A DNA stretch of 64,000 nucleotides, taken from positions 801 to 64,800 of the forward strand of contig DATHVN010000050.1 of assembly GCA_035461305.1 (NCBI GenBank). Reading direction: 5' to 3'. The translations under genes and the position numbers were made by a program. Shown here piece after piece: positions 1 through 64,000 of the stretch. The DNA comes from Euzebyales bacterium (GTDB lineage: Bacteria > Actinomycetota > Nitriliruptoria > Euzebyales > JAHELV01). Below the pieces are notes generated by a model. That model had not been told where the DNA came from and searched no databases. It saw only the letters and a list, made by a program, of their open reading frames with translations. Each line of letters opens with the position of its first letter. Within the stretch, counting starts at the first letter, position 1.

Positions 1-409
1 ACGCCTCTCCCATGACCTGTTCGGGGTCGCTGAGCAGCAGGAACGGCAGGTGCTGCCGGCGGCTGAACTGGACCTGCTGGTCGTGGGACTGGGTGCTCAG
101 ACCGTACACGGCCGCGCCGAGGCCAGCGAACTCGGCGTGCTCGTCCCGGAAGCTGCACGACTGCGGCGTGCAGCCGCGCGCGCCCGGGATGTCGTCCCAG
201 CCGATGGGTGGGTCGACGCCCGGCACGCCGGTCCGCGGGTAGATGTAGACGACCGTCCACGCCGACGACACCGCGGACAGGTCGACCATGGTCCCGTCTG
301 TCGCGAGGACCTCAACCGACGGCAGCCATCGACCGCGAAGGTGATCGGCCGCGCCGTCGTCGACCGGGCGCGGCAGGTCGGCCGGGAGCTGCAACGGATC
401 GTGCGTCAT
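1..409 (-). CDS. Peroxiredoxin (AhpC/TSA, BCP-like redoxin); the 3' end runs off the window
   Basis: Absent from the ORF track because it has no stop inside the window. Manual reverse translation from ATG (407-409) gives MTHDPLQLPADLPRPVDDGAADHLRGRWLPSVEVLATDGTMVDLSAVSSAWTVVYIYPRTGVPGVDPPIGWDDIPGARGCTPQSCSFRDEHAEFAGLGAAVYGLSTQSHDQQVQFSRRQHLPFLLLSDPEQ. It carries the GCTxQxC active-site motif of BCP-type peroxiredoxins. Confidence 0.7.
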   Translation of the reverse strand, partial: MTHDPLQLPADLPRPVDDGAADHLRGRWLPSVEVLATDGTMVDLSAVSSAWTVVYIYPRTGVPGVDPPIGWDDIPGARGCTPQSCSFRDEHAEFAGLGAAVYGLSTQSHDQQVQFSRRQHLPFLLLSDPEQVMGEA

Positions 410-480
410 GGCCCAACGATCGCACGACGTCGGTCGCGGCAACAGGGCCGACGCGCCGAGATGCACCCGCGCCAGACCCT

Positions 481-508
481 TGAGAGGACTCTCATGGGCG
501 TCTCATGG
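481..508 (+). promoter_or_regulatory. Operator-like motif, copy 1: TGAGAG-NN-CTCTCA palindrome overlapping two TCTCATGG octamers phased 11 bp apart
   Basis: TGAGAGGACTCTCATGGGCGTCTCATGG. It is 24/28 identical to 1885-1912 and ends 57 nt upstream of ATG 566. Confidence 0.5.
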
Positions 509-565
509 TCGCGCAATGCGCGCGACCGATCCTTGGGTCACGTTCAACCAACCGGAGGTTCGAAG

Positions 566-907
566 ATGATCGCTCGACTCGCCATCACCCTGCTGGTGGC
601 AGCAATCGCCGTGACCGGTGTCACATGGCTGACCTCGTCAGGGACCGCGACCGCGACCGACGAGGTCGCGACACTTCGCGAGGACGAGGACGGCGTCGTC
701 CTGGTCTCCGCAGCCGACGATGGCGACACGAACTCGAAGTCGAAGGCATCGAGGAGCAAAGACCGCTCGCGCAGCCGGGACCGCTCCTGCGACATGACCA
801 CCCGCGATCGCTCCTACTCACGCGACCGCTCGCGTGACCGCACCGGCGACCACAACACGCCTGACCGCTCGCGCAGCCGGGACCGCTCCCGCGACCGCAC
901 CGGCTGA
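566..907 (+). CDS. Small signal/anchor protein with an acidic linker and an Arg/Ser/Asp-repeat tail (DRSRSRDRS repeats)
   Basis: ATG 566 follows GGAGG (554-558). The N-terminus MIARLAITLLVAAIAVTGVTWL is hydrophobic. The tail reads ..SKSKASRSKDRSRSRDRSCDMTTRDRSYSRDRSRDRTGDHNTPDRSRSRDRSRDRTG. The DNA has an exact 27-nt internal direct repeat (761-787 = 863-889). Confidence 0.6.
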   Translation: MIARLAITLLVAAIAVTGVTWLTSSGTATATDEVATLREDEDGVVLVSAADDGDTNSKSKASRSKDRSRSRDRSCDMTTRDRSYSRDRSRDRTGDHNTPDRSRSRDRSRDRTG

Positions 908-920
908 GCCCCCGGTCCGT

Positions 921-953
921 GGGTGCCGGGCTTGTCCCGTCGGGCCGGCACCC
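921..953 (+). terminator. Hairpin between the RS-repeat gene and the kinase gene (possible terminator or attenuator)
   Basis: GGGTGCCGG (921-929) pairs with CCGGCACCC (945-953), a 9-bp GC stem with a 15-nt loop. There is no U tract. Confidence 0.35.
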
Positions 954-978
954 ACCGGTCCATTCGAGGAGGACGTGC

Positions 979-1856
979 ATGTCGCACAGTGACAGCTGGG
1001 ACCTCGCCCCCGGCGACGAGATCGCCCCCGGCCGCCGCGTCGTCGAGCCGCTGGGGCGCGGCGAGCGCTACCAGACCTATCTGGCCTTTGACGACCACCT
1101 CCTGACACAGGTGGTCGCCAAGGTGCTGCGCGCCGACCGGCGTGATGACCGCCGCGCGCGGCGCGGGCTCACCGCCGAGGCACAGCTCGTCGCGTCGGTG
1201 CGCCACCCCGTCATCGTCCGCGACTTCGGCGTGCGTCGCGACGGGCCGTGGCCCCACCTGTTGCTCGAGCACCTGGAGGGCCCGGCGCTGTCGAGCCTGC
1301 TGCGACGCCACGGCCCGCTGCCGCTGGCGCAGCTGGTGCCACTCGCGGTGCAGCTGGGCTCCGCCCTGCACTACCTGCGCCGCGAGGGCCTGGTCCACCT
1401 CGACATCAAGCCGCGCAACATCATCATGGGCGCGCCGCCGAGGCTGATCGACCTCAGCGTGGCGCACACGACCGCGCGGGCGGCACAGCTCGACCACCCC
1501 GTCGGCACCGACGCCTACATGGCACCCGAGCAGTGCCGGCCGACACCGGCAGTGCCGGTCGGCCCGCCGGCCGACATCTGGGGCTCGGTGCCACGCTGTT
1601 CGAGGCGGTCGCCGGCCGCCGCGCCTGGCCCGACGTCGACGGCTACCCCCAGACCGTCGACGGACCGGGCATGCTGCCGCCGGACACGCCGATGCCGCTG
1701 GTCGAGGTGATCTTCGCGTGCCTCGACCGCGATCCGGCGGCGCGTCCCGAGGCGGCCGAACTGGTCGACGCGGTCGAGCCGCTGCTGGCCGCGATTCCTC
1801 GGCGTCCCGTGCTCAGCCGGTTGCGCCCCCGCCTGGTCGGTGCCGGCCGCCGCTGA
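979..1856 (+). pseudogene. Ser/Thr protein kinase (Hanks type, kinase domain only), with one frameshift at a G run (1580-1583)
   Basis: ORF 919..1710 carries VAKVL (Lys), HLDIKPRNIIM (catalytic loop), DLS and GTDAYMAPEQ, then degenerates after ADIWG. ORF 1248..1856 continues as GLGATLFEAVAGRRAWPD..LDRDPAARP. The frames join if one G is added to GGGG 1580-1583. ATG 979 follows GAGGAGGA. Confidence 0.8.
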
Positions 1857-1884
1857 CGGCAACAGGACCGCTTCCGGGCGAACA

Positions 1885-1912
1885 TGAGAGAACTCTCATG
1901 TCCGTCTCATCG
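1885..1912 (+). promoter_or_regulatory. Operator-like motif, copy 2
   Basis: TGAGAGAACTCTCATGTCCGTCTCATCG. It has the same palindrome (1885-1898), and its two TCTCAT octamers start at 1894 and 1905, 11 bp apart. It ends 32 nt upstream of ATG 1945. Confidence 0.5.
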
Positions 1913-1944
1913 CTGTGACACGACGGGACGCGACCGTAGGTGCC

Positions 1945-2349
1945 ATGAGTGCACAGATCTACCGCCTGCTGCTCATCATGACGATCGTGCTGGGGATGGT
2001 CGCCGGGCTCTGGTTCCTGCCGCGTGGGTTCAGCTTCGGGTCGACCGTGCCACCGCAGCCGATCGAGCTGCGGTCGATGCCCACCATCGGGCCGACCGTG
2101 ACCCCTGACCCGGCGCCACCGTCGTCCGTGGACGACGACGTTGCGAACGACGATGATGGCGCGGACGACAGCGACGGCAGGCTCGACGACGCCGATGACG
2201 ACGGACGCACCTCCAGGCGCGCGGACCTGCGCGGGCGGCGGGTGGACGTGCCGGCCACCGGTGGAGGCGGCGTCGCGGACGATGACGCCGACCACGCCGG
2301 TGGCGACGACGATGACGGACTCGACGACGAGGACGATGACGACGACTGA
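1945..2349 (+). CDS. Small membrane-anchored protein with an extremely Asp-rich C-terminal tail
   Basis: MSAQIYRLLLIMTIVLGMVAGLWFL is a TM helix. The tail reads ..SSVDDDVANDDDGADDSDGRLDDADDDG...GGVADDDADHAGGDDDDGLDDEDDDDD. The start could also be GTG 1915. The 3' end overlaps the HK start. Confidence 0.55.
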   Translation: MSAQIYRLLLIMTIVLGMVAGLWFLPRGFSFGSTVPPQPIELRSMPTIGPTVTPDPAPPSSVDDDVANDDDGADDSDGRLDDADDDGRTSRRADLRGRRVDVPATGGGGVADDDADHAGGDDDDGLDDEDDDDD

Positions 2350-3866
2350 CGCCCATCGGGTCGAGTCGTCGCCGCGGGCCGTCCCGACGTCGGACACCGC
2401 CGCCGACCAGCCGCCGCGGGCCGGGCGGCCCCCGCGGCGGTCGCTGGGGTCCCTGCGGTCCCGTCTCGCCGGCGACGCAAGGACCCGCGTCCTCGCGTGG
2501 TTCGTGGCGGTCGTGGCGATCGCCGTCGTCGGGTCGGTGCTCGTGGGGCGGCAGGTCCTGCTCGGCCGCCTCGAGGCGCGCATCGACGCCGAGCTACGCC
2601 AGGAGGTCGAGGAGCTGCGTCGGCTGGCCGCGGGCGACGACCCCGCCACCGGCGAGCCGTTCGCCGGCGACGTCGAGCGCATCTTCGATCTGTACGTGCT
2701 GCGCAACGTCGCCTACCGCCAGGAGCGCGTGTTCTTCTACGTCGACGGTGCGCCCCACCGTCCGGAGCCGCTGCCGGTCGGCTACCGGCCGCCGCCCGAC
2801 GTCGAGCGGCGCTGGGCGGCGATCGACGCGCCGGAGCGGGACCGCTTCACGTCCGGGGTCGGGGTCGTCGACTACCTCGCGGTGCCGCTCCAGGAGGTCG
2901 GGCAGCAGCGCGGCGTCTTCGTGGTGGCCATCTACGGCGACGTCGAGCGCCGCGAGATCGCCCAGGTCGTGACGACGATGAGCGTCGTCGGCGTGATCGC
3001 CATCCTGCTCGCCGCCGGCATCGCCTGGTTCGGGGCGGGGCGCATCCTGGCGCCGATCCGCCGGCTCACCGAGACCGCCCAGGCGATCAGCGACCGCGAC
3101 CTGACGCAGCGGATCGAGGTCGAAGGCGACGATGACGTCGCCCGCCTGGGCCGGACGTTCAACGCGATGCTCGACAGACTGCAGGGCGCCTTCGCCAGCC
3201 AGCGCCAGTTCCTCAACGACGTCGGCCACGAGCTGCGCACGCCCATCACGATCGTGCGTGGTCACCTCGAGGTGTTCGGTGACGACCCGCAGGAGCGCCG
3301 TGAGACGGTCGCGCTGGTAGTCGACGAGCTCGAGCGGATGCGCCGCCTGGTCGACGACCTCGTGGTGCTCGCGCGGGCGGAGCAGCCGGACTTCCTGGAG
3401 CTTGCTCCCGTCGACGTGTCCGAGCTCGTCGGTGAGATCCTCCGCAAGGCCGAGCGCATCGGCCGACAGGTCGTGGGGGCTCGGGCGCACCGACGAGGGC
3501 GTGATCGTCGCCGACCGCCAGCGCCTGACCCAGGCGGTCATCCAGCTGGCGCAGAACGCTGTGGACCACACTGGCGAGGGTGAGCCGATCACGCTCGACG
3601 CGGTGCTGCGCGGTAGCGAAGCGCGGCTTTCTGTCCGCGACGCCGGCCCAGGGTTCGGCGGGACCGACCCGGAGCGGCTGTTCGACCGGTTCTTCGGTGA
3701 GCGCAGTGACGGGACCGGCCTTGGGCTGGCGATCGTGCGAGCCATCGCCGAGGCCCACGGCGGCAGCGCCAGCGCCCGCCACGCCGCGGGCGGTGGCGCG
3801 CTGGTCACCATCGCGGTCGCCCGTGACCCCCGCGACGCCGGCGGCGACTGGCACGGGGACGCGTGA
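2336..3866 (+). pseudogene. Sensor histidine kinase (2 TM, HAMP, HisKA, HATPase_c), with one frameshift near 3461-3464
   Basis: ORF 2141..3583 has TM1 VLAWFVAVVAIAVVGSVLVG, TM2, HAMP and the H-box FLNDVGHELRTPIT. ORF 3402..3866 has the N-box LAQNAVDHT, G1 VRDAGPGF and G2 GTGLGLAIV. The frames join as KAERIG-DRSWGLG if one C of GGCC is removed. The start at ATG 2336 is a guess. Confidence 0.8.
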
Positions 3867-4541
3867 TGGCACGGATCCTGGTGGTCGAGGACGAGGCGCG
3901 CATCGCATCGTTCCTGGTCAAGGGCCTCGGCGCGCAGGGCCATAGCGCCAGCGTCACCTACGGGCGTCGAGGCGCTCAGCAGGGCACGTGCCAGCGAGCC
4001 CGACCTGGTCCTGCTGGACCTCGGCCTGCCCGACATCGACGGGCTCGACGTGCTCACCTCGCTGCGGCGGTTCGCGACACGGTTGCCGGTGATCGTGCTG
4101 ACCGCCAGGGACGAGGTCGCCGACACCGTTGCGGCGCTCGACGCGGGTGCCGACGACTACCTGTCCAAGCCGTTCGCGTTCGACGAGCTGCTCGCGCGCA
4201 TCCGGGTGTGCCTGCGGGACGACCGGACCGGCGACTCGACCGTGCTGCGCTGCGGTGACATCGAGCTCGACATGCGCAGCCGCCAGATCGTCCGCGACGA
4301 CGAGACCTTCGAGCTGACCGCCAGGGAGTATGCGCTGGCCGAGGTGTTCTTTCGGCACCCGGGCCAGGTGCTGTCGCGCGAGCAGCTGCTGAGCAACGTC
4401 TGGGGCTACGACTACGACCCGGAGTCCAACGTCGTCGACGTGTACGTCGGCTACCTGCGCCGCAAGGTCGGACGTGACCGCATCGCCACCGTCCGCGGGA
4501 TGGGTTACCGCCTGATCGACGTTCAGCGGGGCGACGTGTAG
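3866..4541 (+). pseudogene. OmpR/PhoB-family response regulator, with one frameshift at a GGG run (3962-3964)
   Basis: ORF 3863.. reads MARILVVEDEARIASFLVKGLGAQGHSASVTY. A shifted frame gives GVEALSRARASEPDLVLLDLGLPDIDGLDVL, and ORF 4050..4541 holds the rest of the receiver plus the winged helix (..VDVYVGYLRRKV..VRGMGYRL). ATG 3866 overlaps the HK stop (TGATG). Confidence 0.8.
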
Positions 4542-4616
4542 CCTGCCTCGTCTGCGAGTAGTCGGTCAGCGGGCCCGTTGCACGATGCCCTGCCAGACCC
4601 CCTGGAGGAACGTCAC

Positions 4617-5585
4617 ATGCCGACGCTGCGACCCGAGACCGTGGCGCAGTTCCGTCCGCTCGCCGAGCTCGTGCCCGAGTGGTGGACGACAGGATCGACG
4701 ACCGCCGCCGACGGCAGCCACCTGCACTGGACGGACACGGGCCGTGACGGCCCGCCGGTCGTCCTGCTGCACGGCGTGCAGGTCGACGGCCTCAGCTGGC
4801 AGCGCACGGCACAGGCGCTCGAGGGACGGCACCGCGTGGTCATGCCCGACCTGCGTGGTCACGGACGGTCGGGACGTGTGCGCGGCACCGTGGACGCGAC
4901 GACACTCGTCGATGACGTCCGCACGGTCCTCGCAGCGGCCGGGGTGCACCGCCCCGTCCTGGTCGGCCACTCCATGGGCGCCGACGTCGCGGGCCGCCTC
5001 GCGGCACAGGAGGAGGTGCGGGGGGTGGTGCTGGCCGACCCGGCTCTGCGTCCGATGCCGCCGGCGGCATTCGAGGTGGATGATCCGCCACGCTGGATGG
5101 CGGCGCTCTTCGACAGCCTGTGCGCGCTGGGCACGCAGCCGCACGCCGAGCGGATGGTGACGGGCCTGGACACGCTGCCACCCGGCGGCGAGGTCGACTG
5201 GCACGAGGCCGACTACGTCAGCTACGTCGAAGGCCAGTCGCGGTTCGACCTGGGCCTGTACCGCCACCTCGATCCCGACGCGCCACCGCTGGCCGCCTCG
5301 CCGGAGGTCATCGCGGCGATCGCCTGCCCGATCCTCCTGCTGACCGCCGGGCCGATACTGCCGGGCGCGGACATCGATGCCGACGTCGCCCCGCTCACCG
5401 CGCACTGGCGCCATGGCCGGCACGTCCACTTCGCCGACAGCGGGCACGCCATCCCGGCCGACCGGTTCGATCACTTCATCGACGTCGTGACCGGGTTCAT
5501 CGACGCGCTGCCGGCGGACCCCCGACGGCGGACGCTGACCCGGCGGCTGTGGATGGTGCGCACGAGGTCGCGCCGCAACCGCTAG
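4617..5585 (+). CDS. Alpha/beta-fold hydrolase
   Basis: HGVQVDGLSW, DLRGHGRS and the nucleophile elbow GHSMG. ATG 4617 follows GGAGGA. Confidence 0.8.
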   Translation: MPTLRPETVAQFRPLAELVPEWWTTGSTTAADGSHLHWTDTGRDGPPVVLLHGVQVDGLSWQRTAQALEGRHRVVMPDLRGHGRSGRVRGTVDATTLVDDVRTVLAAAGVHRPVLVGHSMGADVAGRLAAQEEVRGVVLADPALRPMPPAAFEVDDPPRWMAALFDSLCALGTQPHAERMVTGLDTLPPGGEVDWHEADYVSYVEGQSRFDLGLYRHLDPDAPPLAASPEVIAAIACPILLLTAGPILPGADIDADVAPLTAHWRHGRHVHFADSGHAIPADRFDHFIDVVTGFIDALPADPRRRTLTRRLWMVRTRSRRNR

Positions 5586-5671
5586 CGTGGTGGTCACGCG
5601 CGCCCCACGTCGGGCATCAAATTTCTCAAACGGAGTAACCCGGCATGCGTGCGTTCTCGATTGGAATGAGC

Positions 5672-5875
5672 ATGCCAGAAGGTACCGTCAAGTGGTTCAA
5701 CGCCGACAAGGGCTACGGGTTCATCAGCCCCGAGGACGGCGGCAATGACCTGTTCGTGCACTTCTCCTCGATCGTGGGCTCGGGCTACAAGAGCCTCGAC
5801 GACGGCCAGCGCGTGAGCTTCACCGTCACCGAGGGCCAGAAGGGCCCGCAGGCCAGCGACGTCCAGGCCTTGTAG
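5672..5875 (+). CDS. cspA: Cold-shock protein (CspA family)
   Basis: [34 protein letters not shown].., containing the RNP1/RNP2 motifs KGYGFI and VFVHF-like. Confidence 0.95.
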
Positions 5876-5934
5876 CGCCGCGACCACAGGACGTGCGGTC
5901 CGGCCCACGCGTCGGGCCGCCCGAAAGCACACGA

Positions 5935-5956
5935 GAGCCCCGCTCCGGCGGGGTTC
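5935..5956 (+). terminator. Intrinsic-terminator-like hairpin after cspA
   Basis: GAGCCCCGC-TCCG-GCGGGGTTC followed by TC. Confidence 0.5.
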
Positions 5957-6042
5957 TCCGCTGTCCGGCCGCACGACCGTCGGTCCCTGCCCACGCCGGC
6001 TCGCGAGGCCGCTACGGTGAAGCGGTCGACGAGGGGAGCAGC

Positions 6043-6438
6043 ATGCACATCGTCCGGGCGGCACAGGTGACGGCACGCGCAGCGGATCCCGCCAAGTGGA
6101 CCTCGCAGGTGTGGCGTGCCGACATCCTGACGACGTCGACCGGTGGGCTGCGCAGCAACCGGTTCACCTACGCGCCGGGCCACCGGTCCAACTGGCACGT
6201 CCACGAAGGTGAGCAGGCGCTGGTCGTGCTGTGCGGTCGCGGCCTGATCATGTGGGAGGGCCTCGACGTCGCCGAGACGCTCGGACCGGGGGACTGGGTG
6301 CACGTCAGCCCCGGCGTCGCCCACTGGCACGGTGCGGTCCCCGACGAGACGTTCGTGCACCTCGCGGTCACCGCCACTGGCGGCACGGTGTGGCATGGAC
6401 CGGTCGACGACGACGCCTACCGCACCGCGCTCAGCTGA
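6043..6438 (+). CDS. Cupin-domain protein
   Basis: APGHRSNWHVHEGEQALVVLCGRG...GDWVHVSPGVAHWHG, which contains the cupin motifs. ATG 6043 follows GAGGGGA. Confidence 0.7.
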   Translation: MHIVRAAQVTARAADPAKWTSQVWRADILTTSTGGLRSNRFTYAPGHRSNWHVHEGEQALVVLCGRGLIMWEGLDVAETLGPGDWVHVSPGVAHWHGAVPDETFVHLAVTATGGTVWHGPVDDDAYRTALS

Positions 6439-6664
6439 CGCCGCCCTCGTCCTCGGGCGCGTTGACGACCGCCCACGCCTTCGGTCCGACGATGTCGTCG
6501 ACGACGAGGTCGGCCTGACGCTGCAACTGCTTGACGGCGGCCTCCGTCCTCGCCCCGACGATGCCGTCCACGGGCCCGGGATCGAAGCCGAGCCGGGTGA
6601 GGGGCCCCCTGCAGATCCCGGACGGCCCTCCCGCGGGATCCCGGCGCGACTGGGGTTGTGTCAC
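6431..6664 (-). CDS. Short peptidoglycan-binding-domain (PG_binding_1-like) protein, possibly a remnant
   Basis: ..LTRLGFDPGPVDGIVGARTEAAVKQLQRQADLVVDDIVGPKAWAVV. A second fragment, ELAVDGIVGPLTWVAL, lies in another frame at 6727-6873. Start and integrity are uncertain. Confidence 0.35.
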   Translation of the reverse strand: MTQPQSRRDPAGGPSGICRGPLTRLGFDPGPVDGIVGARTEAAVKQLQRQADLVVDDIVGPKAWAVVNAPEDEGGVS

Positions 6665-6875
6665 GGTGCGACCTCCATCGCCACGGTCGACAGGGCCGTC
6701 GCAGTGTCGTGTCGTCCTGTCGTCCGCTACCCGGCGAGCATGCCGGACACCAGTGCCACCCACGTCAGAGGGCCGACGATGCCGTCGACCGCCAGTTCCT
6801 CGTCGTGCTGGATGGCCCCGCACCGCCCGTCACTGCTGCACAGAGGCGACGCACGCACGCGTGATACCGCGTACA

Positions 6876-7235
6876 TCAGAGTCGGCGGCGCCCCATCAGT
6901 CCGAGGTCCACGGGGTGCCACCAGGCGAGCTCGGGTTCTCCCTCCAGCCAGCACAGCAGCACCGACTGCCCGTCGCGGGTCGCCGGGAAGTCCAGCAGCA
7001 GCGGCGCGAAGCCCTTGACCTGCACGCCCTGGTCGCGGAAGGGGCTGAGGTACGTGTCCAGGCGTGCCTCGAGCGCCTTCAGCTCGGCGATGCCGCCGGC
7101 CGCGGACGCGCGTTCGTGCTCGAGCGCCCACCGCAGCTCGGCGAACTCGGCACGCAGGTCGATGAACGCCGCGATCGACTGCTCGGCATCGGCCAGCACG
7201 GCACGTGCCTCGTCGACGGTGAACAGGCGCTCCAC
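6876..7235 (-). CDS. DUF2203-family protein
   Basis: VERLFTVDEARAVL...GVQVKGFAPLLLDFPATRDGQSVLLCWLEGEPELAWWHPVDLGLMGRRRL matches the family pattern. The start (GTG 7235) is uncertain, and an upstream ATG at 7443 is also in frame. Confidence 0.7.
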   Translation of the reverse strand: MERLFTVDEARAVLADAEQSIAAFIDLRAEFAELRWALEHERASAAGGIAELKALEARLDTYLSPFRDQGVQVKGFAPLLLDFPATRDGQSVLLCWLEGEPELAWWHPVDLGLMGRRRL

Positions 7236-7700
7236 GACCAACCAGTATGTCGGCGTGACCGGGTGCCGTCGCCCGATGCCGGTTCCGCACGCCTGGCGGG
7301 ACGCACTCGACCTGCGGTGTCGTCCGGCGCTGACAGTGGCCGCGGGTGTGGTCAGCCGCGGGTGGTCCAAGGCCACAGGCCGGTGGTGGGCGGCGTCCAC
7401 GCCCTCGTAGATGTCGGTTCGTTCGTCGGTCAGGTAGCCGCTCATCGGTCGGTGACTCCCCGCGTCATCGGGCCGCGCGCAGTTGCGCGCGTCATGCGCA
7501 TGGCCCGCGTCGTGTCTTCGCCGCACTGGTCGGTCCGGCTTGGGCAGACCGTTGACCGGAGCGTGTCGACGGCGTCACGACGGGACGAAGCTTCTGCGAT
7601 GGCCGTCCGGGTGGCCACGGTGCGCGCTGGCACGTTCGTGTCCAGCGACCTAGCCCTGTACGGTGCGCAGCGGGTGGGTCGAGCCGAGGGGAGCTCCCAC

Positions 7701-8396
7701 ATGGTGCGGATCGTGTTGGTGACCGGCGGCAACCGTGGCATCGGCCGTGAGGTCGTCCGCCAGGTCGTCGCGGCCGGCGACACCGCGCTGTTGGGCGCAC
7801 GTAACGTCGTCCAGTCCCGCGAGGTCGCGACCGCGCTCGCCGACGGTGCCGGTCGCTGCGAGATCGTGCCGCTCGACGTCGCCGACCCGGCCGGCATCAA
7901 CCGCGCCGCCAGGCACGTCACCAACGCCCACGGCCGCCTGGACGTGCTGATCAACAACGCCGCGATCCACTACGATACCCACCAGCGTGGCGTCGACGCC
8001 GACCTGCGGATCGTCGAGGAGGCGCTGCAGACCAACCTGCTGGGTGCATGGCGGGTGATCCAGGCGTTCCTGCCGCTGTTGCGGCGCAGCACGCATCCCA
8101 GGATCGTCAACGTCTCGAGCCAGAGCGGGTCGCTTGCGTCGATGGGCGGCGGCACGCCCGCCTACTCGGTCAGCAAGGCGGCGCTCAACGCCCTCACCCG
8201 CGTGCTGGCCGACGAACTGCGCTCCGACGGGGTGCTGGTCAACGCCGTGTGCCCGGGGTGGACCGCGACCGACATGGGCGGGCGGGGCGGCCGCCCGGTC
8301 GCCGACGGCGCGGCGTCGGTCATGTGGGCGGTCGATCTGTCCGACGACGGCCCGACGGGCGGCTTCTTCCGCGACGGCAGGCCACTGCCGTGGTGA
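7701..8396 (+). CDS. Classical SDR-family oxidoreductase
   Basis: VTGGNRGIGRE, NNAA and the catalytic YSVSK. Confidence 0.85.
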   Translation: MVRIVLVTGGNRGIGREVVRQVVAAGDTALLGARNVVQSREVATALADGAGRCEIVPLDVADPAGINRAARHVTNAHGRLDVLINNAAIHYDTHQRGVDADLRIVEEALQTNLLGAWRVIQAFLPLLRRSTHPRIVNVSSQSGSLASMGGGTPAYSVSKAALNALTRVLADELRSDGVLVNAVCPGWTATDMGGRGGRPVADGAASVMWAVDLSDDGPTGGFFRDGRPLPW

Positions 8397-8445
8397 CGGC
8401 CGCCGGCGGTCACGCACGGTGGAGGGACGCGATCCCTGGTGGCTG

Positions 8446-9321
8446 CTAGAGTGCGAGGACGCGGCACGGACCGCCCGAGCCGTCCTCCCACGGCACGACG
8501 CCGACCACGGCACGCCAGGGGCGGTGGCGCACCCGGCCGAGGTTGGTGAGGTTCTCGACGCCGTAGCGCCCGGTCGCCAGGAACTCGCTGTGGACCGCGA
8601 AGGTCGTCGAGTTGCCGGGGTCCAGGCTGGTGGTGTCGACGCCGATGGCGGCGATGTCGCGCCGGTCGGCGAGCCACATGGCCGCCTCGATGCCGAAGCC
8701 CGGGAAGTTGTAGTCCGGAAACGCGGGCCCACCGAGGAACGCCGCTGGGTCGTCGGCCTTGCGCGCCCAGCCCGACCACATGCACACCAGCGCCCCGCGC
8801 GGGATGCGGCCGTGCCCGCGCTCGTGGCGGCGCAGGTCGTCGACGGTCACCTCTGCGTTCGGGGCGCGGCGCGCACGCCGGCGGATGTCGATCACGACCA
8901 GCGGCGCGACCAGGTCGTCGGGTTCCAGTTCGTCGACCAGCGGCATGCCCGCGGCGAAGTGCCCCGGAGCGTCGACGTGCGTCGCGGTGTGCTCGGCGAA
9001 CGTCCAGTTCTGGGAGTAGAAGCCATCGGCGGCGATCGTCGTCGCGGTCTGGCGGGTCGGCTGGACGCCGGTGAAGGTCGGGAAGTCGGTTGTGAACCGG
9101 TGCGTCAGGTCGACGACATCACGTCGACCACCGTGCCCACGTCGGAGTCCGCCGTCCGATCCCGCTGCTGGCGTGACCGCCCCGACGGTCGTCACGGCAG
9201 CGCCGGCGGCAGCCACGCCCCCGGCGCGGAGGAACGCCCGGCGGTCGAGTGGTTGGGCATCGGCGGTGATCGTCTGGTGGTGCTGGTGCGGTGCGGACGC
9301 GGTCGTCTCACGCAGGCACAT
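8446..9321 (-). CDS. Cyclase / arylformamidase-family protein with a Tat signal peptide
   Basis: RRAFLRAGGVAAAGA is a twin-arginine signal. HTATHVDAPGHF matches the kynurenine-formamidase-type HxGTHxDxPxH motif. Confidence 0.75.
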   Translation of the reverse strand: MCLRETTASAPHQHHQTITADAQPLDRRAFLRAGGVAAAGAAVTTVGAVTPAAGSDGGLRRGHGGRRDVVDLTHRFTTDFPTFTGVQPTRQTATTIAADGFYSQNWTFAEHTATHVDAPGHFAAGMPLVDELEPDDLVAPLVVIDIRRRARRAPNAEVTVDDLRRHERGHGRIPRGALVCMWSGWARKADDPAAFLGGPAFPDYNFPGFGIEAAMWLADRRDIAAIGVDTTSLDPGNSTTFAVHSEFLATGRYGVENLTNLGRVRHRPWRAVVGVVPWEDGSGGPCRVLAL

Positions 9322-9522
9322 CGGTGGGCCCCCTGGCGTCGTTGGTCGCAGTGAACCTACAGCGGCGACACGGCGGTGCGCATACCCTCGGCGCTGGCGC
9401 GGGTGGCACGATCCTGGAGGACGAACGACGTGGCATGGCCGCTCCGGGAGTCACCCGCCCACATACGGCCGTACGCCTCCGCACCGCGCGCCGGTCCGGC
9501 GGCGCTGGGGAGCCAACCTGCG

Positions 9523-10797
9523 CTATGCGTTGACGTCGCTCCCCGCAGCGGGGTCGATGCCCGCGGCGGGGTAGGCGTCGTCGGCCTCGGCTGCCCCGCA
9601 GTCGACCGCACGCCGCAGCGACGCGAGGAGGGCGCGGATCGTGGCGGGTTCGTCGACGACGCCGCCGTCCCCTCCGCCTGTGGCGCCGTCGCGCGTCGCC
9701 GACCACGCCGCGAGCCGCGCGATCGTGTCGTCGAGGTGGGCCAGGTGGAACGCGTGCACCGTCGCGAACCGGCTGACCAGGTGCGACGGGTGCATGTCCC
9801 AGCCCTGGTAGAAGCCGTGGACGAGGCTGTGGCGCACCAGGGCGGCGTGGTGCGACCACACCGCGTGCACGGCCTCGCCGGTGACGTCGGACGGCGCGCG
9901 GTTCGTCGACCCGTCCGACAGCCTGATCCCGGTCCCGGCCAGCGTGACCTGCATGACGTGGCGCGCGAAGTCGCACGCCGGGTGGTCCAGGCGCTGTTGG
10001 TCGCCCGGCAGCCCGCACGCCGCGGTGTAGTCGAACACGCCGAAATGGGCACCGACCAGACGTCCACCGGCGGCGTCGACCAGCGCCGGCAGCGCCACCC
10101 GGCCGGCGTGACCGATGACCGACTCGGGCGTCTCGACCTGGATCTCGAACACCAGCCGTCGTTCGGGCAGGCCCAGCGCCCGTTCGAGCCGTCCGAGCAG
10201 GCCCGCGAACGCCTCGACGTGCGCGACGGCGACCACCTTGGGGAGCGTGACGACGAGCCCGTCGGGCAGGGTGCCCCCGGTGGCGTCGAGCACGTCCGTG
10301 ACGAAGCCGTCGAGGGTGCGGATCGCCCGCCGGTGGTGGCCGTCGGCGAACGACTTGACCCGCAGCCCGATGAACGCGGGTCCGTCCCGCGCTGCCGCGA
10401 CCCCCGCGGCCCGCGCGGCGTCCGCGTCCTCCTCGGCGTCGTCGCGGACACCGTAGCCGTCCTCGAAGTCGATGCGCAGGTCCTCGACCGGTTCGCTGGA
10501 CAGCTTCATGGCGACACGGTCTCGCACCTGTCCGGCGATGCCGGGATCGATGCCGACCGTGCCTGCGAGGTCGGCGGGATCCGCCGCGTGGGCGTCGAGC
10601 AGGCGGACCGCCTCCCGGCCCCACGCCGTGACCGTGCCGCCGTCGACCCGGTCGGCCGGCACGTACACTGTGTGCACGGGCTGGCGGCCCGACCACGCTC
10701 CCCACCTGCGCCGCGCCGCGTGCGCATCGAGCGTGGCCTCGACGACCGCGACCAGGTCGTCGACCGCTCCCGGTCCGAGCGTGGTGCGCAGGGTCAC
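9523..10797 (-). CDS. Aldolase / citrate-lyase-beta / malate-synthase-like TIM-barrel protein, the last gene of the purine operon
   Basis: The ORF 9523..11115 frame includes DLRIDFEDGYG and VVTLPKV..FEIQVETPE, which look like CitE/HpcH motifs. The start is uncertain (GTG 10797) because the ORF's upstream part overlaps uraH. Confidence 0.5.
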   Translation of the reverse strand: MTLRTTLGPGAVDDLVAVVEATLDAHAARRRWGAWSGRQPVHTVYVPADRVDGGTVTAWGREAVRLLDAHAADPADLAGTVGIDPGIAGQVRDRVAMKLSSEPVEDLRIDFEDGYGVRDDAEEDADAARAAGVAAARDGPAFIGLRVKSFADGHHRRAIRTLDGFVTDVLDATGGTLPDGLVVTLPKVVAVAHVEAFAGLLGRLERALGLPERRLVFEIQVETPESVIGHAGRVALPALVDAAGGRLVGAHFGVFDYTAACGLPGDQQRLDHPACDFARHVMQVTLAGTGIRLSDGSTNRAPSDVTGEAVHAVWSHHAALVRHSLVHGFYQGWDMHPSHLVSRFATVHAFHLAHLDDTIARLAAWSATRDGATGGGDGGVVDEPATIRALLASLRRAVDCGAAEADDAYPAAGIDPAAGSDVNA

Positions 10798-10838
10798 GGC
10801 CCCCTCCAGAGCCGGATCTCTGCGCGTGATGGCATCGG

Positions 10839-11189
10839 TCAGCTCCCGCGGTAGGTGCTGTAGCCGAACGGGCTGAGCAGCAGTGGGACATGGTGGTGCT
10901 GACCGGCGTCGGTGATCTCGAATTCGACGCGCACCCGTGGGTAGAACGCCGGCACCCCACGCTGCGCGAACCAGTCGCCGGTCTCGAACGTCATCCGGTA
11001 GACGCCGGCGTCGATCACGGTGTCGTCGGGGATCAGATCGGGCGCCCGGCCGTCGTCGTCGGTCGTGGCCGCACCGACCCGGTCCCAGCCGCCCTCGGTG
11101 TTCGCAGTCTCGCACAGGATCCTCAGGCCCTCGGCGGGACGACCGCGCGCGGTGTCGAGCACGTGGGTCGACACGCTCACCGCGACCAC
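10839..11189 (-). CDS. uraH: 5-hydroxyisourate hydrolase (transthyretin-like)
   Basis: VSTHVLD..GRPA..., HHHVPLLLSPFGYSTYRGS, with the diagnostic C-terminal YRGS. Confidence 0.9.
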   Translation of the reverse strand: MVAVSVSTHVLDTARGRPAEGLRILCETANTEGGWDRVGAATTDDDGRAPDLIPDDTVIDAGVYRMTFETGDWFAQRGVPAFYPRVRVEFEITDAGQHHHVPLLLSPFGYSTYRGS

Positions 11190-12712
11190 CGGCCGATGCC
11201 CGTCGCGGGGTGCGCTGCGCTGCTCATTGCCGTCCTCCGTTCGGGGCGCGTCATCGCGTCGAGCCGGCGGCGCGTGATCCGGCGCTGCTGCTCGGCGGCC
11301 ACCTCCAGCTCGGTGGCGGGGTCGTTGCCCAGCCGCTCCTGCAGCTCGGCGAGCATCTCATCGGCGGGCCGGCCCGAGGCGTCGATCAGGAACACGTGGC
11401 CGAACCGCTGCTCGTAGGTGTGGTTGCCCTCGGCGAGCGCGTGGAGCACCTCGGGGTCCGCCCCGGCGGTCCCGGACTGCTCGTCGCGCGTGTGCGCTGG
11501 ACCGGAGCGGTCGCCGATGCGCGGATGGGCCGCGAACGCCTCGCGCCAGTCGTCGGGATCGAGCTTCCACCACGCCTCATCGGCGGTCGCGCACAGGTCG
11601 TCGAACCCGCCCAACGGCCGCCGCGCCAGCATCTGCTCGACCCACCGCGACGAGGCGCAGCAGTGGGTCAGCGCGTCGCGCGCACCGCCGAGGGTCGCTG
11701 CGTCGAGCCATCGGACCCCGGCGCGGCGCCAGCCGTCGTCGGTGACGCGGCCGAGCACGCGCAGCCGTGCGACGCCCCCGTCGGGGTGGATGCGCAGTCG
11801 CACGTGCGACGCGGCCCGGGGCTCGGCGATGTCGAACACGTGGCGCGCGTGGGGTCCCAGCGGCGACGTCGGCACCACCTCGTGCCAGATGTCGGCGGCG
11901 ATCGCGAGCTGTTCGCCACTCGCGGCGGGACGGTGGCACGCGTCGAGTGCGCACGACTGCGGGTGGTTGCCCAGGAAGTGCGTCGTGTCGACCTCCACCC
12001 GGTCGACCAGGCCGACGGTGGCCAACCGCACGACGACCCAGTCGTGGCCGTCGTCACGCCGGCGGCGGGTCTCCCAGCCGTCGCTCATGTCGCGGGCATC
12101 GCCGACCTGCAGGATCCGGTGGGCCGGGGAGAAAAACTCCTCGCTGACCGCCTCGACGGCGCCGCCGTTGACGACCGCTGCCAGGTCGAGCGCACCATGG
12201 CGGTCGGCGGCGAGCCGCAGGTCGGTTACGGCGTCGCCGAGCACCCGCAGACGGGCGACACCGCCGTCGGGAGCGATGCGCAGGCGGACATGGGTGACCC
12301 GCGGACCGGCCCTGACGTCGAGGTGGTTGATGTGGTCGGCCCGGAGGTCGGTCCAGTCGACCAGCGGCACCCACGAGATCCCCCGCGCGTCGTCGAGCAC
12401 CGGCGTGGCGGCCGTGTGGCCGTCCAGCGCCCACCGTGCCGGCGCGTTGCCGCGGAAGTGGGTGGTGTCGACGATCACCCTGCGCACGACGCCGGGCGCG
12501 CCGAGGCGGACGACCGCCCAGTCATCACCGGTGGGGGAGTGCCGGCGGGTCTCCCAGCCGTCCATCTGCTTGCCGCGCGTCCCGTAGCGCGTGGGATCGA
12601 ACGCGGGCGGCCCGGTATCGAGCAGGTGCTCCTTCGGCGCGAACCACTCGTCGCTGGCGTCCAGCACCAGGCCGCCGAGCCGGCGATCGGCCAGATCGAT
12701 CCACGTCCTCAC
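11177..12712 (-). CDS. alc: Fusion protein: allantoicase (two repeats) plus OHCU decarboxylase
   Basis: Two allantoicase repeats (QMDGWETRRH.. and MSDGWETRRRR.., each ending GGVARLRVLG) continue in frame into LTHCCASSRWVEQML..AFAAHPRIGD.., the OHCU decarboxylase signature. GTG 12712 overlaps the allB stop (GTGA). Confidence 0.85.
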   Translation of the reverse strand: MRTWIDLADRRLGGLVLDASDEWFAPKEHLLDTGPPAFDPTRYGTRGKQMDGWETRRHSPTGDDWAVVRLGAPGVVRRVIVDTTHFRGNAPARWALDGHTAATPVLDDARGISWVPLVDWTDLRADHINHLDVRAGPRVTHVRLRIAPDGGVARLRVLGDAVTDLRLAADRHGALDLAAVVNGGAVEAVSEEFFSPAHRILQVGDARDMSDGWETRRRRDDGHDWVVVRLATVGLVDRVEVDTTHFLGNHPQSCALDACHRPAASGEQLAIAADIWHEVVPTSPLGPHARHVFDIAEPRAASHVRLRIHPDGGVARLRVLGRVTDDGWRRAGVRWLDAATLGGARDALTHCCASSRWVEQMLARRPLGGFDDLCATADEAWWKLDPDDWREAFAAHPRIGDRSGPAHTRDEQSGTAGADPEVLHALAEGNHTYEQRFGHVFLIDASGRPADEMLAELQERLGNDPATELEVAAEQQRRITRRRLDAMTRPERRTAMSSAAHPATGIGRWSR

Positions 12713-14067
12713 CGTGCCTCCCTGCGCAGCAGTCGTCCCCGCGGCGGTCCGGTCACCGCACCACGGTCGTAAACCATGTGTCCCCGCACCCACGTGGTCA
12801 CCACACGACCCTGCAGCTGCGCGCCGTCGTAGGGGGTCACCGGGTGGCGGTGCTCCAGGGCCGCGCCGTCGACGACCCACGTGTGCTCGGGATCCCAGGC
12901 CACGACGTCGGCGTCGAACCCGGGTGCGAGCGCGCCCTTGTGCTGCAGGCCCACCAGCCGCGCCGGTGCCGCGCTCATCCAGTGGACCACATCGTCGGGG
13001 ATGTGCCCGCGGGACCGCGCGTGCGTCCACACCACGGCCAGGCCCAGCTGCAGCGACGCGATGCCGCCCCACGCCCGCGCGATGTCGCCGGTGTCGAGCA
13101 GCTTGCGCTCCGGGGTCGTGGGTGAGTGGTCGCTGGCGACCAGTGTCAGGGTCCCGTCGGCGAGCGCGGTCCACAGCCGGTCGCGGTTGGCCGCCTCGCG
13201 GATCGGTGGCGCGCACTTGAACGCGGTCGCGCCGTCGGGCACGTCCTCGGCGGTCAGCGCCAGGTAGTGGGGGCAGGTCTCGGCGGTCAGGCGCGCCCCG
13301 GCCCGCGCTGCGTGGTGCAGTGGTGCGAGCGCGTCGGCCGACGACAGGTGCAGGACGTGGGCGCGCGCGCCGGTCCCGGCCGCCAGCCGTCCGACGGTCG
13401 TGACCGCCCGGACCTCGGCGTCGTCTGGTCGGGACGCCAGCCAGGTCGCATGTGCGCGGCGATCGCCCTGGTCGAGCACGTACGCCGCGTGGGCGAGCAC
13501 CTCGTCGTCCTCGGCGTGGACCAGGGTCAGCGCATCCAGGTCGGCCAGGCGTTGCATCGCCTGTTCGAGCTGTCGCGGAGTGACGCGCTCGAACTCGTCG
13601 ACGCCCGAGTCGGCCAGGAACGCCTTGAACCCGAAGACCCCGGCGTCGTGCAGGGCAGCCAGGTCGGCGGCGTTGCCCGGTACGATCCCGCCCCAGAACC
13701 CCACGTCCACGTGGCACGTGCCCTCGGCCGCCGCGCGCTTGGCCTCCAGCGCCCCCACGGTCACGGTCGACGGCACGCTGTTGAGCGGCATGTCCAGCAC
13801 CGTCGTCACGCCGCCCGCGGCCGCGGCCCGCGTGGCGGTCGCGAACCCCTCCCACTCGGTCCGGCCCGGTTCGTTGACGTGCACGTGGACGTCCACCAGT
13901 CCCGGCCCCACGACCAGGTCACCCGCGTCAACCACGTCGCCCGTGGGCGCGGCGTCGCGGTCTGTGACCGCGACGATCGTGCCGTTTCTGACGTGTACCG
14001 CCGCTGGCCGCGTCCCGTCGGGTCTGACGACCCGCTCACCGCGGATCGTCAGCAGGGTGGCTGTCAT
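12709..14067 (-). CDS. allB: Allantoinase
   Basis: GLVDVHVHVNEPGRTEWEGF, FKAFL (carboxylated Lys context), VHAED, SDHSP. Confidence 0.9.
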   Translation of the reverse strand: MTATLLTIRGERVVRPDGTRPAAVHVRNGTIVAVTDRDAAPTGDVVDAGDLVVGPGLVDVHVHVNEPGRTEWEGFATATRAAAAGGVTTVLDMPLNSVPSTVTVGALEAKRAAAEGTCHVDVGFWGGIVPGNAADLAALHDAGVFGFKAFLADSGVDEFERVTPRQLEQAMQRLADLDALTLVHAEDDEVLAHAAYVLDQGDRRAHATWLASRPDDAEVRAVTTVGRLAAGTGARAHVLHLSSADALAPLHHAARAGARLTAETCPHYLALTAEDVPDGATAFKCAPPIREAANRDRLWTALADGTLTLVASDHSPTTPERKLLDTGDIARAWGGIASLQLGLAVVWTHARSRGHIPDDVVHWMSAAPARLVGLQHKGALAPGFDADVVAWDPEHTWVVDGAALEHRHPVTPYDGAQLQGRVVTTWVRGHMVYDRGAVTGPPRGRLLRREAR

Positions 14068-14115
14068 CGCAGGCACCCTGCCGGGAGACGGTGGCGAACG
14101 CAACCGCCACGCCGG

Positions 14116-15492
14116 CTATGCGGTGGACACGGGTGACCGGTCGTCGCTCGTCCAGGGCCTGCTCCGCCCTGCGCCGCGCCACAGGACCCGTGCCGCCACG
14201 TCGGGACGCAGCAGCGCCGAGGGAGGTGCCACCATCCCTGACACGCGCATGAACGCCCGTCCGACCGCGGCGTCGACCGCCGCGGCGGCGTGCACCCGGG
14301 TGACATAGGCGCCGACGATCCGCGTGCCGGCCGTGCGGGCACCGTCGACCCCCGGGAAGGCGAGGTCGGCTCCGCGCGACATGCTCCAAGCGACGTCGGT
14401 CGCGCGCACGAGATCGCGCTGGAGGTCCGGATGCCGCGGCCGTCCGTGGCGACGCAGGTGCCGCCGCAGCGTGAGCGCCTGTTGCGCCGCGACCGTCATG
14501 CCCTGGCCGTAGATCGGGTTGAGGCTGCACACGCTGTCACCGACGGCCACGACGCGTGCCGGCATGTCCGCGAGACGGTCGTAGCGGCGGCGGGTGGCGG
14601 CAGGGAAGCGGTAGGCGACGGCGTCGTCCAGCGGCTCGGCGTCAGACATCGCGTCCGCGATGTCGGAGAAGTGCAGCGAGCGGGCGAAGTCGGTGAAGCC
14701 CTCGGGGTCGGTGGGTGGCTGGTCGCCGAGCATGCCCGCCAGCGTCACCATGGCCTGTCCGTCCTCGACCAGCGCGAGGGCACCGCCGCGCGCCTGCTGC
14801 GGCGTGAGCCCGTGCAGAACGCCGAGGTCGCCACCGAGCGCGTCGCGACCGAGGCGGTAGCGTCGCGTCGCGTAGCCCACGCCGATCGGTAGCTGCTCGT
14901 CGCAGGGTCGTGTCCGCCCCAGCTGCTCCAACCATGCTCCGAGTCGCGAGCCGCGGCCAGAGGCGTCGACCACCAGGTCGGCGGCGAGTTCCTCCTCGGC
15001 GCTGCCGTCCGCGCGGCGGAGCAGCCGGACGCCGCGGACGCGATCGCCCCCGCGTGACATCGCAACTCCGACGACGTCGCAACGGTCGAGCATCGTGACG
15101 TCGGGCCGGGCTGCGACGCGGGCACGAACCGCCGACTCGAGCAGGCCGCGGCTGACGTGGATCAGCGTCAGGTCGCTGGGCGCCTGGCGCAGCCGGTGTC
15201 CTGAGAAGTACAGCCTGGTGTCGTCGAGCACGTCGCCCACCGGGGCTCCCGCGGCCCGCAGCGCGTCGGTGATCCCGGGGAACAGCTCCTCGACCGCCTG
15301 CTGCCCCCCGGCGAGCAGTGCGTGGACGTGACGTGCCTGCGGCGTTCCCCGTCGCGGCTGCGGACCGGTCGACAGGTCGTCGCGGTCGACAACCGTGACC
15401 CGGCAGTAGGCGTCGGCGAGCACGCGTGCGGTCAGCAGTCCCGCCATGCCGCCGCCGAGCACCAGTGCGTGGTTCATGTCGTGCGGGATCAT
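14116..15492 (-). CDS. Class-A FAD-dependent monooxygenase, the first gene of the purine operon
   Basis: GGGMAGLLTA..VTVVDRD (dinucleotide fold), DLVVDASGRGS, VGDSVCSLNPIYGQGM. ATG 15492 lies 6 nt after a perfect AGGAGG. Confidence 0.8.
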   Translation of the reverse strand: MIPHDMNHALVLGGGMAGLLTARVLADAYCRVTVVDRDDLSTGPQPRRGTPQARHVHALLAGGQQAVEELFPGITDALRAAGAPVGDVLDDTRLYFSGHRLRQAPSDLTLIHVSRGLLESAVRARVAARPDVTMLDRCDVVGVAMSRGGDRVRGVRLLRRADGSAEEELAADLVVDASGRGSRLGAWLEQLGRTRPCDEQLPIGVGYATRRYRLGRDALGGDLGVLHGLTPQQARGGALALVEDGQAMVTLAGMLGDQPPTDPEGFTDFARSLHFSDIADAMSDAEPLDDAVAYRFPAATRRRYDRLADMPARVVAVGDSVCSLNPIYGQGMTVAAQQALTLRRHLRRHGRPRHPDLQRDLVRATDVAWSMSRGADLAFPGVDGARTAGTRIVGAYVTRVHAAAAVDAAVGRAFMRVSGMVAPPSALLRPDVAARVLWRGAGRSRPWTSDDRSPVSTA

Positions 15493-15561
15493 CGTGTGCC
15501 TCCTTCACAGTCCATGCGAAGGTGGCGTGCGCGGTTGTCCGGTCTCCAGACCAGAACGTGT

Positions 15562-17622
15562 TCACTTCTGCTCGGTCCGGACTGCGTAGACCTCGCGCTC
15601 CCACAGCCACGACACGATGCGTTCGACGCCCTTCGTCAGATGGCGCCGGTAGGTGCTCCACGGCAGCCCGAGCACCTCGGCCGCCGCTTCTTGCGTTGCG
15701 GCGGGCCGTAGGTAGGTCCGGTCGACGGCGCGCAGCAGCTTGTCGTCGCGTGGGTGGTCGCGCAGGGTGTCGATGGCCTCGTCGAGGCAGGCGCGCAGGG
15801 CATCGACGTCGGGCTCGGCGGCGATCCGCTCGCGGAGCAGGCGGGTGCGCAGCAGCGGGTTGCGCTGCAGCAGGTCGGGGCGGCGCAGGTCACGCAGCGC
15901 CTGGCGCACGGCATCCGTGAAGTCGGGCTGTGACAGGACCAGCACCTCCGGCGCCGTTGGCGGCGGCAGCGTCGGGTCCTGTGCGAGCGCGCGCTCGGTG
16001 ATCAGCTCAAGCCAGCCGTCGACACCGACCCGCCGGAAGTCGTGCGCGAACAGCCCGTAGCAGCGTCCGCCGACCGTGAAATCCCCGCCCTCGACCCGTG
16101 CCAGGTCGGCGACCGCGAAGTAGGCGTCCCAGCGGTCGGGCTCGGCGAGCGCGAGGAAGTCCCAGCTGAGGTTCGACTGCTGCAGGTACCGCTGCAGCGT
16201 CAGGATCGGCGTCGCGTTCAGCGTCGGCGAGGGGTCCTGGTAGCACTCGGCGTCGACGACGAACCGCGTGAGGGTGACCAACTCGCCCGGGCGTGGTGGC
16301 GCGGTCGCGCCGGCGTGGGCCATCGCCGCCGCGGCGCCAGGATCCCACGCCAGGCCGTCGTCAGCGACCGCGGCGAGCTCGACGAGCCCCAGCACGCCTC
16401 GGACGTCGCCGTTGGGACGTCGCAGCACGTGGAACGCCTCGGGCTGCAGCTCCCACCAGCGCTGTGCGATCGCCGCCGACGCCTCGCCCTCGGCGCCGCC
16501 CACCAATGTGACGATCGCGTCGCGGTCCTCCGGGCGGGCGGGCTCGGCGTACCGCCGTCCCCAGGCGTCCCAGTCGACGGGCGACAGGATGCTCGGCAGG
16601 TTGCGGAACACGAACTTCTCGTCGAACAGCGCGCGCTGCTGCTCGTGGCCGCGCAACGTGGCGAGCCGATCGTGGATGTGTGCGCGCACGCGACGGAAGA
16701 CGGTCGCGTAGCCCTGCGGGTCACGCCACCGCAGGTCGCGGTCCAGCACGTCCCGCGCGAGGTCGTGGGGGAACGCGCCGTCCGATCCGCTCTCGACGAA
16801 CGACAGCTGCCGTAGCCAGGCGAACACGTCGGTCGCGTCGTCGAGGTCCAGCGCGTCGCGCAGCAGCGCCTCGGTGGTGACGCGTGCCAGCGCGCTGGCC
16901 TCAAGCGCCCGGCGCTGCAGGCCGGTCGGCACGACATCGACGAAGCGGCGGACCAGCACGCCGACGATGTCGGGCGTCATCGGGTCGGCGTCCGGCCCGG
17001 CGTCACCGTCGGCGGCGGTGTCGGCGAGCAGCGACAACGTGAGCGGGTGCCCGTGGGAGATGCCGGCCAACTCGTCGTGCACGGCCGGATCGACGCCGCA
17101 GCGCTGCAGGTACGTGCGGCTCTCGTCGGGCGTCAGGTTGCGCAGCGACACGATCCGCAGCAGGTCCCGCCACCCGGGGTCCGCGCGCCATCCCGCACCC
17201 GGTGGGTTCCGTCCGGCGAGCACGGTCACCGTGCCAGCGGGCATTGTCGGCAGCAGGTCGTCCCGGATCCACCCGTCGACGGCCTCGAGGAGGTCGTAGG
17301 AGTCGATCAGCAGCACGATGGGTCCGTCGACGTCGGTGATGCCGACGAGCGCTGCACGCACCGCGGCGACCGTCGGCGTCAGCTCGCGTCCGTCGTGGCG
17401 CACGACGGTCACACCGGCGTCGTGCGCGTCGTCGGCCAACGCGTCGAGCAGCTGGGTCTTGCCGATGCCGCCGGGACCGTGCACGTACAGGACGGCGAAC
17501 GGTGACGCCCCCGCGAGCACCGCGCGGAACAGCTCGCGATGCGCCGTCCGACCGACGAACACTTGGCGTCTGCGGCTCGCCAACACGTCGCCGAGCGTGT
17601 CCGATGCGTCGGCAGCAGCCAT
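15562..17622 (-). CDS. STAND-type P-loop NTPase with a C-terminal HTH (large ATP-dependent transcriptional regulator)
   Basis: Walker A HGPGGIGKT, Walker B VLLIDSYD, a long middle domain, and the C-terminal ATQEAAAEVLGLPWSTYRRHLTKGVERI. Confidence 0.7.
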   Translation of the reverse strand: MAAADASDTLGDVLASRRRQVFVGRTAHRELFRAVLAGASPFAVLYVHGPGGIGKTQLLDALADDAHDAGVTVVRHDGRELTPTVAAVRAALVGITDVDGPIVLLIDSYDLLEAVDGWIRDDLLPTMPAGTVTVLAGRNPPGAGWRADPGWRDLLRIVSLRNLTPDESRTYLQRCGVDPAVHDELAGISHGHPLTLSLLADTAADGDAGPDADPMTPDIVGVLVRRFVDVVPTGLQRRALEASALARVTTEALLRDALDLDDATDVFAWLRQLSFVESGSDGAFPHDLARDVLDRDLRWRDPQGYATVFRRVRAHIHDRLATLRGHEQQRALFDEKFVFRNLPSILSPVDWDAWGRRYAEPARPEDRDAIVTLVGGAEGEASAAIAQRWWELQPEAFHVLRRPNGDVRGVLGLVELAAVADDGLAWDPGAAAAMAHAGATAPPRPGELVTLTRFVVDAECYQDPSPTLNATPILTLQRYLQQSNLSWDFLALAEPDRWDAYFAVADLARVEGGDFTVGGRCYGLFAHDFRRVGVDGWLELITERALAQDPTLPPPTAPEVLVLSQPDFTDAVRQALRDLRRPDLLQRNPLLRTRLLRERIAAEPDVDALRACLDEAIDTLRDHPRDDKLLRAVDRTYLRPAATQEAAAEVLGLPWSTYRRHLTKGVERIVSWLWEREVYAVRTEQK

Positions 17623-17696
17623 GCCCTCACCCTATCGGGTGGCCGGGGACCACAGCACGGTGCCGGTCCATTGCCGGGGTCCGTAGACTCCCGCGT

Positions 17697-18458
17697 ATGG
17701 ACGAGCTGACGTGGCAGCCAGCGGGCGAGCACCTCGTCGCGGCTCGAGTGGGCACCCTCGCCGTGGTGCGCATCGACCGAGCCGACAAGCTCAACGCTCT
17801 GTCGCCGGCCATGCTGCCCGACCTCGCGGTGGCGATCCGCGGTCACGCGGCCACAGCCGACGGACTGGTGCTCACCGGGACCGGCCGGGCGTTCTCGGCA
17901 GGTGACGACCTGGACGCGACGGCCGACCTCGACCGCGACGGGTTCGAGGCACTGATCGCCGGGTTCCAGGACCTCACGCGCGCGGTGCTCGAGACCGACG
18001 TGCCGGTGATCGCCGCGGTCAACGGCCTGGCCGTGGGCGGTGCCGCCGAGCTCACGCTGGCGTGCGACGCGCGCATCGGCGCGCCGGACGCCTTCCTCCT
18101 GTTTCCCGAGAACAGTCTCGGGCTGACGATCTCGAACGGCTCGACGTACCTGCTGCCGCGCGCCCTGCGTGCGGGGGCGCTCCCGCTGATCCTCGACGGC
18201 GGCCGGATCGAGGCCGACGAGGCGCTGCGCCTCGGCTTGCTCACCGACGTCGCCGACGACCCGCTGGCCGCCGCGATCGCGCGTATGAGACGGTGGACCG
18301 CATCGACCGCCGCGACGCGCTGGCACCTGCGCATGCTGCGTCCGGACCGGGCCGCCGTCGAGGCCGCGATGCGGCGCGAGACCGAGATCGCCCTTGAGGT
18401 GTTCGGCGCCGGCATCGCGACGACGGGTGCCGCGGCGTTCCGCGACCGCGCCCGATGA
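17697..18458 (+). CDS. Enoyl-CoA hydratase/isomerase family protein
   Basis: GTGRAFSAGDDL, AAVNGLAVGGAAELTLACD. Confidence 0.85.
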   Translation: MDELTWQPAGEHLVAARVGTLAVVRIDRADKLNALSPAMLPDLAVAIRGHAATADGLVLTGTGRAFSAGDDLDATADLDRDGFEALIAGFQDLTRAVLETDVPVIAAVNGLAVGGAAELTLACDARIGAPDAFLLFPENSLGLTISNGSTYLLPRALRAGALPLILDGGRIEADEALRLGLLTDVADDPLAAAIARMRRWTASTAATRWHLRMLRPDRAAVEAAMRRETEIALEVFGAGIATTGAAAFRDRAR

Positions 18459-20011
18459 ACGGCCAGGCCAGGCTGCGGCGACCGGTCAACCTCGATTGGG
18501 CGCTGGGCGATCTGGTCGACCACCGCGCGGCCGAGCACGGCGATCGAGTGGCGCTGCGGTCAGGTGACGATGCGGTCGTGTCGTTCGCCTCGCTGTCCAG
18601 CCGTGTGGCTGGCGTCCGCACCCTGCTCGCCGATCAGGGGATGCGGGTCGGCGATCGTGTCGGCCTGGTGATGGCCAACACCCTGGCGTTTCCGATCGCC
18701 TGGTTGGGTGTGGTGTCGGCGGGCATGACAGCCGTCCCGGTCAACAAGCGCTCCGGTCCGGTCGACGCGCGCTACCTGCTGGACCACAGCCGCACCCGCC
18801 TCGTGCTGGCCGACGAGTCGACGCGGCACCTCGTCGCGGCGGCCACCGACGGCATCGAGCAGTCGATCGCGATCGAGGAGGTCGATTGCGACACCTGGCC
18901 CGACGCCGCCGGGACGCCACCACCGACGGCCATCAGCGCGGCCGCGCTGGCCAACATCCAGTACACCTCGGGCACGACCGGGCTCCCCAAGGGCTGCATG
19001 CTCAGCCACCGCTACTGGCAGCAGATCGGGCAGGGCGCCGTCGACCTGCTCGGCCTCAGCGGAGACGACGTCCTGCTGACGGCCCAACCGTTCTCCTACA
19101 TCGACCCGCTGTGGAACACCGTGGCGGCGCTGCGGGTGGGGGCCGAACTCGTCGTCCTTGACGGCTTCCATCCCTCGACCTTCATACGCGACGTCGCCAG
19201 CTTCGGCGTGACGGTCTTCTACTGCCTGGCGACGATGCCGGTGCTGCTGCTGCGTCAGCCGCCCGCGGCGCACGACCGCGCGCACCGCCTGCGGCGCGTG
19301 TCATGCTCGGCGATCCCGCCGGACCTGCACGCCGAGCTGGAGCGGCGCTGGGGCGTGCCCTGGCACGAGGTGTTCGGCATGACCGAGACCGGGCTGAACA
19401 TCGCGGTGCTCGACGACGAGCACGATGAGTTGGTGGGCACGGGCAGCCTGGGCCGGGTGCTGGCCCACTGCGAGGCCCGCGTCGTCGACGCCGACGGCAT
19501 CGACGTGGTGGACGGGGACGAGGGGCAGCTGCTGCTGCGCGGGCTCGGGATGATGGACGGCTACGTCGACGATCCCGAGGCAAGCGCGGCGTTCTTCGCC
19601 GATGGCTGGGCACACACCGGCGACCTGGTCGTCCGTGACCCCGCGGGCCGGCTCACCCTGCGTGGCCGGCACAAGGACACGATCCGGCGGGCGGGGGAGA
19701 ACGTCGCCGCGGCGGAGGTCGAGACGACGCTGGTGACCCATCCCGCCGTGCTGGAGTGCGCGGTGCTGGGCGTGCCCGACGACGTGGTCGGCGAGGAGCT
19801 GCGTGCCGTGGTGGTCACGGCTGCCGACGGCTCGACGACGGCCCGGGAGCTGCATGCCTACCTCGCCGACCGGCTCGCCTGCTTCAAGGTGCCGCGCTAC
19901 TGGGAGTTCCGCGGTGCGCTCCCGCACACGCCGTCCGAGCGCGTGGCCAAGCACCGCGTCGGTCCGCCGAACGGCGACCTGATCGACATGTCCCGACGCG
20001 ACAGCGCCTGA
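18455..20011 (+). CDS. AMP-dependent acyl-CoA synthetase/ligase
   Basis: YTSGTTGLPKG, GDL..RD..G, RHKDTIRRAGENV. It shares an ATGA overlap with the upstream gene. Confidence 0.85.
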   Translation: MNGQARLRRPVNLDWALGDLVDHRAAEHGDRVALRSGDDAVVSFASLSSRVAGVRTLLADQGMRVGDRVGLVMANTLAFPIAWLGVVSAGMTAVPVNKRSGPVDARYLLDHSRTRLVLADESTRHLVAAATDGIEQSIAIEEVDCDTWPDAAGTPPPTAISAAALANIQYTSGTTGLPKGCMLSHRYWQQIGQGAVDLLGLSGDDVLLTAQPFSYIDPLWNTVAALRVGAELVVLDGFHPSTFIRDVASFGVTVFYCLATMPVLLLRQPPAAHDRAHRLRRVSCSAIPPDLHAELERRWGVPWHEVFGMTETGLNIAVLDDEHDELVGTGSLGRVLAHCEARVVDADGIDVVDGDEGQLLLRGLGMMDGYVDDPEASAAFFADGWAHTGDLVVRDPAGRLTLRGRHKDTIRRAGENVAAAEVETTLVTHPAVLECAVLGVPDDVVGEELRAVVVTAADGSTTARELHAYLADRLACFKVPRYWEFRGALPHTPSERVAKHRVGPPNGDLIDMSRRDSA

Positions 20012-20044
20012 CCCGTGCCGCCGCCGCTCGGGTGCGGCCCAGCG

Positions 20045-20575
20045 TCAGCTGCCCTTCGCGCCGTCGATCGCCTCGCGCAGCAGGTCTGCGTGACCGGCGT
20101 GGCGGGCGGTCTCCTCGATCACGTTCAGCAGGATCCATCGCACGTTGACCCGCTGACCCGTGCGCGGCCGGAGGTTGACCGACAGGTCGTCGAGCGAGCC
20201 GACCGACGCCACGGCCTCCCGGCTGCGCTCGCAGGTCCGCTCGTACAGCGCGACCAGCTCCGCGGGATCGTCGTCGGCCGCCGTCCGGAAGTCCCAGTCG
20301 GGATCGGCTTCGCCATCGACGTGGGCGTACCACGGCGCCGGCTCGTCACCGAGCAGCGTGACGCGGCACCAGCCGTACTCGACGACGGCGAGGTGCTTGA
20401 GCAGCGCGGCGAGCGTCAGGTCTGACGCCGCCGTCGTGGCGTTCATCTGCTCGCGGTCGACGCCCTCGACCTTCATGAGGATGGTCGCGCGCTGGTGGTC
20501 GAGGAACTGGGTCAGCTGCGTGCGCTCGTCGGCTGTCTCGTCGGGGGCCCGTCGGTGCATGACAGCACCGTACAC
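20045..20575 (-). CDS. DinB-family (DUF664, mycothiol-transferase-like) protein
   Basis: LTQFLDHQRATILMKVEGV..., IEETARHAGHADLLRE. Confidence 0.8.
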   Translation of the reverse strand: MYGAVMHRRAPDETADERTQLTQFLDHQRATILMKVEGVDREQMNATTAASDLTLAALLKHLAVVEYGWCRVTLLGDEPAPWYAHVDGEADPDWDFRTAADDDPAELVALYERTCERSREAVASVGSLDDLSVNLRPRTGQRVNVRWILLNVIEETARHAGHADLLREAIDGAKGS

Positions 20576-20620
20576 ATCGTCACATCGTCGCGGTCCGTCG
20601 AGTGCCGACGCGCCGCATCG

Positions 20621-20870
20621 TCAGACGTGGGCGTCCGGGTCGGCCCGCGCGATGCAGAACTCGTTGCCCTCGGGGTCGGCGAAGACGGTCCACTCGAACC
20701 CTGGATCTCGTGCCGTTCCAGCTCCTGGCCGCCGAGCTCGACGATCCGGCTGGCCGTCGCGGCCGCGTCGCTGCTGCCGCGAGGTGCAGCCGGTTGCGCC
20801 CGTCGGTCGGGACGGTTGCGTCCTCACGGTCCGCCCATGCGCACCGGGGGGGGGCACATCGGGTCATGCG
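20621..20870 (-). pseudogene. Glyoxalase/VOC-family remnant spread over three frames
   Basis: GRNRLHL (frame of ORF 20580..20867), DAAATASRIVELGGQELERHEI (third frame, read manually), and GFEWTVFADPEGNEFCIA (ORF 20621..20857). There are at least two frameshifts and no convincing N-terminus. Confidence 0.6.
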
Positions 20871-20924
20871 GCCGGTGGTTCAACTGCCTGCGTCCCAGAC
20901 GCCCATCGCGGGCGGCCGGCGTGC

Positions 20925-23150
20925 TCAGGCGCTGGCGGACTGCAGCGCCCGCCACACCCGCTCAGGGTGCAGCGGCATGTCGAGGTGGGTGACGCCATGG
21001 GGGCGCAGCGCGTCGAGCGTGGCGTTGACGATCGCCGGCGGCGCGCCGATGCAGCCGGCCTCTCCAGCGCCCTTCACACCCAGTGGATTCGACGGCGCGG
21101 GGCTGACGAGCCGGTCGGTCGTGAAGTGCGGCAGGTCGGGTGCACACGGCGCGTTGTAGTCGACCAGGCTGGACACCTGCGGCTGGCCGTCGGGGCCGTA
21201 GTGCACCTGCTCGTACAGCGCCTGGCCGATGCCCTGCGCCAGCGAGCCGTGCGTCTGGCCCTCGACGATCGCCGGGTGCAGCACCCGCCCGCAGTCGTCG
21301 ACCGCCACGATCCGCCGCAGCGTGACGAGGCCAGTGGCCAGGTCGACGGCGACGACCGCCGCGTACGCGCCGTACGGGAAGGTCTGCGCCTTGGCCGACC
21401 ACGCCTCGTCGGCGGCCAGCGACACGCCGTCGGCGGCGGCGCGTTCGATGACCTGCGCCAACGTGACGCCGCCGGTGGGGTCGCCGGCCACGCGCACCGC
21501 GTCACCGTTGACGACGAGGTCACGCGCGTTGACCTCGAGCATGGCGCCGGCGACCAGGGTGACGCGCTCACGGACCGCGCCGGCCGTGCGGTGCAGCGCC
21601 GAGCCGGCCAACTGTGCCGAGCGGCTGGCGAACGTGCCCGTGCCCTCGGCGACCGCCGCGGTGTCGCCGGCGATCACCGTGACGTCATCGGGGTCGCCGC
21701 CCAGGACGTCCGCGACGATGCCGCTCCACACGGTCGCGTGGCCCTGCCCGCTGTCGGCGGTGCCCACACGCGCCTCGGGGCCGTCGGCGGTCAGCTCGAC
21801 CCTGGCGTACTCGCTGGAGTCGGGACTGCCGCCGGCGCGCTCGATGAAGACGGCGACCCCGAGGCCGAGCGCGATGCCGCCGGTCGGGCCGTCCCGCTGC
21901 GCCGCACGGACGTCGTCGGCGCCGATGAGCTCGAGCGCGCGGTCCAGCGCGCCGGCGTAGTCGCCGCTGTCGTACAGCGCTCCCGTCCGAGTGCGGTAGG
22001 GCAGCTGCGTGGACCGGATGAGGCTGGCGTGCCGCACGGCCACGGGGTCGACCCCGGCGGCGTGGGCGAAGGCGTCGACGGCCCGCTCGAGGGCGTAGGC
22101 GGCCTCGGGCCTGCCCGCACCGCGGTAGCTGCCGGTGGGTGCGCCGTTGGTCACGACGCTCGTCGTGCGGACCCGCAGCTGCTCGAGGTCGTAGGGACCC
22201 TGCGCGACCCATGCCGACAGCGTCGGGATCAACGCGCCGTTGTGGGGGTAGGCGCCGACGTTGGCGGTGATGTCGATCTCGGCGGCACGCAGACGGCCGG
22301 ACCGCTCACCGGCGAGCCGGATCCGGTGGCGCATCGACCGCCCGTGGGTGCCGCCGAGGAAGTGCTCGGTGCGCGACTCGGTCCAGCCGACCGGCCGACT
22401 GGTGCGCAGCGCGCAGGCGGCGACCACGACGTACTCGGGGAACAGCATGCCCTTCATGCCGAAGGCACCGCCGACGTCAGGCACGATCACCCGCAGGCGG
22501 TCGAGGCCGAGCAGCTGCGACAGCTGCGCCTTCAGGCGGTGAGGCGCCTGGTGCCCGCACCACACGGTCAGCCCGCCCTCGCCGTCGGGCTCGGCCACGA
22601 TGGCCAGCGGCTCGATCGCCAGCGGCGCCAGGCGCTGGTTCTCGACGGTCAGGCCGACGCACACCGGCCAGCGGTCGAGGTCGACGTGGTCGCCCGTCTC
22701 GGTCGTGCCGACGACGTTGTCACCTGCGGCGTCGAACAGCAGCGTGGTGCCCGCCAGCGCGGCGTCGACCCCGACGACCGTCGGCAGCGGGGCGATGTCC
22801 ATGCGCACGAGCCCGGCGGCGTCGACGGCGGCGGCGGGGTCCTCGCTCAGCGCGACCGCGACGGGCTCGCCGACGTAGCGCACGCGATCGGTCGCCAGCG
22901 GCGGTCGCGCCATCGCGGGGTTGTCCAGGTGAGGCACGCGCCCGCGCAACGGGCGCAGATCCAGGTCGGCGGCGGTCAGCACCGAGACTCCCGGCGTCGC
23001 CTTCTCGGCCACGACGGCCTCGACCACGCCGTGCGCGATCGAACTGCGGGCGAACGCGCAGTGGAGCATCCCGTCACGGCGCAGACCCGACACGTAGCGT
23101 CCGCGCCCGGTGACCAGTCGTGGGTCCTCGCGGCGCCCGATCGCGGTCAC
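20925..23150 (-). CDS. Molybdopterin-binding large subunit of the xanthine dehydrogenase / aldehyde oxidase / CO dehydrogenase family
   Basis: 741 aa, with RREDPRLVTGRGRY, VGGAFGMKG and GAGEAG. No adjacent 2Fe-2S or FAD subunit genes are present. GTG 23150 overlaps the upstream stop (GTGA). Confidence 0.85.
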   Translation of the reverse strand: MTAIGRREDPRLVTGRGRYVSGLRRDGMLHCAFARSSIAHGVVEAVVAEKATPGVSVLTAADLDLRPLRGRVPHLDNPAMARPPLATDRVRYVGEPVAVALSEDPAAAVDAAGLVRMDIAPLPTVVGVDAALAGTTLLFDAAGDNVVGTTETGDHVDLDRWPVCVGLTVENQRLAPLAIEPLAIVAEPDGEGGLTVWCGHQAPHRLKAQLSQLLGLDRLRVIVPDVGGAFGMKGMLFPEYVVVAACALRTSRPVGWTESRTEHFLGGTHGRSMRHRIRLAGERSGRLRAAEIDITANVGAYPHNGALIPTLSAWVAQGPYDLEQLRVRTTSVVTNGAPTGSYRGAGRPEAAYALERAVDAFAHAAGVDPVAVRHASLIRSTQLPYRTRTGALYDSGDYAGALDRALELIGADDVRAAQRDGPTGGIALGLGVAVFIERAGGSPDSSEYARVELTADGPEARVGTADSGQGHATVWSGIVADVLGGDPDDVTVIAGDTAAVAEGTGTFASRSAQLAGSALHRTAGAVRERVTLVAGAMLEVNARDLVVNGDAVRVAGDPTGGVTLAQVIERAAADGVSLAADEAWSAKAQTFPYGAYAAVVAVDLATGLVTLRRIVAVDDCGRVLHPAIVEGQTHGSLAQGIGQALYEQVHYGPDGQPQVSSLVDYNAPCAPDLPHFTTDRLVSPAPSNPLGVKGAGEAGCIGAPPAIVNATLDALRPHGVTHLDMPLHPERVWRALQSASA

Positions 23151-24355
23151 CGGGGTACCGCCCCAGCCGGGCCGGTGGCGATGACCCCGGGCGTGGCGGT
23201 GTGCAGCCGCTCGTACCCGGTCGGCGTGACCAGGACCAGCTCGCCGGTCTGCACGCCCGCACGGCCGTCGAGCGTCACCACGTTGGGCTGCACCACGACG
23301 GTCATGCCCGCCGCCAGCGGCTGGTCGGGCAGCGGGGCGTCGGTGTGGCTGCGTGAGGCGACCACCGGTGGCAGGTACCCGCCACCGAAGCCGTGGACCA
23401 CGTCGTCGCAGGTGGTCAGGCCTGCGTCCTCGATCACACCCGCAGCGTCACGCAGCTGCGCCGGCGTCGTCCCGTCGCGGATGATCCCCAGCAGGGCGTC
23501 GCGTGCCGCCTCTGCGATGCCGTGCAGCCGGCGGTGCAGCGGCGACAGCGGGGCATCGACCGTGAACGTCCGTAGGACCTGCCCGGCGTAGCCGTGGAAC
23601 GCGGCGGACAGCTCGACGACGACCACGTCGCCTCGGGCCAGCCTCCTGGCGGTGGGAAACTGGCCCGGAACGCAGCGATGGGGGTCGTCCATGGCGGTGC
23701 TGGCCAGGTAGCAGATGTGCATCGACCCGCCGTGGGTCGCGCACGGGTGCTCGGCGAGCGCGACGGCTTCCTGCTCGGTGATCCCCGGCCGCAGACCGTC
23801 GGTCAGGGCGGAGATGCCGAGGTCACTCAGCCAGGCCCCGGCGCGTAGCCAGGCGACCTCCTCATCGGACTTGACCAGCCGCATGGCGGTGTAGGCGCGG
23901 TCGAGGCCGACGCGGGTCACGCCCGCGGCGTCCAGGCGGTCTGCGGCTGTGTGGGGGAGCGGACCGATGATGCCGACCCGCCCAGCCGGGCCGCGCGTGG
24001 CCAGCTCGGCGAGCACCGTGTCGATCGTCGACCCGCCGGCCCAGCGGACGTCGAGCTCGGTGTGCGCGAGGGTACGGGCCTGCGGGACGTGGTTGCGGAA
24101 CTGGACGTACAGCACGTCGTGACCGGAGTGGTCGAGGACCAGCGCCGCCTCGCGGGTCGTCGGCCACCCGGTCAGCCACCCGATGGCCGTGCCGGCACGG
24201 TGGGCCCCGTACACCACGACGGCGCGCAGGTCGTACGCGTCGAGCAGGCCGGCGATGGCGTCGCGGCGACGCCGACGCTCGGCGTCGGAGAAGCGCGGAG
24301 TCGAGGTGCCCAACAGCGCCGCCACACCGGCCGGTGCCTGCTGTGTGCGACCCAT
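23147..24355 (-). CDS. M24-fold (creatinase/prolidase-like) protein with most canonical metal ligands substituted
   Basis: It has the M24 layout (MRLVKSDEEVAWLR..). The ligand positions read GDVVVVELSAAFHGYAGQVLRTF, HGFGGG and VVQPN instead of D..D, HGxGH and EPG. Confidence 0.75.
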   Translation of the reverse strand: MGRTQQAPAGVAALLGTSTPRFSDAERRRRRDAIAGLLDAYDLRAVVVYGAHRAGTAIGWLTGWPTTREAALVLDHSGHDVLYVQFRNHVPQARTLAHTELDVRWAGGSTIDTVLAELATRGPAGRVGIIGPLPHTAADRLDAAGVTRVGLDRAYTAMRLVKSDEEVAWLRAGAWLSDLGISALTDGLRPGITEQEAVALAEHPCATHGGSMHICYLASTAMDDPHRCVPGQFPTARRLARGDVVVVELSAAFHGYAGQVLRTFTVDAPLSPLHRRLHGIAEAARDALLGIIRDGTTPAQLRDAAGVIEDAGLTTCDDVVHGFGGGYLPPVVASRSHTDAPLPDQPLAAGMTVVVQPNVVTLDGRAGVQTGELVLVTPTGYERLHTATPGVIATGPAGAVPR

Positions 24356-24372
24356 GGCGACCGTTTCGTTGA

Positions 24373-24386
24373 TGCAAACGTTTGTT
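24373..24386. promoter_or_regulatory. LacI-type operator A
   Basis: TGCAAACGTTTGTT, between the divergent M24 (start 24355) and lacI-family (start 24459) genes. Confidence 0.6.
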
Positions 24387-24458
24387 CCCCCGTTATAGCA
24401 GGCAACCGCGCCTCGCGAACCACCAGGTGGAGACGGCTACTTGGTACGATGCGTCGCA

Positions 24459-25481
24459 ATGCTGGGACGTCGGGTGACCTTGCGCGATGTCGCCGATCGG
24501 GCCGGGGTGCACCCGTCCACGGCGTCGCGTGCGATCAACGAGCACACGCGCTCGCTCGTCGACGACAAGACGGTCGAGCGTGTGCTGCAGGCGGCCAACG
24601 ACCTGGGGTACCAGCCCGATTCGCTCGCCCGCGCGCTCAAGACCAACCGGACGCACACGGTCGGCATGCTGCTGCCCGACCTGACCAACCCGCTGTTCCC
24701 GCCGATCGTGCGTGGCATCGAGGACGGACTTGGCGGCGCGCACTACACCGTCATCCTCGGCAACACCGACAACGATCCCGCCAAGGAGCGCACGGTCATC
24801 TCGGCGCTGCTCGGCCGTCGGATCGACGGGCTGATCCTGGCCACGACCGAGCGCGAGCCGTCACCGATCATCGCCAAGCTCATGGACGGCGGCCTGCCGA
24901 CGGTGCTCGTCAACCGCACGATCGACGACCCGAGGGTGCCGTCGGTGCTCGGCGACGACCGCGTCGGCATCGAGTTGGCCGTCGATCATCTGGTCGACCT
25001 CGGCCACACCCGCATCGCGCACGTCGCGGGACCGCAGCGGACCTCGACCGGCCTGCTGCGCCACGACAGCTTCGTCGCGTCGATGCAACGCGCCGGCCTG
25101 CCGGTCAACCGCGACCGCATCGTGTTCGCCGACTGGTTCCGCGAGGCGCCCGGCGCCACGGCGTGCCGGACCCTGCTGGACCGTTGCCCCGACACCACGG
25201 CGATCGTCGCCGCCAACGACCTGATCGCGATCGGCTGCTACGACGTGGCCAACGAGCGCGACCTGCAGATCGGGGTCGACATGTCGGTGGTCGGCTACAA
25301 CGACATGCTGTTCGCAGACAAACTGTGCCCGCCGCTGACGACCATCCGGATCCCGCATTACCAGCTCGGCCTGCGTGCGGCGCAGCTGATCCTGAACCTG
25401 ATCAACGACGCCCACGCTGAGCCCGAGCAGGTACGGCTGACGCCGACGCTCGTGCGGCGCGCGTCGACTGGTCCGGTGTGA
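24459..25481 (+). CDS. LacI-family transcriptional regulator (1)
   Basis: VTLRDVADRAGVHPSTASRAIN (HTH) followed by a periplasmic-binding-fold domain. Confidence 0.9.
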   Translation: MLGRRVTLRDVADRAGVHPSTASRAINEHTRSLVDDKTVERVLQAANDLGYQPDSLARALKTNRTHTVGMLLPDLTNPLFPPIVRGIEDGLGGAHYTVILGNTDNDPAKERTVISALLGRRIDGLILATTEREPSPIIAKLMDGGLPTVLVNRTIDDPRVPSVLGDDRVGIELAVDHLVDLGHTRIAHVAGPQRTSTGLLRHDSFVASMQRAGLPVNRDRIVFADWFREAPGATACRTLLDRCPDTTAIVAANDLIAIGCYDVANERDLQIGVDMSVVGYNDMLFADKLCPPLTTIRIPHYQLGLRAAQLILNLINDAHAEPEQVRLTPTLVRRASTGPV

Positions 25482-26705
25482 TCACGCGCGGGCGCGTGTC
25501 TCGGGGACGCTGACCGCACACCACACTGCCGCCGAGACCAGCAGGCCAGCGATGGCCATCATCGTCGGCGCGGGCCCGAGGCGCTCGAACAGCTGGGTGG
25601 CCACCAGCGGCCCGACGATCAGCCCGACGTCGCCGGTGAAGCGGAAGCGCCCAAGCTGCGGTCCCAGCTCGCCCTCGGCGGCGAGGTCGGCGAGGACGGT
25701 CGCGCCGACGGAGATGCTCCATGACGCCAGGGACATCACGACGATGCCGGCCAGCCACCACGGCACGCCAGGACCGATGACCAGCGCGACGCCGACGGCC
25801 TGCAGCAGCAGGCCGGGCAGCAGCGCCGCACGTCGCGAGACGCGGTCGGCCAGCGTGCCACCGACGAACCCGCCGACCAGGCGGCAGGCACCGCCAACCC
25901 CCAGAGCCACGCCGATCGTCGACACGCCGAGCTGCAACTGGTCCGCACCGATCAGCGGGATCAATGTCTGCGGCATCGCGCCGAGCGTGAAGAACATCGC
26001 GAACGACACCGCCAGCAGTGCCCGGTGCGCTCCCGGACCGGTGTGGATGCGCACCGCATCCGACGGCTCGGCGGTGTCGGGATCGGGTGGGATGCGCACC
26101 CGGGGTCGGCTCCGGTTGCGGCGCCGCAGTACGAGCAGCGCCAGGGCCAGGACCGCACAGGCGCCGGCCGCGACGACCTCGGCCACCCGCCACGACGACG
26201 CGGCTGCGATGCCGCCGGCGGCCAACGGCCCCAACGCCTGCCCCCCAAGCAGCGCGGTCGAGAACACTGCCAGCGCGGTCCCGCGCCGCCGCGTCGGCAC
26301 CGTGACGGAGAACGCGTGCATGCCCGTGGCGTTGGTCACCGCCGACGAGATGCCCAGCGTGAAGGCCGCGACGTAGGCCGCCACGGGCAGCCCCGCGGCT
26401 GCCAGCGCCAGACTACCCACGACCATCAGTGTTGCCGACGCCGACAACAGCGCCGCGGGGTGCACGCGCTCGAGCAGCCTCCCCGCCGGCAGGTCGGTCA
26501 GCAACCGCCCCGCGGCATACATGCTCGTGATGATCCCGAGTTGGGTCGCCGACATCGACAGGTCCCGACCGATCTCGGGGAGCAGGGGCACGCGGAAGAA
26601 TGCCGCCGTCGACAGCACCAGCACCGCTGCGCCGACGCCGGCCAGCAGCGGGTACCGCGATGCGGTGGGGGAACGGGACGGGTCGGTCGTGGTGGGCCGC
26701 GGCAT
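25482..26705 (-). CDS. MFS transporter
   Basis: About 12 predicted hydrophobic segments and a GRLLTDLPAGRLLER MFS loop motif. Confidence 0.85.
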   Translation of the reverse strand: MPRPTTTDPSRSPTASRYPLLAGVGAAVLVLSTAAFFRVPLLPEIGRDLSMSATQLGIITSMYAAGRLLTDLPAGRLLERVHPAALLSASATLMVVGSLALAAAGLPVAAYVAAFTLGISSAVTNATGMHAFSVTVPTRRRGTALAVFSTALLGGQALGPLAAGGIAAASSWRVAEVVAAGACAVLALALLVLRRRNRSRPRVRIPPDPDTAEPSDAVRIHTGPGAHRALLAVSFAMFFTLGAMPQTLIPLIGADQLQLGVSTIGVALGVGGACRLVGGFVGGTLADRVSRRAALLPGLLLQAVGVALVIGPGVPWWLAGIVVMSLASWSISVGATVLADLAAEGELGPQLGRFRFTGDVGLIVGPLVATQLFERLGPAPTMMAIAGLLVSAAVWCAVSVPETRARA

Positions 26706-26717
26706 CTCCCTCTACGC

Positions 26718-26731
26718 TACAAACGATTGCG
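26718..26731. promoter_or_regulatory. LacI-type operator B
   Basis: TACAAACGATTGCG, between the divergent MFS (26705) and amidohydrolase (26776) starts. Confidence 0.55.
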
Positions 26732-26775
26732 CCGCCACGCTCCACGGGAGGTCCCACGCAGATGCAAGGAACGAC

Positions 26776-27780
26776 ATGACCTACGACGTGCACGCGCACT
26801 GCATCCCACCGCGGGTGATCGAGGCGATCCGCGCGGGTGAGGACGATCTCGGCGTGGAGATTGGCGACGACGGCGGGCGCGGACGCCTCTTCGTGGCGGG
26901 GACTCCGGGACGCATGCCGCTGCACCCCGGGTTGGCCGACCTCGACGCCCGCATCGCGGCCATGGACACCGCCGGCGTCACCGTGCAGCTGCTGTCGAGC
27001 TGGATCGACCTGACGGCCTACGCGTTGCCGCCGGACCAGGGCGAGCGACTCGCGCGCCTGTTCAACGCGGCGGTCGCCGAGATGGTGATGGTGACGCCCG
27101 ACCGGTTCCGCGGGCTGTGCACCGTGCCGCTGCAGGCTCCGGAGCGCGCTGCCGCCGTGTTGCGCCAGGCCGTGACGGAGCTAAGCATGGTCGGCGTCGA
27201 GATCGCCACGACCGTCGACGGACGGGAGCTCGACGACCCCGGCCTTGACCCCTTCTGGGCGGCCGCCGCCGAGCTGCGATGCCTCGTCCTGCTGCATCCG
27301 CTGGACTCGCTGGCGGGTCGCGGCGTGCGCCGCCACTTCCTGTCGAACATGGTCGGCAACCCGGCGGAGACCACCATCGCCGTCGGACACGTGGTCTACG
27401 GGGGTGTGCTGCAGCGCTACCCGGAGCTGCGCATTTGCGTCGTGCACGGCGGCGGCTTCGTGCCGTACCAGGCCGGTCGGATCGCGCGGGGGTACGTCGC
27501 GCGTCCGGACCTGACCGCGACCGTGCTGTCAGAGCCGCCTGAGGCGTCGCTGCGGCGCCTGTACTTCGACACCGTGCTCCACGACCCGCAGGCCGTGGCG
27601 GCCCTGGTGGCGTTCGCCGGCGTCGAGCACGTCGTCATGGGCAGCGACTACCCGTTCGAGATGGGCGATCCCGACCCGGTCGGCACGATCGCCAAGGTCC
27701 CGGGCCTGACCGAGGCCGAACGCACCCTGATCCTCCGCGGCAACGTCGAACGCCTGATCAACGACCTGACCATCGCGTGA
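26776..27780 (+). CDS. Amidohydrolase_2 (ACMSD-type metal-dependent decarboxylase/hydrolase) family protein
   Basis: MTYDVHAHCIP.., VVHGGG, GSDYPFE. Confidence 0.85.
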   Translation: MTYDVHAHCIPPRVIEAIRAGEDDLGVEIGDDGGRGRLFVAGTPGRMPLHPGLADLDARIAAMDTAGVTVQLLSSWIDLTAYALPPDQGERLARLFNAAVAEMVMVTPDRFRGLCTVPLQAPERAAAVLRQAVTELSMVGVEIATTVDGRELDDPGLDPFWAAAAELRCLVLLHPLDSLAGRGVRRHFLSNMVGNPAETTIAVGHVVYGGVLQRYPELRICVVHGGGFVPYQAGRIARGYVARPDLTATVLSEPPEASLRRLYFDTVLHDPQAVAALVAFAGVEHVVMGSDYPFEMGDPDPVGTIAKVPGLTEAERTLILRGNVERLINDLTIA

Positions 27781-27849
27781 CCACCCTGCGTCTCTGGCCT
27801 GAGGGCACGGTGGTTGGTCGCTCGCGCGGCAGACCGTACGGAAGATCAA

Positions 27850-27882
27850 CCACCTTGCGTTGCTCGTACGATTGCAAGGTGG
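27850..27882. terminator. Bidirectional terminator hairpin between convergent genes
   Basis: CCACCTTGC (27850-27858) pairs with GCAAGGTGG (27874-27882) across a 15-nt loop. It directly abuts the stop of the 27884 gene. Confidence 0.5.
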
Positions 27883-27883
27883 G

Positions 27884-28897
27884 TCACACGGTGATGACGA
27901 TCTTTCCCGGGGTGTCGCCGCGCGCGAGGCAGCGGATCGCCTCCGGCACCTCGTGCAGCGGGAACGTCCGGCCGACGACCGGCGAGATCGCGCCTGCCTC
28001 CAGCAGTGCCCGCAGTGCGGCGAGCGCTTCGTGCTTGGTCGACATCTTCATGTTCGGTGGGGGCAGCTCGGGCACGAACGGTGACCTCGCCATCAGCGGC
28101 AGCATCGCACGCAGTCCCCGGCCGATCCACCGTGCGCCCTCGTCGCCGAAGCGGTCGTGGCCGATCAGCACGTACCTGCCGCCCGGTGTGAGCACCCGCC
28201 GGCACTCGGCGAACGGGTGGTTGCCGGGAATGTCGACGATGAGGTCGTAGCGCTCGTCGCCTCGGGTGAAGTCGTCGGTGGTGTAGTCGATGACGTGGTC
28301 GGCGCCAGCCAACTGCACAAGGTCGAGCCTGTCGGCGCGGTCGACGCCGGTCACCTCGGCGCCGTACGCCTTCGCGAGCTGCACGGCGAGCAAGCCGACG
28401 CCGCCGCCGGCCCCGTTGACCAGCACCACGTCACCGGGGCGCACCCGTCCCACGTCGCGGACGTTCTGCAGCGCGATGATGCCCGAGGTCGGGACGGCGG
28501 CGGCCTGCTCGAACGTCACATTCGCCGGCTTCATCTCCAACTGGTCCGCCGGAACGGCGACGTACTCGGCGTAGGCACCGCCGTTGCGCCACTGGTGACC
28601 CCTGACGGTCTCGCCGAACACCTCGTCGCCGGGGCGGAGCCGTGTGACCTTGGCACCGACCGCGTCGACCTTTCCGGCCACATCCGTACCCGGCACCGGG
28701 TTCGTCGGGTGGCGCAGGCCGGCACCCATGAGACGCAGCACGTAGGGCACCCCCTGCACGACGTGCCAGACGTCGGGGTGGACCGACGCCGCGCGGACCC
28801 GCACCAGGACCTCGTCGTCGGCGATCGTCGGCATGGCGATCTCGCGGACCTCGAGCGCGTCGGGTGAGCCGTACTGCTGCTGGACCACTGCCTTCAT
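27884..28897 (-). CDS. Zinc-type/MDR NADPH:quinone oxidoreductase family protein
   Basis: MKAVVQQQYGSPDALEV.., GDVVLVNGAGGGVG. Confidence 0.85.
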   Translation of the reverse strand: MKAVVQQQYGSPDALEVREIAMPTIADDEVLVRVRAASVHPDVWHVVQGVPYVLRLMGAGLRHPTNPVPGTDVAGKVDAVGAKVTRLRPGDEVFGETVRGHQWRNGGAYAEYVAVPADQLEMKPANVTFEQAAAVPTSGIIALQNVRDVGRVRPGDVVLVNGAGGGVGLLAVQLAKAYGAEVTGVDRADRLDLVQLAGADHVIDYTTDDFTRGDERYDLIVDIPGNHPFAECRRVLTPGGRYVLIGHDRFGDEGARWIGRGLRAMLPLMARSPFVPELPPPNMKMSTKHEALAALRALLEAGAISPVVGRTFPLHEVPEAIRCLARGDTPGKIVITV

Positions 28898-28934
28898 CGT
28901 GCGCTCCGCGCTGTCGCCGCTGTCATGTGCCTGG

Positions 28935-29062
28935 TCACCGACGCCTCAGCTGGTGATGCGGTCTCGTCCCGTAGCCGTCGTGCCCGATCGCCTTCATCGT
29001 CTGCGCTCCTGCTCGCTCTCCACAGAATGCTCGGGCGGCGTCGTCCCGGCCACTGCCTTCAC
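28935..29062 (-). other. Two degenerate extra copies of the MDR gene's start region (RBS plus the first codons MKA..)
   Basis: Starts at 28997 (MKAIGHDGYGTRPHHQLRRR*) and 29062 (VKAVAGTTPPEH..*). GCCTTCATCGT recurs at 28891 and 28991, and CCACTGCCTTCA recurs at 28886 and 29050. Confidence 0.45.
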
Positions 29063-29291
29063 TGTCCACGCCGGTGCGCGTGACCGCAATCGGGGAACGC
29101 CCCAGCACCTCTCAACACCCTGAGGCCGCGCCATCCTTCGAGTCCTCGCGCCGATGTGCCCCTTTCGCGGTGCACTGCGGTCTGTTACACCTTGACGCCG
29201 GAGCGTCGCGTACGCCCGGCGGACCGCGACCGACGGCCTGGTGCGTGTCCGGGGGCGCTGCGGCTAGGCACATGACGGCAAGGGGGCTACC

Positions 29292-30431
29292 GTGATGATC
29301 CGACTACGTTCCTACGCACTCGGGCTGTGCGCAGCGGCCGTGCTGCTGGTCGCCGCACCGGCTGTCGCGCAACCGCAGAGCGTTCCCAACGGGCCGTGGC
29401 CTACCGACGAGCAGACGGAGTCGTTGGCGGGCCTACGCAGCTATGAACAGCTGTGGTCGACCCTCGAGCAGGCCGAATCCTCGGCAAAGGGGGCGCTCGA
29501 GCTGACCGCGGCGCCGCGTGAGAGCAACACAGGCCGCGAGATTCCAGTCGTGACCATCGGCGACGGGCCTGCCGGCATCATGATCATCGCACAGCAGCAC
29601 GGCGACGAATACGTCGTGAGCGAGGCGATGATCGACCTGGTCCGCACGCTGTCGAACGGTTCGGCCCAGTCGCGCGCCATCCGCGACGCGGTCACGCTGA
29701 CCGTGGTCCCACGGGTCAACGTCGACGGGTTCGACGCACCGGTCACCGACGCGTTCGGCAACACCACGCCGTGGCGGCAGAACTACGACCCGTTCTGCGT
29801 GACCGGCCCGTGCCCGCCCTTCTATCAGCGTGGACGCGGCTATGACATCAACCGCTACCACTCCTACCTGCCCGAGGCGGACGTCGACCCTTACACGGGT
29901 GGGCCGAACCCGGTCCCCGAGTCGCTGGCGATGCGGCTGCTGTTCGACGAACGCGACCCGCTGGTGGTCATTGATTTCCATCACCAGGGCTCGTACGTCG
30001 ACGAGGACGGCGATCTGATCACCGGGTCGACGATGTGGCCCAATGCGACCGCTGCTGCTGAGGAGCTCGGCGTCGAGGAGCAGTTCGCGGAGGCCGTGGA
30101 GCTGTCGAAGCGCGTCGTGTCGGTCATGGTGACCGAGCTCGACCAGTACGGCTTCGCCAACATCACGCGATACCCGGGGACGACCACACCGGGCATCGCA
30201 CGCAACGCCTACGGGCTGCTGGGCGCCGGATCGGTCCTGTTCGAGATGCGGGGCGGCATCGGCCAGAAGTCGAACGGCTACATCACCCGTACCGCGTACA
30301 ACGCTGCCATCTCGGTCGTGGCGGCGCTGGCGGACGGCTCCTTGTTCACCGCGGACACGGCCGTCGCCGACGCGCTGCCTGACCGCGGTCCTGGCATCGG
30401 TGCGCCGAACGACGAGGAGCACTCGGGCTGA
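29292..30431 (+). CDS. Secreted M14-family zinc carboxypeptidase
   Basis: Signal peptide MMIRLRSYALGLCAAAVLLVAAPAVAQP, plus QQHGDEY (HxxE), NVDGF and DINRYH. Confidence 0.8.
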   Translation: MMIRLRSYALGLCAAAVLLVAAPAVAQPQSVPNGPWPTDEQTESLAGLRSYEQLWSTLEQAESSAKGALELTAAPRESNTGREIPVVTIGDGPAGIMIIAQQHGDEYVVSEAMIDLVRTLSNGSAQSRAIRDAVTLTVVPRVNVDGFDAPVTDAFGNTTPWRQNYDPFCVTGPCPPFYQRGRGYDINRYHSYLPEADVDPYTGGPNPVPESLAMRLLFDERDPLVVIDFHHQGSYVDEDGDLITGSTMWPNATAAAEELGVEEQFAEAVELSKRVVSVMVTELDQYGFANITRYPGTTTPGIARNAYGLLGAGSVLFEMRGGIGQKSNGYITRTAYNAAISVVAALADGSLFTADTAVADALPDRGPGIGAPNDEEHSG

Positions 30432-30589
30432 GCATGGTCCGCCCGTGTCCCCGAAGCCACGAGCCTCCGGGAACACGGGCAGCCGTGCGCCAGGGCCATC
30501 GGGCCCGGAGGCTACCGCGGTGCTCGAATGCGGACGGCGTGCTGTTCGGTGCGACGGTCCTGGGCGCGGTCGAAGGTTGTCGGCGTGGA

Positions 30590-31531
30590 TCAGCCGCCCT
30601 CGGGCGGGGTGAGCCCGTCGGACACATCGACGTCCTCGGACACCAGGTCCATGCCGGACAGCTCGGCCTGCAGCTCGAGCAGCGCGGCGAAGTCGACGTC
30701 GCCGCGCCCCGAGCCAATCAGCTGGACGACCATCTGGTGCACCAGCGCCGACACGGGCAGCGGCACGTCGAACTGGCGTCCCGCCTCGAGCCCGAGCTCG
30801 AAGTCCTTGCGCAGCAGGTCGCCGGTGAAGGTCGGGGTGAAGTCCAGGTTCACCAACGCCGGGGTCTTGTAGCGGCTGAACGTCGACCCCATGACGCTGT
30901 TGTTGAGGAACTCGAGGAAGTCGTGGCGGGGCACGCCGGCGCGCTCGGCCAGCACGGTGATCTCGGCCAGTGACTGCGTGACGATCCCCAGCAGCAGGTT
31001 GTGGCAGATCTTGACCAGGCGGGCGCGCTCGCCCTGCCCGACGTAGGTGACCTTCTGCCCGAACAGGTCCAGCAGCGCGGAGGACCGCTCGTAGGCCTCC
31101 CGCGGGCCCGACACCACGACGGTCAGCCGGCCGGACGAGACGACCTTCGGGTTCCCGCTCACCGGAGCCGCGAGCACCGAGGTGCCGACCTGCGCCGCTT
31201 TGCGGCGGACGCGCTCGGAGGCTTCGACGGAGACCGTCGACGAGTCGATCAGCACGGCAGGGCCGGAGCCGCCGGTGAGCAGCCCGTCGGCGCCCAGGGT
31301 GACCGCGTCGAACACATCCGACGACGACACCATGGTGACGACGAGGTCGCGGTCGGCCAGGTCGACGGCACGGTCGACCACCTTGACCCCCGCCGTGGCC
31401 AGCTCGTCGAGCTTGGACCGGGTCCGGTTCCACGCCGCGACGTCGCACCCCGCGTCGAGCAGCCGCCGGATCAACGCGACGCCCATCCTTCCGGCGCCGA
31501 TCCACCCGATCGTTGTGTCTTCCAGCGACAT
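30590..31531 (-). CDS. NAD(P)-dependent 3-hydroxyisobutyrate / tartronate-semialdehyde-reductase-family dehydrogenase
   Basis: IGWIGAGRMG, LAAPVSGN, KICHNLLLG. Confidence 0.85.
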   Translation of the reverse strand: MSLEDTTIGWIGAGRMGVALIRRLLDAGCDVAAWNRTRSKLDELATAGVKVVDRAVDLADRDLVVTMVSSSDVFDAVTLGADGLLTGGSGPAVLIDSSTVSVEASERVRRKAAQVGTSVLAAPVSGNPKVVSSGRLTVVVSGPREAYERSSALLDLFGQKVTYVGQGERARLVKICHNLLLGIVTQSLAEITVLAERAGVPRHDFLEFLNNSVMGSTFSRYKTPALVNLDFTPTFTGDLLRKDFELGLEAGRQFDVPLPVSALVHQMVVQLIGSGRGDVDFAALLELQAELSGMDLVSEDVDVSDGLTPPEGG

Positions 31532-31585
31532 CGCGGCGGTCTCCTCAGGTCGATCTTCGGGCGGTCGCGCCCCGATGGTGTAGGG

Positions 31586-31599
31586 TGCAAACGATTGTA
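31586..31599. promoter_or_regulatory. LacI-type operator C
   Basis: TGCAAACGATTGTA, between divergent starts 31531 and 31634. Confidence 0.6.
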
Positions 31600-31633
31600 T
31601 CAGTGAGGATCAGCGAGGCCAAGGGACGAGGCG

Positions 31634-32617
<984 letters not shown>

Positions 32618-32640
32618 TCGACCCTACGCCAGGAGCCCAC

Positions 32641-33870
32641 GTGGACGGCCGGGCCTCCGCCGACGTCGAGCTGATCGCCTACCACGACCTCGAGGCCAGG
32701 CCGTCGTTCAAGCTCGCGCTGCAGGTGGTCGACGAGCGCTGGGTCCTGTATGCGACGCGGTTCTGGGAGCCGGGCATCTGGATCCTCGACGTCACCGAGC
32801 CGCGGCGACCGGAGATCATCGGTGTGATCGTCGCGACCGACGGCCCACTGGTCGCCACCTGGCAGGTCCAGGTGGCCCATGGCCTGCTGGTCGGCTCGCT
32901 TGAGCACCGCCCGCCGGCGTGGGGTGGCGACCCGCAGCACGCCACCGACGAGGGGATCGTGCTCTACGACGTGCGCGAACCACGGGCTCCGGTCGAGCTC
33001 GGTTGCCATCGGTACGGCGCGAGCGGAACGCACCGCAACTTCTACGACGGCGGCCGGTACGTCCACGCGACGGCCGCGGTGCCCGGCCACGACGGCAACA
33101 TCTACTCGGTCCTCGACGTCGGCGACCCGGCCGCGCCGCGCGAGGTCGGCCGGTGGTTCCTCGCGAGCAGTACGTCGCGGGCGGCGCGCGTCCGGACCGC
33201 CGCCTGTCGCTCCACGGACCGCCGTATGCGCTGGGGGACCGTTGCTACCTCCCGTACGGCGCCGCCGGGGTCGTGATCCTCGACATCGCCGATCCGACGA
33301 CGCCGCGCCTGATCTCCCGCCTCGACATCGGTGCGGCGTTCTCGAGCGTCATCGCGATGCACACGGTGATCCCGCTGCCGCGGCGCCTCGCGGTCGTCAA
33401 CACCGAGGCGATCGCCGAGCTGTCCGCCGAGCCGTACAACTTCGCCGGCATCGTGGACCTGTCCGACGAGTCCAGACCCCGGCTGATCTCGCTACTGCCC
33501 CCACCCGTGCCGCACGACGGCGCCCCCTACCCGAACTTCCAGACACGCGGCGGCCGCTTCGGTCCCCACAACCAGCACCATCACCAGGGCAACCCGCACC
33601 TGTTCCAGTCCGACACGGTCGTCCATCTGACCTGGTTCAACGCCGGCCTGCGGGTCTACGACGTCCGCGACCCGTGGGTGCCGCGCGAGATCGCCCACAT
33701 CCTGCCCGACGACGCGACGCAGCGGCGCGGGCTGCTGCCGGCGGACCGCGCTGGTGACGCAGTCCGAGGACGTGTTGGTCGACGCGTGCGGCTACGCGTA
33801 CGTGACCGACAAGAACCACGGGCTGCACATCGTGCGCTGCACCGCCGACCTTGCGGCGCCGACGTCCTGA
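32641..33870 (+). pseudogene. LVIVD-repeat-like beta-propeller protein, paralog of 46548-47720, with two frameshifts
   Basis: It runs through three frames: ORF 32167..33276 (..GIWILDVTEPRRPEII..REVGRWFL), ORF 32919..33905 (EQYVAGG..AGVVILDIADPTTPRLISRL..FNAGLRVYDVRDPWVPREIAH) and a manually read tail, LVTQSEDVLVDACGYAYVTDKNHGLHIVRC..*. The breaks lie near 33151-33170 and 33738-33759. Confidence 0.65.
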
Positions 33871-33885
33871 CACCTGGGGCTCGCG

Positions 33886-35469
33886 TCAGCGACCGGCGGC
33901 GATGACCTCCCCGATCGACGTACCGAGGTCACGCAGCATGACCTGGGCCGCGTTGCGGCCTGGTGCACCGGTGATCGACCCGCCTGGGTGGGTGGTGCCG
34001 CCGGTCTGGTAGAGCCCGGGGATCGGCATCCGGTGCTGGGCCCAGCCCGGCGCTGGCCGCAGCGCATCCGCAAACGGCGTGGCCCGGTCGCCGCCGTGGA
34101 ACGTGCCGTCGATCATGTGGGCGTTGGCGGCGGCGATGTCGTCGGGGCTACGGGCGAGCTCGGCGGTGATCACGTCGGCGGTCATGTTGGGCGCGATGGC
34201 CCGCAGCCGGTCCAGCAGGCCCGCCGTGAACCGGGGCTTGGCCTCGTCCCAGGTCTCGCCCTTCGGTGGCAGGTGTGACTGTGGGTGCAGGATCTTGACG
34301 GTGTGGTGCCCCGCAGGCGCCCGCCGGTCGTCGACCAGGCTGGGCGTCGCGACGAGCGCCCAGGGGAAGTCGGGGTCGGCGTGACCACGGCGGATCCTGG
34401 TGGTCGCGTCGATGACGTCCTCGGGCCAGCCCGCCCAGCCCGCTGACACCGCCGACCCGGTCCCGTCGGTGGTCGTGAACGCGGGGGCCGCGGTCGTGCC
34501 GAGGTACACGACGTAGGCGGGCAGGCCGACGTCGAGGGTCTCGACACCGTACACGAAGTCCTCGCCCCACAGCTCGCGGGGCGCCATGTCGAGCAGGTGC
34601 CTGACGTGGATCGTCGACAGGACGGCCTCGCGGGCGCGGAACTCCTCGCCGTCGCCGGTTCGCACACCGACGCAGCGTCCGGCGTCGACGATCAGCTCGG
34701 TGACCCGCCGCCCGGTCAGCGCGGTGCCACCCGCCGCCTCGATCACCCGCACCAGCGCGTCGGTGAGCTGGCCCGAACCACCACGCGGGATCGACCAGCT
34801 GCGGGCCTGGCGACCGGCCATGATCGAGTAGGCGAGCACGCCCGAGCCCGGTGCGTCGAGCGCCACCAGCGTCTGGGACGCCTGCCAGCACACGAAGGCC
34901 TGCACGTGCGGGTCGGTGAACTCGTGGCTGATGACCTGCCACGCGCTCAGGGCCTTGCGGCGCAGCCACACTCGGCCGGACGGCGTGGCGCGCAGCGTGT
35001 CGTCGACCGACGGGCCCGTGCCGACCGGGGTGAACAGGTTCGACCTGAACACCCCGCGGACCTCGGCCCACTCCCGCTGCATGCGGCGGTAGGCCTCGGC
35101 GTCGGCGGGGCAGAAGCGCGCGAACCCGGCGACGGTCCGCTCGACGTCGAGCCACATCGTGAACGACTCGCCGTCGGGGAACACGACGTGGGCGACGGGA
35201 TCCGGGTCGACGTAGGTCAGGCCCTGCTCGGACCGCAGCCCCAGCTCGTCGTCGGCCAGCAGCGGGTTGCCCTGGATCAGCGTGTGGCCCGTCGAGCACG
35301 AGTCGATCAGGTAGCCGGGTCCGAGCAGCTCTTCGGTCACGGCGCCACCGCCGAGGACGTCCTGCTCCTCGAGGATCAGCACTTCGCGGCCGGACCGCGC
35401 GAGGTACGCGGCGGCGATCAGGCTGTTGTGCCCGGCGCCGGCGACGACGACATCCGCGGTCGTGCTCAC
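33886..35469 (-). CDS. NAD(P)/FAD-dependent oxidoreductase (phytoene-desaturase/amine-oxidase-like)
   Basis: DVVVAGAGHNSLIAAAYLARSGREVLILE..GGG, 527 aa. Confidence 0.8.
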   Translation of the reverse strand: MSTTADVVVAGAGHNSLIAAAYLARSGREVLILEEQDVLGGGAVTEELLGPGYLIDSCSTGHTLIQGNPLLADDELGLRSEQGLTYVDPDPVAHVVFPDGESFTMWLDVERTVAGFARFCPADAEAYRRMQREWAEVRGVFRSNLFTPVGTGPSVDDTLRATPSGRVWLRRKALSAWQVISHEFTDPHVQAFVCWQASQTLVALDAPGSGVLAYSIMAGRQARSWSIPRGGSGQLTDALVRVIEAAGGTALTGRRVTELIVDAGRCVGVRTGDGEEFRAREAVLSTIHVRHLLDMAPRELWGEDFVYGVETLDVGLPAYVVYLGTTAAPAFTTTDGTGSAVSAGWAGWPEDVIDATTRIRRGHADPDFPWALVATPSLVDDRRAPAGHHTVKILHPQSHLPPKGETWDEAKPRFTAGLLDRLRAIAPNMTADVITAELARSPDDIAAANAHMIDGTFHGGDRATPFADALRPAPGWAQHRMPIPGLYQTGGTTHPGGSITGAPGRNAAQVMLRDLGTSIGEVIAAGR

Positions 35470-36248
35470 GTCACCCCCCTGGTGTCGGATGTGTCATGTG
35501 GCGTCGGCCTCCCGGCTCGGCGACGTGGCGCGTCGCGCGGCTCCGGTGGCCTCGTCGCCATCACCCTCGGTGGCCTGCAGCCCGCCGCCAAGGTAGAGCG
35601 ACCCCAGCCGGCCGCGAACACGCCGTTGGCGGCGTCACCCAGCGCCTCGCCGAACGTCGGCAGGCTGGGCCCGGTCGTGAAGAACGCGGCGTCGGGCTGG
35701 TAGCCGATCTCCTGCGTCGCACGCACCGGGCCGACCGAGTCCTCGAAGATCGTGCCGCCCACGACCATGTCGGCGTCGGAGTCGGCGATCGCGTTGGCCA
35801 GCGGCGCGAAGTCGACCTGCGGGCTCGACGAACAACATCTCGTAGCGCTCGGCGACCTCGGACGTGGGAATCACGAGCTTGGACGAGAACGGGCCGAAGA
35901 CCAGGTCGACGTTCTCGGTGGTGATCAGCCGTTCGTAGTCGCTGACCGCGGTGTTGACGTCCGAGGCGTCGTCGCGGACGATCAGCTGGACGGGCCGGCC
36001 GGGCAGTCCGCCACTGCTGTTGACGTCCTGGGCCAGATCCGTATCCGGTCTGTGCGGCCGAGCCCGGCTCGGCGAACTCACCGGTCAGCGGTAGCGAGAT
36101 CCCGATGACGATGGGGTCGCCCGACGCTCGCCGCCGCCATCGGCACTCTCGCTCCCACCGCTCTCACTCTCGCGAGGTCTCCGAGCCGACTCCGCCGCTC
36201 CGCCGCACGCGGCGAGCAGAGCAGCAGTGCGACCAGCAGGGCGCTCAT
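35466..36248 (-). pseudogene. Eroded Leu/Ile/Val-type ABC substrate-binding lipoprotein
   Basis: Signal and lipobox MSALLVALLLC..LAAC, PIVIGISLPLTGEF, DLAQDVNSSGGLPGRPVQLIVRDDASD..VDLVFGPFSS, and DFAPLANAIADSDADMVVGG.. lie in at least four different frames. There is also an internal deletion and no proper C-terminus. Confidence 0.7.
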
Positions 36249-36319
36249 CCGTGTCGATCGTGCCACCACGTGCGGACTCCTCTCGTGTACCCCCGTGCGA
36301 CGCCTGCCTGGTCCAGCGT

Positions 36320-36333
36320 TGCAATCGTTTGTA
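36320..36333. promoter_or_regulatory. LacI-type operator D
   Basis: TGCAATCGTTTGTA. Confidence 0.55.
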
Positions 36334-36410
36334 TCCGATCGTTGTCAGACCTGTCAAGGGATCCGGGGGACAGGGTCCCTCTGGGCACGGGTAGGCTGGG
36401 AGCACTCCTA

Positions 36411-36424
36411 CGCAAACGATTGCC
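36411..36424. promoter_or_regulatory. LacI-type operator E
   Basis: CGCAAACGATTGCC, centred 91 bp from operator D and ending 10 nt upstream of ATG 36435. Confidence 0.5.
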
Positions 36425-36434
36425 AGGAGCACGG

Positions 36435-36680
36435 ATGCCCCGGACCAGTTATGTCGATCCCGCCACCGTGACCGACCCCGGGCTGCGCGCGCACCTCGAG
36501 CGCGGCGCGACGCGGGGGACCCGACGCCCCGAGAGCCTCGCCGTGCGTGTGCACGTCCCCGAGATCCTGCGCACGTTCTGCGAGACGTGGGACGCGTCGT
36601 TCTACGGCGGGGTCGTGGACCACGAGACCAAGGAGCTGTGCCGCGTGACGCTGGGCGGCCCGTCCCGTGAGCGGGGCTAG
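36435..36680 (+). pseudogene. Carboxymuconolactone-decarboxylase (AhpD-like) family gene, truncated after about 81 codons
   Basis: MPRTSYVDPATVTDPGLRAHLERGATRGTRRPESLAVRVHVPEILRTFCETWDASFYGGVVDHETKELCRV.. then stops. The stop overlaps the stop of the convergent 36677 gene (CTAG). Confidence 0.55.
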
Positions 36681-37741
36681 GTGAGCAGCGGCGCCACCTC
36701 CACCGAGGCGCCGTCGCGACGTGACGACTCGAGCGCCGCGTGGACGATCGCCAGCGCGCGGATCGCCTCGTCGGCGCCGACCTCCACGGTGGCCTCGTCC
36801 CTGATGGCCAGCGCGAACTCGTCGAGCTGCTCGCGGAACATGTCGGTGCGGGGCAGCGGCACCTCCGTACGCACCGACTGGCGGTAGGCCTGGGACTGCA
36901 GCGTCGACCAGTCGTCGGCCTGGTCGGACGCGTCCCAGTGCGTGAAGTCGAGGTCGTACAGCAGGTTCTGCTTCGTGCCCTGCAGGCGGATCTGGTAGAT
37001 GCCGGGCGACGCCCAGCCGCAGCCGAGGTAGCCGAGCGCGCCGGAGGCGAACTCGAGGATGCACATCACCGCGTCGGGCACCTCCGACGCCGTGTGCAGC
37101 CGGCGGGCGTGGGCGGATACCGACGAGACCGAGCCCAGCAGGTACTGCAGGTTGTCGGCGTGGTGCACCCCGAGTTGGATCAGCGTGCCGCCGGGCGACC
37201 TGTCGGCGTACCAGCGCCAGGTCTCGGGCGTCAGCTCGAGACCGCGCTCGTTCGAGAAGTTGGCCTCCGCGAGCGAGACGGCGCCCAGCGTCCCGTCGTC
37301 GATCCAGCGCCGCATCACACGACTGCCGGCCAGGCGGCGCGCTGAGTGGCCGACCGAGAACACCAGACCCGAGCGCTCGACGGCGGTGCGGACGGCCAGG
37401 GCGTCGTCGAGCGTGTGGGCGATCGGCTTGTCGACGTAGACCGCCTTGCCGGCGTCGAGCGCCTCGACGATCAGTGGCCGGTGGGTGTCATTGGGTGTGG
37501 TGATGATCACACCCTCGATCTCGTCGTCGGCCAGCAGCTCGTCGTAGGACGACGCCGCACGCGGCACGCCGAACTCGGCGCAGAACGCCACACGGTTGTC
37601 CGCCGAGCGCGAGAAGCACGACGCCAGCTCGATCACCCCGCCGCGCTGCGCGCCGCGGGCCAGCACCTTCGCCCAGCGGCCGAGGCCCACCGGGGCGAGG
37701 CGCACCGGGTCGAACGGCGGACGGTGGGTGGGGTCGCTCAT
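36677..37741 (-). CDS. Gfo/Idh/MocA-family oxidoreductase
   Basis: VGLGRWA.., VYVDKPIA, 354 aa. Confidence 0.85.
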   Translation of the reverse strand: MSDPTHRPPFDPVRLAPVGLGRWAKVLARGAQRGGVIELASCFSRSADNRVAFCAEFGVPRAASSYDELLADDEIEGVIITTPNDTHRPLIVEALDAGKAVYVDKPIAHTLDDALAVRTAVERSGLVFSVGHSARRLAGSRVMRRWIDDGTLGAVSLAEANFSNERGLELTPETWRWYADRSPGGTLIQLGVHHADNLQYLLGSVSSVSAHARRLHTASEVPDAVMCILEFASGALGYLGCGWASPGIYQIRLQGTKQNLLYDLDFTHWDASDQADDWSTLQSQAYRQSVRTEVPLPRTDMFREQLDEFALAIRDEATVEVGADEAIRALAIVHAALESSRRDGASVEVAPLLT

Positions 37742-38130
37742 GCGGTCGGCTCCGGTCCGTTGGCGTCAGGATCGACGACGTACGTCGTCTCGCTCAGGTT
37801 GGCGGCGAGGTCGGGGTGCGGAAAGAAGCAGACGAGCTCCATGTCGGATCCGGGATCGGGCACGGTGGCGTGCGCCACGCCTGCCGGCACGTGCACGACG
37901 TCGCCGGGCGTCACGGGGCTGCGCCTCTCCTCGATCCACACGTGCCCCGTGCCCGCCACGACGTACACGACCTCCTCCGAGTGCGGATGCACATGGGCCT
38001 GGCGACCCGTGGTCCGGCGCAGCCGCACCACGCGCAGGCTCGAGGCGGTCGGCAGGCCGGCCAGCGGGTCGGCAGACCGGCGTCCCTCGAGCTGTGCGAC
38101 CTCCCACGTGGCGTGGGGCACCACCGTCAT
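37738..38130 (-). CDS. Cupin-domain protein
   Basis: HVHPHSEEVVYVVAGTG...GDVVHVPAGVAH. It has 4-nt overlaps with both neighbours. Confidence 0.75.
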   Translation of the reverse strand: MTVVPHATWEVAQLEGRRSADPLAGLPTASSLRVVRLRRTTGRQAHVHPHSEEVVYVVAGTGHVWIEERRSPVTPGDVVHVPAGVAHATVPDPGSDMELVCFFPHPDLAANLSETTYVVDPDANGPEPTA

Positions 38131-38897
38131 GACGTCCCCTCGCGCAGCACGAAGATCCGCGTCACCTGCGCCGCGATCTCGGCGGCCACGCGCTCGGCGA
38201 ACGCCGCAGCGCGCTCGCCGGTCGCCCAGCCCGGGCGCCCGTACCAGCCGTCGCGGTCGATCTCGGTGACGTCGGTGATGTAGCCGTGCACCTCGCGGTC
38301 GCGCCGCATGGTGTCCATCGCCGCGGCGTGATCCGTCCGCGCGGGGGTGTCGGCCAGGTCACCGCGCACCAGCGCCGGGTCGTGTGCCAGCACGGCCATC
38401 GTCTCGATGCCGCCGCCGTGCGTCAGCTCGCCGCCCTCTGCGGCGTAGATCCGCTCAGCGGTGTAGCAGGCGTGCGCGGTGACCACGACGACGCCGGGGT
38501 GGTCGTCCTGCAGCTCGGTGGCGACCGCGTCGAGCGACGCGTTGTTGCCCTCGTGCCAGTTGCACAGCACCAGCCGGTCCATCGCGCTGTCCTCGACGAG
38601 TGCCTCCGCGACGTCGTGGAGGAGCGCCTCGAAGGTGGTGCGGCGCAGGCTGACGGTACCCGGGTGGCCGGCGTGGATCGGCGTGACGCCGTACGGCCCG
38701 ACAGGCACGAGCAGCGCGTCGAGGCGCTCGGCGAGCGCCTCGGCGACCAGTTCCGCCGCGAACGTGTCGGTGCCGCACGGCAGGTGGGGGCCATGTTGCT
38801 CGACACTGCCGAGGGGCAGCACGGCTGTGGCGGTCCGGCGTGCCAGCTCGGCGATCTGCGTGGTGCTCAGCCGCATGATCGATCGCTCGTTCATCAT
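38127..38897 (-). CDS. Creatininase-family amidohydrolase
   Basis: LPLGSVEQHGPHLPCGTD, CNWHEGN. Confidence 0.85.
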   Translation of the reverse strand: MMNERSIMRLSTTQIAELARRTATAVLPLGSVEQHGPHLPCGTDTFAAELVAEALAERLDALLVPVGPYGVTPIHAGHPGTVSLRRTTFEALLHDVAEALVEDSAMDRLVLCNWHEGNNASLDAVATELQDDHPGVVVVTAHACYTAERIYAAEGGELTHGGGIETMAVLAHDPALVRGDLADTPARTDHAAAMDTMRRDREVHGYITDVTEIDRDGWYGRPGWATGERAAAFAERVAAEIAAQVTRIFVLREGTS

Positions 38898-39915
38898 GCC
38901 TCTCCGGGGTGCGGGTCCATGGTGGCCATGGCGTCGTGCAGCGGAGCGTCGCCGACCAGGGCGCGGTAGGCCTCCTCGGCGGCGCGGCGGCGCAGCTCGG
39001 TCGCCGACTCCTCGGCGTACCAGGCCATGTGCGGGGTCAGCAGCAGGCGGTCGGTGACGCCGTCGAACACACGGAGGTCGGGCGGTTCGGTGGCGTGGAC
39101 GTCGAGCGCCGCGACAGCGGGGGCGCCGCGGCGCAGGGCTGCCGCGAGTGCGGGTGCGTCGACGAGCGACCCGCGGGCGGTGTTGACCAGCACGCTGCCC
39201 GGCCGCAGCAGCGCGAGCCGGGTCGCGTCGAGCAGCGGCGTGCCGTCCGTGGCCGGCACGTGCAGGGTGACGACGTCCGCCGTGGCCAGCAGGTCGTGCA
39301 AGCCGGAGGGCTCGACACCCGCTGCGTCGGGTGGAGCGTGCGGGTCGTGGGCGAGCACCCGGCCGAACCCGACGGCGTGCAGCAGCTGTGCGACTCTCGC
39401 ACCGATGCGGCCGTGCCCGACCACGCCCGCGGTCAGCACGTCCGGCAGGTGCAGGGGGCGGATGGCATCGAGTCCCAGCCGCCGGCGCGTACCGTCCGGT
39501 CCGCGACGGTCAGCCGGCGGGTTGCGGCCAGCACCAGCGCCAGCGTGTGCTGCGCGACTGCCTCCGTCCCGTAGCCGGGCACGTAGGCCACCTCGATGCC
39601 GTGGGCGCGTGCGGCGGCCAGGTCGATGGTGTCGACGCCGGCGCCGGCGCGTACGATCCGCGAGCACCGCAGCCGCGCGATCACCGCTGCGTCGAACCGG
39701 GGTCGGGAGCCGGTGATGATCACGTCCGCACTGCCCGCGACGTCGACGATCGCGTCGGCGTCGTCGCCGCGTCCGGTGACCAGGCGCGCACCCGCCGGTT
39801 CGAGGATGCCGCGCTCGATGTCGAGGTCGGGATGGCGGGTGCCGAGGAGCGCGACGACGGCCCGGTCGGTCGGCGTGGTGCGGCCACCGGGCGGGCCGGC
39901 CGTCGGAGGTTCCAT
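38894..39915 (-). pseudogene. D-isomer-specific 2-hydroxyacid dehydrogenase, with one frameshift near 39465-39485
   Basis: The N-terminal half is in ORF 39433..40431 (..IVRAGAGVDTIDL..YVPGYGTEAVAQHTLAL..RAGGW). The C-terminal half is in ORF 38894..39667 (VVGHGRIG..NTARG..TPHMAW). Confidence 0.75.
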
Positions 39916-39963
39916 CCCGATGTGCTGTTGATCCCCATCGTCGAGTTGCATATCTTCAGACCA

Positions 39964-39977
39964 TACAATCGTTTGTA
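39964..39977. promoter_or_regulatory. LacI-type operator F
   Basis: TACAATCGTTTGTA, between divergent starts 39915 and 39994. Confidence 0.6.
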
Positions 39978-39993
39978 CGAGAGAGGTGCGGTT

Positions 39994-41751
39994 GTGCTCA
40001 GGGTCGATCGCGGTTCCGGACGACGGGGGTTGGACAGGCGGCTGCTGGCGCTGCTGGCTGCCATGATGCTGCTCGCCGCGGCGTGCACGGGTGCGAGCGA
40101 GGCCGGTGACGCCGACGCGCCCGAGGGATCTGCCGGAGGCGGCGCCACCGCGACGGCCGCAGCGGGTGGTGGAGGTGAGGCCGCACCGACCGGCACGTTC
40201 GTGCACGCAGCGGACGACGAGCCGCTGTCGCTGGATCCCGCGCAGGTCGAGCCCGGTGAGGGCGGCGAGACCATGGTCCTGCAGGTCTACGAGCGCCTCG
40301 TCGAGATCGCCCCCGACGGTCCCGATCTCGTCGCCGGGCTGTCCACCGAGGTGCCGAGTCGCGACAACGGCCTGGTCTCCGAGGACGGCCTGACCTACAC
40401 CTTTCCGATCCGCGAGGGCGTGACCTTCCACGACGGGACCGAGCTGACCGCCGACGACGTCAAGTATTCATGGGACCGCGTCATCGAGATGGACCTGCCC
40501 GAGAGCGCGGCCGACCTGCTCATCGACAACGTCGCCGAGACGTCCGTCACCGACGACGGCGCGTTCCAGGTCACGCTGACGACGCCGAGCGCGTCGTTCC
40601 TGCGCTCGGTCGCGACCGCGATGGTTGCGTCGGTGGTCAGCCCTGACGCGGTCGAGGAGAACGGCGGGGTGACCGCCGGCGAGCCCAACGAGTTCATGGC
40701 CACCAACATGGTCGGGACCGGCCCGTACCGCTTGATCGCCTGGAACCGAGGTGAGAACCTGCAGTTCGAGATCAACGACGAGTACTGGGGCGAGCCGGCC
40801 AACCTCGACCTGCGCATCGAGGTCGTGCCCGACCCCGACGTGCGCGTGCTCGGCCTGCGCGCCGGCGAGTACGACATGATCGAGACCGACCCGTCGTTCG
40901 TCGGCGACATCGAGGGCGCGGAAAGCGTGACCATCTACAGCGAGGGGCTGCTGGTCGAGCCGATCCACATCGGGTTCAACCTCAACATCCCCACCGACGA
41001 GCTGCCCCCGGAGGACACGATCCCGGCGGACTTCTTCCACGACCCACGGATCCGTCGCGCGTTCAACCACGCCTTCGACTACGACGCGTTCCTTCAAGGT
41101 GCGCTCGGCGGGTTCGGCGACTTCAACCCGCACCACATCCCGCAGGGCGTGTTCGGCTACGACCCCGAGGCCCCGGTCTACGACCAGCAGGACACCGCGG
41201 AGGCCGAGCGGCTGTTCCGCGAGGCCGGCGTGTGGGACGAGGGCTTCACGATCTCGGTGATCACCGAGGAGGCGAACCTGTTCGAGATCGCCGCGCTGGT
41301 GCTCAAGGACTCGCTCGAGGCGCTCAACCCGAACTTCGAGGTGCGCGTGCTGGCCGTCGCCGAAGCGCAGTTCGACGAGGCGCACGCCTCGGACCCCGTG
41401 CCCTACGCGATGTGGGTCAAGAACGCCGACCCGTTCGCCGACCCCGACGCCTACATGCAGGCGTATGAGCATCCCGACGGTGAGTGGGGCGAGATCCACG
41501 GGTTCCGGCAGGGCTACCAGAACCCCGACCAGATCGCCAGCCTCATCGACGAGGCCGCCGTCGAGCTCGACGAGGAGCGGCGCGCCGAGCTGTACAGCGA
41601 GCTGCAGAACCTGCTCTACGACGACCCGATGTGGCTGATCGCCGCGCAGGAGGGCATCGCCAACGCGCACCGCGACAGCGTGGAGGGCTTCGTGCTCAAC
41701 ACGCTGTGGCCGCGACCGAACGTCAAGTTCGCGCTGTTCGACAAGTCGTGA
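39994..41751 (+). CDS. ABC transporter substrate-binding lipoprotein, family 5 (peptide/opine/nickel type)
   Basis: LLALLAAMMLLAAACTG lipobox, followed by a family-5 SBP body (GPYRLIAWNRGENLQFEINDEYWG..). Confidence 0.85.
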   Translation: MLRVDRGSGRRGLDRRLLALLAAMMLLAAACTGASEAGDADAPEGSAGGGATATAAAGGGGEAAPTGTFVHAADDEPLSLDPAQVEPGEGGETMVLQVYERLVEIAPDGPDLVAGLSTEVPSRDNGLVSEDGLTYTFPIREGVTFHDGTELTADDVKYSWDRVIEMDLPESAADLLIDNVAETSVTDDGAFQVTLTTPSASFLRSVATAMVASVVSPDAVEENGGVTAGEPNEFMATNMVGTGPYRLIAWNRGENLQFEINDEYWGEPANLDLRIEVVPDPDVRVLGLRAGEYDMIETDPSFVGDIEGAESVTIYSEGLLVEPIHIGFNLNIPTDELPPEDTIPADFFHDPRIRRAFNHAFDYDAFLQGALGGFGDFNPHHIPQGVFGYDPEAPVYDQQDTAEAERLFREAGVWDEGFTISVITEEANLFEIAALVLKDSLEALNPNFEVRVLAVAEAQFDEAHASDPVPYAMWVKNADPFADPDAYMQAYEHPDGEWGEIHGFRQGYQNPDQIASLIDEAAVELDEERRAELYSELQNLLYDDPMWLIAAQEGIANAHRDSVEGFVLNTLWPRPNVKFALFDKS

Positions 41752-41794
41752 CCAGGCAGGCTGGAAGGACCGGGATGCGGTGGAGGAGGTGAGC

Positions 41795-41817
41795 CGGCCC
41801 GTCCCAGCCACGGGCCG
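41795..41817 (+). terminator. Intercistronic hairpin after the SBP gene
   Basis: CGGCCCGT-CCCAGCC-ACGGGCCG. Confidence 0.35.
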
Positions 41818-41824
41818 CTGACGC

Positions 41825-42838
41825 GTGCAGATCCGAGACTACGTGCTGCGACGCCTGCTGATCCTGCCCCTGCTGGTCGTGGGCACGTCGCTCATCGTCT
41901 TCTCGCTGACGCGGATCGGCGGCTCACCGATAGGCATCTATCTGTCCCACGAGATGGACGCCGAGGAGGTCGCCCAGCTCGAGGAGCGCTTCCACCTCGA
42001 CGATCCGCTGCCGGTGCAGTACGTCTACTGGGCCTCGGGCGTGCTGCGCGGGGACCTGGGTTGGTCGGGGGTCGCCGCCGCCCCGGTCACCCAGGTCTTC
42101 CCGGCGAAGCTGACCGCCTCGATGGAGCTCGCGATCGCGTCGGCGATCGTGGCGGTCGTCCTCGGGCTCGCGCTCGGCACGTACGCCGGAGCCAGACGCA
42201 ACCGCCTGCCCGACCACGTCACGCGGATCTTCGCGATCAGCGGCGCGAGCATGCCGCTGTTCTGGTTCGCGATCCTGCTGCTCATCGTGTTCTGGGTGAA
42301 CCTGGGTTGGTTCCCGGTGGGACGCTCCAACGCCGAGATCTTCCACAGCATCCCGCACCCCACCGGTATGTACACGGTCGACGCGCTGCTGGCGCTCGAC
42401 CCGACGGCGCTGCGGGACGCGCTGTGGCACCTGGCGCTGCCCGCCATCACGCTGGGATACGGCGCCACCGCGATCATCGCTCGGATGATGCGGTCGTCGC
42501 TGGTCGAGGAGCTGCAGGAGGACTACGTCGACGCGGCGCGCGCCAAGGGCCTGCCAGAGCGGCTCGTGCTCAGGCGCCACGCCCGCCGCAACGCGCTGAT
42601 CCCGACCGTGACCGTCATCGGCCTGACGTTCGGCTTCCTGCTGCAGGGTGCCGTCGTCGCCGAGATCATCTTCCAGTGGCCGGGTCTGGGCCGCTGGATG
42701 GCCGATGCGGTTCTGCGTGGCGACCAGGCCACGATCATGGCCTACGTGATGTTCACCAGCGTGCTGTTCCTGGTCGTCAACCTCGCCGTCGACGTCGTGT
42801 ACGCCTACCTCGACCGTCGCGTCGTGCTCGGGGAGTAG
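41825..42838 (+). CDS. ABC transporter permease (DppB-like)
   Basis: Multi-TM protein with the EAA-like loop DYVDAARAKGLPE. Confidence 0.9.
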   Translation: MQIRDYVLRRLLILPLLVVGTSLIVFSLTRIGGSPIGIYLSHEMDAEEVAQLEERFHLDDPLPVQYVYWASGVLRGDLGWSGVAAAPVTQVFPAKLTASMELAIASAIVAVVLGLALGTYAGARRNRLPDHVTRIFAISGASMPLFWFAILLLIVFWVNLGWFPVGRSNAEIFHSIPHPTGMYTVDALLALDPTALRDALWHLALPAITLGYGATAIIARMMRSSLVEELQEDYVDAARAKGLPERLVLRRHARRNALIPTVTVIGLTFGFLLQGAVVAEIIFQWPGLGRWMADAVLRGDQATIMAYVMFTSVLFLVVNLAVDVVYAYLDRRVVLGE

Positions 42839-42840
42839 CG

Positions 42841-43770
42841 ATGGCGGACATCCCGCGCCGTGTTCCGGTGGCCGCGCCGCTCGCCGAGTCGGCGTGGCGG
42901 GTGCGGGCCCGCCGCTGGCGTGAGCTGCTCACCGCGACGCTCTCCAACCCCACGACCGTCGTCGGCCTGGTGCTGATCATCGGGATGCTCGCGGTCGCCG
43001 TGCTCGCACCGGTGCTGACCGAGCCCAACACGCCCGACCCGTACCAGATGCCGCGTGACTGGGGTGCGCTCAACGAGCCGCCCGGCTCGCCGGGACACCT
43101 GCTGGGCACGACGAACACCGGCGGCGACGTGCTGTACGGCATCATCTGGGGCGCACGCACGTCGCTGCGGCTGTCGCTGATCGTCGTGTCGATCGCCGTG
43201 GTGGTCGGCGTGGCGATCGGCAGCCTCGCCGGGTTCGCCGGCGGGCGCATCGACGAGATCCTGATGCGCGTCGTCGACGTGTTCCTGTCGATCCCCGAAC
43301 TGATCTTCGCGCTGGCGATCGCGGCGGTGCTCGGACCGTCGTTCCGCAACATCATCCTCGCGCTGGCCGTCGTGTTCTGGGTGAAGTACGCGCGGATCAT
43401 GCGGGCGCAGATCATCCACATCAAGGAGAACGACTACGTCGACGCCGCGCGTGTCATCGGCGACGCCGGCTGGCGGATCTATGCGACCGACGTGCTGCCG
43501 AACTCGATCACGCCCGCCATCGTGCAGGCGACGCTGGACATGGGCCACATCGTGCTGGTCGGCGCCACGCTGTCGTTCATCGGCCTCGCCGAGGCCGGCC
43601 TCGCAGAGTGGGGTGTGCTGGTGTCCGAAGGCCAGGCGGGCATCTCCGCCGGCCGCTGGTGGGCGTCGACCTTCCCGGGGCTGATGGTCTTCCTGTGGGC
43701 GCTCGCGTTCAACTTGGTCGGCGACGGCCTGCGCGACGTGCTGGACCCGCGCACCGAGAGCGCGCGGTGA
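42841..43770 (+). CDS. ABC transporter permease (DppC-like)
   Basis: Multi-TM protein with DYVDAARVIG. Confidence 0.9.
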   Translation: MADIPRRVPVAAPLAESAWRVRARRWRELLTATLSNPTTVVGLVLIIGMLAVAVLAPVLTEPNTPDPYQMPRDWGALNEPPGSPGHLLGTTNTGGDVLYGIIWGARTSLRLSLIVVSIAVVVGVAIGSLAGFAGGRIDEILMRVVDVFLSIPELIFALAIAAVLGPSFRNIILALAVVFWVKYARIMRAQIIHIKENDYVDAARVIGDAGWRIYATDVLPNSITPAIVQATLDMGHIVLVGATLSFIGLAEAGLAEWGVLVSEGQAGISAGRWWASTFPGLMVFLWALAFNLVGDGLRDVLDPRTESAR

Positions 43771-44969
43771 CGGTGCCGCGACAGGCGACGACGTCACCGC
43801 AGGCGCCGGCGTCGGACGTCATCGCGACCGTGACCGACCTGAGGGTGCACTTCCGAGCCAAGGCCGGCACGGTGCACGCGGTCGACGGGGTCAGCTTCGA
43901 CATCCGCGACGGCGAGACCCTCGGGCTGGTGGGCGAGACGGGCTGCGGCAAGAGTGTGACCGCCCGGTCGTTCCTGCGCCTCGTGCCGATGCCGCCCGGC
44001 ATCGCCGCCGGTGGCTCGATCACGTTCGGCCCCGAGGGCGTCGACCTGACCACCGCCGACGGTCGGACCATGCGCCGCATCCGCGGCGACCGCATCGCCA
44101 TGATCTTCCAGGACCCCGCCAAGGCCCTGAACCCGGCGCTGACGGTCCGCAACCAGATCGCCGAGGTCTTCAGCGAGCACAGGGTCGCCGACGTGCTGGC
44201 ACGCGCCGGCGTCGACCCAGCGGCCGCCGGCGGCTGGCTGCTGCGCCGACGGGCCGCCCGCCGGACGCGCGTGCCGGAGCGGATCGCGCTGGCGCTCCCA
44301 CCGCTGCGGTCCCGGTCCGCAGCCATCGAGCGCGCGCTCGACGACATGATCGCCGACGCGCTGGCCGAGACCCAGATCGCCAACCCACGCAAGGTCATGG
44401 ACCGCTATCCCCACGAGCTGTCGGGCGGCATGCGCCAGCGTGTGATGATCTCGCAGGCGCTGGCCTGCAACCCCGCGCTGCTGATCGCGGACGAGCCCAC
44501 GACGGCGCTGGACGTGACGGTGCAGGCCCGGATCATCGAGCTCGTCCGCGACCTGCAGCAGCGCCACGACACCGCGGTGCTCTACATCAGCCACGACCTG
44601 TCGCTGGTGCGCAGGGTCTGCGACCGGGTCGCGGTCATGTACGCGGGACGGATCGTCGAGATCGGGCCGACCGAGCAGGTGCTCGCGGAGCCGCTGCACC
44701 CCTACACGCGCGGCCTGCTGGCGGCCGTGCCGTCGGCGACCCACCGCCGTGGCGAGCTCGTCGCGATCGAGGGCACCGTGCCCGAGCTGATCGACCCGCC
44801 GCCGTCGTGCCGCTTCGCGGGCCGCTGCCCCCACGCCGCGCCGGCGTGCGAGCGCGTCGACCCGGTCCTCGCCCCCGTCGCCGACGGCCACGAGGTCGCG
44901 TGCTTCCTGCACCGCCCGCCCGACGATGCCGACGCCGACCTGCCCAGCGCGGACTGGGTCGTCCGGTGA
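43767..44969 (+). CDS. ABC transporter ATP-binding protein (DppD-like, with an internal insertion)
   Basis: [30 protein letters not shown] 43767 overlaps the upstream stop (GTGA). Confidence 0.9.
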
Positions 44970-44994
44970 CGGCGCGCGTGGATCGGAGGAGGGT

Positions 44995-46350
44995 GTGACC
45001 ACGGTGACCGAACGGTCCGGCGGCGCCGCCGTCGCGCCCCGGGGCGACATCGTCGTCGGCGTCCGTGACCTCCGCCGGTACTTCCCGATCCGCGAGGGAG
45101 CGCTGCAGCGCGTCGTCGGGCACGTCAAGGCCGTCGACGGCGTCAGTTTCGACCTGCGACGTGGGCAGACACTGGGGCTGGTGGGGGAGAGCGGCTGCGG
45201 CAAGACGACGCTCGGCCGCTGCGTCTCCGGGCTGTCCACGCCCACTGGCGGCGGCGTCTACTTCGACCTGACGGCCGACCAGGCGGCGCAGCTCGACCGG
45301 CTGCATGCCGTGCCGGAGGGCGGCGAACGGACCGACGCCCAGCGCGCCGAGCTCCAGGCGCTGGGGGCGGCGCACCGCGTCGACCTGCTCAAGCGACAGG
45401 CGTGGCGCCGGTTCCGGCGCAACACCCAGGTCGTGTTCCAGGATTCCTTCTCCTCGCTGAACCCGCGCCAGCTGGTCAAGGACATCGTCGGTCGGCCCCT
45501 GCGGGTGCACCGCGAGGCGTCGGGCTCGGCGCTGCGCGAGCGGGTCGTGGAGCTGCTCGACCAGGTCGGCCTGGGGCGCCAGCACCTCAACCGTTACCCC
45601 CACCAGTTCTCCGGCGGCCAGCGGCAGCGCATATCGATCGCCCGGGCCCTGGCGCTCGACCCCGAGCTGGTGGTCCTCGACGAGCCGACCAGCGCGCTCG
45701 ACGTGTCGGTGCAGGCGCAGATCCTGAACCTGCTGCACCACCTGCAGCAGGAGCGCGGCCTGACGTACCTGTTCATCACCCACGACCTGTCTGTCGTGCG
45801 CCACGTGGCCGACCGGATCGTGGTCATGTACCTGGGCCGGGTGGCCGAGGCGGGACCAACCGAGCAGCTCTTCGCGTCGCCCGCGCACCCGTACACCCGC
45901 GCCCTCCTGCAGGCGAGCCCGGATCTGTTCGACGACAGCACCGGCTTCCGCGGGCTGGAGGGCACGGTGCCGGACCCCGCGCGGCCGCCGGCGGGGTGCC
46001 GGTTCCACACCAGGTGCCCGCTGGTGACCGCCGACTGCGGGTGGGAGGTCGACGACGTCGTCCGCTGGCTCGAGGAGGAGCCGGGCATGTTCGACGAGCT
46101 CGCCGGGGTCGAGCGGAGGTCCACCTTCGACGCGGCGCTGAGGTTCGGGTCCGACGAAGCGGCACGGCGGCTGACGGCAGCACTGCGGTCCGACGCGGTG
46201 CCGAAGGCCATGCGCGACGCGCTCGAGCGGACCGACGCCACCGGCACCCGCGTCGACGTGGCGTTCCGCCCGGTCGGCGATGTCGAGCTGACCCCCCGTG
46301 GCACGGACCACCACGCCGCCTGCGTCCTTGACGACCTCGCCGCACCCTGA
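44995..46350 (+). CDS. ABC transporter ATP-binding protein (DppF-like, with an insertion and a C-terminal extension of about 100 aa)
   Basis: GESGCGKT, FSGGQRQR, VLDEPTSALD. RBS GGAGGA. Confidence 0.9.
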   Translation: MTTVTERSGGAAVAPRGDIVVGVRDLRRYFPIREGALQRVVGHVKAVDGVSFDLRRGQTLGLVGESGCGKTTLGRCVSGLSTPTGGGVYFDLTADQAAQLDRLHAVPEGGERTDAQRAELQALGAAHRVDLLKRQAWRRFRRNTQVVFQDSFSSLNPRQLVKDIVGRPLRVHREASGSALRERVVELLDQVGLGRQHLNRYPHQFSGGQRQRISIARALALDPELVVLDEPTSALDVSVQAQILNLLHHLQQERGLTYLFITHDLSVVRHVADRIVVMYLGRVAEAGPTEQLFASPAHPYTRALLQASPDLFDDSTGFRGLEGTVPDPARPPAGCRFHTRCPLVTADCGWEVDDVVRWLEEEPGMFDELAGVERRSTFDAALRFGSDEAARRLTAALRSDAVPKAMRDALERTDATGTRVDVAFRPVGDVELTPRGTDHHAACVLDDLAAP

Positions 46351-46373
46351 CCAACTCCTTCGGAGCGTGCGCT

Positions 46374-46493
46374 ACGTGACCGCCCACCAATCTGGGGACG
46401 TCGTGCCGCGTATGCGTTGGGGGACGTCCCCACGTGACCGGCTCGCCGTGGTTTGGGGACGTGGTGCCGCGTATGCGTTGGGGGGCGTCCCCA
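46374..46493 (+). repeat. Two tandem ~58-62-nt repeat units, each containing a GGGGACG...CGTCCCC hairpin
   Basis: Unit 1 is 46374-46431 and unit 2 is 46432-46493. The hairpins are TGGGGACGTC..GACGTCCCCA (46393-46432, 10-bp stem) and TGGGGACG..CGTCCCCA (46454-46493). Confidence 0.8.
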
Positions 46494-46534
46494 ACGGAGT
46501 GGCTCTGGGGTCGCGGGAGGCGGTCGACATCTGA

Positions 46535-46548
46535 TACAACCGTTTGCA
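46535..46548. promoter_or_regulatory. LacI-type operator G
   Basis: TACAACCGTTTGCA. Its last base is the A of ATG 46548. Confidence 0.5.
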
Positions 46549-47720
46549 TGCATGGTGGAGAGTCGCACGGGTTCCGTCAGCTCGCGCGCCACGATCTGGA
46601 CGGGCACGGCGACGGCATGCAGGTCATGCGGGCCGGCGACGCGTTGTACGTCGGGCACTTCGGGCCGTCGAGCATGGGCACCAGCGTGCTGGATGCCTCC
46701 GATCCGAAGGATCTGCGGCTGGTCCGCCAGTGGCGGGCACCCGAGGGCGCGCACACCCACAAGGTGCAGGTGGCCGACGGGCTCCTGCTGGTCAACGAGG
46801 AGGCGTTCCGTGGTGGGCGGCCGGCGCGCGCAGGCATGACGATCTACGACCTCACCGACCCGTTTGCACCGGCCGAGATCGGGTTCTGGGACTCGACGGG
46901 TAGGGGCGTGCACCGCATCGTGTACGAGGGCGGCGACCTGGCCCACGTCTCGGCGACCCCTGACGGCTTCAGCGAGCGCATCTGGGTCGTGGTCGACGTC
47001 TCGGACCCCACCGCGCCCGTGGAGCGTGCGCGCTGGTGGTGGCCGGGCATGGGCCCGGGCGAAGGCCGTGACTGGCCCGACGACGAGAGCCGCTCGGTGC
47101 ACCACGCACTGATCGACGGTGACCGGGCCTACGTGGGCCTGTGGGACTCCGGGATGGCGGTGCTCGACATCACCGACCTCGACGACATCCGCATCGTCTC
47201 GCGGCTGTCGTGGGACGTCGGCGGCAACACGCATACCGCGATGCCGCTGCCGGGTCGGGACCTCGTGGTGGTCACCGACGAGGCGACCAGCGACGGCTGT
47301 GACGACGACCCGCGGATGGTCCGCGTGGTCGACGTGGCCGACGAGACCGCACCGGTGGCGCGTGCCGTCTGTCCGGTGCCCGAGGGCGACTTCTGCGAAC
47401 GCGGGCTGCGCTTCGGCGCGCACTGCACCCACGAGAACCGGCCGGGCAGCTATCGCAGCTCGGAGGTCGTGGTCGTCACCTACTTCAACGCGGGGCTGCG
47501 TGTCTACGACCTGGCCGAGCCTGACGCGCCGCGCGAGATCGGGCACTGGATCCCGGACTGCCCGGCGGGGCAGCAGGCCGTGCAGATCAACGATGTGTGG
47601 GTGGGCGAGGACCTGCTGACCTACGTCACCGACCGCGTCCACGGCGGGGTGTACGTGCTGGAGCCGACCGACGACCTGGCGGCGTCCCTCGACGGGGCAC
47701 GGCTACGGGAGGGCACCTGA
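46548..47720 (+). CDS. LVIVD-repeat-like beta-propeller protein (intact paralog)
   Basis: GMAVLDITDLDDIRIVSRL, RVVDVADETAPV, FNAGLRVYDLAEPDAPREIGH, YVTDRVHGGVYVLE. It is collinear with 32641-33870. Confidence 0.7.
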   Translation: MHGGESHGFRQLARHDLDGHGDGMQVMRAGDALYVGHFGPSSMGTSVLDASDPKDLRLVRQWRAPEGAHTHKVQVADGLLLVNEEAFRGGRPARAGMTIYDLTDPFAPAEIGFWDSTGRGVHRIVYEGGDLAHVSATPDGFSERIWVVVDVSDPTAPVERARWWWPGMGPGEGRDWPDDESRSVHHALIDGDRAYVGLWDSGMAVLDITDLDDIRIVSRLSWDVGGNTHTAMPLPGRDLVVVTDEATSDGCDDDPRMVRVVDVADETAPVARAVCPVPEGDFCERGLRFGAHCTHENRPGSYRSSEVVVVTYFNAGLRVYDLAEPDAPREIGHWIPDCPAGQQAVQINDVWVGEDLLTYVTDRVHGGVYVLEPTDDLAASLDGARLREGT

Positions 47721-48856
47721 TGGCCACGCTCGGCTTCGCGCCTTCGGAGGACCCGTTCGTCGTCGAGCACGGCGGCTTCTACCGTCGCTGGCTGTCGATG
47801 ATCGACGACCTCGACGAGCTGCAGGCGACCGTCGCTCGGCTCGACGGGACCACCGAGGACCGCTGGGTGCCGGTGTGGCGTGAGGTCGGACAGCGCCACG
47901 AGGCCGAGGGCGACCGCCTGACCGACGAGGGGCGGTCCGACGACGCCCGCCGCGCCTACCTGCAGGCCAAGACCTACTACGCAATCGGGCGCTTCCCGGG
48001 CGAGATCACCCCGGTCAAGCGCGCCGTCAGCGACGACTGCGCCCGCGCCTACTGCAAGGCCAGCGGCTTCCTCGACCCGCCGCTCGAGGTCGTCGACGTC
48101 AGGCACCAGGGGCGGCCGATCACCTGCCACCTCCGCGTGCCCCACCACGCGTCGCCCGAGCACCCGGTCGCAGCCCTGCTGATCATGTGCGGCGCCGACG
48201 TGTTCAAGGAGGACCGGGGCTGGGCCTCGGAGTACGCGCTGGACCACGGCATGGCGTCGCTGGTCATGGACGGGCCGGGCACCGGCCAGAACCCGTTCCC
48301 GTGGGCACCCGAGTCGGTGTCGGCGTGGATCGCGGCGCTCGACCACCTGGCGGCGCGTCCTGAGGTAGACGCGTCCCGCATCGGCGCGTTCGGCATCAGC
48401 CGCGGTGGCTACTCGGTGCTGCAGCTCGCAGGGACGGTGCCGGACAGGGTGCGGGCCGTCGTCGCGAGCGCCGGCCACCCGTTCGGGTACCGCATGGACG
48501 ACGACGAGCTCGAGCGCTTCGTGGAGGTCCGCAACCAGCGGTCGGCGTGGCGGTTCGGCGAACCCGACGGGCCACCGTCGTTCGAAGCGACGTCGGTCCA
48601 GCAGGAGCGCGAGGACTTCAGCCGGTGGGCGCTGTCGGAGCTCGGTCTGGTCGACCGCATCACGCAGCCGGTGCTGATGATCAACGGTAAGCAGGACCAC
48701 CTGGCGCCCATCGGCAACATCTACTTCATGCTCGAGAGCGGTCCACCCACGGGACGCCAGGCCCGCGTCTACTCCGACGCGGGGCACTGCGCGTTCAAGC
48801 ACTTCGCCGAGTGGGCGCCGGCGTCGTTCGCGTGGCTGGCCGGTCACCTGGCCTGA
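47720..48856 (+). CDS. Alpha/beta hydrolase (FrsA/DUF1100-like esterase family)
   Basis: GISRGGY nucleophile elbow and DHLAP..GHCAF. ATG 47720 overlaps the upstream stop (TGATG). Confidence 0.7.
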   Translation: MATLGFAPSEDPFVVEHGGFYRRWLSMIDDLDELQATVARLDGTTEDRWVPVWREVGQRHEAEGDRLTDEGRSDDARRAYLQAKTYYAIGRFPGEITPVKRAVSDDCARAYCKASGFLDPPLEVVDVRHQGRPITCHLRVPHHASPEHPVAALLIMCGADVFKEDRGWASEYALDHGMASLVMDGPGTGQNPFPWAPESVSAWIAALDHLAARPEVDASRIGAFGISRGGYSVLQLAGTVPDRVRAVVASAGHPFGYRMDDDELERFVEVRNQRSAWRFGEPDGPPSFEATSVQQEREDFSRWALSELGLVDRITQPVLMINGKQDHLAPIGNIYFMLESGPPTGRQARVYSDAGHCAFKHFAEWAPASFAWLAGHLA

Positions 48857-48962
48857 CGCGCCGCGTGCGCCGGACGCCTGCGCTGGGCCCGGACGTCCAC
48901 CGGCACAGGACGGATGCGCCGGACGCGGAACAGCACGTCCTCACGATCCCGTAACGGTCGGG

Positions 48963-49950
48963 TTGTGCTTCGTGGTCGCCGACTTCGCCAGGGTGTTCTA
49001 CGTGCTCGACGGGGCGGGAGGCCTGAACCTGAGCGCGACCGGGCGCGTGCTCGTCGCGTGGTGCGGGTTCGCGTGGGTGCCGGCGCTCATCCTCATGACA
49101 GTGTTCCTGCCGCGCGTGTTCCATCGGGTCGGCCGCCGGGATGGCGCTGGTGGCTGGCCGGAGCGCTCGGCGTGGCAGCGCTGGGCATGTGGCTCGTCGC
49201 CGTGGGGATCGATGCGGTGACCAGGCCGGCGGATGAGATCCTCTACGGCCGATCGTGGATCGTCCTGCTCGCCCTGCTGATCGCGGGGGGTGGTGGGTGC
49301 CATGTCGTCCGTCGTGTTCCGCTACCACTGGGCGGGCGACGTCGAGCGGCGGCAGCTGCGGTGGGTGTCGTTCGCGTTCGCCGTGGTCTGTCTGGTGGTC
49401 GGCAGCTCCCTCACGTCACCGGCGCAGGTGGTGTTCAGCTCGGCCACGGGGCAGGCCCTGCTCGTCGGCCTCATGGGCCTGATCGGTGTCGATCGGGATC
49501 GCGATCACCCGGTACCGGCTGTACGAGATCGACCGCATCATCAGCCGGACTGCGTCGTACGTGTTGCTGACGGGTGTCCTGGCCGCCGTGTACGTCGTCG
49601 TCGTGGTCGCGCTCCAGCACTTCCTGGCGCCGGTCACGGGCCGGTCCGAGCTGGCGGTCGCTGGGGCGACGCTGACCGTGGCCGTGGCGTTCGGTCCCGC
49701 CCGCGCCCGCCTGCAGTCGGCGGTTGACCGGCGGTTCAACCGCGCCCGGTACGACGCGCAGCACACGGTCGATGCACTGCGCCTGCGGCTGCGGAACGAG
49801 GTGACCCTGGACCACGTGGCTGCCGTGCTCGTCGACGCGGTGCGCACGACGGTGCATCCCGCGGCGGTGTCGCTGTGGCTCAACCGCGCCACGGCTGCGC
49901 GGAACACGATGTCGGTTCGACCCGCACGGGACGACGACACCGGGCTGTGA
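48963..49950 (+). pseudogene. Multi-TM sensor-type membrane protein (N-terminal module common in actinobacterial sensor kinases), with three frameshifts and no kinase domain
   Basis: The segments lie in ORFs 48963.., 48914.., 49290.. and 49486.. (..ITRYRLYEIDRIISRTASYVLLTG..DRRFNRARYDAQHTVDAL..). The breaks are near 49110-49125, at the G6 run 49285-49290, and near 49478-49495. Confidence 0.6.
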
Positions 49951-50079
49951 CCGCTGCCGGCCATGGAGTGGGTCGCCACGTGCGAGACTTCACGGGCCTG
50001 GTTCCGCGAGCTTGGTCGTCTCGCTGGCGCTCGACCTCAACGGCCCAGGGACGGCTCCGCCGGACAGAGGACTTCCCGC

Positions 50080-50883
50080 ATGGGCGAGGTGAGCGGTGAG
50101 GACGTCGCGCGGTACCGGCGCGACGGGGCGATCTGCGTGCGTGGCGTGTTCGACGGCGACCAGATCACGGTCGTGCGTCGGATCGTCGATGCCGTGCTGG
50201 CCGACCCCGGCCCGCATGGCCAGACCGCGAGCCGGCCGGGCGAGCCGGCGTTCTTCGAGGACTTCTGCAACTGGCAGCGACACCCCGACCTGCGCGATGT
50301 GATCGATCGCGCGGGGCTGCCGGCGCTGTGCGGCCGGCTGATGGGGTCCGACGAGGTGCGCCTGTACCACGACCACGTGCTGGTCAAGGAGCCGGGCGCG
50401 CGCCAGGCGACGCCGTGGCACCAGGACCAGCCGTTCTACAACGTCGCCGGTCGGCAGAACATCAGCGCGTGGATCCCCGTCGACCCGGTGACCCGGACCA
50501 CGACGTTGGAGTTCGTCGCCGGCTCGCACGACGGCACCTGGTACCTGCCGACCACGTTCCTGGACCGGCAGGCCCAGTGGTTCCCGGAGGGCAGCCTGGC
50601 GCCCGTGCCCGACGTCGACCCCGCTACCGACCGGGTGCTGGGCTGGGCTCTGGAGCCGGGCGACGTGGTGCTGTTCCACATGCTCACCCTGCACGCCGCC
50701 GCGGGCAATGACATGCGCCACCCTCGCCGCGCGCTCTCGCTGCGGTTCCTGGGTGACGACGCGACGCACGCGCCGCGCCCATGGACCACGTCGCCGCCCT
50801 TTCACGGCCTCGACGAGGAGCTGCGGGCGGGGGCGCCGATGGATCACCCGCTGTTCCCGTTGCTGTGGACGGGGCGCCGGTAG
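50080..50883 (+). CDS. Phytanoyl-CoA dioxygenase (PhyH) family Fe(II)/2-oxoglutarate oxygenase
   Basis: ATPWHQDQPF, LTLHAAAGN, RRALSLRF. Confidence 0.85.
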   Translation: MGEVSGEDVARYRRDGAICVRGVFDGDQITVVRRIVDAVLADPGPHGQTASRPGEPAFFEDFCNWQRHPDLRDVIDRAGLPALCGRLMGSDEVRLYHDHVLVKEPGARQATPWHQDQPFYNVAGRQNISAWIPVDPVTRTTTLEFVAGSHDGTWYLPTTFLDRQAQWFPEGSLAPVPDVDPATDRVLGWALEPGDVVLFHMLTLHAAAGNDMRHPRRALSLRFLGDDATHAPRPWTTSPPFHGLDEELRAGAPMDHPLFPLLWTGRR

Positions 50884-51521
50884 TCCACCGCGTAGGCCGG
50901 CGCGTCGACGCCGGCGGGCGTGTGCTCGTCGGCGACGGGCGGCCCGATCGTCGTCGCGACCGGCAGCACGCCCGCCCACGAGCCGGCGTTGAGGTCGATC
51001 TCGTCGTCGACGGGTGGTCCGGTCCGCAGCTTCACCGATGCCTCCGACAGGTCGACCGCGACGATCGCCGTGGCCGCGGCCTCCTTGCGGTTGGGGTGGC
51101 GGACGTCGACCCACCGCCCCGGCACCAGGTGGTCGACGATCACCTCGAACGCGTGCCGGCGCTCGTCAGCACCGGTCACCGGGCGGGCCGTACCGAGCAC
51201 GACGGCCGAGCGATAGTTCATCGAGTGGTGCATCACCGAGCGTGCGAGCACCAGGCCGTCGAGCAGGGTGACCGTGACGCACACCGGCGCGCCGGTGGCG
51301 AGGTGGCGCATCATGCGGCTGCCGGTCGCGCCGTGGAGGTACAGCACGTCGCCGTCGCGACCATAGGCGGTCGGGATGACCACGGGGCTGCCGGCGTCGA
51401 CGAAACCGACATGGCAGACCAACCCCTCGTCGAGCACCTCGTACAGCGTCGCCGGGTCGTGTGCGGCACGCTGCGGGCTGCGGCGCACCCGAGTCCGCTG
51501 GGTCTGAGACAGCCCGACCAT
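50844..51521 (-). CDS. Pyridoxamine 5'-phosphate oxidase-family (FMN-binding split-barrel) protein
   Basis: LVCHVGFVDAGSPVVIPTAYGRDGDVLYLHGATGSRM.. Its 3' end overlaps the PhyH 3' end by 40 nt. Confidence 0.8.
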   Translation of the reverse strand: MVGLSQTQRTRVRRSPQRAAHDPATLYEVLDEGLVCHVGFVDAGSPVVIPTAYGRDGDVLYLHGATGSRMMRHLATGAPVCVTVTLLDGLVLARSVMHHSMNYRSAVVLGTARPVTGADERRHAFEVIVDHLVPGRWVDVRHPNRKEAAATAIVAVDLSEASVKLRTGPPVDDEIDLNAGSWAGVLPVATTIGPPVADEHTPAGVDAPAYAVDYRRPVHSNGNSG

Positions 51522-51550
51522 CGTGATCCCATCTGTTATAGTACAGATGA

Positions 51551-52870
51551 ATGACTGTACGTGAACAGTATAGGATCACCGGTCACACACGCCAGGAGAT
51601 CGTGGCTACCGTCGAGACCGGTGTGGAGTCGGGAGCGCTCGCGGCCGGCCTGGTGCTGCCCTCGGTGCGGACCCTCGCCGGCGATCTGGGGGTCAGCCCG
51701 GCGACGGTCGCCGCGGCGTACCGCGATCTGCGTGGTCGTGGCATCGTGACCAGCCGGCCCCGCAGCGGCGTGCAGGTTGCCCACCGCCCACCGCTGGAGG
51801 CCCCCTTGGTGCCGTCGGTGCCCGACGGCGTGGTCGATCTCGCGACGGGCAATCCCGATCCGATGCTGCTGCCGCCGCTGCCCGCGATCGCGCCACCCGA
51901 CCGACCGCGGCTGTACGGCGAGCCACCGGACCTGCCGGCGCTGCTCGATGCCGTCGGCGACGACCTCGAGGCCGACGGGGTGCGGACCGGCCACCTCGTG
52001 GTCACGAGCGGGGCGCTCGACGGCATCGACCGCCTGCTCGATGTGCACGTGCGCCGCGGCGACCGGGTCGCGGTCGAGGATCCGTGCTGGACGGGCACGC
52101 GCGACCTGCTGCGGCTGCGGGGGCTGGAGGCCGTCCCCGTCGCGGTCGACGACCGCGGCATGACGCCCGAGGCGCTGGAGGCGGCGCTGCGCGACGGTGT
52201 CGCGGCCATGTTGCTCACACCTCGCGCGCACAACCCGGCCGGTGCTGCACTGGACCCCGAGCGGGCAACGGCGTTGCGCGACCTGCTCGTCGACGCACCG
52301 GAGGTGGTGGTCATCGAGGACGACCACTCCGCCGTCGTCAGCGGTGCGGCTTACCACACGCTGTCGTCAGGCCGGCCGCGCTGGGCGGTGATGCGGTCGA
52401 TGGCCAAGGCGCTGGGCCCCGACCTTCGCGTCGCTGTGATGGCGGGGGATCGCCAAACCGTCGCGCGGGTCGCGGGCCGCCTGCGACTCGGCCCGGGGTG
52501 GGTCAGCACCATCCTCCAGCGGCTCGCCGCGACGATGCTCACCGACCCGGACGTGGTGGCCCTGCTTGCCGACGCGGCGCGGACCTACACGCGGCGTCGC
52601 GCCGCGCTGCTCGACGCCCTGCGCGACGTCGGGGTGGACGCCATGGGTCGGTCCGGGTTCAACGTCTGGGTGCCGGTGCCGCAGGAGGCACCACTGGTGG
52701 CCGGGATGGAACGCGCCGGCTGGGCGGTGCGCGCGGGCGAGCCGTTCCGGCTGGACGCCGGGCCGGGCCTGCGGATCACGAGCGCATCGCTGGATCCGCG
52801 TGACGCGGCACGGGTCGCCGGCGACCTGGCGGCACTTCTGCATGGCCCCGAGCGCACGCGCCTGGGATGA
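51551..52870 (+). CDS. MocR/PdxR-type regulator (GntR wHTH fused to an aminotransferase-like domain)
   Basis: LPSVRTLAGDLGVSPATVAAAYRDLRGRGIV plus a fold-type-I domain with SMAKALGPDLR (Lys). Confidence 0.85.
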   Translation: MTVREQYRITGHTRQEIVATVETGVESGALAAGLVLPSVRTLAGDLGVSPATVAAAYRDLRGRGIVTSRPRSGVQVAHRPPLEAPLVPSVPDGVVDLATGNPDPMLLPPLPAIAPPDRPRLYGEPPDLPALLDAVGDDLEADGVRTGHLVVTSGALDGIDRLLDVHVRRGDRVAVEDPCWTGTRDLLRLRGLEAVPVAVDDRGMTPEALEAALRDGVAAMLLTPRAHNPAGAALDPERATALRDLLVDAPEVVVIEDDHSAVVSGAAYHTLSSGRPRWAVMRSMAKALGPDLRVAVMAGDRQTVARVAGRLRLGPGWVSTILQRLAATMLTDPDVVALLADAARTYTRRRAALLDALRDVGVDAMGRSGFNVWVPVPQEAPLVAGMERAGWAVRAGEPFRLDAGPGLRITSASLDPRDAARVAGDLAALLHGPERTRLG

Positions 52871-52990
52871 CGACCACCGACGTCGCCCTGTCGCGGCCGA
52901 TAGCCGAGACGTTAGCCTACAAAGGTTGGGCACCCGGGTGACCGGTGAGCCCACCAGACGCAAGGCGGAGCCATCAAGAGGACACCGACG

Positions 52991-54001
52991 TTGCAGGAGG
53001 TCGCCGAGGCCGCCCAGGTGCACGTCTCGACGGTGTCTCGCGCGTTGGATCCGGCGAAGGCGTCGCTCGTCAGCGAGGCGACGCGCACACGCGTGGTGCA
53101 GGTCGCCGAGGAGCTCGGCTACCGCCCGCACCTCATCGCGAGCCAGCTGCGCCGCGGTCAGACCCAGACGGTCGGGGTGGTGGTGCCCGACCTCGGCAAC
53201 CCGCTGTACGCGCCGTTCGTGCGCGGTGTCGCGCACGCGCTCGACGAGCACGGCTACCTCCCCCTCGTCGCCGACACCCAGGATGACCACGACCGATTCC
53301 GACGGACGCTGCGCCACCTGTGGAGCCGCCGCGTCGACGCGGTCATCACGACGGCGGCCCGCATCTCCGACCGCGAGGCCGTGTGCGAGCTCGCCGACCA
53401 GGGCCTGCCGATCGTGCTCGCGGTCCGCACGCTGCCGGGCAGCGGCCTGCCGACCGTCGACCACGATGACACCGAAGGCGGGCGATTGGCGGCGCAGCAC
53501 CTGATCGAGCTCGGCCACCGGCGCGTGCTGCAGCTGAAGGGCCCACCGGACGTCACGCCGTTCCTGCACCGTGGGCACGGGTTCTCGACCGCGGTGGCGG
53601 CGGCCCGGTGCGAGGAGGTCGAGCCACCGGTCACGGCGACCCACCCGACGGTCGGCGAGGGTCGGCGGCTGATGCGGGCCGTGCTGGCCCTCCCCGGACC
53701 GCTGCCCACCGGCATGTTCGCCCAGAACGACCTGCTCGCGCTCGGCGCGCTGGAGGTGCTGCGCGACCGCGGCCTGTGGTGTCCCGACGACGTGTCGATG
53801 GTCGGCTACAACGACAACTTCTACGCGGCGCACGCGCGGCCGGCGATGACCGCGATCCGGCTTCCCGGCTATGACATCGGTCAGCTCGCCGGGGCGATGG
53901 CCATGGAGCACATCCGTGCGCCCAGCGGCGCGGAGACGTCGGTGTCGACTGCGCCCGTCCTGCTGGTCCGGGAGTCCGCGGGACCGCCGCCCGAACGTTG
54001 A
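52991..54001 (+). CDS. LacI-family transcriptional regulator (2)
   Basis: LQEVAEAAQVHVSTVSRALD. The TTG start is the only candidate after the in-frame stop at 52946, so it is uncertain. Confidence 0.8.
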   Translation: MQEVAEAAQVHVSTVSRALDPAKASLVSEATRTRVVQVAEELGYRPHLIASQLRRGQTQTVGVVVPDLGNPLYAPFVRGVAHALDEHGYLPLVADTQDDHDRFRRTLRHLWSRRVDAVITTAARISDREAVCELADQGLPIVLAVRTLPGSGLPTVDHDDTEGGRLAAQHLIELGHRRVLQLKGPPDVTPFLHRGHGFSTAVAAARCEEVEPPVTATHPTVGEGRRLMRAVLALPGPLPTGMFAQNDLLALGALEVLRDRGLWCPDDVSMVGYNDNFYAAHARPAMTAIRLPGYDIGQLAGAMAMEHIRAPSGAETSVSTAPVLLVRESAGPPPER

Positions 54002-54036
54002 CGCGGACGGCCCGCTGGCCTAGGCTGCGGACAGGG

Positions 54037-54050
54037 AGCAATCGATTGCA
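54037..54050. promoter_or_regulatory. LacI-type operator H
   Basis: AGCAATCGATTGCA, whose inner 12 bp form a perfect palindrome. It ends 11 nt before ATG 54062. Confidence 0.6.
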
Positions 54051-54061
54051 GAGGTACTGGG

Positions 54062-55312
54062 ATGTCGGAGTTCGCACAGACAGACATCGCTGCCCCGGGG
54101 GTCATGGCGGTCGACTGGGAGGAGCGGGTCAACTTCGATCGACTCCGCTCCTACCGCCTGGAACGGGCCCGGGAGGCGCTGGACAACTCGGACCTCGGGG
54201 CGGTCCTGTGCTTCGAGACGTCCAACATCCGGTATCTGACCGGGACGCACATCGGCTACTGGGCATGGAACAAGGCGGAGCGCTACTCGCTGCTGACCCG
54301 CACTGGTGAACCGTGGATCTGGGACTTCGGATCCGCCGCCAAGGCGCACCGCCTGCAGTGCCCCTGGCTCGACCCCGAGCACAGCCGCGGCGGCAACACG
54401 GGCCTGCAGGGTGCGATCGCGCCGAGGTCGGGCCTGCCGGAGCGCGCCGCACGCGAGATCAAGCAGGTGCTCGTCGACGAGGGTGTCGCCGACGAGGCGC
54501 TGGGGGTCGACATCGTCGAGATGCCGATCCTCGCGGCCCTCCAGGACCAGGGGATCACGGTCCGCGACGGCCAGCAGACCATGCTGGCGGCAAGGCAGAT
54601 CAAGAGCCCGGACGAGATCCTGCTGCTCAGCCAGGCGTGCGCGATGGTCGACGGCGTCTACCAGGACATCTACGAGGCGCTCAAGCCGGGCCTGCGCGAG
54701 AGCGACATCGTGGCGCTGGCCACCAAGCGCCTGATCGAGATGGGGTCCGAGCACGTCGAGGCGATCAACTCGATCGCCGGCGAGCGCTGCAGCCCGCACC
54801 CGCACGTCTACTCCGACCGGCTGATCCGCCCCGGCGACCAGGCCTACTTCGACATCATCCATGTCTTCAACGGCTATCGGACCTGCTACTACCGCACGTT
54901 CGCCGTGGGGCGGGCGACGTCGGCCCACCACGACGCCTACCGGAAGGCGCGCGAATGGATCGACGCCGCGATCGAGCTGGTCAAGCCCGGCGTCACCACC
55001 GACGAGATCGCGAGGGCCTGGCCCGAGGCACCCGAGTTCGGGTTCCCCGACGAGATGGAGGCGTTCGGCCTGCAGTTCGGCCACGGCGTGGGCGTCGGCC
55101 TCCACGAGCCGCCAATCATCAGCCGGCTCAACTCGCTGGACCACCCGATCGAGCTACAGGAGGGCATGGTCTTCGCGCTCGAGACCTTCTGCCCGGCCAC
55201 CGACGGCCATTCGGCCGCGCGGATCGAGGAGGAGGTCGTCTGCACCGCCGACGGGGCCAAGCTGCTGACGCTGTTCCCCGCCGAGGAGCTCGTGATCACC
55301 AACAGGTACTGA
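54062..55312 (+). CDS. M24-family metallohydrolase (creatinase/prolidase fold, possibly a non-peptidase member)
   Basis: FDIIHVFNGYRTCYYRTF, FGHGVGVGLHEPP, ALETF, RIEEEV. Confidence 0.8.
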   Translation: MSEFAQTDIAAPGVMAVDWEERVNFDRLRSYRLERAREALDNSDLGAVLCFETSNIRYLTGTHIGYWAWNKAERYSLLTRTGEPWIWDFGSAAKAHRLQCPWLDPEHSRGGNTGLQGAIAPRSGLPERAAREIKQVLVDEGVADEALGVDIVEMPILAALQDQGITVRDGQQTMLAARQIKSPDEILLLSQACAMVDGVYQDIYEALKPGLRESDIVALATKRLIEMGSEHVEAINSIAGERCSPHPHVYSDRLIRPGDQAYFDIIHVFNGYRTCYYRTFAVGRATSAHHDAYRKAREWIDAAIELVKPGVTTDEIARAWPEAPEFGFPDEMEAFGLQFGHGVGVGLHEPPIISRLNSLDHPIELQEGMVFALETFCPATDGHSAARIEEEVVCTADGAKLLTLFPAEELVITNRY

Positions 55313-55402
55313 GCACGCCAGGACAGGACCTGCGCCGACGGCTCCCCGCCCCCGAGGGAGCCGCGCGGCGCGGCGGATGCAGCGGTCGAGCGGAGCGAGA
55401 CG

Positions 55403-56440
55403 ATGACGTTCACGGACACGACACCACCCCAGGAACGGATGATCACCGAGGTCGGACAGCGCCCCGACAAGACGATGCGTCTGGCCTTGTACCGGCTGAT
55501 GGTGCGGATGCGCGCCTTCGAGGAACGCGCGTACAAGCTGTTCATGCGCGGGCTGGTCAAGGGCACCTCGCACCTGGGCATCGGCATGGAGGCCATCGCG
55601 GCCGGTGCCGCCATCGCCATGCGGGCGGACGACTGGACGTTCTGCACCTACCGCGGGCACAACCACACGCTCGCGCGCGGCGCCTCGATGGCCGCGCTGC
55701 TCGGCGAGCTGATGGGCCGCAGCAACGGTATCTGCGGCGGCAAAGGCGGGTCGATGCACCTGACCAGTGTCGAGCACGGCGCGATGGGGTCCTACGCGAT
55801 CGTAGGCGCCCACCTGCCGATCGCGGCGGGCGCGGCGTGGTCCGCGCAGGTGCGCGGCAGCGGCCAGGTGGCGGTGTGCTTCTTCGGTGACGGGGCGACC
55901 AACATCGGTGCGTTTCACGAGGCCCTGAACCTCGCGGTGGTCTGGCAGCTGCCGGTGGTCTTCGTCTGCGAGAACAACCTGTACATGGAGTACACGCCGA
56001 TCGGGTCGGTCACAGCTGTGCCGCACCCGGCAGCGGACCGCGCCGCCGCGTACGGCCTGGACTCGATCCTGCTCGACGGCAACAACGTCGAGGTGACCTA
56101 CGAGCACGTTGGCAAGGCCCTCACCAGGGCCCGTGAGGGTGGCGGGCCGACCCTGATCGAGGCCGAGACCTACCGCCACGGAGGGCACTCGCGCGCTGAC
56201 CCGGGCAAGTACCGGCCGCAGGAGGAGGTCGACTCGTGGCTGTCGCGGGACCCGATCCCCGCCTACCGGGAGCTGCTGATCTCCGACGGGGTCGACGCGT
56301 GGACGCTTGACAACATCGACGCCGACGCGGCGAGCGAGGTCGACGATGCGACAGAGCAGGCCCAGGCGGCGCCGCCGCCGGACCCGTCGGTGATCACCAC
56401 GGACGTGTGGGCGGATGGAGGGTCGGCATGGCGGAACTGA
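55403..56440 (+). CDS. TPP-dependent 2-oxoacid/acetoin dehydrogenase E1 alpha subunit
   Basis: FFGDGATNIGAFHEALNLA, YRHGGHS. Confidence 0.9.
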   Translation: MTFTDTTPPQERMITEVGQRPDKTMRLALYRLMVRMRAFEERAYKLFMRGLVKGTSHLGIGMEAIAAGAAIAMRADDWTFCTYRGHNHTLARGASMAALLGELMGRSNGICGGKGGSMHLTSVEHGAMGSYAIVGAHLPIAAGAAWSAQVRGSGQVAVCFFGDGATNIGAFHEALNLAVVWQLPVVFVCENNLYMEYTPIGSVTAVPHPAADRAAAYGLDSILLDGNNVEVTYEHVGKALTRAREGGGPTLIEAETYRHGGHSRADPGKYRPQEEVDSWLSRDPIPAYRELLISDGVDAWTLDNIDADAASEVDDATEQAQAAPPPDPSVITTDVWADGGSAWRN

Positions 56441-57399
56441 GCTACCGCGACGCGGTCGCGTACGGCCTGGCGCAGGAGATGCGCCGCGACGACCGCGTGT
56501 ACCTCATCGGCGAGGACATCGCCGACGCCGGCGGCGTGTTCAAGACGACGCCGGGGCTGGTCGAGGAGTTCGGTGACCGACGCGTGCGCGACACTCCGAT
56601 CTCCGAGGAGGCGATCACCGGCGCGGTGATGGGAGCCGCCATGACCGGCCTGCGGCCGGTTGCCGAGATCATGTTCTCGGACTTCTTCGCCACCTGCTGG
56701 GACATCGTCGCGAACCAGATCGCCAAGACCCGCTACATGACGGCAGGGCAGGTCACCCTGCCCCTGGTCGTCAAGACCGCCAACGGCGGGGGTCTGCGGT
56801 TCGGGGCCCAGCACTCCCAGAGCATCGAGAACTGGGCGATGATGATCCCCGGCCTGAAGGTGGTCGCGCCGTCGACGCCGGTGGACGTGGTCGGGCTGCT
56901 GGCGGCGTCCATCCGCGATGACGACCCGGTGATCTTCTTCGAACACAAGGGCCTGTACGCGTCGAAGGGGGAGATCCCCGACGGCGAGATCGTCGACGAG
57001 CTGGGCGCGGCCAAGGTGCTGCGCGAGGGCACCGACGTGACCATCGTCGCGCTGGCCGCGATGGTCCCGCGCGCGGTCGAGGCGGCCGACCGGCTTGCCG
57101 GCGAGGGCATCAGCGCCGAGGTCGTCGATGTGCGCAGCCTGGTCCCGCTCGACACCCAGACGCTCTGCGGGTCGGTGTCGAAGACCAGCAAGCTGGTCAC
57201 CGTCGAGGAGAACCCGCGGCTGTGTGGCTGGGGTGCCGAGCTTGTGTCGATCGTCGTCGGGGAGTGCTTCTGGAACCTCGACGGGCCACCGACGCGGGTC
57301 ACGACACCGCACGTCCCGTTGCCCAGCGCGGACGACCTCGAGGACCAGACCATCCCCACCGTGGACCGCATCGTCGAGGCGACGCGGAAGGTCATGTGA
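56428..57399 (+). CDS. 2-oxoacid/acetoin dehydrogenase E1 beta subunit
   Basis: IGEDIADAGGVFKTT.., RVRDTPISEEAI. Confidence 0.9.
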   Translation: MAELSYRDAVAYGLAQEMRRDDRVYLIGEDIADAGGVFKTTPGLVEEFGDRRVRDTPISEEAITGAVMGAAMTGLRPVAEIMFSDFFATCWDIVANQIAKTRYMTAGQVTLPLVVKTANGGGLRFGAQHSQSIENWAMMIPGLKVVAPSTPVDVVGLLAASIRDDDPVIFFEHKGLYASKGEIPDGEIVDELGAAKVLREGTDVTIVALAAMVPRAVEAADRLAGEGISAEVVDVRSLVPLDTQTLCGSVSKTSKLVTVEENPRLCGWGAELVSIVVGECFWNLDGPPTRVTTPHVPLPSADDLEDQTIPTVDRIVEATRKVM

Positions 57400-58561
57400 T
57401 GACTGCGCTTCCGCTGCCGGTCCCCACCGAGCTGCGGATCGGCGGGGAGCTGACCACGGCGCCGTCGGGCGGCAATCGGATCATTGCGATCCGCCAGCCG
57501 TCGGGGTCGCTGTGTTGGTGACGCCGTGGAACTTCCCGGCCGCGATGGCCACCCGCAAGATCGACCCCGCGCTCGAGGCGGGCTGCACGGTGGTGCTCAG
57601 GCCCGCGTCGGACACGCCGCGGATGGCGCTGGCGGTCGGTGACCTGCTCACCGAGGCGGGTGTTCCCCCGGGTGTGGTCAACGTGGTGCCGGCGCGGCGC
57701 TCGGGTCCGGTGGTCAATACGATGCTTGCGCACCCCGCGACGCGCAAGCTGTCGTTCACCGGCTCCACGGAGGTCGGGCGGATCCTGCTGAAGCAGGCGG
57801 CGTCGCGCGTCCTGGACTGCTCGATGGAGCTGGGAGGCAACGCGCCGTTCCTGGCCTTCGCCGACGCCGACCTCGTCGCCGCCGTCGAAGGTGCGCTGGT
57901 CGCCAGGATGCGCAACGCCGGGGAGTCGTGCATCGCCGCGAACCGCTTCCTGGTCGAAGCGCCCGTCGCCGACGACTTCTCCGTCCGGTTCGCCCGGCGC
58001 ATGGCCGCGCTGCTCGTCGACCCGGGCATCGACCTCCACAGCGACGTGGGGCCGATGGTCAACGAGGGCGCGCGCGACGACATCGCCCCGCTGGTCGACA
58101 CCGCGGTCGGCGGCGGTGCGGCGGTGCGCGCCCGCGCCGAGGTGCCCGACCGCCGCGGCTGGTTCTATGCGCCGACCATGCTGGCCGACGGCGCGCCCGA
58201 CAGCGACATCCTGGATCACGAGTTCTTCGGCCCAGTCGTCCCGGTCGTGGCGTTCGACGACGAGGACGGGGCCGTCGTAGCGGCCAACGCCACCGAGGAC
58301 GGCCTGGCCACCTGTCTGTACACCGGCGACCTCGCCCGTGGCCTGCGGGTGTCCGAGGCGCTTGAGACCGGCATGGTCGGGCTCGACCGCGGGTTCATCT
58401 CTGACCGTGCAGCGCCGTTCGGCGGCGTCAAGCAGGAACCGCAGCGAGAGCGCGCGGCGGGGGTGACGCATGTCAGTGCCCGCGGCGGCGTAGGCCGCGA
58501 GGGCGGCCACGACGGCCTGCTGCAGTTCCTGGAGACCAAGTACATCGCGGCGGACTCGTGA
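57399..58561 (+). pseudogene. Succinate-semialdehyde/aldehyde dehydrogenase family gene with an internal deletion of about 115 codons, one frameshift and a 48-nt foreign in-frame insertion
   Basis: The N-terminus MTALPLPVPTELRIGGELTTAPSGGN joins directly to RIIAIRQP. The frame then changes to VGVAVLVTPWNFPAAM..ELGGNAP..NAGESCIAANR... The C-terminus reads GGVKQ[EPQRERAAGVTHVSAR]GGVGREGG. Confidence 0.8.
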
Positions 58562-58588
58562 GGCACGAGGTCTGCGCCCAGCGCCGCT

Positions 58589-58622
58589 CCCTGCCGCCGA
58601 ACGCCCCCTCACGGCGGCAGGG
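58589..58622 (+). terminator. Terminator-like hairpin after the ALDH pseudogene
   Basis: CCCTGCCGCCG (58589-58599) pairs with CGGCGGCAGGG (58612-58622). An alternative stem is ACGCCCCCT/AGGGGGCGT. Confidence 0.45.
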
Positions 58623-58697
58623 GGCGTGCGCACCCCGTGAGCTCCGACGACCACCGAAGGCCACGCGACCCGCGACCACGATGATCGCCGCCGTCGC

Positions 58698-59585
58698 GTG
58701 AGCGGGGTGGCGCTCGGCGCGGTCGCCGGCATCGGCTTCGGGCTGTTCCAGGTCGTCAACCGACGGGTCAACGCCGTCGCCGACATCTACCTGGCGACAT
58801 TCGGGCTGATGGCCGTCAGCACTGCTGTGCTCGTGGCGATCTCGGCGCTGACCGAGGACCCGGGCCAACTGCGCGGTGCGCCGCCGCTCGCGCTGGCGCT
58901 GTTCGCGTCGGCGGGGTTCGTGCACTTCTTCCTGGGGTGGACATTCCTCGGGCTCAGCCAGCAGCGGCTCGGGGCGGCCCGGACCGGGGCGCTGCTGGGA
59001 TCGGTCCCGCTGGTCGGTGCGGTGCTCGCCGTGGTCGCCCTCGGCGAGCCGTTGACGCTGAGCACCCTCGTCGCGCTGCTCGTCGTGGTCGCCGGCGTCG
59101 TCGCGATCTCGCTGCGGCCACGCGGGGCGCCGGGCGGCCCCACCGCGGTCTCCCTGCCGGGGCTCGTGTTCGCCTTGGCGACGGCCCTGTGCTGGTCGAT
59201 CTCGCCGCTGCTGATCCGCGTCGGGCTCGACCGCTTCGCCTCGCCGATCCTCGGCGTGACGGTCGGGATCGCCACGACCACGCTCGCCTACGGGGGGGTG
59301 GTGGCCGTCGTACGGCGGCGCAGGCACGGTCCACAGGAGCGTCCGCCACTGGCGCTGATGACCCTGGCCGGCACCCTGGTCGCGCTGTCGATCTGGTGGC
59401 AGTGGACGGCGTTCCAGCTCGCGCCGATCGCCGTGGTGCTCGCCGTCCTGCAGCTGTCGGCGCCGGTCGTCGCGATCGTCTCGCCGCTGGTGTCACGCGA
59501 CCCGCTGGAGCGAGGGGGCGTGCTGCTGTGGGTCGGGCTGGTGTGCGTGCTCTCCGGCGCATTGACGTTCCTGCTCGGCGGCTGA
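58698..59585 (+). CDS. EamA/DMT-family transporter
   Basis: About 10 hydrophobic segments and a duplicated EamA-like architecture. GTG start. Confidence 0.8.
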   Translation: MSGVALGAVAGIGFGLFQVVNRRVNAVADIYLATFGLMAVSTAVLVAISALTEDPGQLRGAPPLALALFASAGFVHFFLGWTFLGLSQQRLGAARTGALLGSVPLVGAVLAVVALGEPLTLSTLVALLVVVAGVVAISLRPRGAPGGPTAVSLPGLVFALATALCWSISPLLIRVGLDRFASPILGVTVGIATTTLAYGGVVAVVRRRRHGPQERPPLALMTLAGTLVALSIWWQWTAFQLAPIAVVLAVLQLSAPVVAIVSPLVSRDPLERGGVLLWVGLVCVLSGALTFLLGG

Positions 59586-59605
59586 GCGGACGGGGATCGT
59601 GCCTT

Positions 59606-59815
59606 CCGGGGAGCCGTGCGCCGATGACGGGCGCACGCCTCCCCGGAGCGCGCGGCGGCGCGTCTGCGGGGAGCCGCTGCGCGGATGGTGGGCGTTCGCC
59701 TCGCCGGAGCGCGCGGCGGCGCGTCGGTGGCGAGCCGCTGATGGTGGGCGTTCGCCTCGCCGGAGCGCGCGGCGGCGCCTCTGTGGGGAGTCAGCGCCCT
59801 CCTTGTGGTGGGTTG
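59606..59815 (+). repeat. Tandem array of 3 and a fraction copies of a 56-61-nt GC-rich repeat; the first copy forms a 17-bp hairpin
   Basis: Units start at 59606, 59664, 59725 and 59781 (the last is partial). The shared core is GATGGTGGGCGTTCGCCTCGCCGGAGCGCGCGGCGGCGC. The first unit reads CCGGGGAGCCGTGCGCC-GATGACG-GGCGCACGCCTCCCCGG. Confidence 0.8.
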
Positions 59816-59947
59816 ACCCCCCAGGGTGTGGCCTGCGCGGCGGGACAGGGGTCGGCACGGCCATTGGGACTGGACCTGTTCAGTGACACTGCACTACTCT
59901 GCTGCCGAGGATGCATTGAGGGGCGCAGCCCCGGAGGAGAGCCGACC

Positions 59948-61315
59948 ATGGGTGACCGGATCGTGGTGCGCGACGGGTTCGTCATGACGATGGACCCTGA
60001 CCTTGGAGATCTGCCGAGGGCCGATGTGCTGATCGAGGACGGGGCGATCGCCGCCGTCGGCCCCGACCTCGGCGCCGAGGAGGCCGAGGTCATCGAGGCC
60101 ACCGGCTGCATCGTCATGCCCGGCTTCATCGACAGCCACCGCCACACCTGGGAGGCAGCGATCCGGGGCTGCGCGCCCGACGCGACGCTCGACGACTACT
60201 TCGGCGCGGTGCTCGACTCGTTCGCACCCCACTACCGCGCTGAGGATGTCTACAACAGCAACCTGGCGGGGTCGCTGGAGTGCCTCAACGCCGGCATCAC
60301 GACGCTGGTCGACTGGTCGCACATCAACAACACGCCCGAGCACCCGGACGCGGCCATCGCTGCCCTCAAGGAGACGGGCATCCGTGCGCAATACGCCTAC
60401 GGCAGTGCGAACACGTCGATGAACGACTACTGGAACGGCAGCACGATCGCGGTACCTGCCGACGATGTCCGCCGCATCCGCGACACATACTTCTCCTCTG
60501 ATGACGGCCTGCTGACAATGGCCCTGGCGACCCGAGGCCCCACCTTCTGCGTCGACGACGTCGTCCGCGCAGAGTGGCACCTGGCGCGGGAACTGAACCT
60601 TCCGGTCACTGTGCACGTCGCGATGGCGAGCGCCGGTCGGTTCGGGATGGTCAAGCACCTCGCGCAACTGGACCTGCTGTACGAGGGCACGACGTACATC
60701 CACTCGTGCTACCTGAGCGAGGAGGAGTGGAGGATGGTCGCCGACAGCGGCGGCACGGTCTCGATTGCGCCGCAGGTCGAGATGACGATGGGTCACGGGT
60801 GGCCGCCCACCGGCACGTGCTATCAGCACGGGCTCCGACCGGGCCTGTCCGTCGACGTGGTCACGACCACTCCGGGGGACCTCTTCACGCAGATGCGCGC
60901 CGCGTTCGCCGGTGAGCGGGTGCAGGTCAACGCGGTGGCGTGGAAGGACGCCGTGCCGATCCCCGAGTCGACGGTCACGGCCCGCAACATGGTCGAGATG
61001 GCCACGATCAACGGCGCACACGTGGCGCAGGTCGAGGACCGCACCGGTTCGCTGACCGTCGGCAAGCAGGCCGACGTCGTCGTGATCGATGGCACCGCCA
61101 TCAACACGACGCCACTGTTCGACCCGTACGCGACGGTGGCGCTGTGCGCCGACGTGTCGAACGTCCGTGACGTCATCATCGGCGGTGTGGTCCGCAAGCG
61201 CGACGGTGCGCTCGTCGGCGACGTGGACACGGCCCGCCGCAAGGTCAACGAGTCCCGTGACTACCTGGTCAGCCGTGTCCCACGGCAGCCCACGTGGACC
61301 GCTGTCGAACGCTGA
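59948..61315 (+). CDS. Metal-dependent amidohydrolase-superfamily protein (deaminase/chlorohydrolase-like subgroup)
   Basis: PGFIDSHRHTWE (HxH), VHVA, 455 aa. RBS GGAGGAGA. Confidence 0.85.
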   Translation: MGDRIVVRDGFVMTMDPDLGDLPRADVLIEDGAIAAVGPDLGAEEAEVIEATGCIVMPGFIDSHRHTWEAAIRGCAPDATLDDYFGAVLDSFAPHYRAEDVYNSNLAGSLECLNAGITTLVDWSHINNTPEHPDAAIAALKETGIRAQYAYGSANTSMNDYWNGSTIAVPADDVRRIRDTYFSSDDGLLTMALATRGPTFCVDDVVRAEWHLARELNLPVTVHVAMASAGRFGMVKHLAQLDLLYEGTTYIHSCYLSEEEWRMVADSGGTVSIAPQVEMTMGHGWPPTGTCYQHGLRPGLSVDVVTTTPGDLFTQMRAAFAGERVQVNAVAWKDAVPIPESTVTARNMVEMATINGAHVAQVEDRTGSLTVGKQADVVVIDGTAINTTPLFDPYATVALCADVSNVRDVIIGGVVRKRDGALVGDVDTARRKVNESRDYLVSRVPRQPTWTAVER

Positions 61316-61328
61316 TCGGCAGGCCTCG

Positions 61329-62231
61329 ATGACGCGCAACCATCTGGTCGTCGGTCCGGCCGATGCCGACTACGTCGTCCCCGCCGAGCTCGCGGGGCAC
61401 TGCTCGGGGTTCCGGCGCTGGGCGGCGATCGACGAGCACAGCCCGTCGGTGCACATGCGGTTCTCGGTGTGCGAGCTCGAGCCCGGCGGGCAGGTCGACT
61501 GGCACGTCCGCTCGTTCGAGGAGAGCTTCTACATCGTCGACGGCCAGGTCGTGTGCGACACCGACGAGGGCGGGTTCCTGCTCGAGCCGGGCGACTACGG
61601 CGTCGTCGGCGTCGGCGCGCCACACGCGTGGCGCAACGTCGGCGACGCACCAGCGCGGTGGGCCGAGATGTCCGCCCCGCAGCCTCGGGCGGACAGGCGC
61701 CACACGTTCGTGGTGCCCGACAGGGAACGCGCAACCCCGCTGCGCCCCGACGTCCGTGATCCGCGCACACGCTCGATCGGCCACGTGTCGCCAGAGAACA
61801 TGGAGGTCGACAAGCAGACCCAGGAGCACCTGGCCGTCACGGCGAGCATGCGCACGGCGCTGCTGGTCTACAGCGGCATCACGGTCAAGATGATGGTGGA
61901 CTCCGACCTCGGCGCCGATCTGTCGACGATGTTCATGGTGCAGTACGTACCCCGCGGGTTCACAGGGCCCCACGACCACCCCCTCGAGGAGGCCTACATG
62001 ATCCTCGAGGGCGAGGTCGACGCCGAGTTCGACGGCGAGCCGTACCGCATGACGGTGGGCGACATCGCGGTCGCCGGCGTGGGCTGTCCCCACGCGTTCT
62101 CGAACCCCGGCGACGGCCCGGTGCGTTGGCTCGAGACCCAGGCTCCGCAACCGCCGGGGCGCCACTCGTACCGGTTCGCCCGTGACTGGACGTACCTGAC
62201 CGAGGCGCTCGGCGGTGGCGCAGACGGATGA
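61329..62231 (+). CDS. Bicupin protein
   Basis: It has two cupin modules: GGQVDWHVRSFEESFYIVDG..GAPHAW and GPHDHPLEEAYMILEGE..GCPHAF. Confidence 0.75.
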   Translation: MTRNHLVVGPADADYVVPAELAGHCSGFRRWAAIDEHSPSVHMRFSVCELEPGGQVDWHVRSFEESFYIVDGQVVCDTDEGGFLLEPGDYGVVGVGAPHAWRNVGDAPARWAEMSAPQPRADRRHTFVVPDRERATPLRPDVRDPRTRSIGHVSPENMEVDKQTQEHLAVTASMRTALLVYSGITVKMMVDSDLGADLSTMFMVQYVPRGFTGPHDHPLEEAYMILEGEVDAEFDGEPYRMTVGDIAVAGVGCPHAFSNPGDGPVRWLETQAPQPPGRHSYRFARDWTYLTEALGGGADG

Positions 62232-62241
62232 GGAACGGACG

Positions 62242-62943
62242 ATGACCGACGCAGCAGTGGTCGTGATCGGCGGCAGCTCCGGGCTGGGCATGGAGGTTGC
62301 GCGGCACTACGCAGACGCGGGGCGGCGGGTCGTCGTGACGAGCCGCGACGCGGATCGCGCCAACGACGCCGCGACCGCGGTGGGGGGCGAGACGACGGGG
62401 ATCGTGCTTGATCTGGTCGAGACGGACCGGATCGGCGAGCGCCTCGCGGAGATCGGACCGGTGGCGCTTCTGGTGATGAGCGCGATCGACCGCGACGAGA
62501 ACACCGTGCGCAGTTTCGACGTCGCACGCGCGACCCACCTCACGACGCTGAAGCTGGTCGGGTACGCCGAGGTCATCCACGCCCTGGTGGACCGCCTGGA
62601 TCACGACAGCTCCATCGTGCTGTTCGGCGGGCTTGCCAAGAGCCGGCCCTACCCGGGGTCGACGACGGTCACGACCGTCAACGGTGGCATCACGACCATG
62701 GTCCACACGCTCGCGGTCGAGCTGGCGCCGATCCGGGTCAACGCTCTGCATCCCGCGATCGTGGGCGACAGCCCCTACTGGAAGGACAAGCCCGCCGCGG
62801 TGCTCGAGGGCTTCCGCTCACGCACCCCGCTCGGTCGCCTGGTCACCATGGCCGACGTCGTGCACGCCACGGTCTTTCTGCTCGAGAACCGGTCCATGAC
62901 CGGGGCCAACGTCAACATCGACGGCGGCTGGCTGCTGATGTAG
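62242..62943 (+). CDS. Atypical SDR-family oxidoreductase
   Basis: It has the GGSSGLG Rossmann motif. The usual YxxxK position reads TTVNGGITTMV, so no catalytic Tyr/Lys pair is visible by eye. Confidence 0.8.
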   Translation: MTDAAVVVIGGSSGLGMEVARHYADAGRRVVVTSRDADRANDAATAVGGETTGIVLDLVETDRIGERLAEIGPVALLVMSAIDRDENTVRSFDVARATHLTTLKLVGYAEVIHALVDRLDHDSSIVLFGGLAKSRPYPGSTTVTTVNGGITTMVHTLAVELAPIRVNALHPAIVGDSPYWKDKPAAVLEGFRSRTPLGRLVTMADVVHATVFLLENRSMTGANVNIDGGWLLM

Positions 62944-63585
62944 GCCCGCGCCGTCGGGCGTCTCGTCGTTCCGGCCGAGGATGAACCAGACGGCCTGCGC
63001 CGGTTCGGTCCCGGGGTTTGACAAGCGGTGGACGGTCGTCGACGCGAAGGCGATCGAGTCGCCTACGCACAGGTCGGTGACCTCGTCGCCGACCTCGACG
63101 CGCAGTGTGCCGCTGACGACGTAGCCCCACTCCCGGCCCTTGTGTCGGTGCTGGGTGCCCTCGGGCACCGAGGCGCTGCCGGGTGCGTACACCAGTTGGA
63201 GGAAATCGACGCCGGCCTCGGACGCGCCGGTCAGGCGCTCCCACAGGACGCCCGGCGCCAGCTCGACCGACGCGCGGGCGCCGGCGCGCTGGACGCAGAC
63301 GTTGTGCGTCCCCATGCCGGGCGGCTCGGCCGGGCCGGTGAGCTGGGCGCCGAACAGCAGCTCGTCGACCGACAGGCCCAGCTCGACCGCCAGCGCGTAC
63401 AGCGTGTTGACCGACGGCCGGACCTTGGCCGTTTCGATCTGGGAGATGAGACTCGGCGAGACCCCGATGCGCGCGGCCAAGGTGCGCACCGTCATCTGCC
63501 TGGTCACACGCGCATGCCGCAGCCCCTCGCTGACGTCGGTCCAGACCGCGGCCAGGGCGGCATCGACGTCGGGGGAGTCAGCCAT
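62818..63585 (-). CDS. XRE-family HTH regulator with a C-terminal cupin domain
   Basis: MTVRTLAARIGVSPSLISQIETAK (HTH), then HRHKGREWGYVVSGTL..GDSIAF..VHR (cupin). The 3' tail overlaps the convergent SDR gene by 126 nt, so the true stop may be affected by a sequence error. Confidence 0.75.
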   Translation of the reverse strand: MADSPDVDAALAAVWTDVSEGLRHARVTRQMTVRTLAARIGVSPSLISQIETAKVRPSVNTLYALAVELGLSVDELLFGAQLTGPAEPPGMGTHNVCVQRAGARASVELAPGVLWERLTGASEAGVDFLQLVYAPGSASVPEGTQHRHKGREWGYVVSGTLRVEVGDEVTDLCVGDSIAFASTTVHRLSNPGTEPAQAVWFILGRNDETPDGAGLHQQPAAVDVDVGPGHGPVLEQKDRGVHDVGHGDQATERGA

Positions 63586-63678
63586 CGGTTGGTCGCCGTT
63601 CCTCGTGCTGCACCACCGTCGGGAGCAGTGACGTTCCGGCCAACGGTAGCGCAACACCCGGCGTGACCGTCCCGTCCC

Positions 63679-63705
63679 AGCCCACGACTGCAGCGGTCGT
63701 GGGCT
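63679..63705. terminator. Hairpin (10-bp stem)
   Basis: AGCCCACGAC-TGCAGCG-GTCGTGGGCT. It abuts the stop (63704-63706) of an uncertain minus-strand ORF entering from the window end. Confidence 0.35.
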
Positions 63706-64000
63706 ACGGTCGGACGGACGCTGAGGTCGGGGAGGGGACACGTGCCGACCCTACGCGCAGCCGATGGCCGGTGCTCGTGTCGCTGTGCTCATCGTCGCGT
63801 GCACCGACACCGAAGACACGCCTCAGCTCACCGTGAGTCGCCGTCGCCACGAGCGTCGCGGCCGCGTCGGGGTCGGTGCCGGCTGGGATCACACCGGATC
63901 TGCGCCGCGCCGTCGACTGGCAGCTGTCGTGGGCACCGCCGCCACGCAGTCCGCCCGCGGTGGCCTGACGATCCACCTCAACGAGATGGCGCTGACGCGT

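What the first reader, a model, noticed from the sequence alone, without database searches (positions are those of the whole stretch)
481..1912. The same 28-nt operator-like motif precedes both transcription units of the kinase/two-component locus
481-508 (TGAGAGGACTCTCATGGGCGTCTCATGG) and 1885-1912 (TGAGAGAACTCTCATGTCCGTCTCATCG) are 24/28 identical. Each combines a TGAGAG-NN-CTCTCA palindrome with two TCTCAT-containing octamers whose starts are exactly 11 bp apart (490/501 and 1894/1905). That is one helical turn, the geometry typical of OmpR/PhoB-type winged-helix binding. Copy 1 ends 57 nt upstream of the RS-repeat protein gene, which is followed by the Ser/Thr kinase. Copy 2 ends 32 nt upstream of the poly-Asp protein gene, which is followed by the HK and RR. 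This suggests one regulator co-controls two small low-complexity envelope proteins together with two different signalling chemistries. The OmpR-family RR at 3866-4541 is the obvious candidate.
Basis: partly seen in the sequence, partly recalled or inferred. Interest (0 to 1): 0.65.

Follow-up and report, generated by a model that had tools for sequence, protein, structure and literature searches.

The report
Conserved response-regulator operator at two promoters
The repeated 28-nt motif is real and is the core of a promoter conserved across the phylum Actinomycetota, very probably the binding site of the neighbouring two-component response regulator, which would switch on both a sensor-kinase operon and a Ser/Thr-kinase operon, each led by a small exported low-complexity protein.

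Summary
The two 28-mers lie at 481-508 and 1885-1912 and are 24/28 identical. No such match is expected by chance, and no other site exists in the 64-kb window.

The motif is not a dispersed repeat. The strict pattern found 21 actinobacterial genomes from several classes and about 34 credible metagenome instances. Nearly all lie at one fixed promoter position.

The anatomy is as follows:
- an inverted half-site (ATGAGAG);
- two strong direct half-sites (TCTCAT) 11 bp apart;
- a weaker fourth half-site 11 bp further on;
- an invariant NANNNT -10 hexamer 10 nt beyond that;
- usually the start codon 6-7 nt later, which implies a leaderless mRNA.

The usual downstream genes are a small membrane protein with a poly-Asp tail, then orthologues of this window's histidine kinase and OmpR-family regulator. 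A second copy, often weaker, precedes an RD/SR-rich exported paralogue plus a Ser/Thr kinase in distant lineages. The two-unit layout is therefore ancient.

The palindromic core has the 7-2-7 geometry of the CusR box, and 5/7 bases per half-site are the same.

Binding by the regulator is inferred, not shown. In this strain the regulator, the histidine kinase and the Ser/Thr kinase are all frameshifted, so the circuit is probably dead here.

The parts
481..486 (+). Copy 1, half-site A (TGAGAG), inverted relative to B-D. The preceding base is T here, where 25/27 instances have A.
489..496 (+). Copy 1, half-site B (CTCTCATG). With A it forms the 7-2-7 palindrome.
500..507 (+). Copy 1, half-site C (GTCTCATG), 11 bp after B. 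Predicted position about -40 to -33.
512..517 (+). Copy 1, weak half-site D (CGCAAT), 11 bp after C. Only the A and the final pyrimidine fit the consensus yNyCAy.
528..533 (+). Copy 1, predicted -10 hexamer GATCCT, at motif columns 47-52 (A at 48, T at 52). The predicted transcription start is about A540, giving a 26-nt leader with GGAGG at 554-558.
   Evidence: inference for the start site
566..907 (+). Small membrane-anchored or exported protein with an RS/RD-repeat tail. It is the first gene of unit 1 and a lineage variant of the RD/SR/TN-rich family that precedes the Ser/Thr kinase in other Actinomycetota.
979..1856 (+). Minimal Ser/Thr kinase (Pkinase domain). The frame is broken near 1579 (G4 here, G5 in an intact strain).
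1885..1890 (+). Copy 2, half-site A (TGAGAG). With the preceding CA and half-site B it forms the perfect palindrome CATGAGAG-AA-CTCTCATG.
1893..1900 (+). Copy 2, half-site B (CTCTCATG).
1904..1911 (+). Copy 2, half-site C (GTCTCATC).
1916..1921 (+). Copy 2, half-site D (TGACAC), which fits yNyCAy at its last three positions. T1916 is C in other strains, which is the consensus base.
1932..1937 (+). Copy 2, predicted -10 hexamer GACCGT, 7 nt before the ATG at 1945. This predicts a leaderless mRNA.
   Evidence: inference
1945..2349 (+). Small single-pass membrane protein with a poly-Asp tail, the first gene of unit 2. It belongs to the family that follows the motif in most loci.
2336..3866 (+). 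HAMP/HisKA/HATPase sensor histidine kinase. The start may be ATG 2336, or a start near 2489 as called in relatives. The frame is broken near 3461 (G5 here, G4 in an intact strain).
3866..4541 (+). OmpR-family response regulator, the candidate binding protein. The frame is broken near 3954 (two G missing relative to an intact strain).

Best explanation
Each copy is the upstream activating region of a promoter that depends on the cassette's own OmpR-family response regulator.

Anatomy. Positions count from the predicted transcription start:
- a palindromic core cATGAGAG-NN-CTCTCATG at about -61 to -44 (half-sites A and B);
- a strong direct half-site C (GTCTCAT) at about -40 to -34;
- a weak half-site D (yNyCAy) at about -28 to -23;
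- B, C and D are phased 11 bp apart;
- a -10 hexamer NANNNT at -12 to -7, 10 nt after D;
- no -35 hexamer.

Inferred mechanism. The phosphorylated regulator first fills the symmetric high-affinity core. It then extends cooperatively over C and D into the -35 region, where it recruits RNA polymerase in the way PhoB does at pho boxes.

Outputs. One promoter drives the poly-Asp membrane protein, the histidine kinase and the regulator itself. That transcript is leaderless and gives positive autoregulation. The other promoter drives the RD/RS-rich exported paralogue and the minimal Ser/Thr kinase, through a 26-nt leader with a Shine-Dalgarno sequence.

What is shown: the anatomy, its conservation and its gene associations. 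What is inferred: regulator binding, activation rather than repression, and the transcription starts.

In this strain the regulator, the histidine kinase and the Ser/Thr kinase are frameshifted, so the sites are probably unoccupied relics of a recently inactivated circuit.
For: - Chance is excluded: 2 hits against 0.00 expected, and only two weight-matrix sites in 64 kb.
- The motif is conserved. Both copies are in the syntenic relative L001, and one copy is in L002 and L003. The strict pattern found 22 GTDB genome contigs, 21 of them Actinomycetota, from Thermoleophilia, Acidimicrobiia and several orders of Actinomycetes. It also found 41 metagenome instances.
- Columns not fixed by the search pattern are conserved in 27 instances. 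These are A at -1 (25/27), C/A at columns 34/35 (21/27 and 23/27), A at 48 (27/27) and T at 52 (26/27). The metagenome set replicates this independently, with A48 in 36/41 and T52 in 34/41.
- ATG or GTG lies 33-34 nt after the pattern in at least 15 of the genome-set instances and at columns 59/60 in 20 of 41 metagenome instances.
- Orthologues of the kinase and regulator follow the motif in most loci long enough to show them.
- A second site precedes the RD/SR-rich paralogue and the Ser/Thr kinase in L012, L015, L021, L022, L024, L027, L061 and L064.
- In L005 one palindrome serves two divergent promoters, each with its own C/D half-sites and -10 hexamer.
- Neither intergenic region of the window has a consensus sigma-70 promoter.
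- The regulator's recognition-helix segment SNVVDVYVxYLRxK is the same in all intact orthologues.
- E. coli CusR binds AAAATGACAAnnTTGTCATTTT, which has the same 7-2-7 inverted geometry (PMC11195947).
- Strain polymorphisms at 477, 535 and 1916 avoid the invariant columns.
Against: - No binding, footprint or transcription-start data exist for any member.
- The only RNA evidence is weak. Low-depth metatranscriptome contigs cover the small-protein gene of the Arthrobacter locus but do not define a 5' end.
- The regulator falls below every curated NCBIfam cut-off, so its DNA specificity cannot be transferred from a characterised relative.
- The strongest half-sites (A, B, C) lie upstream of or at the -35 position, while the promoter-proximal site D is weak. 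This differs from a classical pho box.
- In this genome the regulator is frameshifted.
- Instances found with a strict pattern cannot say how many orthologous loci lack the motif.
Confidence: 0.7

Rival explanations
1. The site binds the same regulator, but the bound regulator represses. It would occupy -61 to -23 and block RNA polymerase, giving negative autoregulation instead of activation.
For: The site overlaps the -35 region, a position compatible with occlusion. Some palindrome-binding family members repress at certain promoters; for example CopR limits pcoA2 activation (PMC11195947).
Against: No -35 hexamer is conserved, and the -10 hexamer is minimal (NANNNT). Such a promoter should be weak without an activator. 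The 10-nt gap between the last half-site and the -10 hexamer matches activator-dependent PhoB-type promoters (established knowledge).
Confidence: 0.1
2. The motif is recognised by another protein, either an unlinked transcription factor or an alternative sigma factor that reads TCTCAT as its -35 element. On this view the neighbouring regulator is only a co-regulated passenger.
For: Half-site C lies where a -35 element would lie. Some motif-bearing promoters have no kinase or regulator gene within the stretch held: L008, L011, L014 and L023. L008 has a divergent ECF-type sigma gene.
Against: An inverted half-site plus three to four 11-bp-phased repeats is the signature of a multimeric winged-helix regulator, not of a sigma factor. 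Across several actinobacterial classes and orders the only DNA-binding protein consistently linked to the motif is the OmpR-family regulator. The spacing from C to the -10 hexamer is 21 nt, too long for a -35/-10 pair.
Confidence: 0.1
3. The two copies are alike only because promoter and small-protein gene were duplicated locally and recently. The similarity would then carry no regulatory meaning.
For: The two downstream small proteins are paralogues. Both have a transmembrane helix, a short hydrophobic strand motif and a disordered charged tail. In this lineage copy 1 is as strong as copy 2, whereas in other lineages the second site is degenerate.
Against: The two-unit layout with two sites is found in distant lineages (L015, L021, L022, L061, L064), so the duplication is ancient and both sites have been kept. 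The flanks between the half-sites have diverged while the half-sites and the -10 positions have not.
Confidence: 0.04
4. The motif acts as RNA, as a hairpin in a leader or in a read-through transcript, or it is a dispersed or mobile repeat.
For: The palindrome can fold, with z about -2.1 for the 33-nt pieces. Copy 2 lies only 28 nt after the Ser/Thr kinase stop codon and could be transcribed by read-through.
Against: - The weaker second sites change one arm without a compensating change in the other, for example TGAGAA against GTCTCA and TAAGAG against TTCTCA.
- The longer regions are not clearly more stable than shuffles; z is -1.06 for copy 2.
- There is no Rfam match.
- The fixed distance to a -10 hexamer and start codon places the motif upstream of the predicted start.
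- There is one strict copy per genome hit.
Confidence: 0.02

Closest known systems
CusR box of the CusRS/PcoRS/CopRS heavy-metal two-component systems (AAAATGACAAnnTTGTCATTTT in E. coli; ATTCATnnATGTAAT in Pseudomonas; PMC11195947)
   Same: - The core is an inverted repeat of 7-nt half-sites separated by 2 nt.
- 5 of 7 bases per half-site are shared with the E. coli box (ATGAnAn / nTnTCAT).
- The site lies next to the regulator's own operon, and the regulon is very small.
- In L005 one palindrome serves divergent promoters, as at cusR/cusC.
- The regulator's best curated match is the heavy-metal regulator subfamily TIGR01387, and JGI's automatic names call many homologues CusR.
   Different: - The regulator scores 205.7 bits against a cut-off of 279.2, so it is not a member of that subfamily.
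- The half-site differs at two positions.
- One or two extra direct half-sites extend the site towards the -10 hexamer.
- The targets are small disordered exported proteins and a Ser/Thr kinase, not metal efflux or oxidase genes.
- There is no evidence that metal is the signal.
PhoB pho box and class II activation by OmpR/PhoB-family regulators (established knowledge; Streptomyces PhoP direct repeat units, PMC2275107)
   Same: - The direct repeats have 11-bp phasing.
- The array reaches the -35 region of a promoter that lacks a -35 hexamer.
- The last repeat ends 10 nt before the -10 hexamer.
- The operon is autoregulated.
   Different: - The half-site sequence differs (TCTCAT, against CTGTCAT in E. 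coli or GTTCACC in Streptomyces).
- The strongest units are distal, and one is inverted.
- The promoter-proximal unit is degenerate.
Small envelope accessory proteins induced by their own two-component system (CpxP with CpxAR, ZraP with ZraSR; established knowledge)
   Same: The first and best-conserved target of the operator is a small exported or membrane protein encoded next to the kinase and regulator. This suggests a feedback partner of the sensor.
   Different: - These proteins share no sequence or fold with CpxP or ZraP.
- They are single-pass or secreted proteins with long disordered poly-Asp or RD/SR tails.
- A second paralogue is linked to a Ser/Thr kinase.
- A feedback function has not been tested.

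Membership tests
OmpR/PhoB-family response-regulator operator at an activator-dependent promoter | Repeated half-sites phased about one helical turn (10-11 bp) apart | tested here: met
   Half-sites B, C and D start at motif columns 9, 20 and 31 in 27 instances. In the window they start at 490/501/512 and 1894/1905/1916.
OmpR/PhoB-family response-regulator operator at an activator-dependent promoter | The site overlaps or replaces the -35 region and lies about 10 bp upstream of a -10 hexamer | tested here: met
   Half-site D ends at column 36. NANNNT occupies columns 47-52, with A48 in 27/27 and T52 in 26/27, replicated in metagenomes. No consensus -35/-10 pair was found. The -10 hexamer and the start site are predicted, not mapped.
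OmpR/PhoB-family response-regulator operator at an activator-dependent promoter | A cognate OmpR-family regulator gene is linked to the site | tested here: met
   Trans_reg_C plus Response_reg domains lie at 3866-4541. Orthologues follow the motif in most loci.
OmpR/PhoB-family response-regulator operator at an activator-dependent promoter | The regulator binds the site specifically and in a phosphorylation-enhanced manner | not testable with these tools
   This needs EMSA, footprinting or DAP-seq.
CusR/CopR-type 'copper box' regulon | Palindromic box with 2-nt central spacer | tested here: met
   cATGAGAG-NN-CTCTCATG compared with ATGACAA-NN-TTGTCAT.
CusR/CopR-type 'copper box' regulon | The regulator belongs to the heavy-metal regulator subfamily (TIGR01387) | tested here: not met
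   It is the best hit, but at 205.7 bits against a cut-off of 279.2. The kinase scores 190 against 292.55 for TIGR01386.
CusR/CopR-type 'copper box' regulon | The targets are copper or silver resistance genes | tested here: not met
   The downstream genes are poly-Asp or RD/SR-rich small proteins, the kinase and regulator, and a Ser/Thr kinase. No metal genes lie in the locus.
Dispersed repeat / mobile element | Many copies per genome with no positional bias | tested here: not met
   There are two copies in 64 kb, both at promoters. Each GTDB genome hit has a single strict match. The offset to the -10 hexamer and start codon is fixed. The window's own whole genome could not be scanned.
Structured RNA element | Base pairs conserved with compensatory changes, or a match to a known RNA family | tested here: not met
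   There is no Rfam hit. Arm changes in the weaker sites are not compensated. The fold z-scores are unremarkable.
MprA / CseB envelope-stress regulators of Actinomycetota | The regulator is an equivalog, and the binding motif matches | tested here: not met
   CseB scores 186.9 bits against a cut-off of 350. The C. glutamicum MprA motif is TKTTAAGAAM (PMC12113857).

The most novel reading that the evidence does not exclude
The operator marks an undescribed envelope-signalling cassette found across the phylum. In this reading one CusR-like regulator drives, from a leaderless promoter, large amounts of a poly-Asp-tailed membrane protein that feeds back on the sensor kinase, acting as a cation or surface-charge buffer or as a co-sensor. 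In parallel it drives an RD/SR-rich exported paralogue together with a minimal Ser/Thr kinase that phosphorylates that paralogue. His-Asp and Ser/Thr signalling would then be hard-wired into one regulon through one DNA site.
Probability: 0.2. Interest if true: 0.75.

Novelty: new variant of a known kind. Interest (0 to 1): 0.55.

Why it matters
The motif gives an almost invariant operator about 40 nt long, within a promoter of about 60 nt, for a two-component system that is widespread in soil Actinomycetota. I found no description of that system in the literature held here. Because the site is so well defined, the regulon can be predicted in any genome. The regulator-DNA pair can be tested directly in cultured carriers such as Nocardioides, Arthrobacter, Pseudonocardia and Ornithinimicrobium.

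The motif also shows that a Ser/Thr kinase unit and a histidine-kinase unit share one cis element over long evolutionary distances. This is a clear, testable case of transcriptional coupling between the two signalling chemistries.

As a kind of thing, an autoregulated OmpR-family operator is ordinary. The interest lies in its degree of conservation, its composite architecture of palindrome plus direct repeats, and the unusual target proteins.

Tried and rejected
I used one pattern scan each of genome contigs and metagenome contigs instead.
- RNA evidence for the window gave nothing. The runs offered as possible RNA (X11, X12, X25, X26) gave low-depth contigs on both coding and non-coding parts and no 5' ends, so they are uninformative.
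- I considered an ECF-type promoter reading (GGAAC...CGTCT). It was rejected because the spacing does not fit and the -10 hexamer is of the NANNNT type.
- I recalled that MprA might bind TCTCA-like repeats, but could not verify this. The only MprA motif I found (C. glutamicum) is unrelated.
- Full-text searches for TCTCAT, TCTCATG or CATGAGA together with response-regulator terms found nothing relevant. A search for small Asp-rich partner proteins also found nothing.
- The strict pattern also returned about one genome hit (the archaeal L013, which is the same contig as L045) and about seven metagenome hits (L028, L033, L038, L045, L054, L055, L056) that lack the conserved flanking columns. I treat these as chance matches.
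- Pfam and NCBIfam give no family for either small protein, nor for the other proteins found downstream of the motif in L008 and L011.
Full report
**The observation.** The window reads TGAGAGGACTCTCATGGGCGTCTCATGG at 481-508 and TGAGAGAACTCTCATGTCCGTCTCATCG at 1885-1912. The two copies differ at four positions. Their TCTCAT hexamers start 11 bp apart. The pattern, allowing up to three mismatches, occurs only at these two places in 64 kb, with 0.00 expected from shuffles. A 57-column weight matrix scores the sites 57.8 and 64.2 bits. Nothing else in the window exceeds 9.6, and shuffled sequence stays below -6.

**The locus.**
- A redoxin gene (2-409) runs divergently on the minus strand.
- On the plus strand, unit 1 is a 113-aa protein with a membrane anchor and an RS/RD-repeat tail (566-907), followed by a bare Ser/Thr kinase domain (979-1856).
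- Unit 2 is a 134-aa single-pass protein with a poly-Asp tail (1945-2349), a HAMP/HisKA/HATPase kinase, and an OmpR-family regulator (3866-4541).
- Names attached to homologues place the organism near Euzebyales.

**Orthologous loci.**
- A syntenic metagenome contig, L001, has a kinase 92% identical to the window's. It carries the same six genes, all intact, and both motif copies.
- Two further relatives, L002 and L003, have kinases 77-79% identical. They lack the Ser/Thr kinase unit and carry one copy in front of the poly-Asp gene, kinase and regulator.

**Breadth in genomes.** I scanned one genome per species of GTDB with TGAGASNNSTCTCATGNNNKTCTCAT, a pattern for which I estimated one or two chance hits.
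- The scan returned 22 contigs.
- 21 of them are from Actinomycetota: Thermoleophilia, Solirubrobacterales, Acidimicrobiales, Pseudonocardia, Janibacter, Ornithinicoccus, Ornithinimicrobium, Arthrobacter and Nocardioides.
- Each contig has a single match.
- The one archaeal hit lacks every conserved flanking column and scores 24 bits, against 47-69 for the others. It is a chance match.

**Anatomy.** I aligned 27 instances on the motif. Several columns that the search pattern did not fix are nevertheless conserved:
- A at -1 in 25/27, preceded by C or G. This extends the first element to cATGAGAG, the exact inverse of CTCTCATG.
- C at column 34 (21/27) and A at column 35 (23/27). This is a degenerate fourth half-site, yNyCAy, 11 bp after the third.
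- A at column 48 in 27/27 and T at column 52 in 26/27. This is an actinobacterial-type -10 hexamer NANNNT at columns 47-52, 10 nt after the fourth half-site.

In at least 15 loci an ATG or GTG begins 33-34 nt after the pattern, which is 6-7 nt after the -10 hexamer. This is the signature of a leaderless mRNA.

Counted from that start, the half-sites lie as follows:
- A, inverted, at about -59 to -54;
- B at about -50 to -45;
- C at about -39 to -34;
- D at about -28 to -23.

No -35 hexamer is conserved, and a consensus sigma-70 scan finds none in either intergenic region.

In the window:
- Copy 2 has GACCGT at 1932-1937, 7 nt before ATG 1945.
- Copy 1 has GATCCT at 528-533. This predicts a start near A540 and a 26-nt leader carrying GGAGG.

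**Independent replication in metagenomes.** The same pattern in the JGI metagenome collection gave 41 instances on 39 contigs.
- A48 holds in 36, T52 in 34 and A(-1) in 32.
- A start codon lies at column 59 or 60 in 20.
- The seven that fail these columns are AT-rich or repetitive and look like chance matches.

**What follows the motif.**
- In the genome set, tblastn with the window's proteins finds orthologues of the kinase and regulator directly downstream in most loci long enough to show them. The regulator's C-terminal domain is 53-94% identical to the window's.
- The first gene is almost always a small protein with one hydrophobic N-terminal helix, a short P-[VI]-[VI]-[VIL]-like strand, and a disordered tail ending in runs of Asp.
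- In L017 and L019 the gene order is kinase, regulator, motif, small protein. The small-protein gene is therefore the constant target.
- In the metagenome set about 25 instances are of this type.

**The second transcription unit is ancient.** A weight-matrix scan of the fetched loci finds weaker second sites of 24-43 bits, far above the null.
- In L012, L015, L021 (Nocardioides terrigena), L022 and L024, the second site precedes a signal-peptide protein. Its tail reads ...KRDDD..VELVLVADDDD..TN..SRDRD.SRGDKTRDWTRDG..KKRDWS..NDRSRNDTR.
- In all but L012 this is followed by a Ser/Thr kinase about 50% identical to the window's.
- Strict copies of the motif in front of the same protein family plus the kinase occur in L027, L061 and L064.
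- The window's RS-repeat protein is a lineage variant of this family. Compare DEVATLREDEDGVVLVSAADDGDTN...SRDRS with DEALKRDDDSVELVLVADDDDDDTN...SRDRD.
- In L010 the Ser/Thr kinase, a further small protein and the poly-Asp gene each have a site.
- In L005 a single palindrome is shared by two divergent promoters. Each has its own C/D half-sites and its own -10 hexamer at the right offset. This argues that the symmetric A/B core is the primary binding unit.

**Who binds.**
- The only DNA-binding protein that travels with the motif across the actinobacterial classes and orders sampled is the OmpR-family regulator.
- Its recognition-helix segment SNVVDVYVxYLRxK is identical in all intact orthologues. 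The phospho-acceptor Asp and the conserved Lys are present.
- The regulator reaches no curated NCBIfam cut-off. Its best match is the heavy-metal regulator subfamily TIGR01387, at 205.7 bits against 279.2.
- Its nearest solved structures (PrrA, KdpE, PhoP, BasR, MtrA) are about equally distant.
- JGI's automatic annotation calls many homologues CusR.
- E. coli CusR binds AAAATGACAAnnTTGTCATTTT, and pcoE carries TGACAAnnTTGTCAT (PMC11195947). This is the same 7-2-7 inverted geometry as ATGAGAGnnCTCTCAT, with 5 of 7 bases per half-site identical.
- The operator is best described as a CusR-type palindrome extended by PhoB-type direct repeats that reach the -35 region.

**Mechanism.** The inferred course is as follows.
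1. The phosphorylated regulator fills the core.
2. It spreads cooperatively over C and D.
3. It recruits RNA polymerase to a promoter that has only a minimal -10 hexamer.

This gives positive autoregulation of the poly-Asp/kinase/regulator operon and co-induction of the RD/RS-protein/Ser-Thr-kinase operon.

The rivals are repression by the same protein, another factor or sigma, similarity by descent only, and an RNA or dispersed element. They are weighed in the Rival explanations section. The RNA reading is weak for four reasons:
- arm changes in the weaker sites are not compensated;
- the fold z-scores are unremarkable;
- there is no Rfam match;
- the motif lies upstream of the predicted start.

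**Expression.** No RNA data exist for the window's organism. For the Arthrobacter locus L019, contigs from four soil or rhizosphere metatranscriptomes, drawn from three studies, match at 99% or more. They cover only the small-protein gene and its 3' flank (5300-5894). They do not cover the adjacent regulator gene, and none extends upstream of the predicted start. This is consistent with the small gene being the main output. The depth is only 2-4, and contigs do not define 5' ends.

**State of the circuit in this strain.**
- The Ser/Thr kinase, histidine kinase and regulator each have one frame break at a short G run: near 1579, 3461 and 3954.
- Contigs of three DNA runs from three different studies (X1, X2, X4) show the same broken alleles, where they cover the sites.
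- A fourth run (X3) holds a strain with many SNPs and with +G, -1 and +GG at exactly these places, which restores all three frames.
- All relatives are intact.
- The breaks therefore look real and specific to this lineage, although systematic homopolymer error is not excluded.
- If the breaks are real, both operators are intact relics of a recently silenced cassette.
- The strain polymorphisms seen inside the promoter regions (477, 535, 1916) avoid the invariant columns.

**Earlier notes of this scan.** Two follow-up notes on other genomes, e1-1387849 and e1-759057, describe what appears to be the same cassette. It comprises a minimal Ser/Thr kinase, two exported acidic paralogues, a kinase and regulator, and a pho-box-like promoter. 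They agree with what I found independently. I treat them as leads, not as support.

**Novelty.** I found no paper on the motif, the small proteins or this two-component system in the library. An autoregulated OmpR-family operator is a known kind of thing. Three features are new:
- the composite architecture;
- its near-invariance across the phylum, at a fixed position in a promoter that is usually leaderless;
- its shared use by a histidine-kinase unit and a Ser/Thr-kinase unit.

Noticed in passing
window 1579, 3461, 3954: The Ser/Thr kinase, histidine kinase and regulator each carry one frame break at a G run: G4 for G5, G5 for G4, and G3 for G5. Contigs of DNA runs X1, X2 and X4, from three different studies, show no indel wherever they cover the three sites (X4 has no depth at 1579). 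A variant strain in X3 and all relatives are intact. This points to a real, lineage-specific triple inactivation, although homopolymer error is not excluded.
   Followed up: partly
window 921-953: The inverted repeat GGGTGCCGG...CCGGCACCC lies between the RS-protein stop codon and the Ser/Thr kinase start. The fold is -36.5 kcal/mol, but z is only -1.0 against shuffles. It could be an attenuator or a stabiliser that sets the small-protein to kinase ratio.
   Followed up: partly
window 2410: The strain in run X3 carries a 21-nt insertion (CCGCCGCGGGCCGGGCGGCCC), a tandem duplication. It lies in the region that is either the kinase N-terminal tail or the gap between the poly-Asp gene and the kinase gene.
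   Followed up: no
L008 1893 (also L051) and L006 2285: In two unrelated genomes the motif precedes a protein of about 150-230 aa with repeated 'G.RV.G.IQ' units that has no Pfam match. It may be a further regulon member. In L008 an ECF-type sigma gene lies divergently.
   Followed up: partly
L012 1390-4262: Here the motif precedes an ABC exporter of about 600 aa with fused permease and ATPase, followed by a Ser/Thr kinase. A second, weaker site follows at 4803, in front of an RD/SR-rich exported protein.
   Followed up: no
L011 1417 (Janibacter; also L058) and L023 1674 (also L039): The motif has correct -10 geometry in front of genes other than the usual cassette. One is a leaderless GTG open reading frame of about 230 aa. 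The other is a 154-aa signal-peptide protein. No family match was found.
   Followed up: partly
L019 5300-5894 (Arthrobacter sp. Bi83): Contigs from four soil or rhizosphere metatranscriptomes cover only the motif-driven small-protein gene and its 3' flank, not the neighbouring regulator gene.
   Followed up: partly
L004, L006, L009, L024 (MFD long-read MAGs): The kinase or regulator genes of these loci are split into several frames in tblastn and in translation. These are probably assembly indels, so frame breaks in such MAGs should not be read as pseudogenes without reads.
   Followed up: no
window 2336-2349: An in-frame ATG at 2336 would make the kinase gene overlap the poly-Asp gene's stop codon by 14 nt, which would allow translational coupling. 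Gene callers start close relatives about 50 codons later (458 aa), while other orthologues are 503-505 aa.
   Followed up: partly

Follow-up and report, generated by a model that had tools for sequence, protein, structure and literature searches.

In the window, the whole 64-kb stretch of DNA analysed here, eight short palindromes lie in front of catabolic genes, and the question is whether they are operators and which regulator would read them. With a probability of about 80%, judged from sequence, they are operators for dimeric repressors of the LacI/GalR family whose genes lie in the same region, lacI#1, lacI#2 or both (Table 1). Since the same sites precede the same genes in related actinobacteria, this would be an ordinary kind of gene switch, canonical for LacI proteins; the interest of the locus lies in a widely conserved catabolic pathway that fits no named one.

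Table 1. Genes, operons and palindromic sites (O1 to O8) of the window, with distances from sites to start codons.
Feature	Position	Strand	Remarks
Molybdenum-cofactor-binding large subunit	20925-23150	-	Pfam
M24a	23147-24355	-	Pfam; kept in L001
O1 TGCAAACGTTTGTT	24373..24386		between M24a (-, 17 nt to ATG) and lacI#1 (+, 72 nt to ATG)
lacI#1	24459..25481	+	LacI/GalR family, 340 aa, clade 1; Pfam LacI + Peripla_BP_1/3; gene call confirmed
MFS transporter	25482-26705	-	Pfam, gene calls; divergent from Amidohydro_2 gene
O2 TACAAACGATTGCG	26718..26731		between MFS transporter (-, 12 nt) and ACMSD-like Amidohydro_2 (+, 44 nt) genes
ACMSD-like Amidohydro_2	26776-27780	+	Pfam, gene calls; 191 bits to human ACMSD
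HIBDH-like gene	30590-31531	-	Pfam, NCBIfam; divergent from AKR + LVIVD#1
O3 TGCAAACGATTGTA	31586..31599		between HIBDH-like (-, 54 nt) and AKR (+, 34 nt) genes
AKR	31634-32617	+	Pfam, NCBIfam
LVIVD#1	32647-33846	+	Pfam, NCBIfam; read in three frames in window assembly
CrtI-like FAD oxidoreductase	33886-35469	-	Pfam
BP_6 binding-protein gene remnants	35469-36248	-	upstream of CrtI-like gene; fragmented
O4 TGCAATCGTTTGTA	36320..36333		71 nt upstream of decayed BP_6 binding-protein gene (-)
O5 CGCAAACGATTGCC	36411..36424		10 nt upstream of truncated CMD-like gene
Truncated CMD-like gene	36435..36680	+	81 codons vs about 190 in relatives
2-Hydroxyacid dehydrogenase, creatininase-family, cupin and GFO/IDH/MocA oxidoreductase operon	36677..39951	-	Pfam
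O6 TACAATCGTTTGTA	39964..39977		between 2-hydroxyacid dehydrogenase operon (-) and Dpp-type ABC operon (+, 16 nt)
Dpp/Opp-type ABC operon (SBP_bac_5 binding protein, two permeases, two ATPases)	39994..46350	+	Pfam
O7 TACAACCGTTTGCA	46535..46548		overlaps LVIVD#2 ATG (46548; start from independent gene call)
LVIVD#2	46548-47720	+	Pfam, gene calls
Ayg1/FrsA-like alpha/beta hydrolase	47720-48856	+	Pfam, gene calls
lacI#2	52991..54001	+	LacI/GalR family, 336 aa, clade 2; Pfam
O8 AGCAATCGATTGCA	54037..54050		ends 11 nt before M24b ATG
M24b, E1alpha, E1beta and 5'-truncated aldehyde dehydrogenase (57518-58561) operon	54062..58561	+	Pfam
Amidohydro_1-bicupin-SDR module	59948..62943	+	in relatives the module has an operator and a LacI gene; here it has neither

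Each of the eight sites reported in the first-pass annotation was verified in position and sequence. Their invariant part is the 10-nt core CAANCGNTTG, which occurs eight times in the 64-kb window, against 0.12 times (sd 0.36) in dinucleotide shuffles, none of which attained eight; the earlier rough estimate had been fewer than one chance match. Non-coding DNA makes up 8.1% of positions 20000-63600 (GC 69.7%) and should hold 0.027 core matches. All eight are found there, as had been claimed, and the chance of this under random placement is ~0.081^8, roughly 2e-9. With a matrix derived from the sites, scores are bimodal: the eight reach 17-26 bits, and any other position in 64 kb at most 8.5 bits, or 6.0 bits with a 20-nt matrix, so that no coding sequence of the window holds a comparable match. 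The full 14-letter degenerate pattern proposed at first fits four of the eight sites, the outermost positions deviating in those at 24373, 26718, 36411 and 54037, and a search with up to three mismatches to TGCAANCGNTTGCA stays at chance level (17 matches vs 14.6 expected). The 14-bp palindrome shared with relatives is TGCAAWCGWTTGCA. Sequence conservation around the sites ends at ±7 nt, which shows that they are not pieces of a longer repeat. All eight lie within 30 kb that include both LacI genes, and the remaining 34 kb of the window contain no site.

The placement relative to genes was also described correctly: six sites are spread over five divergent intergenic regions, the final base of O7 is the A of the LVIVD#2 ATG, and O8 stops 11 nt short of the M24 start codon. 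O8 lies 10 nt downstream of a promoter-like pair, TTGACG-17-TAGGCT, and a TAGGCT -10-like hexamer is found 13 nt upstream of O5, the weakest site (17 bits). O8, O5 and O6 are located at about +1 to +20 of promoter-like -35/-10 pairs, whereas O3 covers a -10; its half-site TACAAT is the -10 of the sole strict sigma-70-like promoter found. O6, the site with the top matrix score, is 12 or 48 nt away from the 2-hydroxyacid dehydrogenase operon, depending on the choice of start codon. In seven units the operator edge is only 0-17 nt from the start codon, nearer than the 30-140 bp typical of the LacI family (PMC4052901), which leaves the exact promoter geometry uncertain. Repeats of 61 nt adjoin O7.

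Both candidate regulators have the LacI domain (PF00356) together with periplasmic-binding-type domains and retain the hinge-helix Leu. They had been taken for paralogs, but with only 34% identity and a separate clade for each they are not closely related ones, and their effector domains are widely different. The recognition helices, on the other hand, are near-identical (HPSTASRA vs HVSTVSRA) and are followed in both clades by a 2-residue insertion that RbsR and CcpA lack. The nearest PDB relatives of LacI#1 are E. coli RbsR, CcpA and PurR, with a best match of 191 bits at low identity. Its orthologues are 63-93% identical and have the upstream operator; in an alignment of seven such upstream regions the operator stands out as a conserved island. 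Relatives of clade 2 are found in Egicoccus and Egibacter amid motif-bearing target genes, and Egibacter has two LacI genes within one cluster. Upstream of lacI#2 there is no strong operator, the best nearby position scoring 7.3 bits.

In the mechanism that we propose, a repressor dimer would, without its effector, occupy each 14-bp CG-centred palindrome, with two recognition helices in successive major grooves and the hinge helices touching the central CpG. It would thereby block initiation at about twelve transcription units with roughly 25-30 genes; repression rather than activation is suggested by the sites, which lie over the -10 or transcription start or ~10-70 nt from start codons, where binding should block initiation. 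A small molecule, presumably a pathway substrate or an early intermediate, would free the repressor from the DNA, and LacI#1 would repress its own gene. The controlled genes would then code for two M24 pita-bread hydrolases, an E1/E2 dehydrogenase, a CrtI-like flavoenzyme, the Ayg1/FrsA-like hydrolase, several NAD(P) oxidoreductases, LVIVD propellers and uptake systems.

Phylogenetic footprinting covered more than 10 related loci (designated by L numbers). In Nitriliruptoria, Acidimicrobiia, a Nanopelagicales-labelled MAG and a Streptomyces plasmid, orthologues of the same genes are likewise preceded by the palindrome. Across 213 kb from related loci, 37 sites score at least 14 bits; they are intergenic wherever gene calls exist, and sites are kept between genomes despite diverged flanking DNA. 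Position and sequence of O1 are kept upstream of the LacI#1 orthologues of L001, L002, L037, L038, L039 and L040, and more weakly of L041. O2 has an identical counterpart in L037 and a decayed, positionally homologous one, TACAGACCCTTGCA, in L001. As in the window, HIBDH-like genes have the motif in L118, L119 and L120 (TGCAAACGTTTGTA in the first two), Dpp-type ABC operons in L118 (TGCAATCGATTGTC, before the orthologous SBP_bac_5 operon) and BP_6 binding-protein genes, there intact, in L117 (8357) and L122 (18179, 18194). The M24b unit is preceded by it in L117, where the site is identical to O8 and in the same place, and in L002, L120, L125 and L128; the M24b gene of L126 has no site in front. 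The O7-type variant CAACCGTTTG was found again in L118, L119, L120 and L121. A double operator comparable to O4 and O5 (8109, 8246) precedes a full-length CMD-like gene in L002, followed by M24b and E1alpha.

Loci retrieved via the M24b target gene and not via LacI, an independent test of the prediction, also bear the motif. The Nanopelagicales-labelled MAG has three perfect-core sites, before Fer2-MoCoBD, M24b and a CrtI-like gene, and plasmid pSSP121038 of Streptomyces sp. YIM 121038 encodes a clade-1 LacI (50-54% identical) and has two sites before its M24b operon. M24b-E1-E2 clusters that have no LacI gene (Phaeobacter, Paenarthrobacter and Rhodococcus plasmids) were free of the motif, and 69 kb of unrelated high-GC loci gave no match of at least 17 bits. 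The first-pass view of operators that tie the units into one apparent regulon thus survives non-random placement, footprinting, the prediction test and negative controls, all of them tests at the level of sequence.

The genes themselves had been called a mosaic. This is not borne out in the sense of an idiosyncratic collection: two M24 hydrolases, an E1/E2 2-oxoacid dehydrogenase, a CrtI-like flavoenzyme, an Ayg1/FrsA-like hydrolase, an HIBDH-like enzyme, LVIVD proteins and two ABC systems recur together with the motif in several actinobacterial classes, and hence form a recurrent gene set. The M24a/molybdenum-cofactor-binding subunit pair is next to lacI#1 in L038 and L039 too, the MFS/Amidohydro_2 synteny is kept in L001 and L037, CrtI-like genes lie directly 3' of the lacI#1 orthologues of L002, L040, L043 and L045, and the Dpp/Opp-type ABC proteins and those of the M24b operon are 55-74% and 86-93% identical to their L118 and L117 counterparts, respectively. 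In the genome studied here the set has been rearranged and has decayed in part, as seen from the truncated CMD-like gene, the fragmented BP_6 gene and the aldehyde dehydrogenase, which lacks its first ~143 codons and aligns solely to residues 144-479 of the L117 protein. The 81-aa CMD-like gene and the aldehyde dehydrogenase truncation are both present in an independent contig. In contrast, the frameshift in the 2-hydroxyacid dehydrogenase gene goes back to the loss of a single nucleotide at about 39473 that is peculiar to the window assembly, the ENA contig encoding an intact protein of 352 aa. LVIVD#1 is 57-70% identical to the LVIVD gene of L118, yet spread over three frames, and the assemblies disagree across this stretch.

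This decay bears on the list of controlled units. O4 and O5 flank gene remnants, not intact genes, and with two operators before dead genes some sites are perhaps no longer under selection. The CrtI-like oxidoreductase gene, absent from that list, most likely belongs to the unit behind O4, which probably still heads a transcript reaching it; in L125 a CrtI-like gene has the operator at its start codon. The statement that the combination matches no nameable pathway holds: no protein of the set reaches an NCBIfam equivalog cut-off, and the PDB relatives are distant.

The sites may also be shared out between two local regulons with indistinguishable motifs, a possible but rather doubtful arrangement. 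LacI#1 would then control the units at O1-O6 (M24a/MoCoBD, MFS/ACMSD-like, HIBDH/AKR, CrtI-like unit, creatininase operon and Dpp ABC) and LacI#2 those at O7-O8 (LVIVD#2-hydrolase and M24b-E1), and each regulator may answer a different intermediate. The divergence of the two proteins and of their effector domains is in line with this, as are the loci in which clade 1 alone (L001, L002, L037-L040, L128) or clade 2 alone (L117-L121) accompanies motif-bearing targets, and the two LacI genes per cluster in Egibacter. The site adjoining lacI#2 and its L117 twin both have a CAATCGATTG centre, but L040 and L128 have the same centre upstream of a clade-1 gene, and CAAACGTTTG is seen in the clade-2 loci L118 and L119 as well. 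Clade-1-linked and clade-2-linked sites are not told apart by their flanks or by the variable ±2 position, and the clade-1 locus L002 carries the M24b unit that is beside lacI#2 in the window. From the near-identical recognition helices cross-binding is to be expected, which fits one shared motif.

Control by a third, unlinked global regulator of the LacI family (CcpA, PurR or PckR-like), with the local LacI proteins as bystanders or binding other, unrecognised sequences, is unlikely. The motif does look like the general consensus of the family, cre and PurR boxes included. Moreover, no LacI gene lies within 10 kb of the three excellent sites of L125, where the local regulator is of the GntR/FCD type, so that the sites need not be read by a neighbouring factor; two sites between PEPCK and lactate permease in L121, 9 kb from the LacI gene, hint at a reach into central metabolism. 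However, the concentration of all eight sites around the two LacI genes argues against such a regulator, as does the absence of the motif, in other phyla or genera, from clusters of the target genes that have no LacI gene, and the site directly upstream of lacI#1, kept in seven orthologous loci, is the usual autoregulation signature of an adjacent factor. That the palindromes are non-regulatory (chance, repeat or mobile-element remnants) or serve a non-LacI factor is very improbable: two sites flank pseudogene remnants, the 61-nt repeats lie beside O7 and a GntR/FCD regulator is part of the L125 cluster, but the excess of core matches, all in non-coding DNA, the limit of conservation at ±7 nt, the persistence of sites across diverged flanks and an Rfam search without matches speak against it, and a CG-centred even palindrome is a LacI hallmark, whereas FadR/FCD-type GntR sites have a GT..AC arrangement.

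As predicted operators of local LacI repressors, the sites can be compared with known systems. The core CAAACGTTTG resembles the PurR/RbsR-type box. Local LacI/GalR repressors whose palindromic operators have a CG centre were catalogued by comparative genomics (Ravcheev et al. 2014, PMC4052901), with the PurR and RbsR motifs set side by side in Fig. 8 of that study; of the 1251 even-palindrome LacI motifs there, 1173 have a central CG, and 72% of the LacI-family regulators are autoregulated. The combination of LacI HTH and periplasmic-binding-type effector domain, the retained hinge Leu, the even palindrome with central CG, the promoter-region sites and the predicted autoregulation of LacI#1 all agree with this class. 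The low identity to RbsR, CcpA and PurR and the 2-residue insertion do not, and in this single locus one motif is common to two family members that have diverged from each other. Most of the predicted targets are amidohydrolase, peptidase-fold and oxidoreductase genes, not recognisable sugar-pathway genes. Comprising about 12 units and 25-30 genes, the predicted regulon would be among the largest 7% for the LacI family (PMC4052901). One LacI-type motif over many operons is also known from the PurR, FruR, PckR, GapR and GluR regulons, whose regulators are usually unclustered with their targets and control known central pathways (PMC4052901). The L121 sites at PEPCK and lactate permease recall these regulons, but sites and regulators are here concentrated in one catabolic island.

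A similar combination of enzyme types is found in nicotine (pyridine-ring) catabolism of Arthrobacter/Paenarthrobacter, an analogy for enzyme logic only: a molybdenum hydroxylase large subunit, an amine-oxidase/CrtI-superfamily flavoenzyme, an alpha/beta hydrolase and an aldehyde dehydrogenase are shared types. The PDB relatives of the Ayg1/FrsA-like hydrolase, which probably cleaves C-C bonds, are Ayg1 (95 bits) and 2,6-dihydroxypseudooxynicotine (DHPON) hydrolase (PDB 2JBW, 48 bits). The likeness is at the family level only, with no nicotine-pathway equivalog detected among the window proteins, and to our knowledge that pathway has no counterpart to the M24 hydrolases, the E1/E2 complex, the LVIVD proteins or LacI regulation. 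M24b shares the Creatinase_N + M24 architecture with DddP (DMSP lyase), DoeA (ectoine hydrolase) and creatinase. DddP and DoeA are its best PDB and NCBIfam matches, at scores far under the curated cut-offs (117 vs 600 and 72 vs 613, respectively). Four of the five canonical pita-bread metal ligands align, and a Cys aligns with what we take to be the second Asp ligand. Unlike DddP, DoeA and creatinase, M24b is always found beside E1/E2 2-oxoacid dehydrogenase genes.

The core CAANCGNTTG occurs eight times in the window, exactly where the first-pass annotation had placed its eight LacI-type operators, and its estimate of fewer than one chance match per 64 kb is borne out by dinucleotide shuffles, which gave an expectation of 0.12 and never attained eight. 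The full 14-letter pattern that had been proposed fits four of the eight sites; the others depart from it at the outermost bases. GC content is 69-74% throughout. Genes were called by third-position GC and checked against Pfam and against the gene calls of independent contigs containing the same sequence. With pseudogene remnants counted as genes, non-coding DNA makes up 8.1% of the stretch from 20000 to 63600, with a GC content of 69.7% and 0.027 expected core matches, and all eight sites lie in this fraction, as had been claimed. Matrices built from the sites score them at 17-26 bits, and the best other position in 64 kb reaches 8.5 bits, or 6.0 bits with the 20-nt matrix. A search of the window for weaker sites with two matrices and up to three mismatches gave nothing above chance level; the near-sites at 20785 (8.5 bits) and, upstream of lacI#2, at 52918 (7.3 bits) are unconvincing as further operators. 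Neither in the window nor in any related locus examined did a matrix scan find a comparable density of hits in coding regions.

Related loci (213 kb) yielded a pooled set of 37 sites of at least 14 bits, all of them intergenic where genes were called, with the motif T-G/a-C-A-A-W/c-C|G... C-1/G+1 is kept in 72 of the 74 half-sites, and no conservation was seen outside ±7 (37 sites, 14 loci). The predicted operators of the window are 14-bp palindromes with a central CG, all intergenic, and even palindromes of this kind in promoter regions are the norm for LacI-family operators (PMC4052901).

The predicted operators O1 to O8 would serve about 12 transcription units, which are listed below together with the other features discussed. 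Gaps between operator edge and start codon range from 0 to 72 nt, with 0-17 nt in seven units and 34-72 nt for the partner gene on the other side of each divergent region. [quoted passage not shown] A strict sigma-70 scan returned a single promoter-like site, whose -10 element, TACAAT, is a half-site of O3. With relaxed settings there were four plausible geometries in all, which are pattern matches only and include TTGACG-17-TAGGCT 10 nt upstream of O8, TAGGCT 13 nt upstream of O5 and TTGATC-17-TATCTT 7 nt upstream of O6. The promoter-like pairs near O8, O5, O6 and O3 would have the geometry expected for repression at initiation. Rfam gave no RNA family anywhere in the window.

Predicted operators, the units they would serve and other features, in window coordinates (for operators and near-sites, the position is the first base)
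Feature	Position	Strand	Genes served or context
Mycothiol-S-transferase/DinB-family gene	20048-20575		just downstream of M24a-MoCoBD unit
Weak palindrome TGCAGCCGGTTGCG	20785		spacer between mycothiol-S-transferase/DinB-family gene and M24a-MoCoBD unit
MoCoBD gene (CoxL/XdhA-type molybdenum large subunit)	20925-23150		
M24a (M24 hydrolase gene)	23147-24355	-	
O1	24373		M24a-MoCoBD on -; lacI#1 on +
Second conserved block	~24425-24458		upstream of lacI#1
lacI#1 (clade 1)	24459-25481	+	
O2	26718		MFS gene on -; ACMSD-like Amidohydro_2 gene on +
O3	31586		HIBDH-like gene on -; AKR-LVIVD#1 on +
End of ENA contig k141_656120	near 32800		close to LVIVD#1
Stretch of 519 bp in LVIVD#1	32849-33367		
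O4, O5	36320, 36411		BP_6 binding-protein gene remnants, then intact CrtI-like FAD oxidoreductase, same strand; CMD-like gene (81 codons) on opposite strand
1-nt deletion in 2-hydroxyacid dehydrogenase gene	~39473		
O6	39964		2-hydroxyacid dehydrogenase-creatininase-family-cupin-GFO operon; five-gene Dpp-type ABC operon
Two 52-nt direct repeats	46393-46505		between last ABC ATPase gene and O7
O7	46535		LVIVD#2 and alpha/beta hydrolase
MocR/PdxR-type regulator and Pyridox_ox_2 gene	50844-52870		divergent; between PhyH and lacI#2
Near-site	52918		upstream of lacI#2
lacI#2 (clade 2)	52991-54001	+	
O8	54037		M24b-E1alpha-E1beta and aldehyde dehydrogenase gene lacking first ~143 codons
M24b (M24 hydrolase gene)	54062 (start)	+	
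Aldehyde dehydrogenase gene, with preceding 40-codon ORF	57399-58561		
Tandem array	59607-59790		between EamA and Amidohydro_1 genes
Amidohydro_1-bicupin-SDR module	59948-62943		
HTH_3-cupin regulator gene	62818-63585	-	

Both regulators encoded in the window have the helix-turn-helix, effector domain and hinge leucine of the LacI/GalR family. The LacI-type helix-turn-helix (PF00356) scores 50.4 bits in LacI#1 and 53.0 bits in LacI#2 (cut-off 27), the effector domains Peripla_BP_1 and Peripla_BP_3 are above their cut-offs in both, and the alignment with RbsR, CcpA and PurR is full-length. The two proteins are only 34% identical and belong to two clades, with identities of 63-89% among clade-1 proteins, 50-86% among clade-2 proteins and 34-42% from one clade to the other. 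Their recognition helices are nearly equal (HPSTASRA and HVSTVSRA), and both clades share a two-residue insertion past this helix, which RbsR and CcpA lack. The hinge leucine is retained in ARxLKTN (clade 1) and ASxLRRG (clade 2), which align with ARSLKLN of RbsR; in the PurR and LacI structures, this hinge-helix leucine inserts at the central CpG. Among solved structures, those of E. coli RbsR, CcpA and PurR are nearest to LacI#1. That LacI#1 could be a PurR orthologue is not borne out: PurR is the fourth-best PDB match (153 bits), and no pur genes are found among the targets. Autoregulation is predicted for LacI#1 only, the operator upstream of its gene being conserved in seven orthologous loci; the best site upstream of lacI#2 has 7.3 bits, and none is present upstream of its orthologue in the related locus L117. 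The sites could not be sorted into LacI#1-type and LacI#2-type by flanks, by the variable ±2 base or by outer positions (37 sites, 14 loci). Two divergent regulators with a common motif are unusual for the LacI family. Six orthologous loci have a second conserved block, CTTGGTAsCATG-like, 10-20 nt ahead of the lacI#1 start codon.

Conservation of the operators in related genomes had been named as a check, and all orthologous loci that cover the upstream region indeed have the palindrome, 60-90 nt ahead of the LacI#1 start, as the conserved block of the alignment. Among species-representative genomes, those with the nearest LacI#1 relatives are MAGs of Nitriliruptorales (75%) and Acidimicrobiia (66%), and metagenome contigs hold further orthologues with 61-93% identity. 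O2 has the same sequence in locus L037, and the positionally homologous site is decayed in L001; in four loci a CrtI-like gene directly follows the LacI#1 orthologue. Relatives of LacI#2 were traced to five contexts. L117 has the same order as the window, PhyH-LacI-AGCAATCGATTGCA-M24b-E1a-E1b-ALDH, with a full-length ALDH gene, and a second site there precedes an intact BP_6 transporter. In the two Egicoccus loci, sites precede Amidohydro_1-bicupin-SDR-LacI-LVIVD, the HIBDH-like gene and the Dpp-type ABC operon, and a further one separates an E2 gene from an MFS gene. A single cluster of Egibacter rhizosphaerae (CP036402.1) contains two LacI genes, at about 3.433-3.437 Mb, and its corresponding units are likewise preceded by sites. 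L121 has two motif copies 23 nt apart (680-716 of that locus) between genes for PEPCK and a lactate permease, with the LacI gene 9 kb away; this hints at a possible reach of the regulon into central carbon metabolism.

Since these loci had been retrieved via LacI, loci were also fetched via the target M24b. A MAG labelled Candidatus Nanopelagicales (GC 73%) has a single cluster of CMD-like, Fer2-MoCoBD, M24b, fused E1, E2, CrtI-like, HIBDH-like, FrsA-like hydrolase, second M24 and ALDH genes, with three perfect-core sites before Fer2-MoCoBD, M24b and the CrtI-like gene. No LacI gene is present within 10 kb, and thus the regulator need not be adjacent. Plasmid pSSP121038 of Streptomyces sp. YIM 121038 encodes a clade-1 LacI (C9F11_RS46095, 50-54% identical) and has two sites, at about 747,062-747,143, in the divergent region ahead of oxidoreductase-M24b-SSADH, with E1 and E2 genes slightly farther downstream. 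M24b also occurs without a LacI gene on Phaeobacter, Paenarthrobacter and Rhodococcus plasmids. No site above 13 bits was detected in the Phaeobacter and Paenarthrobacter M24b and E1/E2 loci, and the best site of the Rhodococcus locus (15.4 bits) is some 8.5 kb away from M24b, in a stretch rich in integrase and transposase genes. The motif thus travels with LacI genes of these clades and not with the target genes as such. The M24b orthologues of Phaeobacter inhibens pP92_e and the Paenarthrobacter ureafaciens SD-1 plasmid are 55-61% identical and stand beside E1/E2(/E3) 2-oxoacid dehydrogenase genes; in P. inhibens strains, plasmids of 60-82 kb carry M24b-E1-E2-E3 genes, and haloarchaeal plasmids encode M24b relatives at 35-38%.

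Altogether, the proposal that LacI-type operators join many units into one apparent regulon is supported, with the refinements described. As far as can be judged from sequence, the switch is wholly canonical for the LacI family, with even CG-centred palindromes, promoter placement and autoregulation (PMC4052901). What is unusual about it is a matter of degree: by size, the predicted regulon is among the largest 7% of the family (PMC4052901), and its targets do not look like sugar genes.

The statement that the gene set matches no nameable pathway also stood: none of 20 proteins reached an NCBIfam equivalog cut-off, and the only model passed by these proteins was NF006056, an amidohydrolase subfamily named "hypothetical protein". 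PDB searches with eight proteins found distant relatives only, and a full-text literature search found nothing on this gene set, only a general LacI-family survey being useful (PMC4052901). The alpha/beta hydrolase matches the C-C hydrolases Ayg1 (95 bits) and DHPON hydrolase (48 bits), the flavoenzyme CrtI (73 bits), and Amidohydro_1 an uncharacterised TRZ/ATZ-type subfamily above its cut-off; E1alpha is of the PDH/acetoin type with a score under the curated cut-off. The closest analogy is the nicotine route of Arthrobacter, which resembles the set in logic, not in sequence. A 3-hydroxyanthranilate route could be read from the full-length match of Amidohydro_2 to human ACMSD (191 bits); no NCBIfam model matched this protein, and the window showed no gene of the 3-HAO type. 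For creatinine or creatine degradation, the creatininase-family protein reaches 83.5 bits against a TIGR04448 cut-off of 235; it scores 98.5 against 172 for MftE and 40.9 against 245 for IolN, and an exact look-up gave no record. M24b has PDB matches to the DMSP lyase DddP (90 bits) and the ectoine hydrolase DoeA (52 bits), and its scores, 117.3 and 71.7, are far below the respective equivalog cut-offs of 600 and 613. The 3-hydroxyanthranilate, creatinine/creatine, DMSP and ectoine routes were dropped for want of their defining enzymes, as were purine/allantoin, Thermotoga-type inositol (IolN), acetoin and organosulfonate routes.

M24b itself is very strongly conserved, with more than 8000 database relatives at E<1e-60 and identities of 75-93% across actinobacterial orders and 55-64% to proteins encoded on plasmids of the Roseobacter group, Streptomyces and Paenarthrobacter. 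Four of the five pita-bread metal ligands, whose roles we take to be those in prolidase, are kept, and the second Asp aligns with a Cys. In nine of the ten contexts examined, the exception being the Rhodococcus plasmid, M24b has E1 or E1/E2 2-oxoacid dehydrogenase genes in its vicinity, usually as direct neighbours. The usual companions of M24b in Actinomycetota are a CrtI-like flavoenzyme, an Ayg1/FrsA-like C-C hydrolase and a HIBDH-like dehydrogenase. Very tentatively, an N-containing compound would be degraded by hydrolytic C-N opening, flavin or molybdenum oxidation and C-C hydrolysis, and the resulting 2-oxoacid might be passed to the E1/E2 complex. No gene for a 2Fe-2S or FAD subunit that could accompany the molybdenum large subunit was found anywhere in the window, and the molybdenum subunit of the Nanopelagicales-labelled MAG is of a different, two-subunit, IorB-like type, only 26% identical to that of the window. 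A mycothiol-S-transferase/DinB-family gene is located just downstream of the M24a-MoCoBD unit, and the spacer between them contains the weak palindrome TGCAGCCGGTTGCG.

We give a probability of about 0.4 to the reading that these genes encode an undescribed, widespread catabolic pathway, probably for an N-containing compound (amide, amidine or heterocycle), and that the two diverged LacI clades either retained one operator or converged on it, two different intermediates then gating one gene set. The switch is a textbook one, and its value is that of a handle on a widely conserved pathway: the operator is sharply defined, is conserved in several classes of actinobacteria and marks out about 20 families of enzymes and transporters that would be co-regulated, none with an assigned function. 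Metagenomes from soil, saline and freshwater settings are rich in the central M24 enzyme, which is unusually conserved, and thousands of genes would therefore gain an annotation once its substrate is identified. Carriers that can be cultured are Egibacter rhizosphaerae, Egicoccus sp. AB-alg6-2 and Streptomyces sp. YIM 121038, with Phaeobacter for the enzyme core, and the operator is a ready reporter for inducer screening; candidate inducers would be N-heterocycles, amidines and guanidines, cyclic amides, conjugates of amino sugars or cyclitols, and small peptides. Operators that survive before decayed genes, and two divergent LacI proteins with one motif, are useful cases for the study of regulon evolution.

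The window is rearranged relative to related loci. The CMD-like gene with its double operator is apart from M24b, which it precedes in L002, and it is LacI#2 that stands before M24b in the window. Compared with L117, the MocR/PdxR-type GntR-aminotransferase regulator and the Pyridox_ox_2 (PNPOx) gene are inserted as a pair, probably a separate PLP-related unit. The Amidohydro_1-bicupin-SDR module, 64-69% identical to that of the Egicoccus locus L118, is preceded by a predicted operator and followed by LacI in relatives, and both are lost in the window; an HTH_3-cupin regulator gene adjoins it on the opposite strand. Where relatives have the operator, the window has a 61-nt unit repeated in tandem (3.1 copies). 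Two direct repeats of 52 nt with a spacing of 61 nt, each with a GGGGACGTCCCC-type palindrome, may be terminator or REP-like elements. The aldehyde dehydrogenase is about 143 N-terminal residues short compared with that of L117, with a 40-codon ORF in the gap.

The source population is also represented in two contigs of the ENA assembly ERZ27272640, and no operator differs between the assemblies. The truncations of the CMD-like and ALDH genes and the BP_6 fragments are not put down to sequencing error, since they are identical in the independent contig and thus real. Sequencing error does explain the frameshift in the 2-hydroxyacid dehydrogenase gene, a 1-nt deletion that the ENA contig lacks, the gene being intact there. 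It may or may not be behind the broken LVIVD#1 gene, in which the assemblies differ: the 519-bp stretch of LVIVD#1 is missing from contig k141_1373187, contig k141_656120 ends close to this gene, and the tandem array shows indel differences in the independent contig.

Follow-up and report, generated by a model that had tools for sequence, protein, structure and literature searches.

In the 64-kb stretch of DNA analysed here (the window), a short piece of a PhyH-family gene recurs, inverted, inside an ALDH gene 7.7 kb away, which raises the question of how the piece came to be there and whether it does anything for the organism. On the plus strand, 58433-58491 (CAGGAACCGCAGCGAGAGCGCGCGGCGGGGGTGACGCATGTCAGTGCCCGCGGCGGCGT) agrees with the reverse complement of 50693-50751 at all but three of its 59 positions (56/59), the mismatches falling at 58460/50724, 58466/50718 and 58476/50708. 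Recomputing the match returned the coordinates, identity and distance given in the initial annotation, whose translations were also correct: the donor segment is translated as HAAAGNDMRHPRRALSLRFL, the ALDH frame across the patch as GGVKQEPQRERAAGVTHVSARGGVGREG. When the left flank is included, both a repeat search and a self-BLAST of the window lengthen the match to 70 nt, with 91% identity (58422-58491 against 50693-50762), with E = 2e-21 for the pair in self-BLAST. The pair is the top inverted repeat of the window, with arms 7659 nt apart, and the next best is 51 nt long at 71%. With paralogues and tandem repeats set aside, it is also the sole strong repeat in the 64-kb self-comparison, and that comparison revealed no second ectopic copy event of this kind in the window. 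Given the composition of the window (72% G+C, pairing probability 0.2975), the chance expectation for a match of at least 56/59 is about 8e-17. Coordinates of the features discussed below are collected in Table 1.

Table 1. Donor, recipient, copied patch, junctions and lesions, in window coordinates
Feature	Position	Strand	Basis
PhyH-family (phytanoyl-CoA dioxygenase / ectoine-hydroxylase-related) gene, donor, intact (likely extent)	50080..50883	+	Pfam and full-length homologues
Donor segment, including the 11-nt flank resembling the ALDH primer end	50693..50762	+	Gapless alignment to PhyH orthologues
ALDH (succinate-semialdehyde dehydrogenase type) gene, recipient, pseudogene	57399..58561	+	Pfam, tblastn, alignment, lesions; gene absent or about 55 nt in relatives
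Junction of 327-nt in-frame deletion (109 codons)	57433..57452	+	Lies between imperfect 20-nt direct repeats TGCGSATCGRCGGSGMGCTG
1-nt deletion, CAGCCGGTC to CAGCCGTC, shifting the frame	57497..57501	+	Alignment; at least four independent runs
Left (probable priming) junction, native ALDH GCGGCGTCAAGCAG	58422..58435	+	11/14 to donor flank GCGTCGTCACCCAG, including terminal CAG
Inverted PhyH-segment copy in the ALDH pseudogene	58433..58491	+	56/59 to donor; alignment with intact orthologues L001 and L002
Right (return) junction GCGGCGT	58485..58491	+	GCGGC common to donor, window and orthologous ALDH AGCGGCCTG

The window comes from a metagenome-type assembly, and short repeats can mislead assemblers, so the pattern could in principle reflect an assembly or binning artefact in which a chimeric join was made through a shared k-mer. 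However, each 31-mer across the patch belongs to the ALDH copy alone, because the copy carries three mismatches and its longest exact run in common with the donor is 27 nt. The locus is also present in Logan contigs of several soil metagenomes, which belong to different studies. A contig of 2541 nt (run X1) covers 57300-58700 without gaps and with 4 SNPs, another of 984 nt (X2) covers 57745-58700, and two shorter ones of 392 nt (X11) and 151 nt (X9) each cross both junctions. Gapless contigs spanning the junctions come from at least four other soil-metagenome studies, with few SNPs between them; they share the two other ALDH lesions of Table 1, and the frameshift is present in at least four independent runs. 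Exact-pattern scans of JGI metagenome contigs gave 0 matches to the left junction and 0 to the donor/copy core. The assembly chimera that the initial annotation had allowed for is contradicted by these independent assemblies, which carry both junctions, and we regard the chance of an artefact as negligible. The sampled strains differ by about 0.3% and the patch is present in all of them; on the evidence of these contigs, it is real and fixed in the species.

Intact relatives show what the patch replaced. The nearest intact ALDH homologues, P0004 (78% identity) and P0005 (74%), are 480 aa long, are labelled succinate-/glutarate-semialdehyde dehydrogenase by JGI, and read GGVKQSGLGREGGHDGLLQFLETKYIAA at this site. 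In the window the patch interrupts GGVKQ-SGL-GREG, and the motif reads GGVKQ-EPQRERAAGVTHVSARGGV-GREGG. Alignment with the two nearest intact orthologues places the new sequence at 58436-58491 (56 nt), bounded by CAG and AGGCC; in its place the orthologues carry only the 8 nt AGCGGCCT. The DNA at the site is GTCAAGCAG / AGCGGCCT / GGGCCGCGAG in the orthologues and GTCAAGCAG / GAACC...GCGGCGT / AGGCCGCGAG in the window. Eight ancestral nucleotides have been swapped for 56, and the alignment with L001 and L002 bears out the net gain of 48 nt first proposed. The insertion had also been predicted to be lineage-specific, and comparison with orthologues agrees: when the GGxKQSGxGREG motif was scored, insert residues occurred in the 16 insert columns of 0/111 full-length ALDH homologues, and 0/27 ALDH-bearing loci from a GTDB scan, all of them ungapped, had an insert at the same site. 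The nearest sister lineages cannot be scored for the insert, since that part of ALDH is deleted there.

The direction of copying can be read from the donor gene, which likely spans 50080-50883. It matches PF05721 over model positions 1-213 of 213 (E = 4.5e-24) and has full-length homologues at 86-90% identity. The donor segment, which presumably encodes the distal His that binds iron in the PhyH family and the strand carrying the Arg that binds 2-oxoglutarate, is native to this gene, because it aligns without gaps to the PhyH genes of relatives; its Asn codon (50707-50709) is kept in 7/7 of them. With PhyH intact and the segment native there, PhyH is the source and ALDH the recipient. The PhyH ORF is still full length, meaning that the donor was copied rather than cut and pasted.

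We found closer relatives through their PhyH and E1-beta proteins. Among them are L089, a 45.5-kb contig with about 90% nucleotide identity that is syntenic over window positions 45216-63671, and L083, which is about 85% identical. The copy agrees with its own donor at 56/59 positions, against 50/59 for the PhyH genes of L089 and L086, 49/59 for those of L083-85 and 48/59 for that of L088. Donor and L089 differ at eight sites, and at these the copy carries the donor base six times, neither base twice and the L089 base never. Because the copy favours its own donor in this way, the template was, as far as these comparisons can tell, the local PhyH gene, at a time when the L089 lineage had already split off.

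The mismatches indicate what happened to the copy afterwards. At 50708 the donor's A, in the Asn codon, is found in 7/7 outgroup sequences, so it is the copy that mutated after the event. The copy's base at 50718 is found in no relative, and 50724 is a third position, saturated among relatives (T/C/G/A). The copy has drifted by two to three bases since it was made. Two neutral changes in 59 nt amount to about 3%, with a very wide error. This is of the same order as the roughly 0.03 substitutions per site that our own arithmetic from the branch dN/dS gives, as a rough figure, for the neutral time since ALDH lost constraint. Set against the diversity among strains the event is old, and set against the L089 split it is young.

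The initial annotation described an in-frame insertion inside an ALDH gene, but the recipient is dead. In tblastn with P0004, the ALDH start MTALPLPVPTELRIGG is joined straight to homologue residue ~121, across the 327-nt deletion, and the frame changes ahead of VGVAVLVTPWNFP, at the 1-nt deletion. An ORF from the native ATG at 57399, which overlaps the E1-beta stop codon, stops after 40 codons. The ALDH Pfam match (PF00171) begins only at model position 126, and a full ORF would run to about 480 residues. Over the remaining 337 alignable codons we counted 13 private replacements at columns with a conservation of 98% or more; among the 111 homologues such replacements number 3 at most, and the median is 0. 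They include VVLKPAS to VVLRPAS and the terminal W to S; the catalytic Cys and the Glu of ELGGN are still present. The structural lesions and the private changes at invariant sites are the decisive evidence, and from them we read the recipient as a pseudogene. Branch dN/dS is mildly raised (about 0.30 in the window and 0.21 in relatives, by our own, pairwise-based arithmetic) and GC3 in the remnant, at 0.926, is not lowered; the pseudogene is therefore young relative to the divergence from L001. The 109-codon deletion, the frameshift and the 13 replacements rule out a functional succinate-semialdehyde dehydrogenase. A functional loop inserted in frame is likewise rejected for a pseudogene, and since the recipient is one, the preserved frame (a one-in-three accident) has no protein meaning.

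The neighbours of ALDH have been lost as well. L001, a metagenome contig 80-86% identical to the window, has the order PhyH-LacI-M24-E1alpha-E1beta-ALDH-ADH-ABC transporter-cupin-EamA-amidohydrolase, and the window keeps this order minus about 6.6 kb, from ADH to cupin. In L089 and six further contigs (L090-L095), only about 266 nt separate E1-beta from EamA. What is left of ALDH there is 8 nt from its start and ~47 nt from its end, including the stop; a stub of ~45 nt from the 5' end of ADH comes next, followed by shared spacer. L083 is without any ALDH. As the sisters keep only the ends of ALDH, or none of it, and the window is without the ADH-cupin block, the clade as a whole is, on this comparison, losing ALDH and the genes beside it through successive deletions, the window retaining the largest remnant. 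The patch sits in a gene that the clade is discarding, and is without consequence for the organism.

This setting bears on whether the patch itself could be functional, either as a 59-nt antisense RNA against PhyH mRNA or by supporting inversion of the 7.66-kb segment. The remnant follows M24-E1alpha-E1beta on the same strand, its ATG overlapping the E1beta stop, and is probably co-transcribed with them, judging from this arrangement; PhyH, too, is part of this conserved cluster, and the patch is fixed in all sampled strains. However, with a strain diversity of only ~0.3%, fixation is uninformative on selection. The pairing is already eroded by two to three substitutions, to a longest exact run of 27 nt, and sister lineages have deleted the whole region without replacement. 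There were no inversion junctions among the matches listed for the contigs. We find a function of either kind scarcely credible.

How, then, was the patch made? Its two junctions give the clearest indications. On the left, orthologues carry GG[CT]GTCAAGCAG right up to the junction, which makes this side native ALDH. Its last three bases are identical between ALDH GCGGCGTCAAGCAG and the donor flank GCGTCGTCACCCAG, and over the flank the similarity is 8/11 (P ~0.004). On the right, the shared GCGGC would become a match of 7-8 nt if the ancestral codon was GTG or GTA and not CTG. The next base, 58492, is A in the window and G in both the donor and the orthologues, and the A is probably a later substitution, to judge by that comparison. 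The initial annotation placed homology with the donor on both sides of the insertion; the CAG on the left holds, as part of the 11/14 similarity, but on the right the full GGCGGCGT does not, since the orthologues show only GCGGC (5 nt; 6/8 over AGCGGCCT/GGCGGCGT).

From the pairing probability of 0.2975, our own arithmetic puts the chance of a junction ambiguity of at least 3 nt at about 0.05 and of at least 5 nt at about 0.007. Short homology is found at both ends, as the initial annotation had it, but it is less of a signature than was proposed, because the 14-nt primer end has matches of the same quality at some 18 further inverted sites in the window. Given so many equally good sites, the junction microhomology permitted the event and did not set the choice of donor.

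The copy is inverted, its donor is intact, both of its ends show short homology and few recipient bases have been replaced; together these features point to primed ectopic synthesis followed by return. We conclude that the patch is very probably a neutral scar of microhomology-primed templated insertion, left by break repair or a template switch and without function. During repair or replication of ALDH, a 3' end at ...GCGGCGTCAAGCAG would have left its own template and paired imperfectly (11/14, its last three bases matched) with a site in PhyH, on the same plus strand and 7.7 kb upstream. Extension by about 56 nt, then return to ALDH via GCGGC(GT), would have turned 8 nt into 56 nt and left the donor untouched. 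With the recipient already or soon dispensable, the scar would not have been selected against, and could have become fixed and diverged by two to three substitutions.

The version we favour, as an inferred one, starts with a double-strand break in ALDH and long 5' resection reaching PhyH. The plus-strand 3' tail (...CAAGCAG) would snap back onto its own strand and pair with 5'-CTGGGTGACGACGC-3' at 50749-50762, copy leftwards to 50693 and rejoin at GCGGC, the ends being joined through microhomology. This geometry requires a donor to the left of the break and in inverted orientation, and both are observed; in the same scheme, the stronger homology lies at the priming junction. The initial annotation had proposed a template switch or microhomology-mediated repair. 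A lineage-specific, templated copy with an intact donor upholds the general proposal, but the sequence cannot choose between the two. Nor does a single scar reveal which enzymes acted or what lesion began the process. A reach of 7.7 kb is far beyond classical quasipalindrome switching and the usual Pol-theta templates, and the priming homology, not being unique, does not account for the choice of PhyH as donor.

Two other routes are rejected on the structure of the patch. RecA-dependent ectopic gene conversion would need flanking homology on the scale of the RecA minimal processing segment, some 25-30 bp on each side, and here the similarity reaches no further than 14 nt on the left side and 8 nt on the right side. 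As for a mobile element (IS, MITE or REP), the sequence has just two copies in the window, one of them a conserved coding sequence, and no duplication flanks the patch, in line with the initial remark that mobile-element features are absent.

The switch could instead have occurred at a replication fork, in an event of the FoSTeS or long-range quasipalindrome type, with the nascent plus strand jumping to the lagging-strand template at PhyH, copying about 56 nt and returning. FoSTeS/MMBIR is replicative template switching with minimal base pairing, and a fork switch predicts the same inverted copy, homology at both switch points and intact donor as break repair does. A weak positive GC skew of the plus strand would suit a rightward fork, but is not significant. 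The lagging-strand template is, however, normally single-stranded only over about the length of an Okazaki fragment, and known bacterial quasipalindrome events span tens to hundreds of nucleotides. Here the single-stranded template would have to lie 7.66 kb behind the fork, or 6.1 kb in the L001 arrangement. Because a template 6-8 kb behind the fork is needed, we infer that the fork route ranks somewhat below break repair, and treat it as a tentative possibility. Template-switch mutagenesis between inverted repeats is established in E. coli (Lovett laboratory, PMC7202029, PMC6357072). In the Ripley model of quasipalindrome switching described there, as in our case, a nascent strand copies an inverted, partly complementary sequence and returns, and the arms become identical. 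The arms in those events are, however, tens of nucleotides apart in a single hairpin or fork and few bases are changed, whereas 56 nt have been copied here between arms 7.66 kb apart. A classical quasipalindrome mutation is rejected for arms separated by 7659 nt whose prior similarity was only 11/14 and 6/8.

Closer in its host and in the size of the insertion is the break repair observed in Streptomyces ambofaciens, where I-SceI break scars contain own-genome insertions of 30, 42 and 83 bp, of which two originated close to the break (Hoff et al. 2018, PMC5869714). Both cases concern a high-GC actinobacterium and short own-genome patches (56-59 nt here), and microhomologies are marked in the S. 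ambofaciens scars. Those scars are, however, experimental and ascribed to NHEJ, whereas the present one is natural, old and fixed, with an inverted donor 7.7 kb off. The 30-83-bp pieces in them (PMC5869714) are what gives some credit to NHEJ capture, the ligation by Ku/LigD of a free double-stranded PhyH fragment into the break. Yet both patch ends coincide with recipient homology, which is expected of primed synthesis and unneeded for ligation, and the donor gene shows no loss. Such a capture is in our judgement very unlikely.

We also considered RNA-templated repair, in which the plus-strand 3' end would anneal to PhyH mRNA and a polymerase capable of reverse transcription would extend it. 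Relative to that mRNA the patch is antisense, like a cDNA primed from the left break end, and the 7.7-kb distance would become irrelevant. A bacterial group II intron-like RT is reported to act in microhomology-mediated end joining (bioRxiv 10.1101/2022.03.14.484287). But snap-back on DNA predicts the same orientation, no RT gene was seen in the window, and no run was identified as RNA. Templating by mRNA is, all told, highly improbable.

In eukaryotes, Pol-theta insertions are generally shorter than 25 bp and copied from sequence flanking the break (PMC12426944). Eukaryotic TMEJ and template switching (PMC12426944, PMC7954356) resemble primed synthesis at this locus in that minimal pairing primes ectopic synthesis, the extended end comes off and re-anneals at a second microhomology, and the donor is kept. 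They differ in that bacteria are without Pol theta and that 56 nt were here copied from 7.7 kb away. Altogether, the patch belongs to the known class of microhomology-mediated templated insertions, and is unusual only in how far away its template lies (7.7 kb) and how much was copied (56 nt). Its surroundings are equally familiar. Bacterial pseudogenes undergo deletional decay, and the recipient shows a repeat-bounded internal deletion, a frameshift, loss of neighbours and sisters nearly without the gene; a templated insertion, by contrast, adds sequence and is a rarer kind of lesion.

The locus offers a well-documented natural example of such an insertion, in which donor, recipient, junctions, polarity of the later changes, fixation and sister state are all resolved. 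It indicates that a free 3' end in an actinobacterium can find and copy an opposite-strand template several kilobases off. Pooled with similar scars, the patch could help to establish how far error-prone repair reaches in unculturable bacteria and how much homology it needs. A wider speculation, which we think unlikely to hold, is that inverted patches at kilobase range are footprints of a general prokaryotic break-repair route, in which long resection is followed by fold-back several kilobases off, a few paired bases prime synthesis and microhomology serves to rejoin the ends, with scars surviving mainly in dead genes. If this were true, the pseudogenes of uncultured bacteria and archaea would record the reach of the pathway, its homology needs and perhaps its use of RNA templates. 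At a more practical level, the locus calls for caution in annotation, as the 347-residue "ALDH" called here is, by the lesions described above, a pseudogene fragment.

Within 57399-57530, the ALDH remnant, a succinate-semialdehyde dehydrogenase-type pseudogene, carries an in-frame deletion of 327 nt between imperfect 20-nt direct repeats and, near 57500, a frameshift caused by a 1-nt deletion. Both lesions are common to contigs of independent metagenomes. At its other end, the final codon reads TCG (Ser) in the window, with C at position 58557. Run X11 has the same base, while contigs of the soil-metagenome runs X1, X2, X3, X4 and X9 have G, giving TGG (Trp) and matching intact orthologues. 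The C/G difference is a strain polymorphism within the ALDH pseudogene.

We further compared the region 3' of ALDH with related contigs. Relative to L001, a metagenome contig 80-86% identical to the window, ∼6.6 kb are absent after ALDH (window 58562-58697; L001:7112-13700), comprising the genes for a zinc ADH, a branched-chain-type ABC transporter and a cupin. In the sister contigs L089-L095 (∼90% identical), the ADH start is reduced to a ∼45-nt stub and only 8 + 47 nt of ALDH are left (L089:10972-11239), and L083 (∼85% identical) is without ALDH. These losses look like stepwise deletional decay across the clade. The loss of ALDH and ADH contrasts with the conservation of the genes upstream (54062-57399), which encode an M24 peptidase/creatinase-like protein and TPP-dependent E1 alpha and E1 beta, and which are intact and well conserved (dN/dS of 0.13-0.20 against L001). 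No E2 or E3 gene was found near them.

Upstream of PhyH, the phytanoyl-CoA dioxygenase-family gene, ∼1.2 kb (48857-50070) hold three overlapping plus-strand ORFs in different frames, for which Pfam returned no match. The counterpart of this segment is missing in L086 and L089, both ∼90% identical, which have gaps of 76 nt and 74 nt there, respectively. This stretch is probably another remnant of a decaying gene. The PhyH gene of L086 (L086:3315-3992) is called at just 225 aa and ends in a TGA out of frame with respect to the window's gene, which suggests a frameshift in that lineage or a sequencing error. Between PhyH and LacI (50844-52870) lie a minus-strand Pyridox_ox_2 gene, whose 3' end overlaps that of PhyH, and a gene for a MocR-type GntR-aminotransferase regulator. 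The pair occurs at this place in the window, L083, L086 and L089, not in L001 (L001:1034-1136); the LacI gene is missing from L083.

Finally, the window contains two tandem arrays of GC-rich units. The spacer 59616-59826, at one of them, has no alignment to L089.

Tandem arrays in the window, with copy structure and location.
Feature	Position	Copies	Spacing	Identity	Location
Tandem array	59619-59790	three, 55 nt	56-61 nt	84-93%	between EamA and amidohydrolase gene
Tandem array	46393-46505	two, 52 nt	61 nt	87%	after ABC ATPase genes
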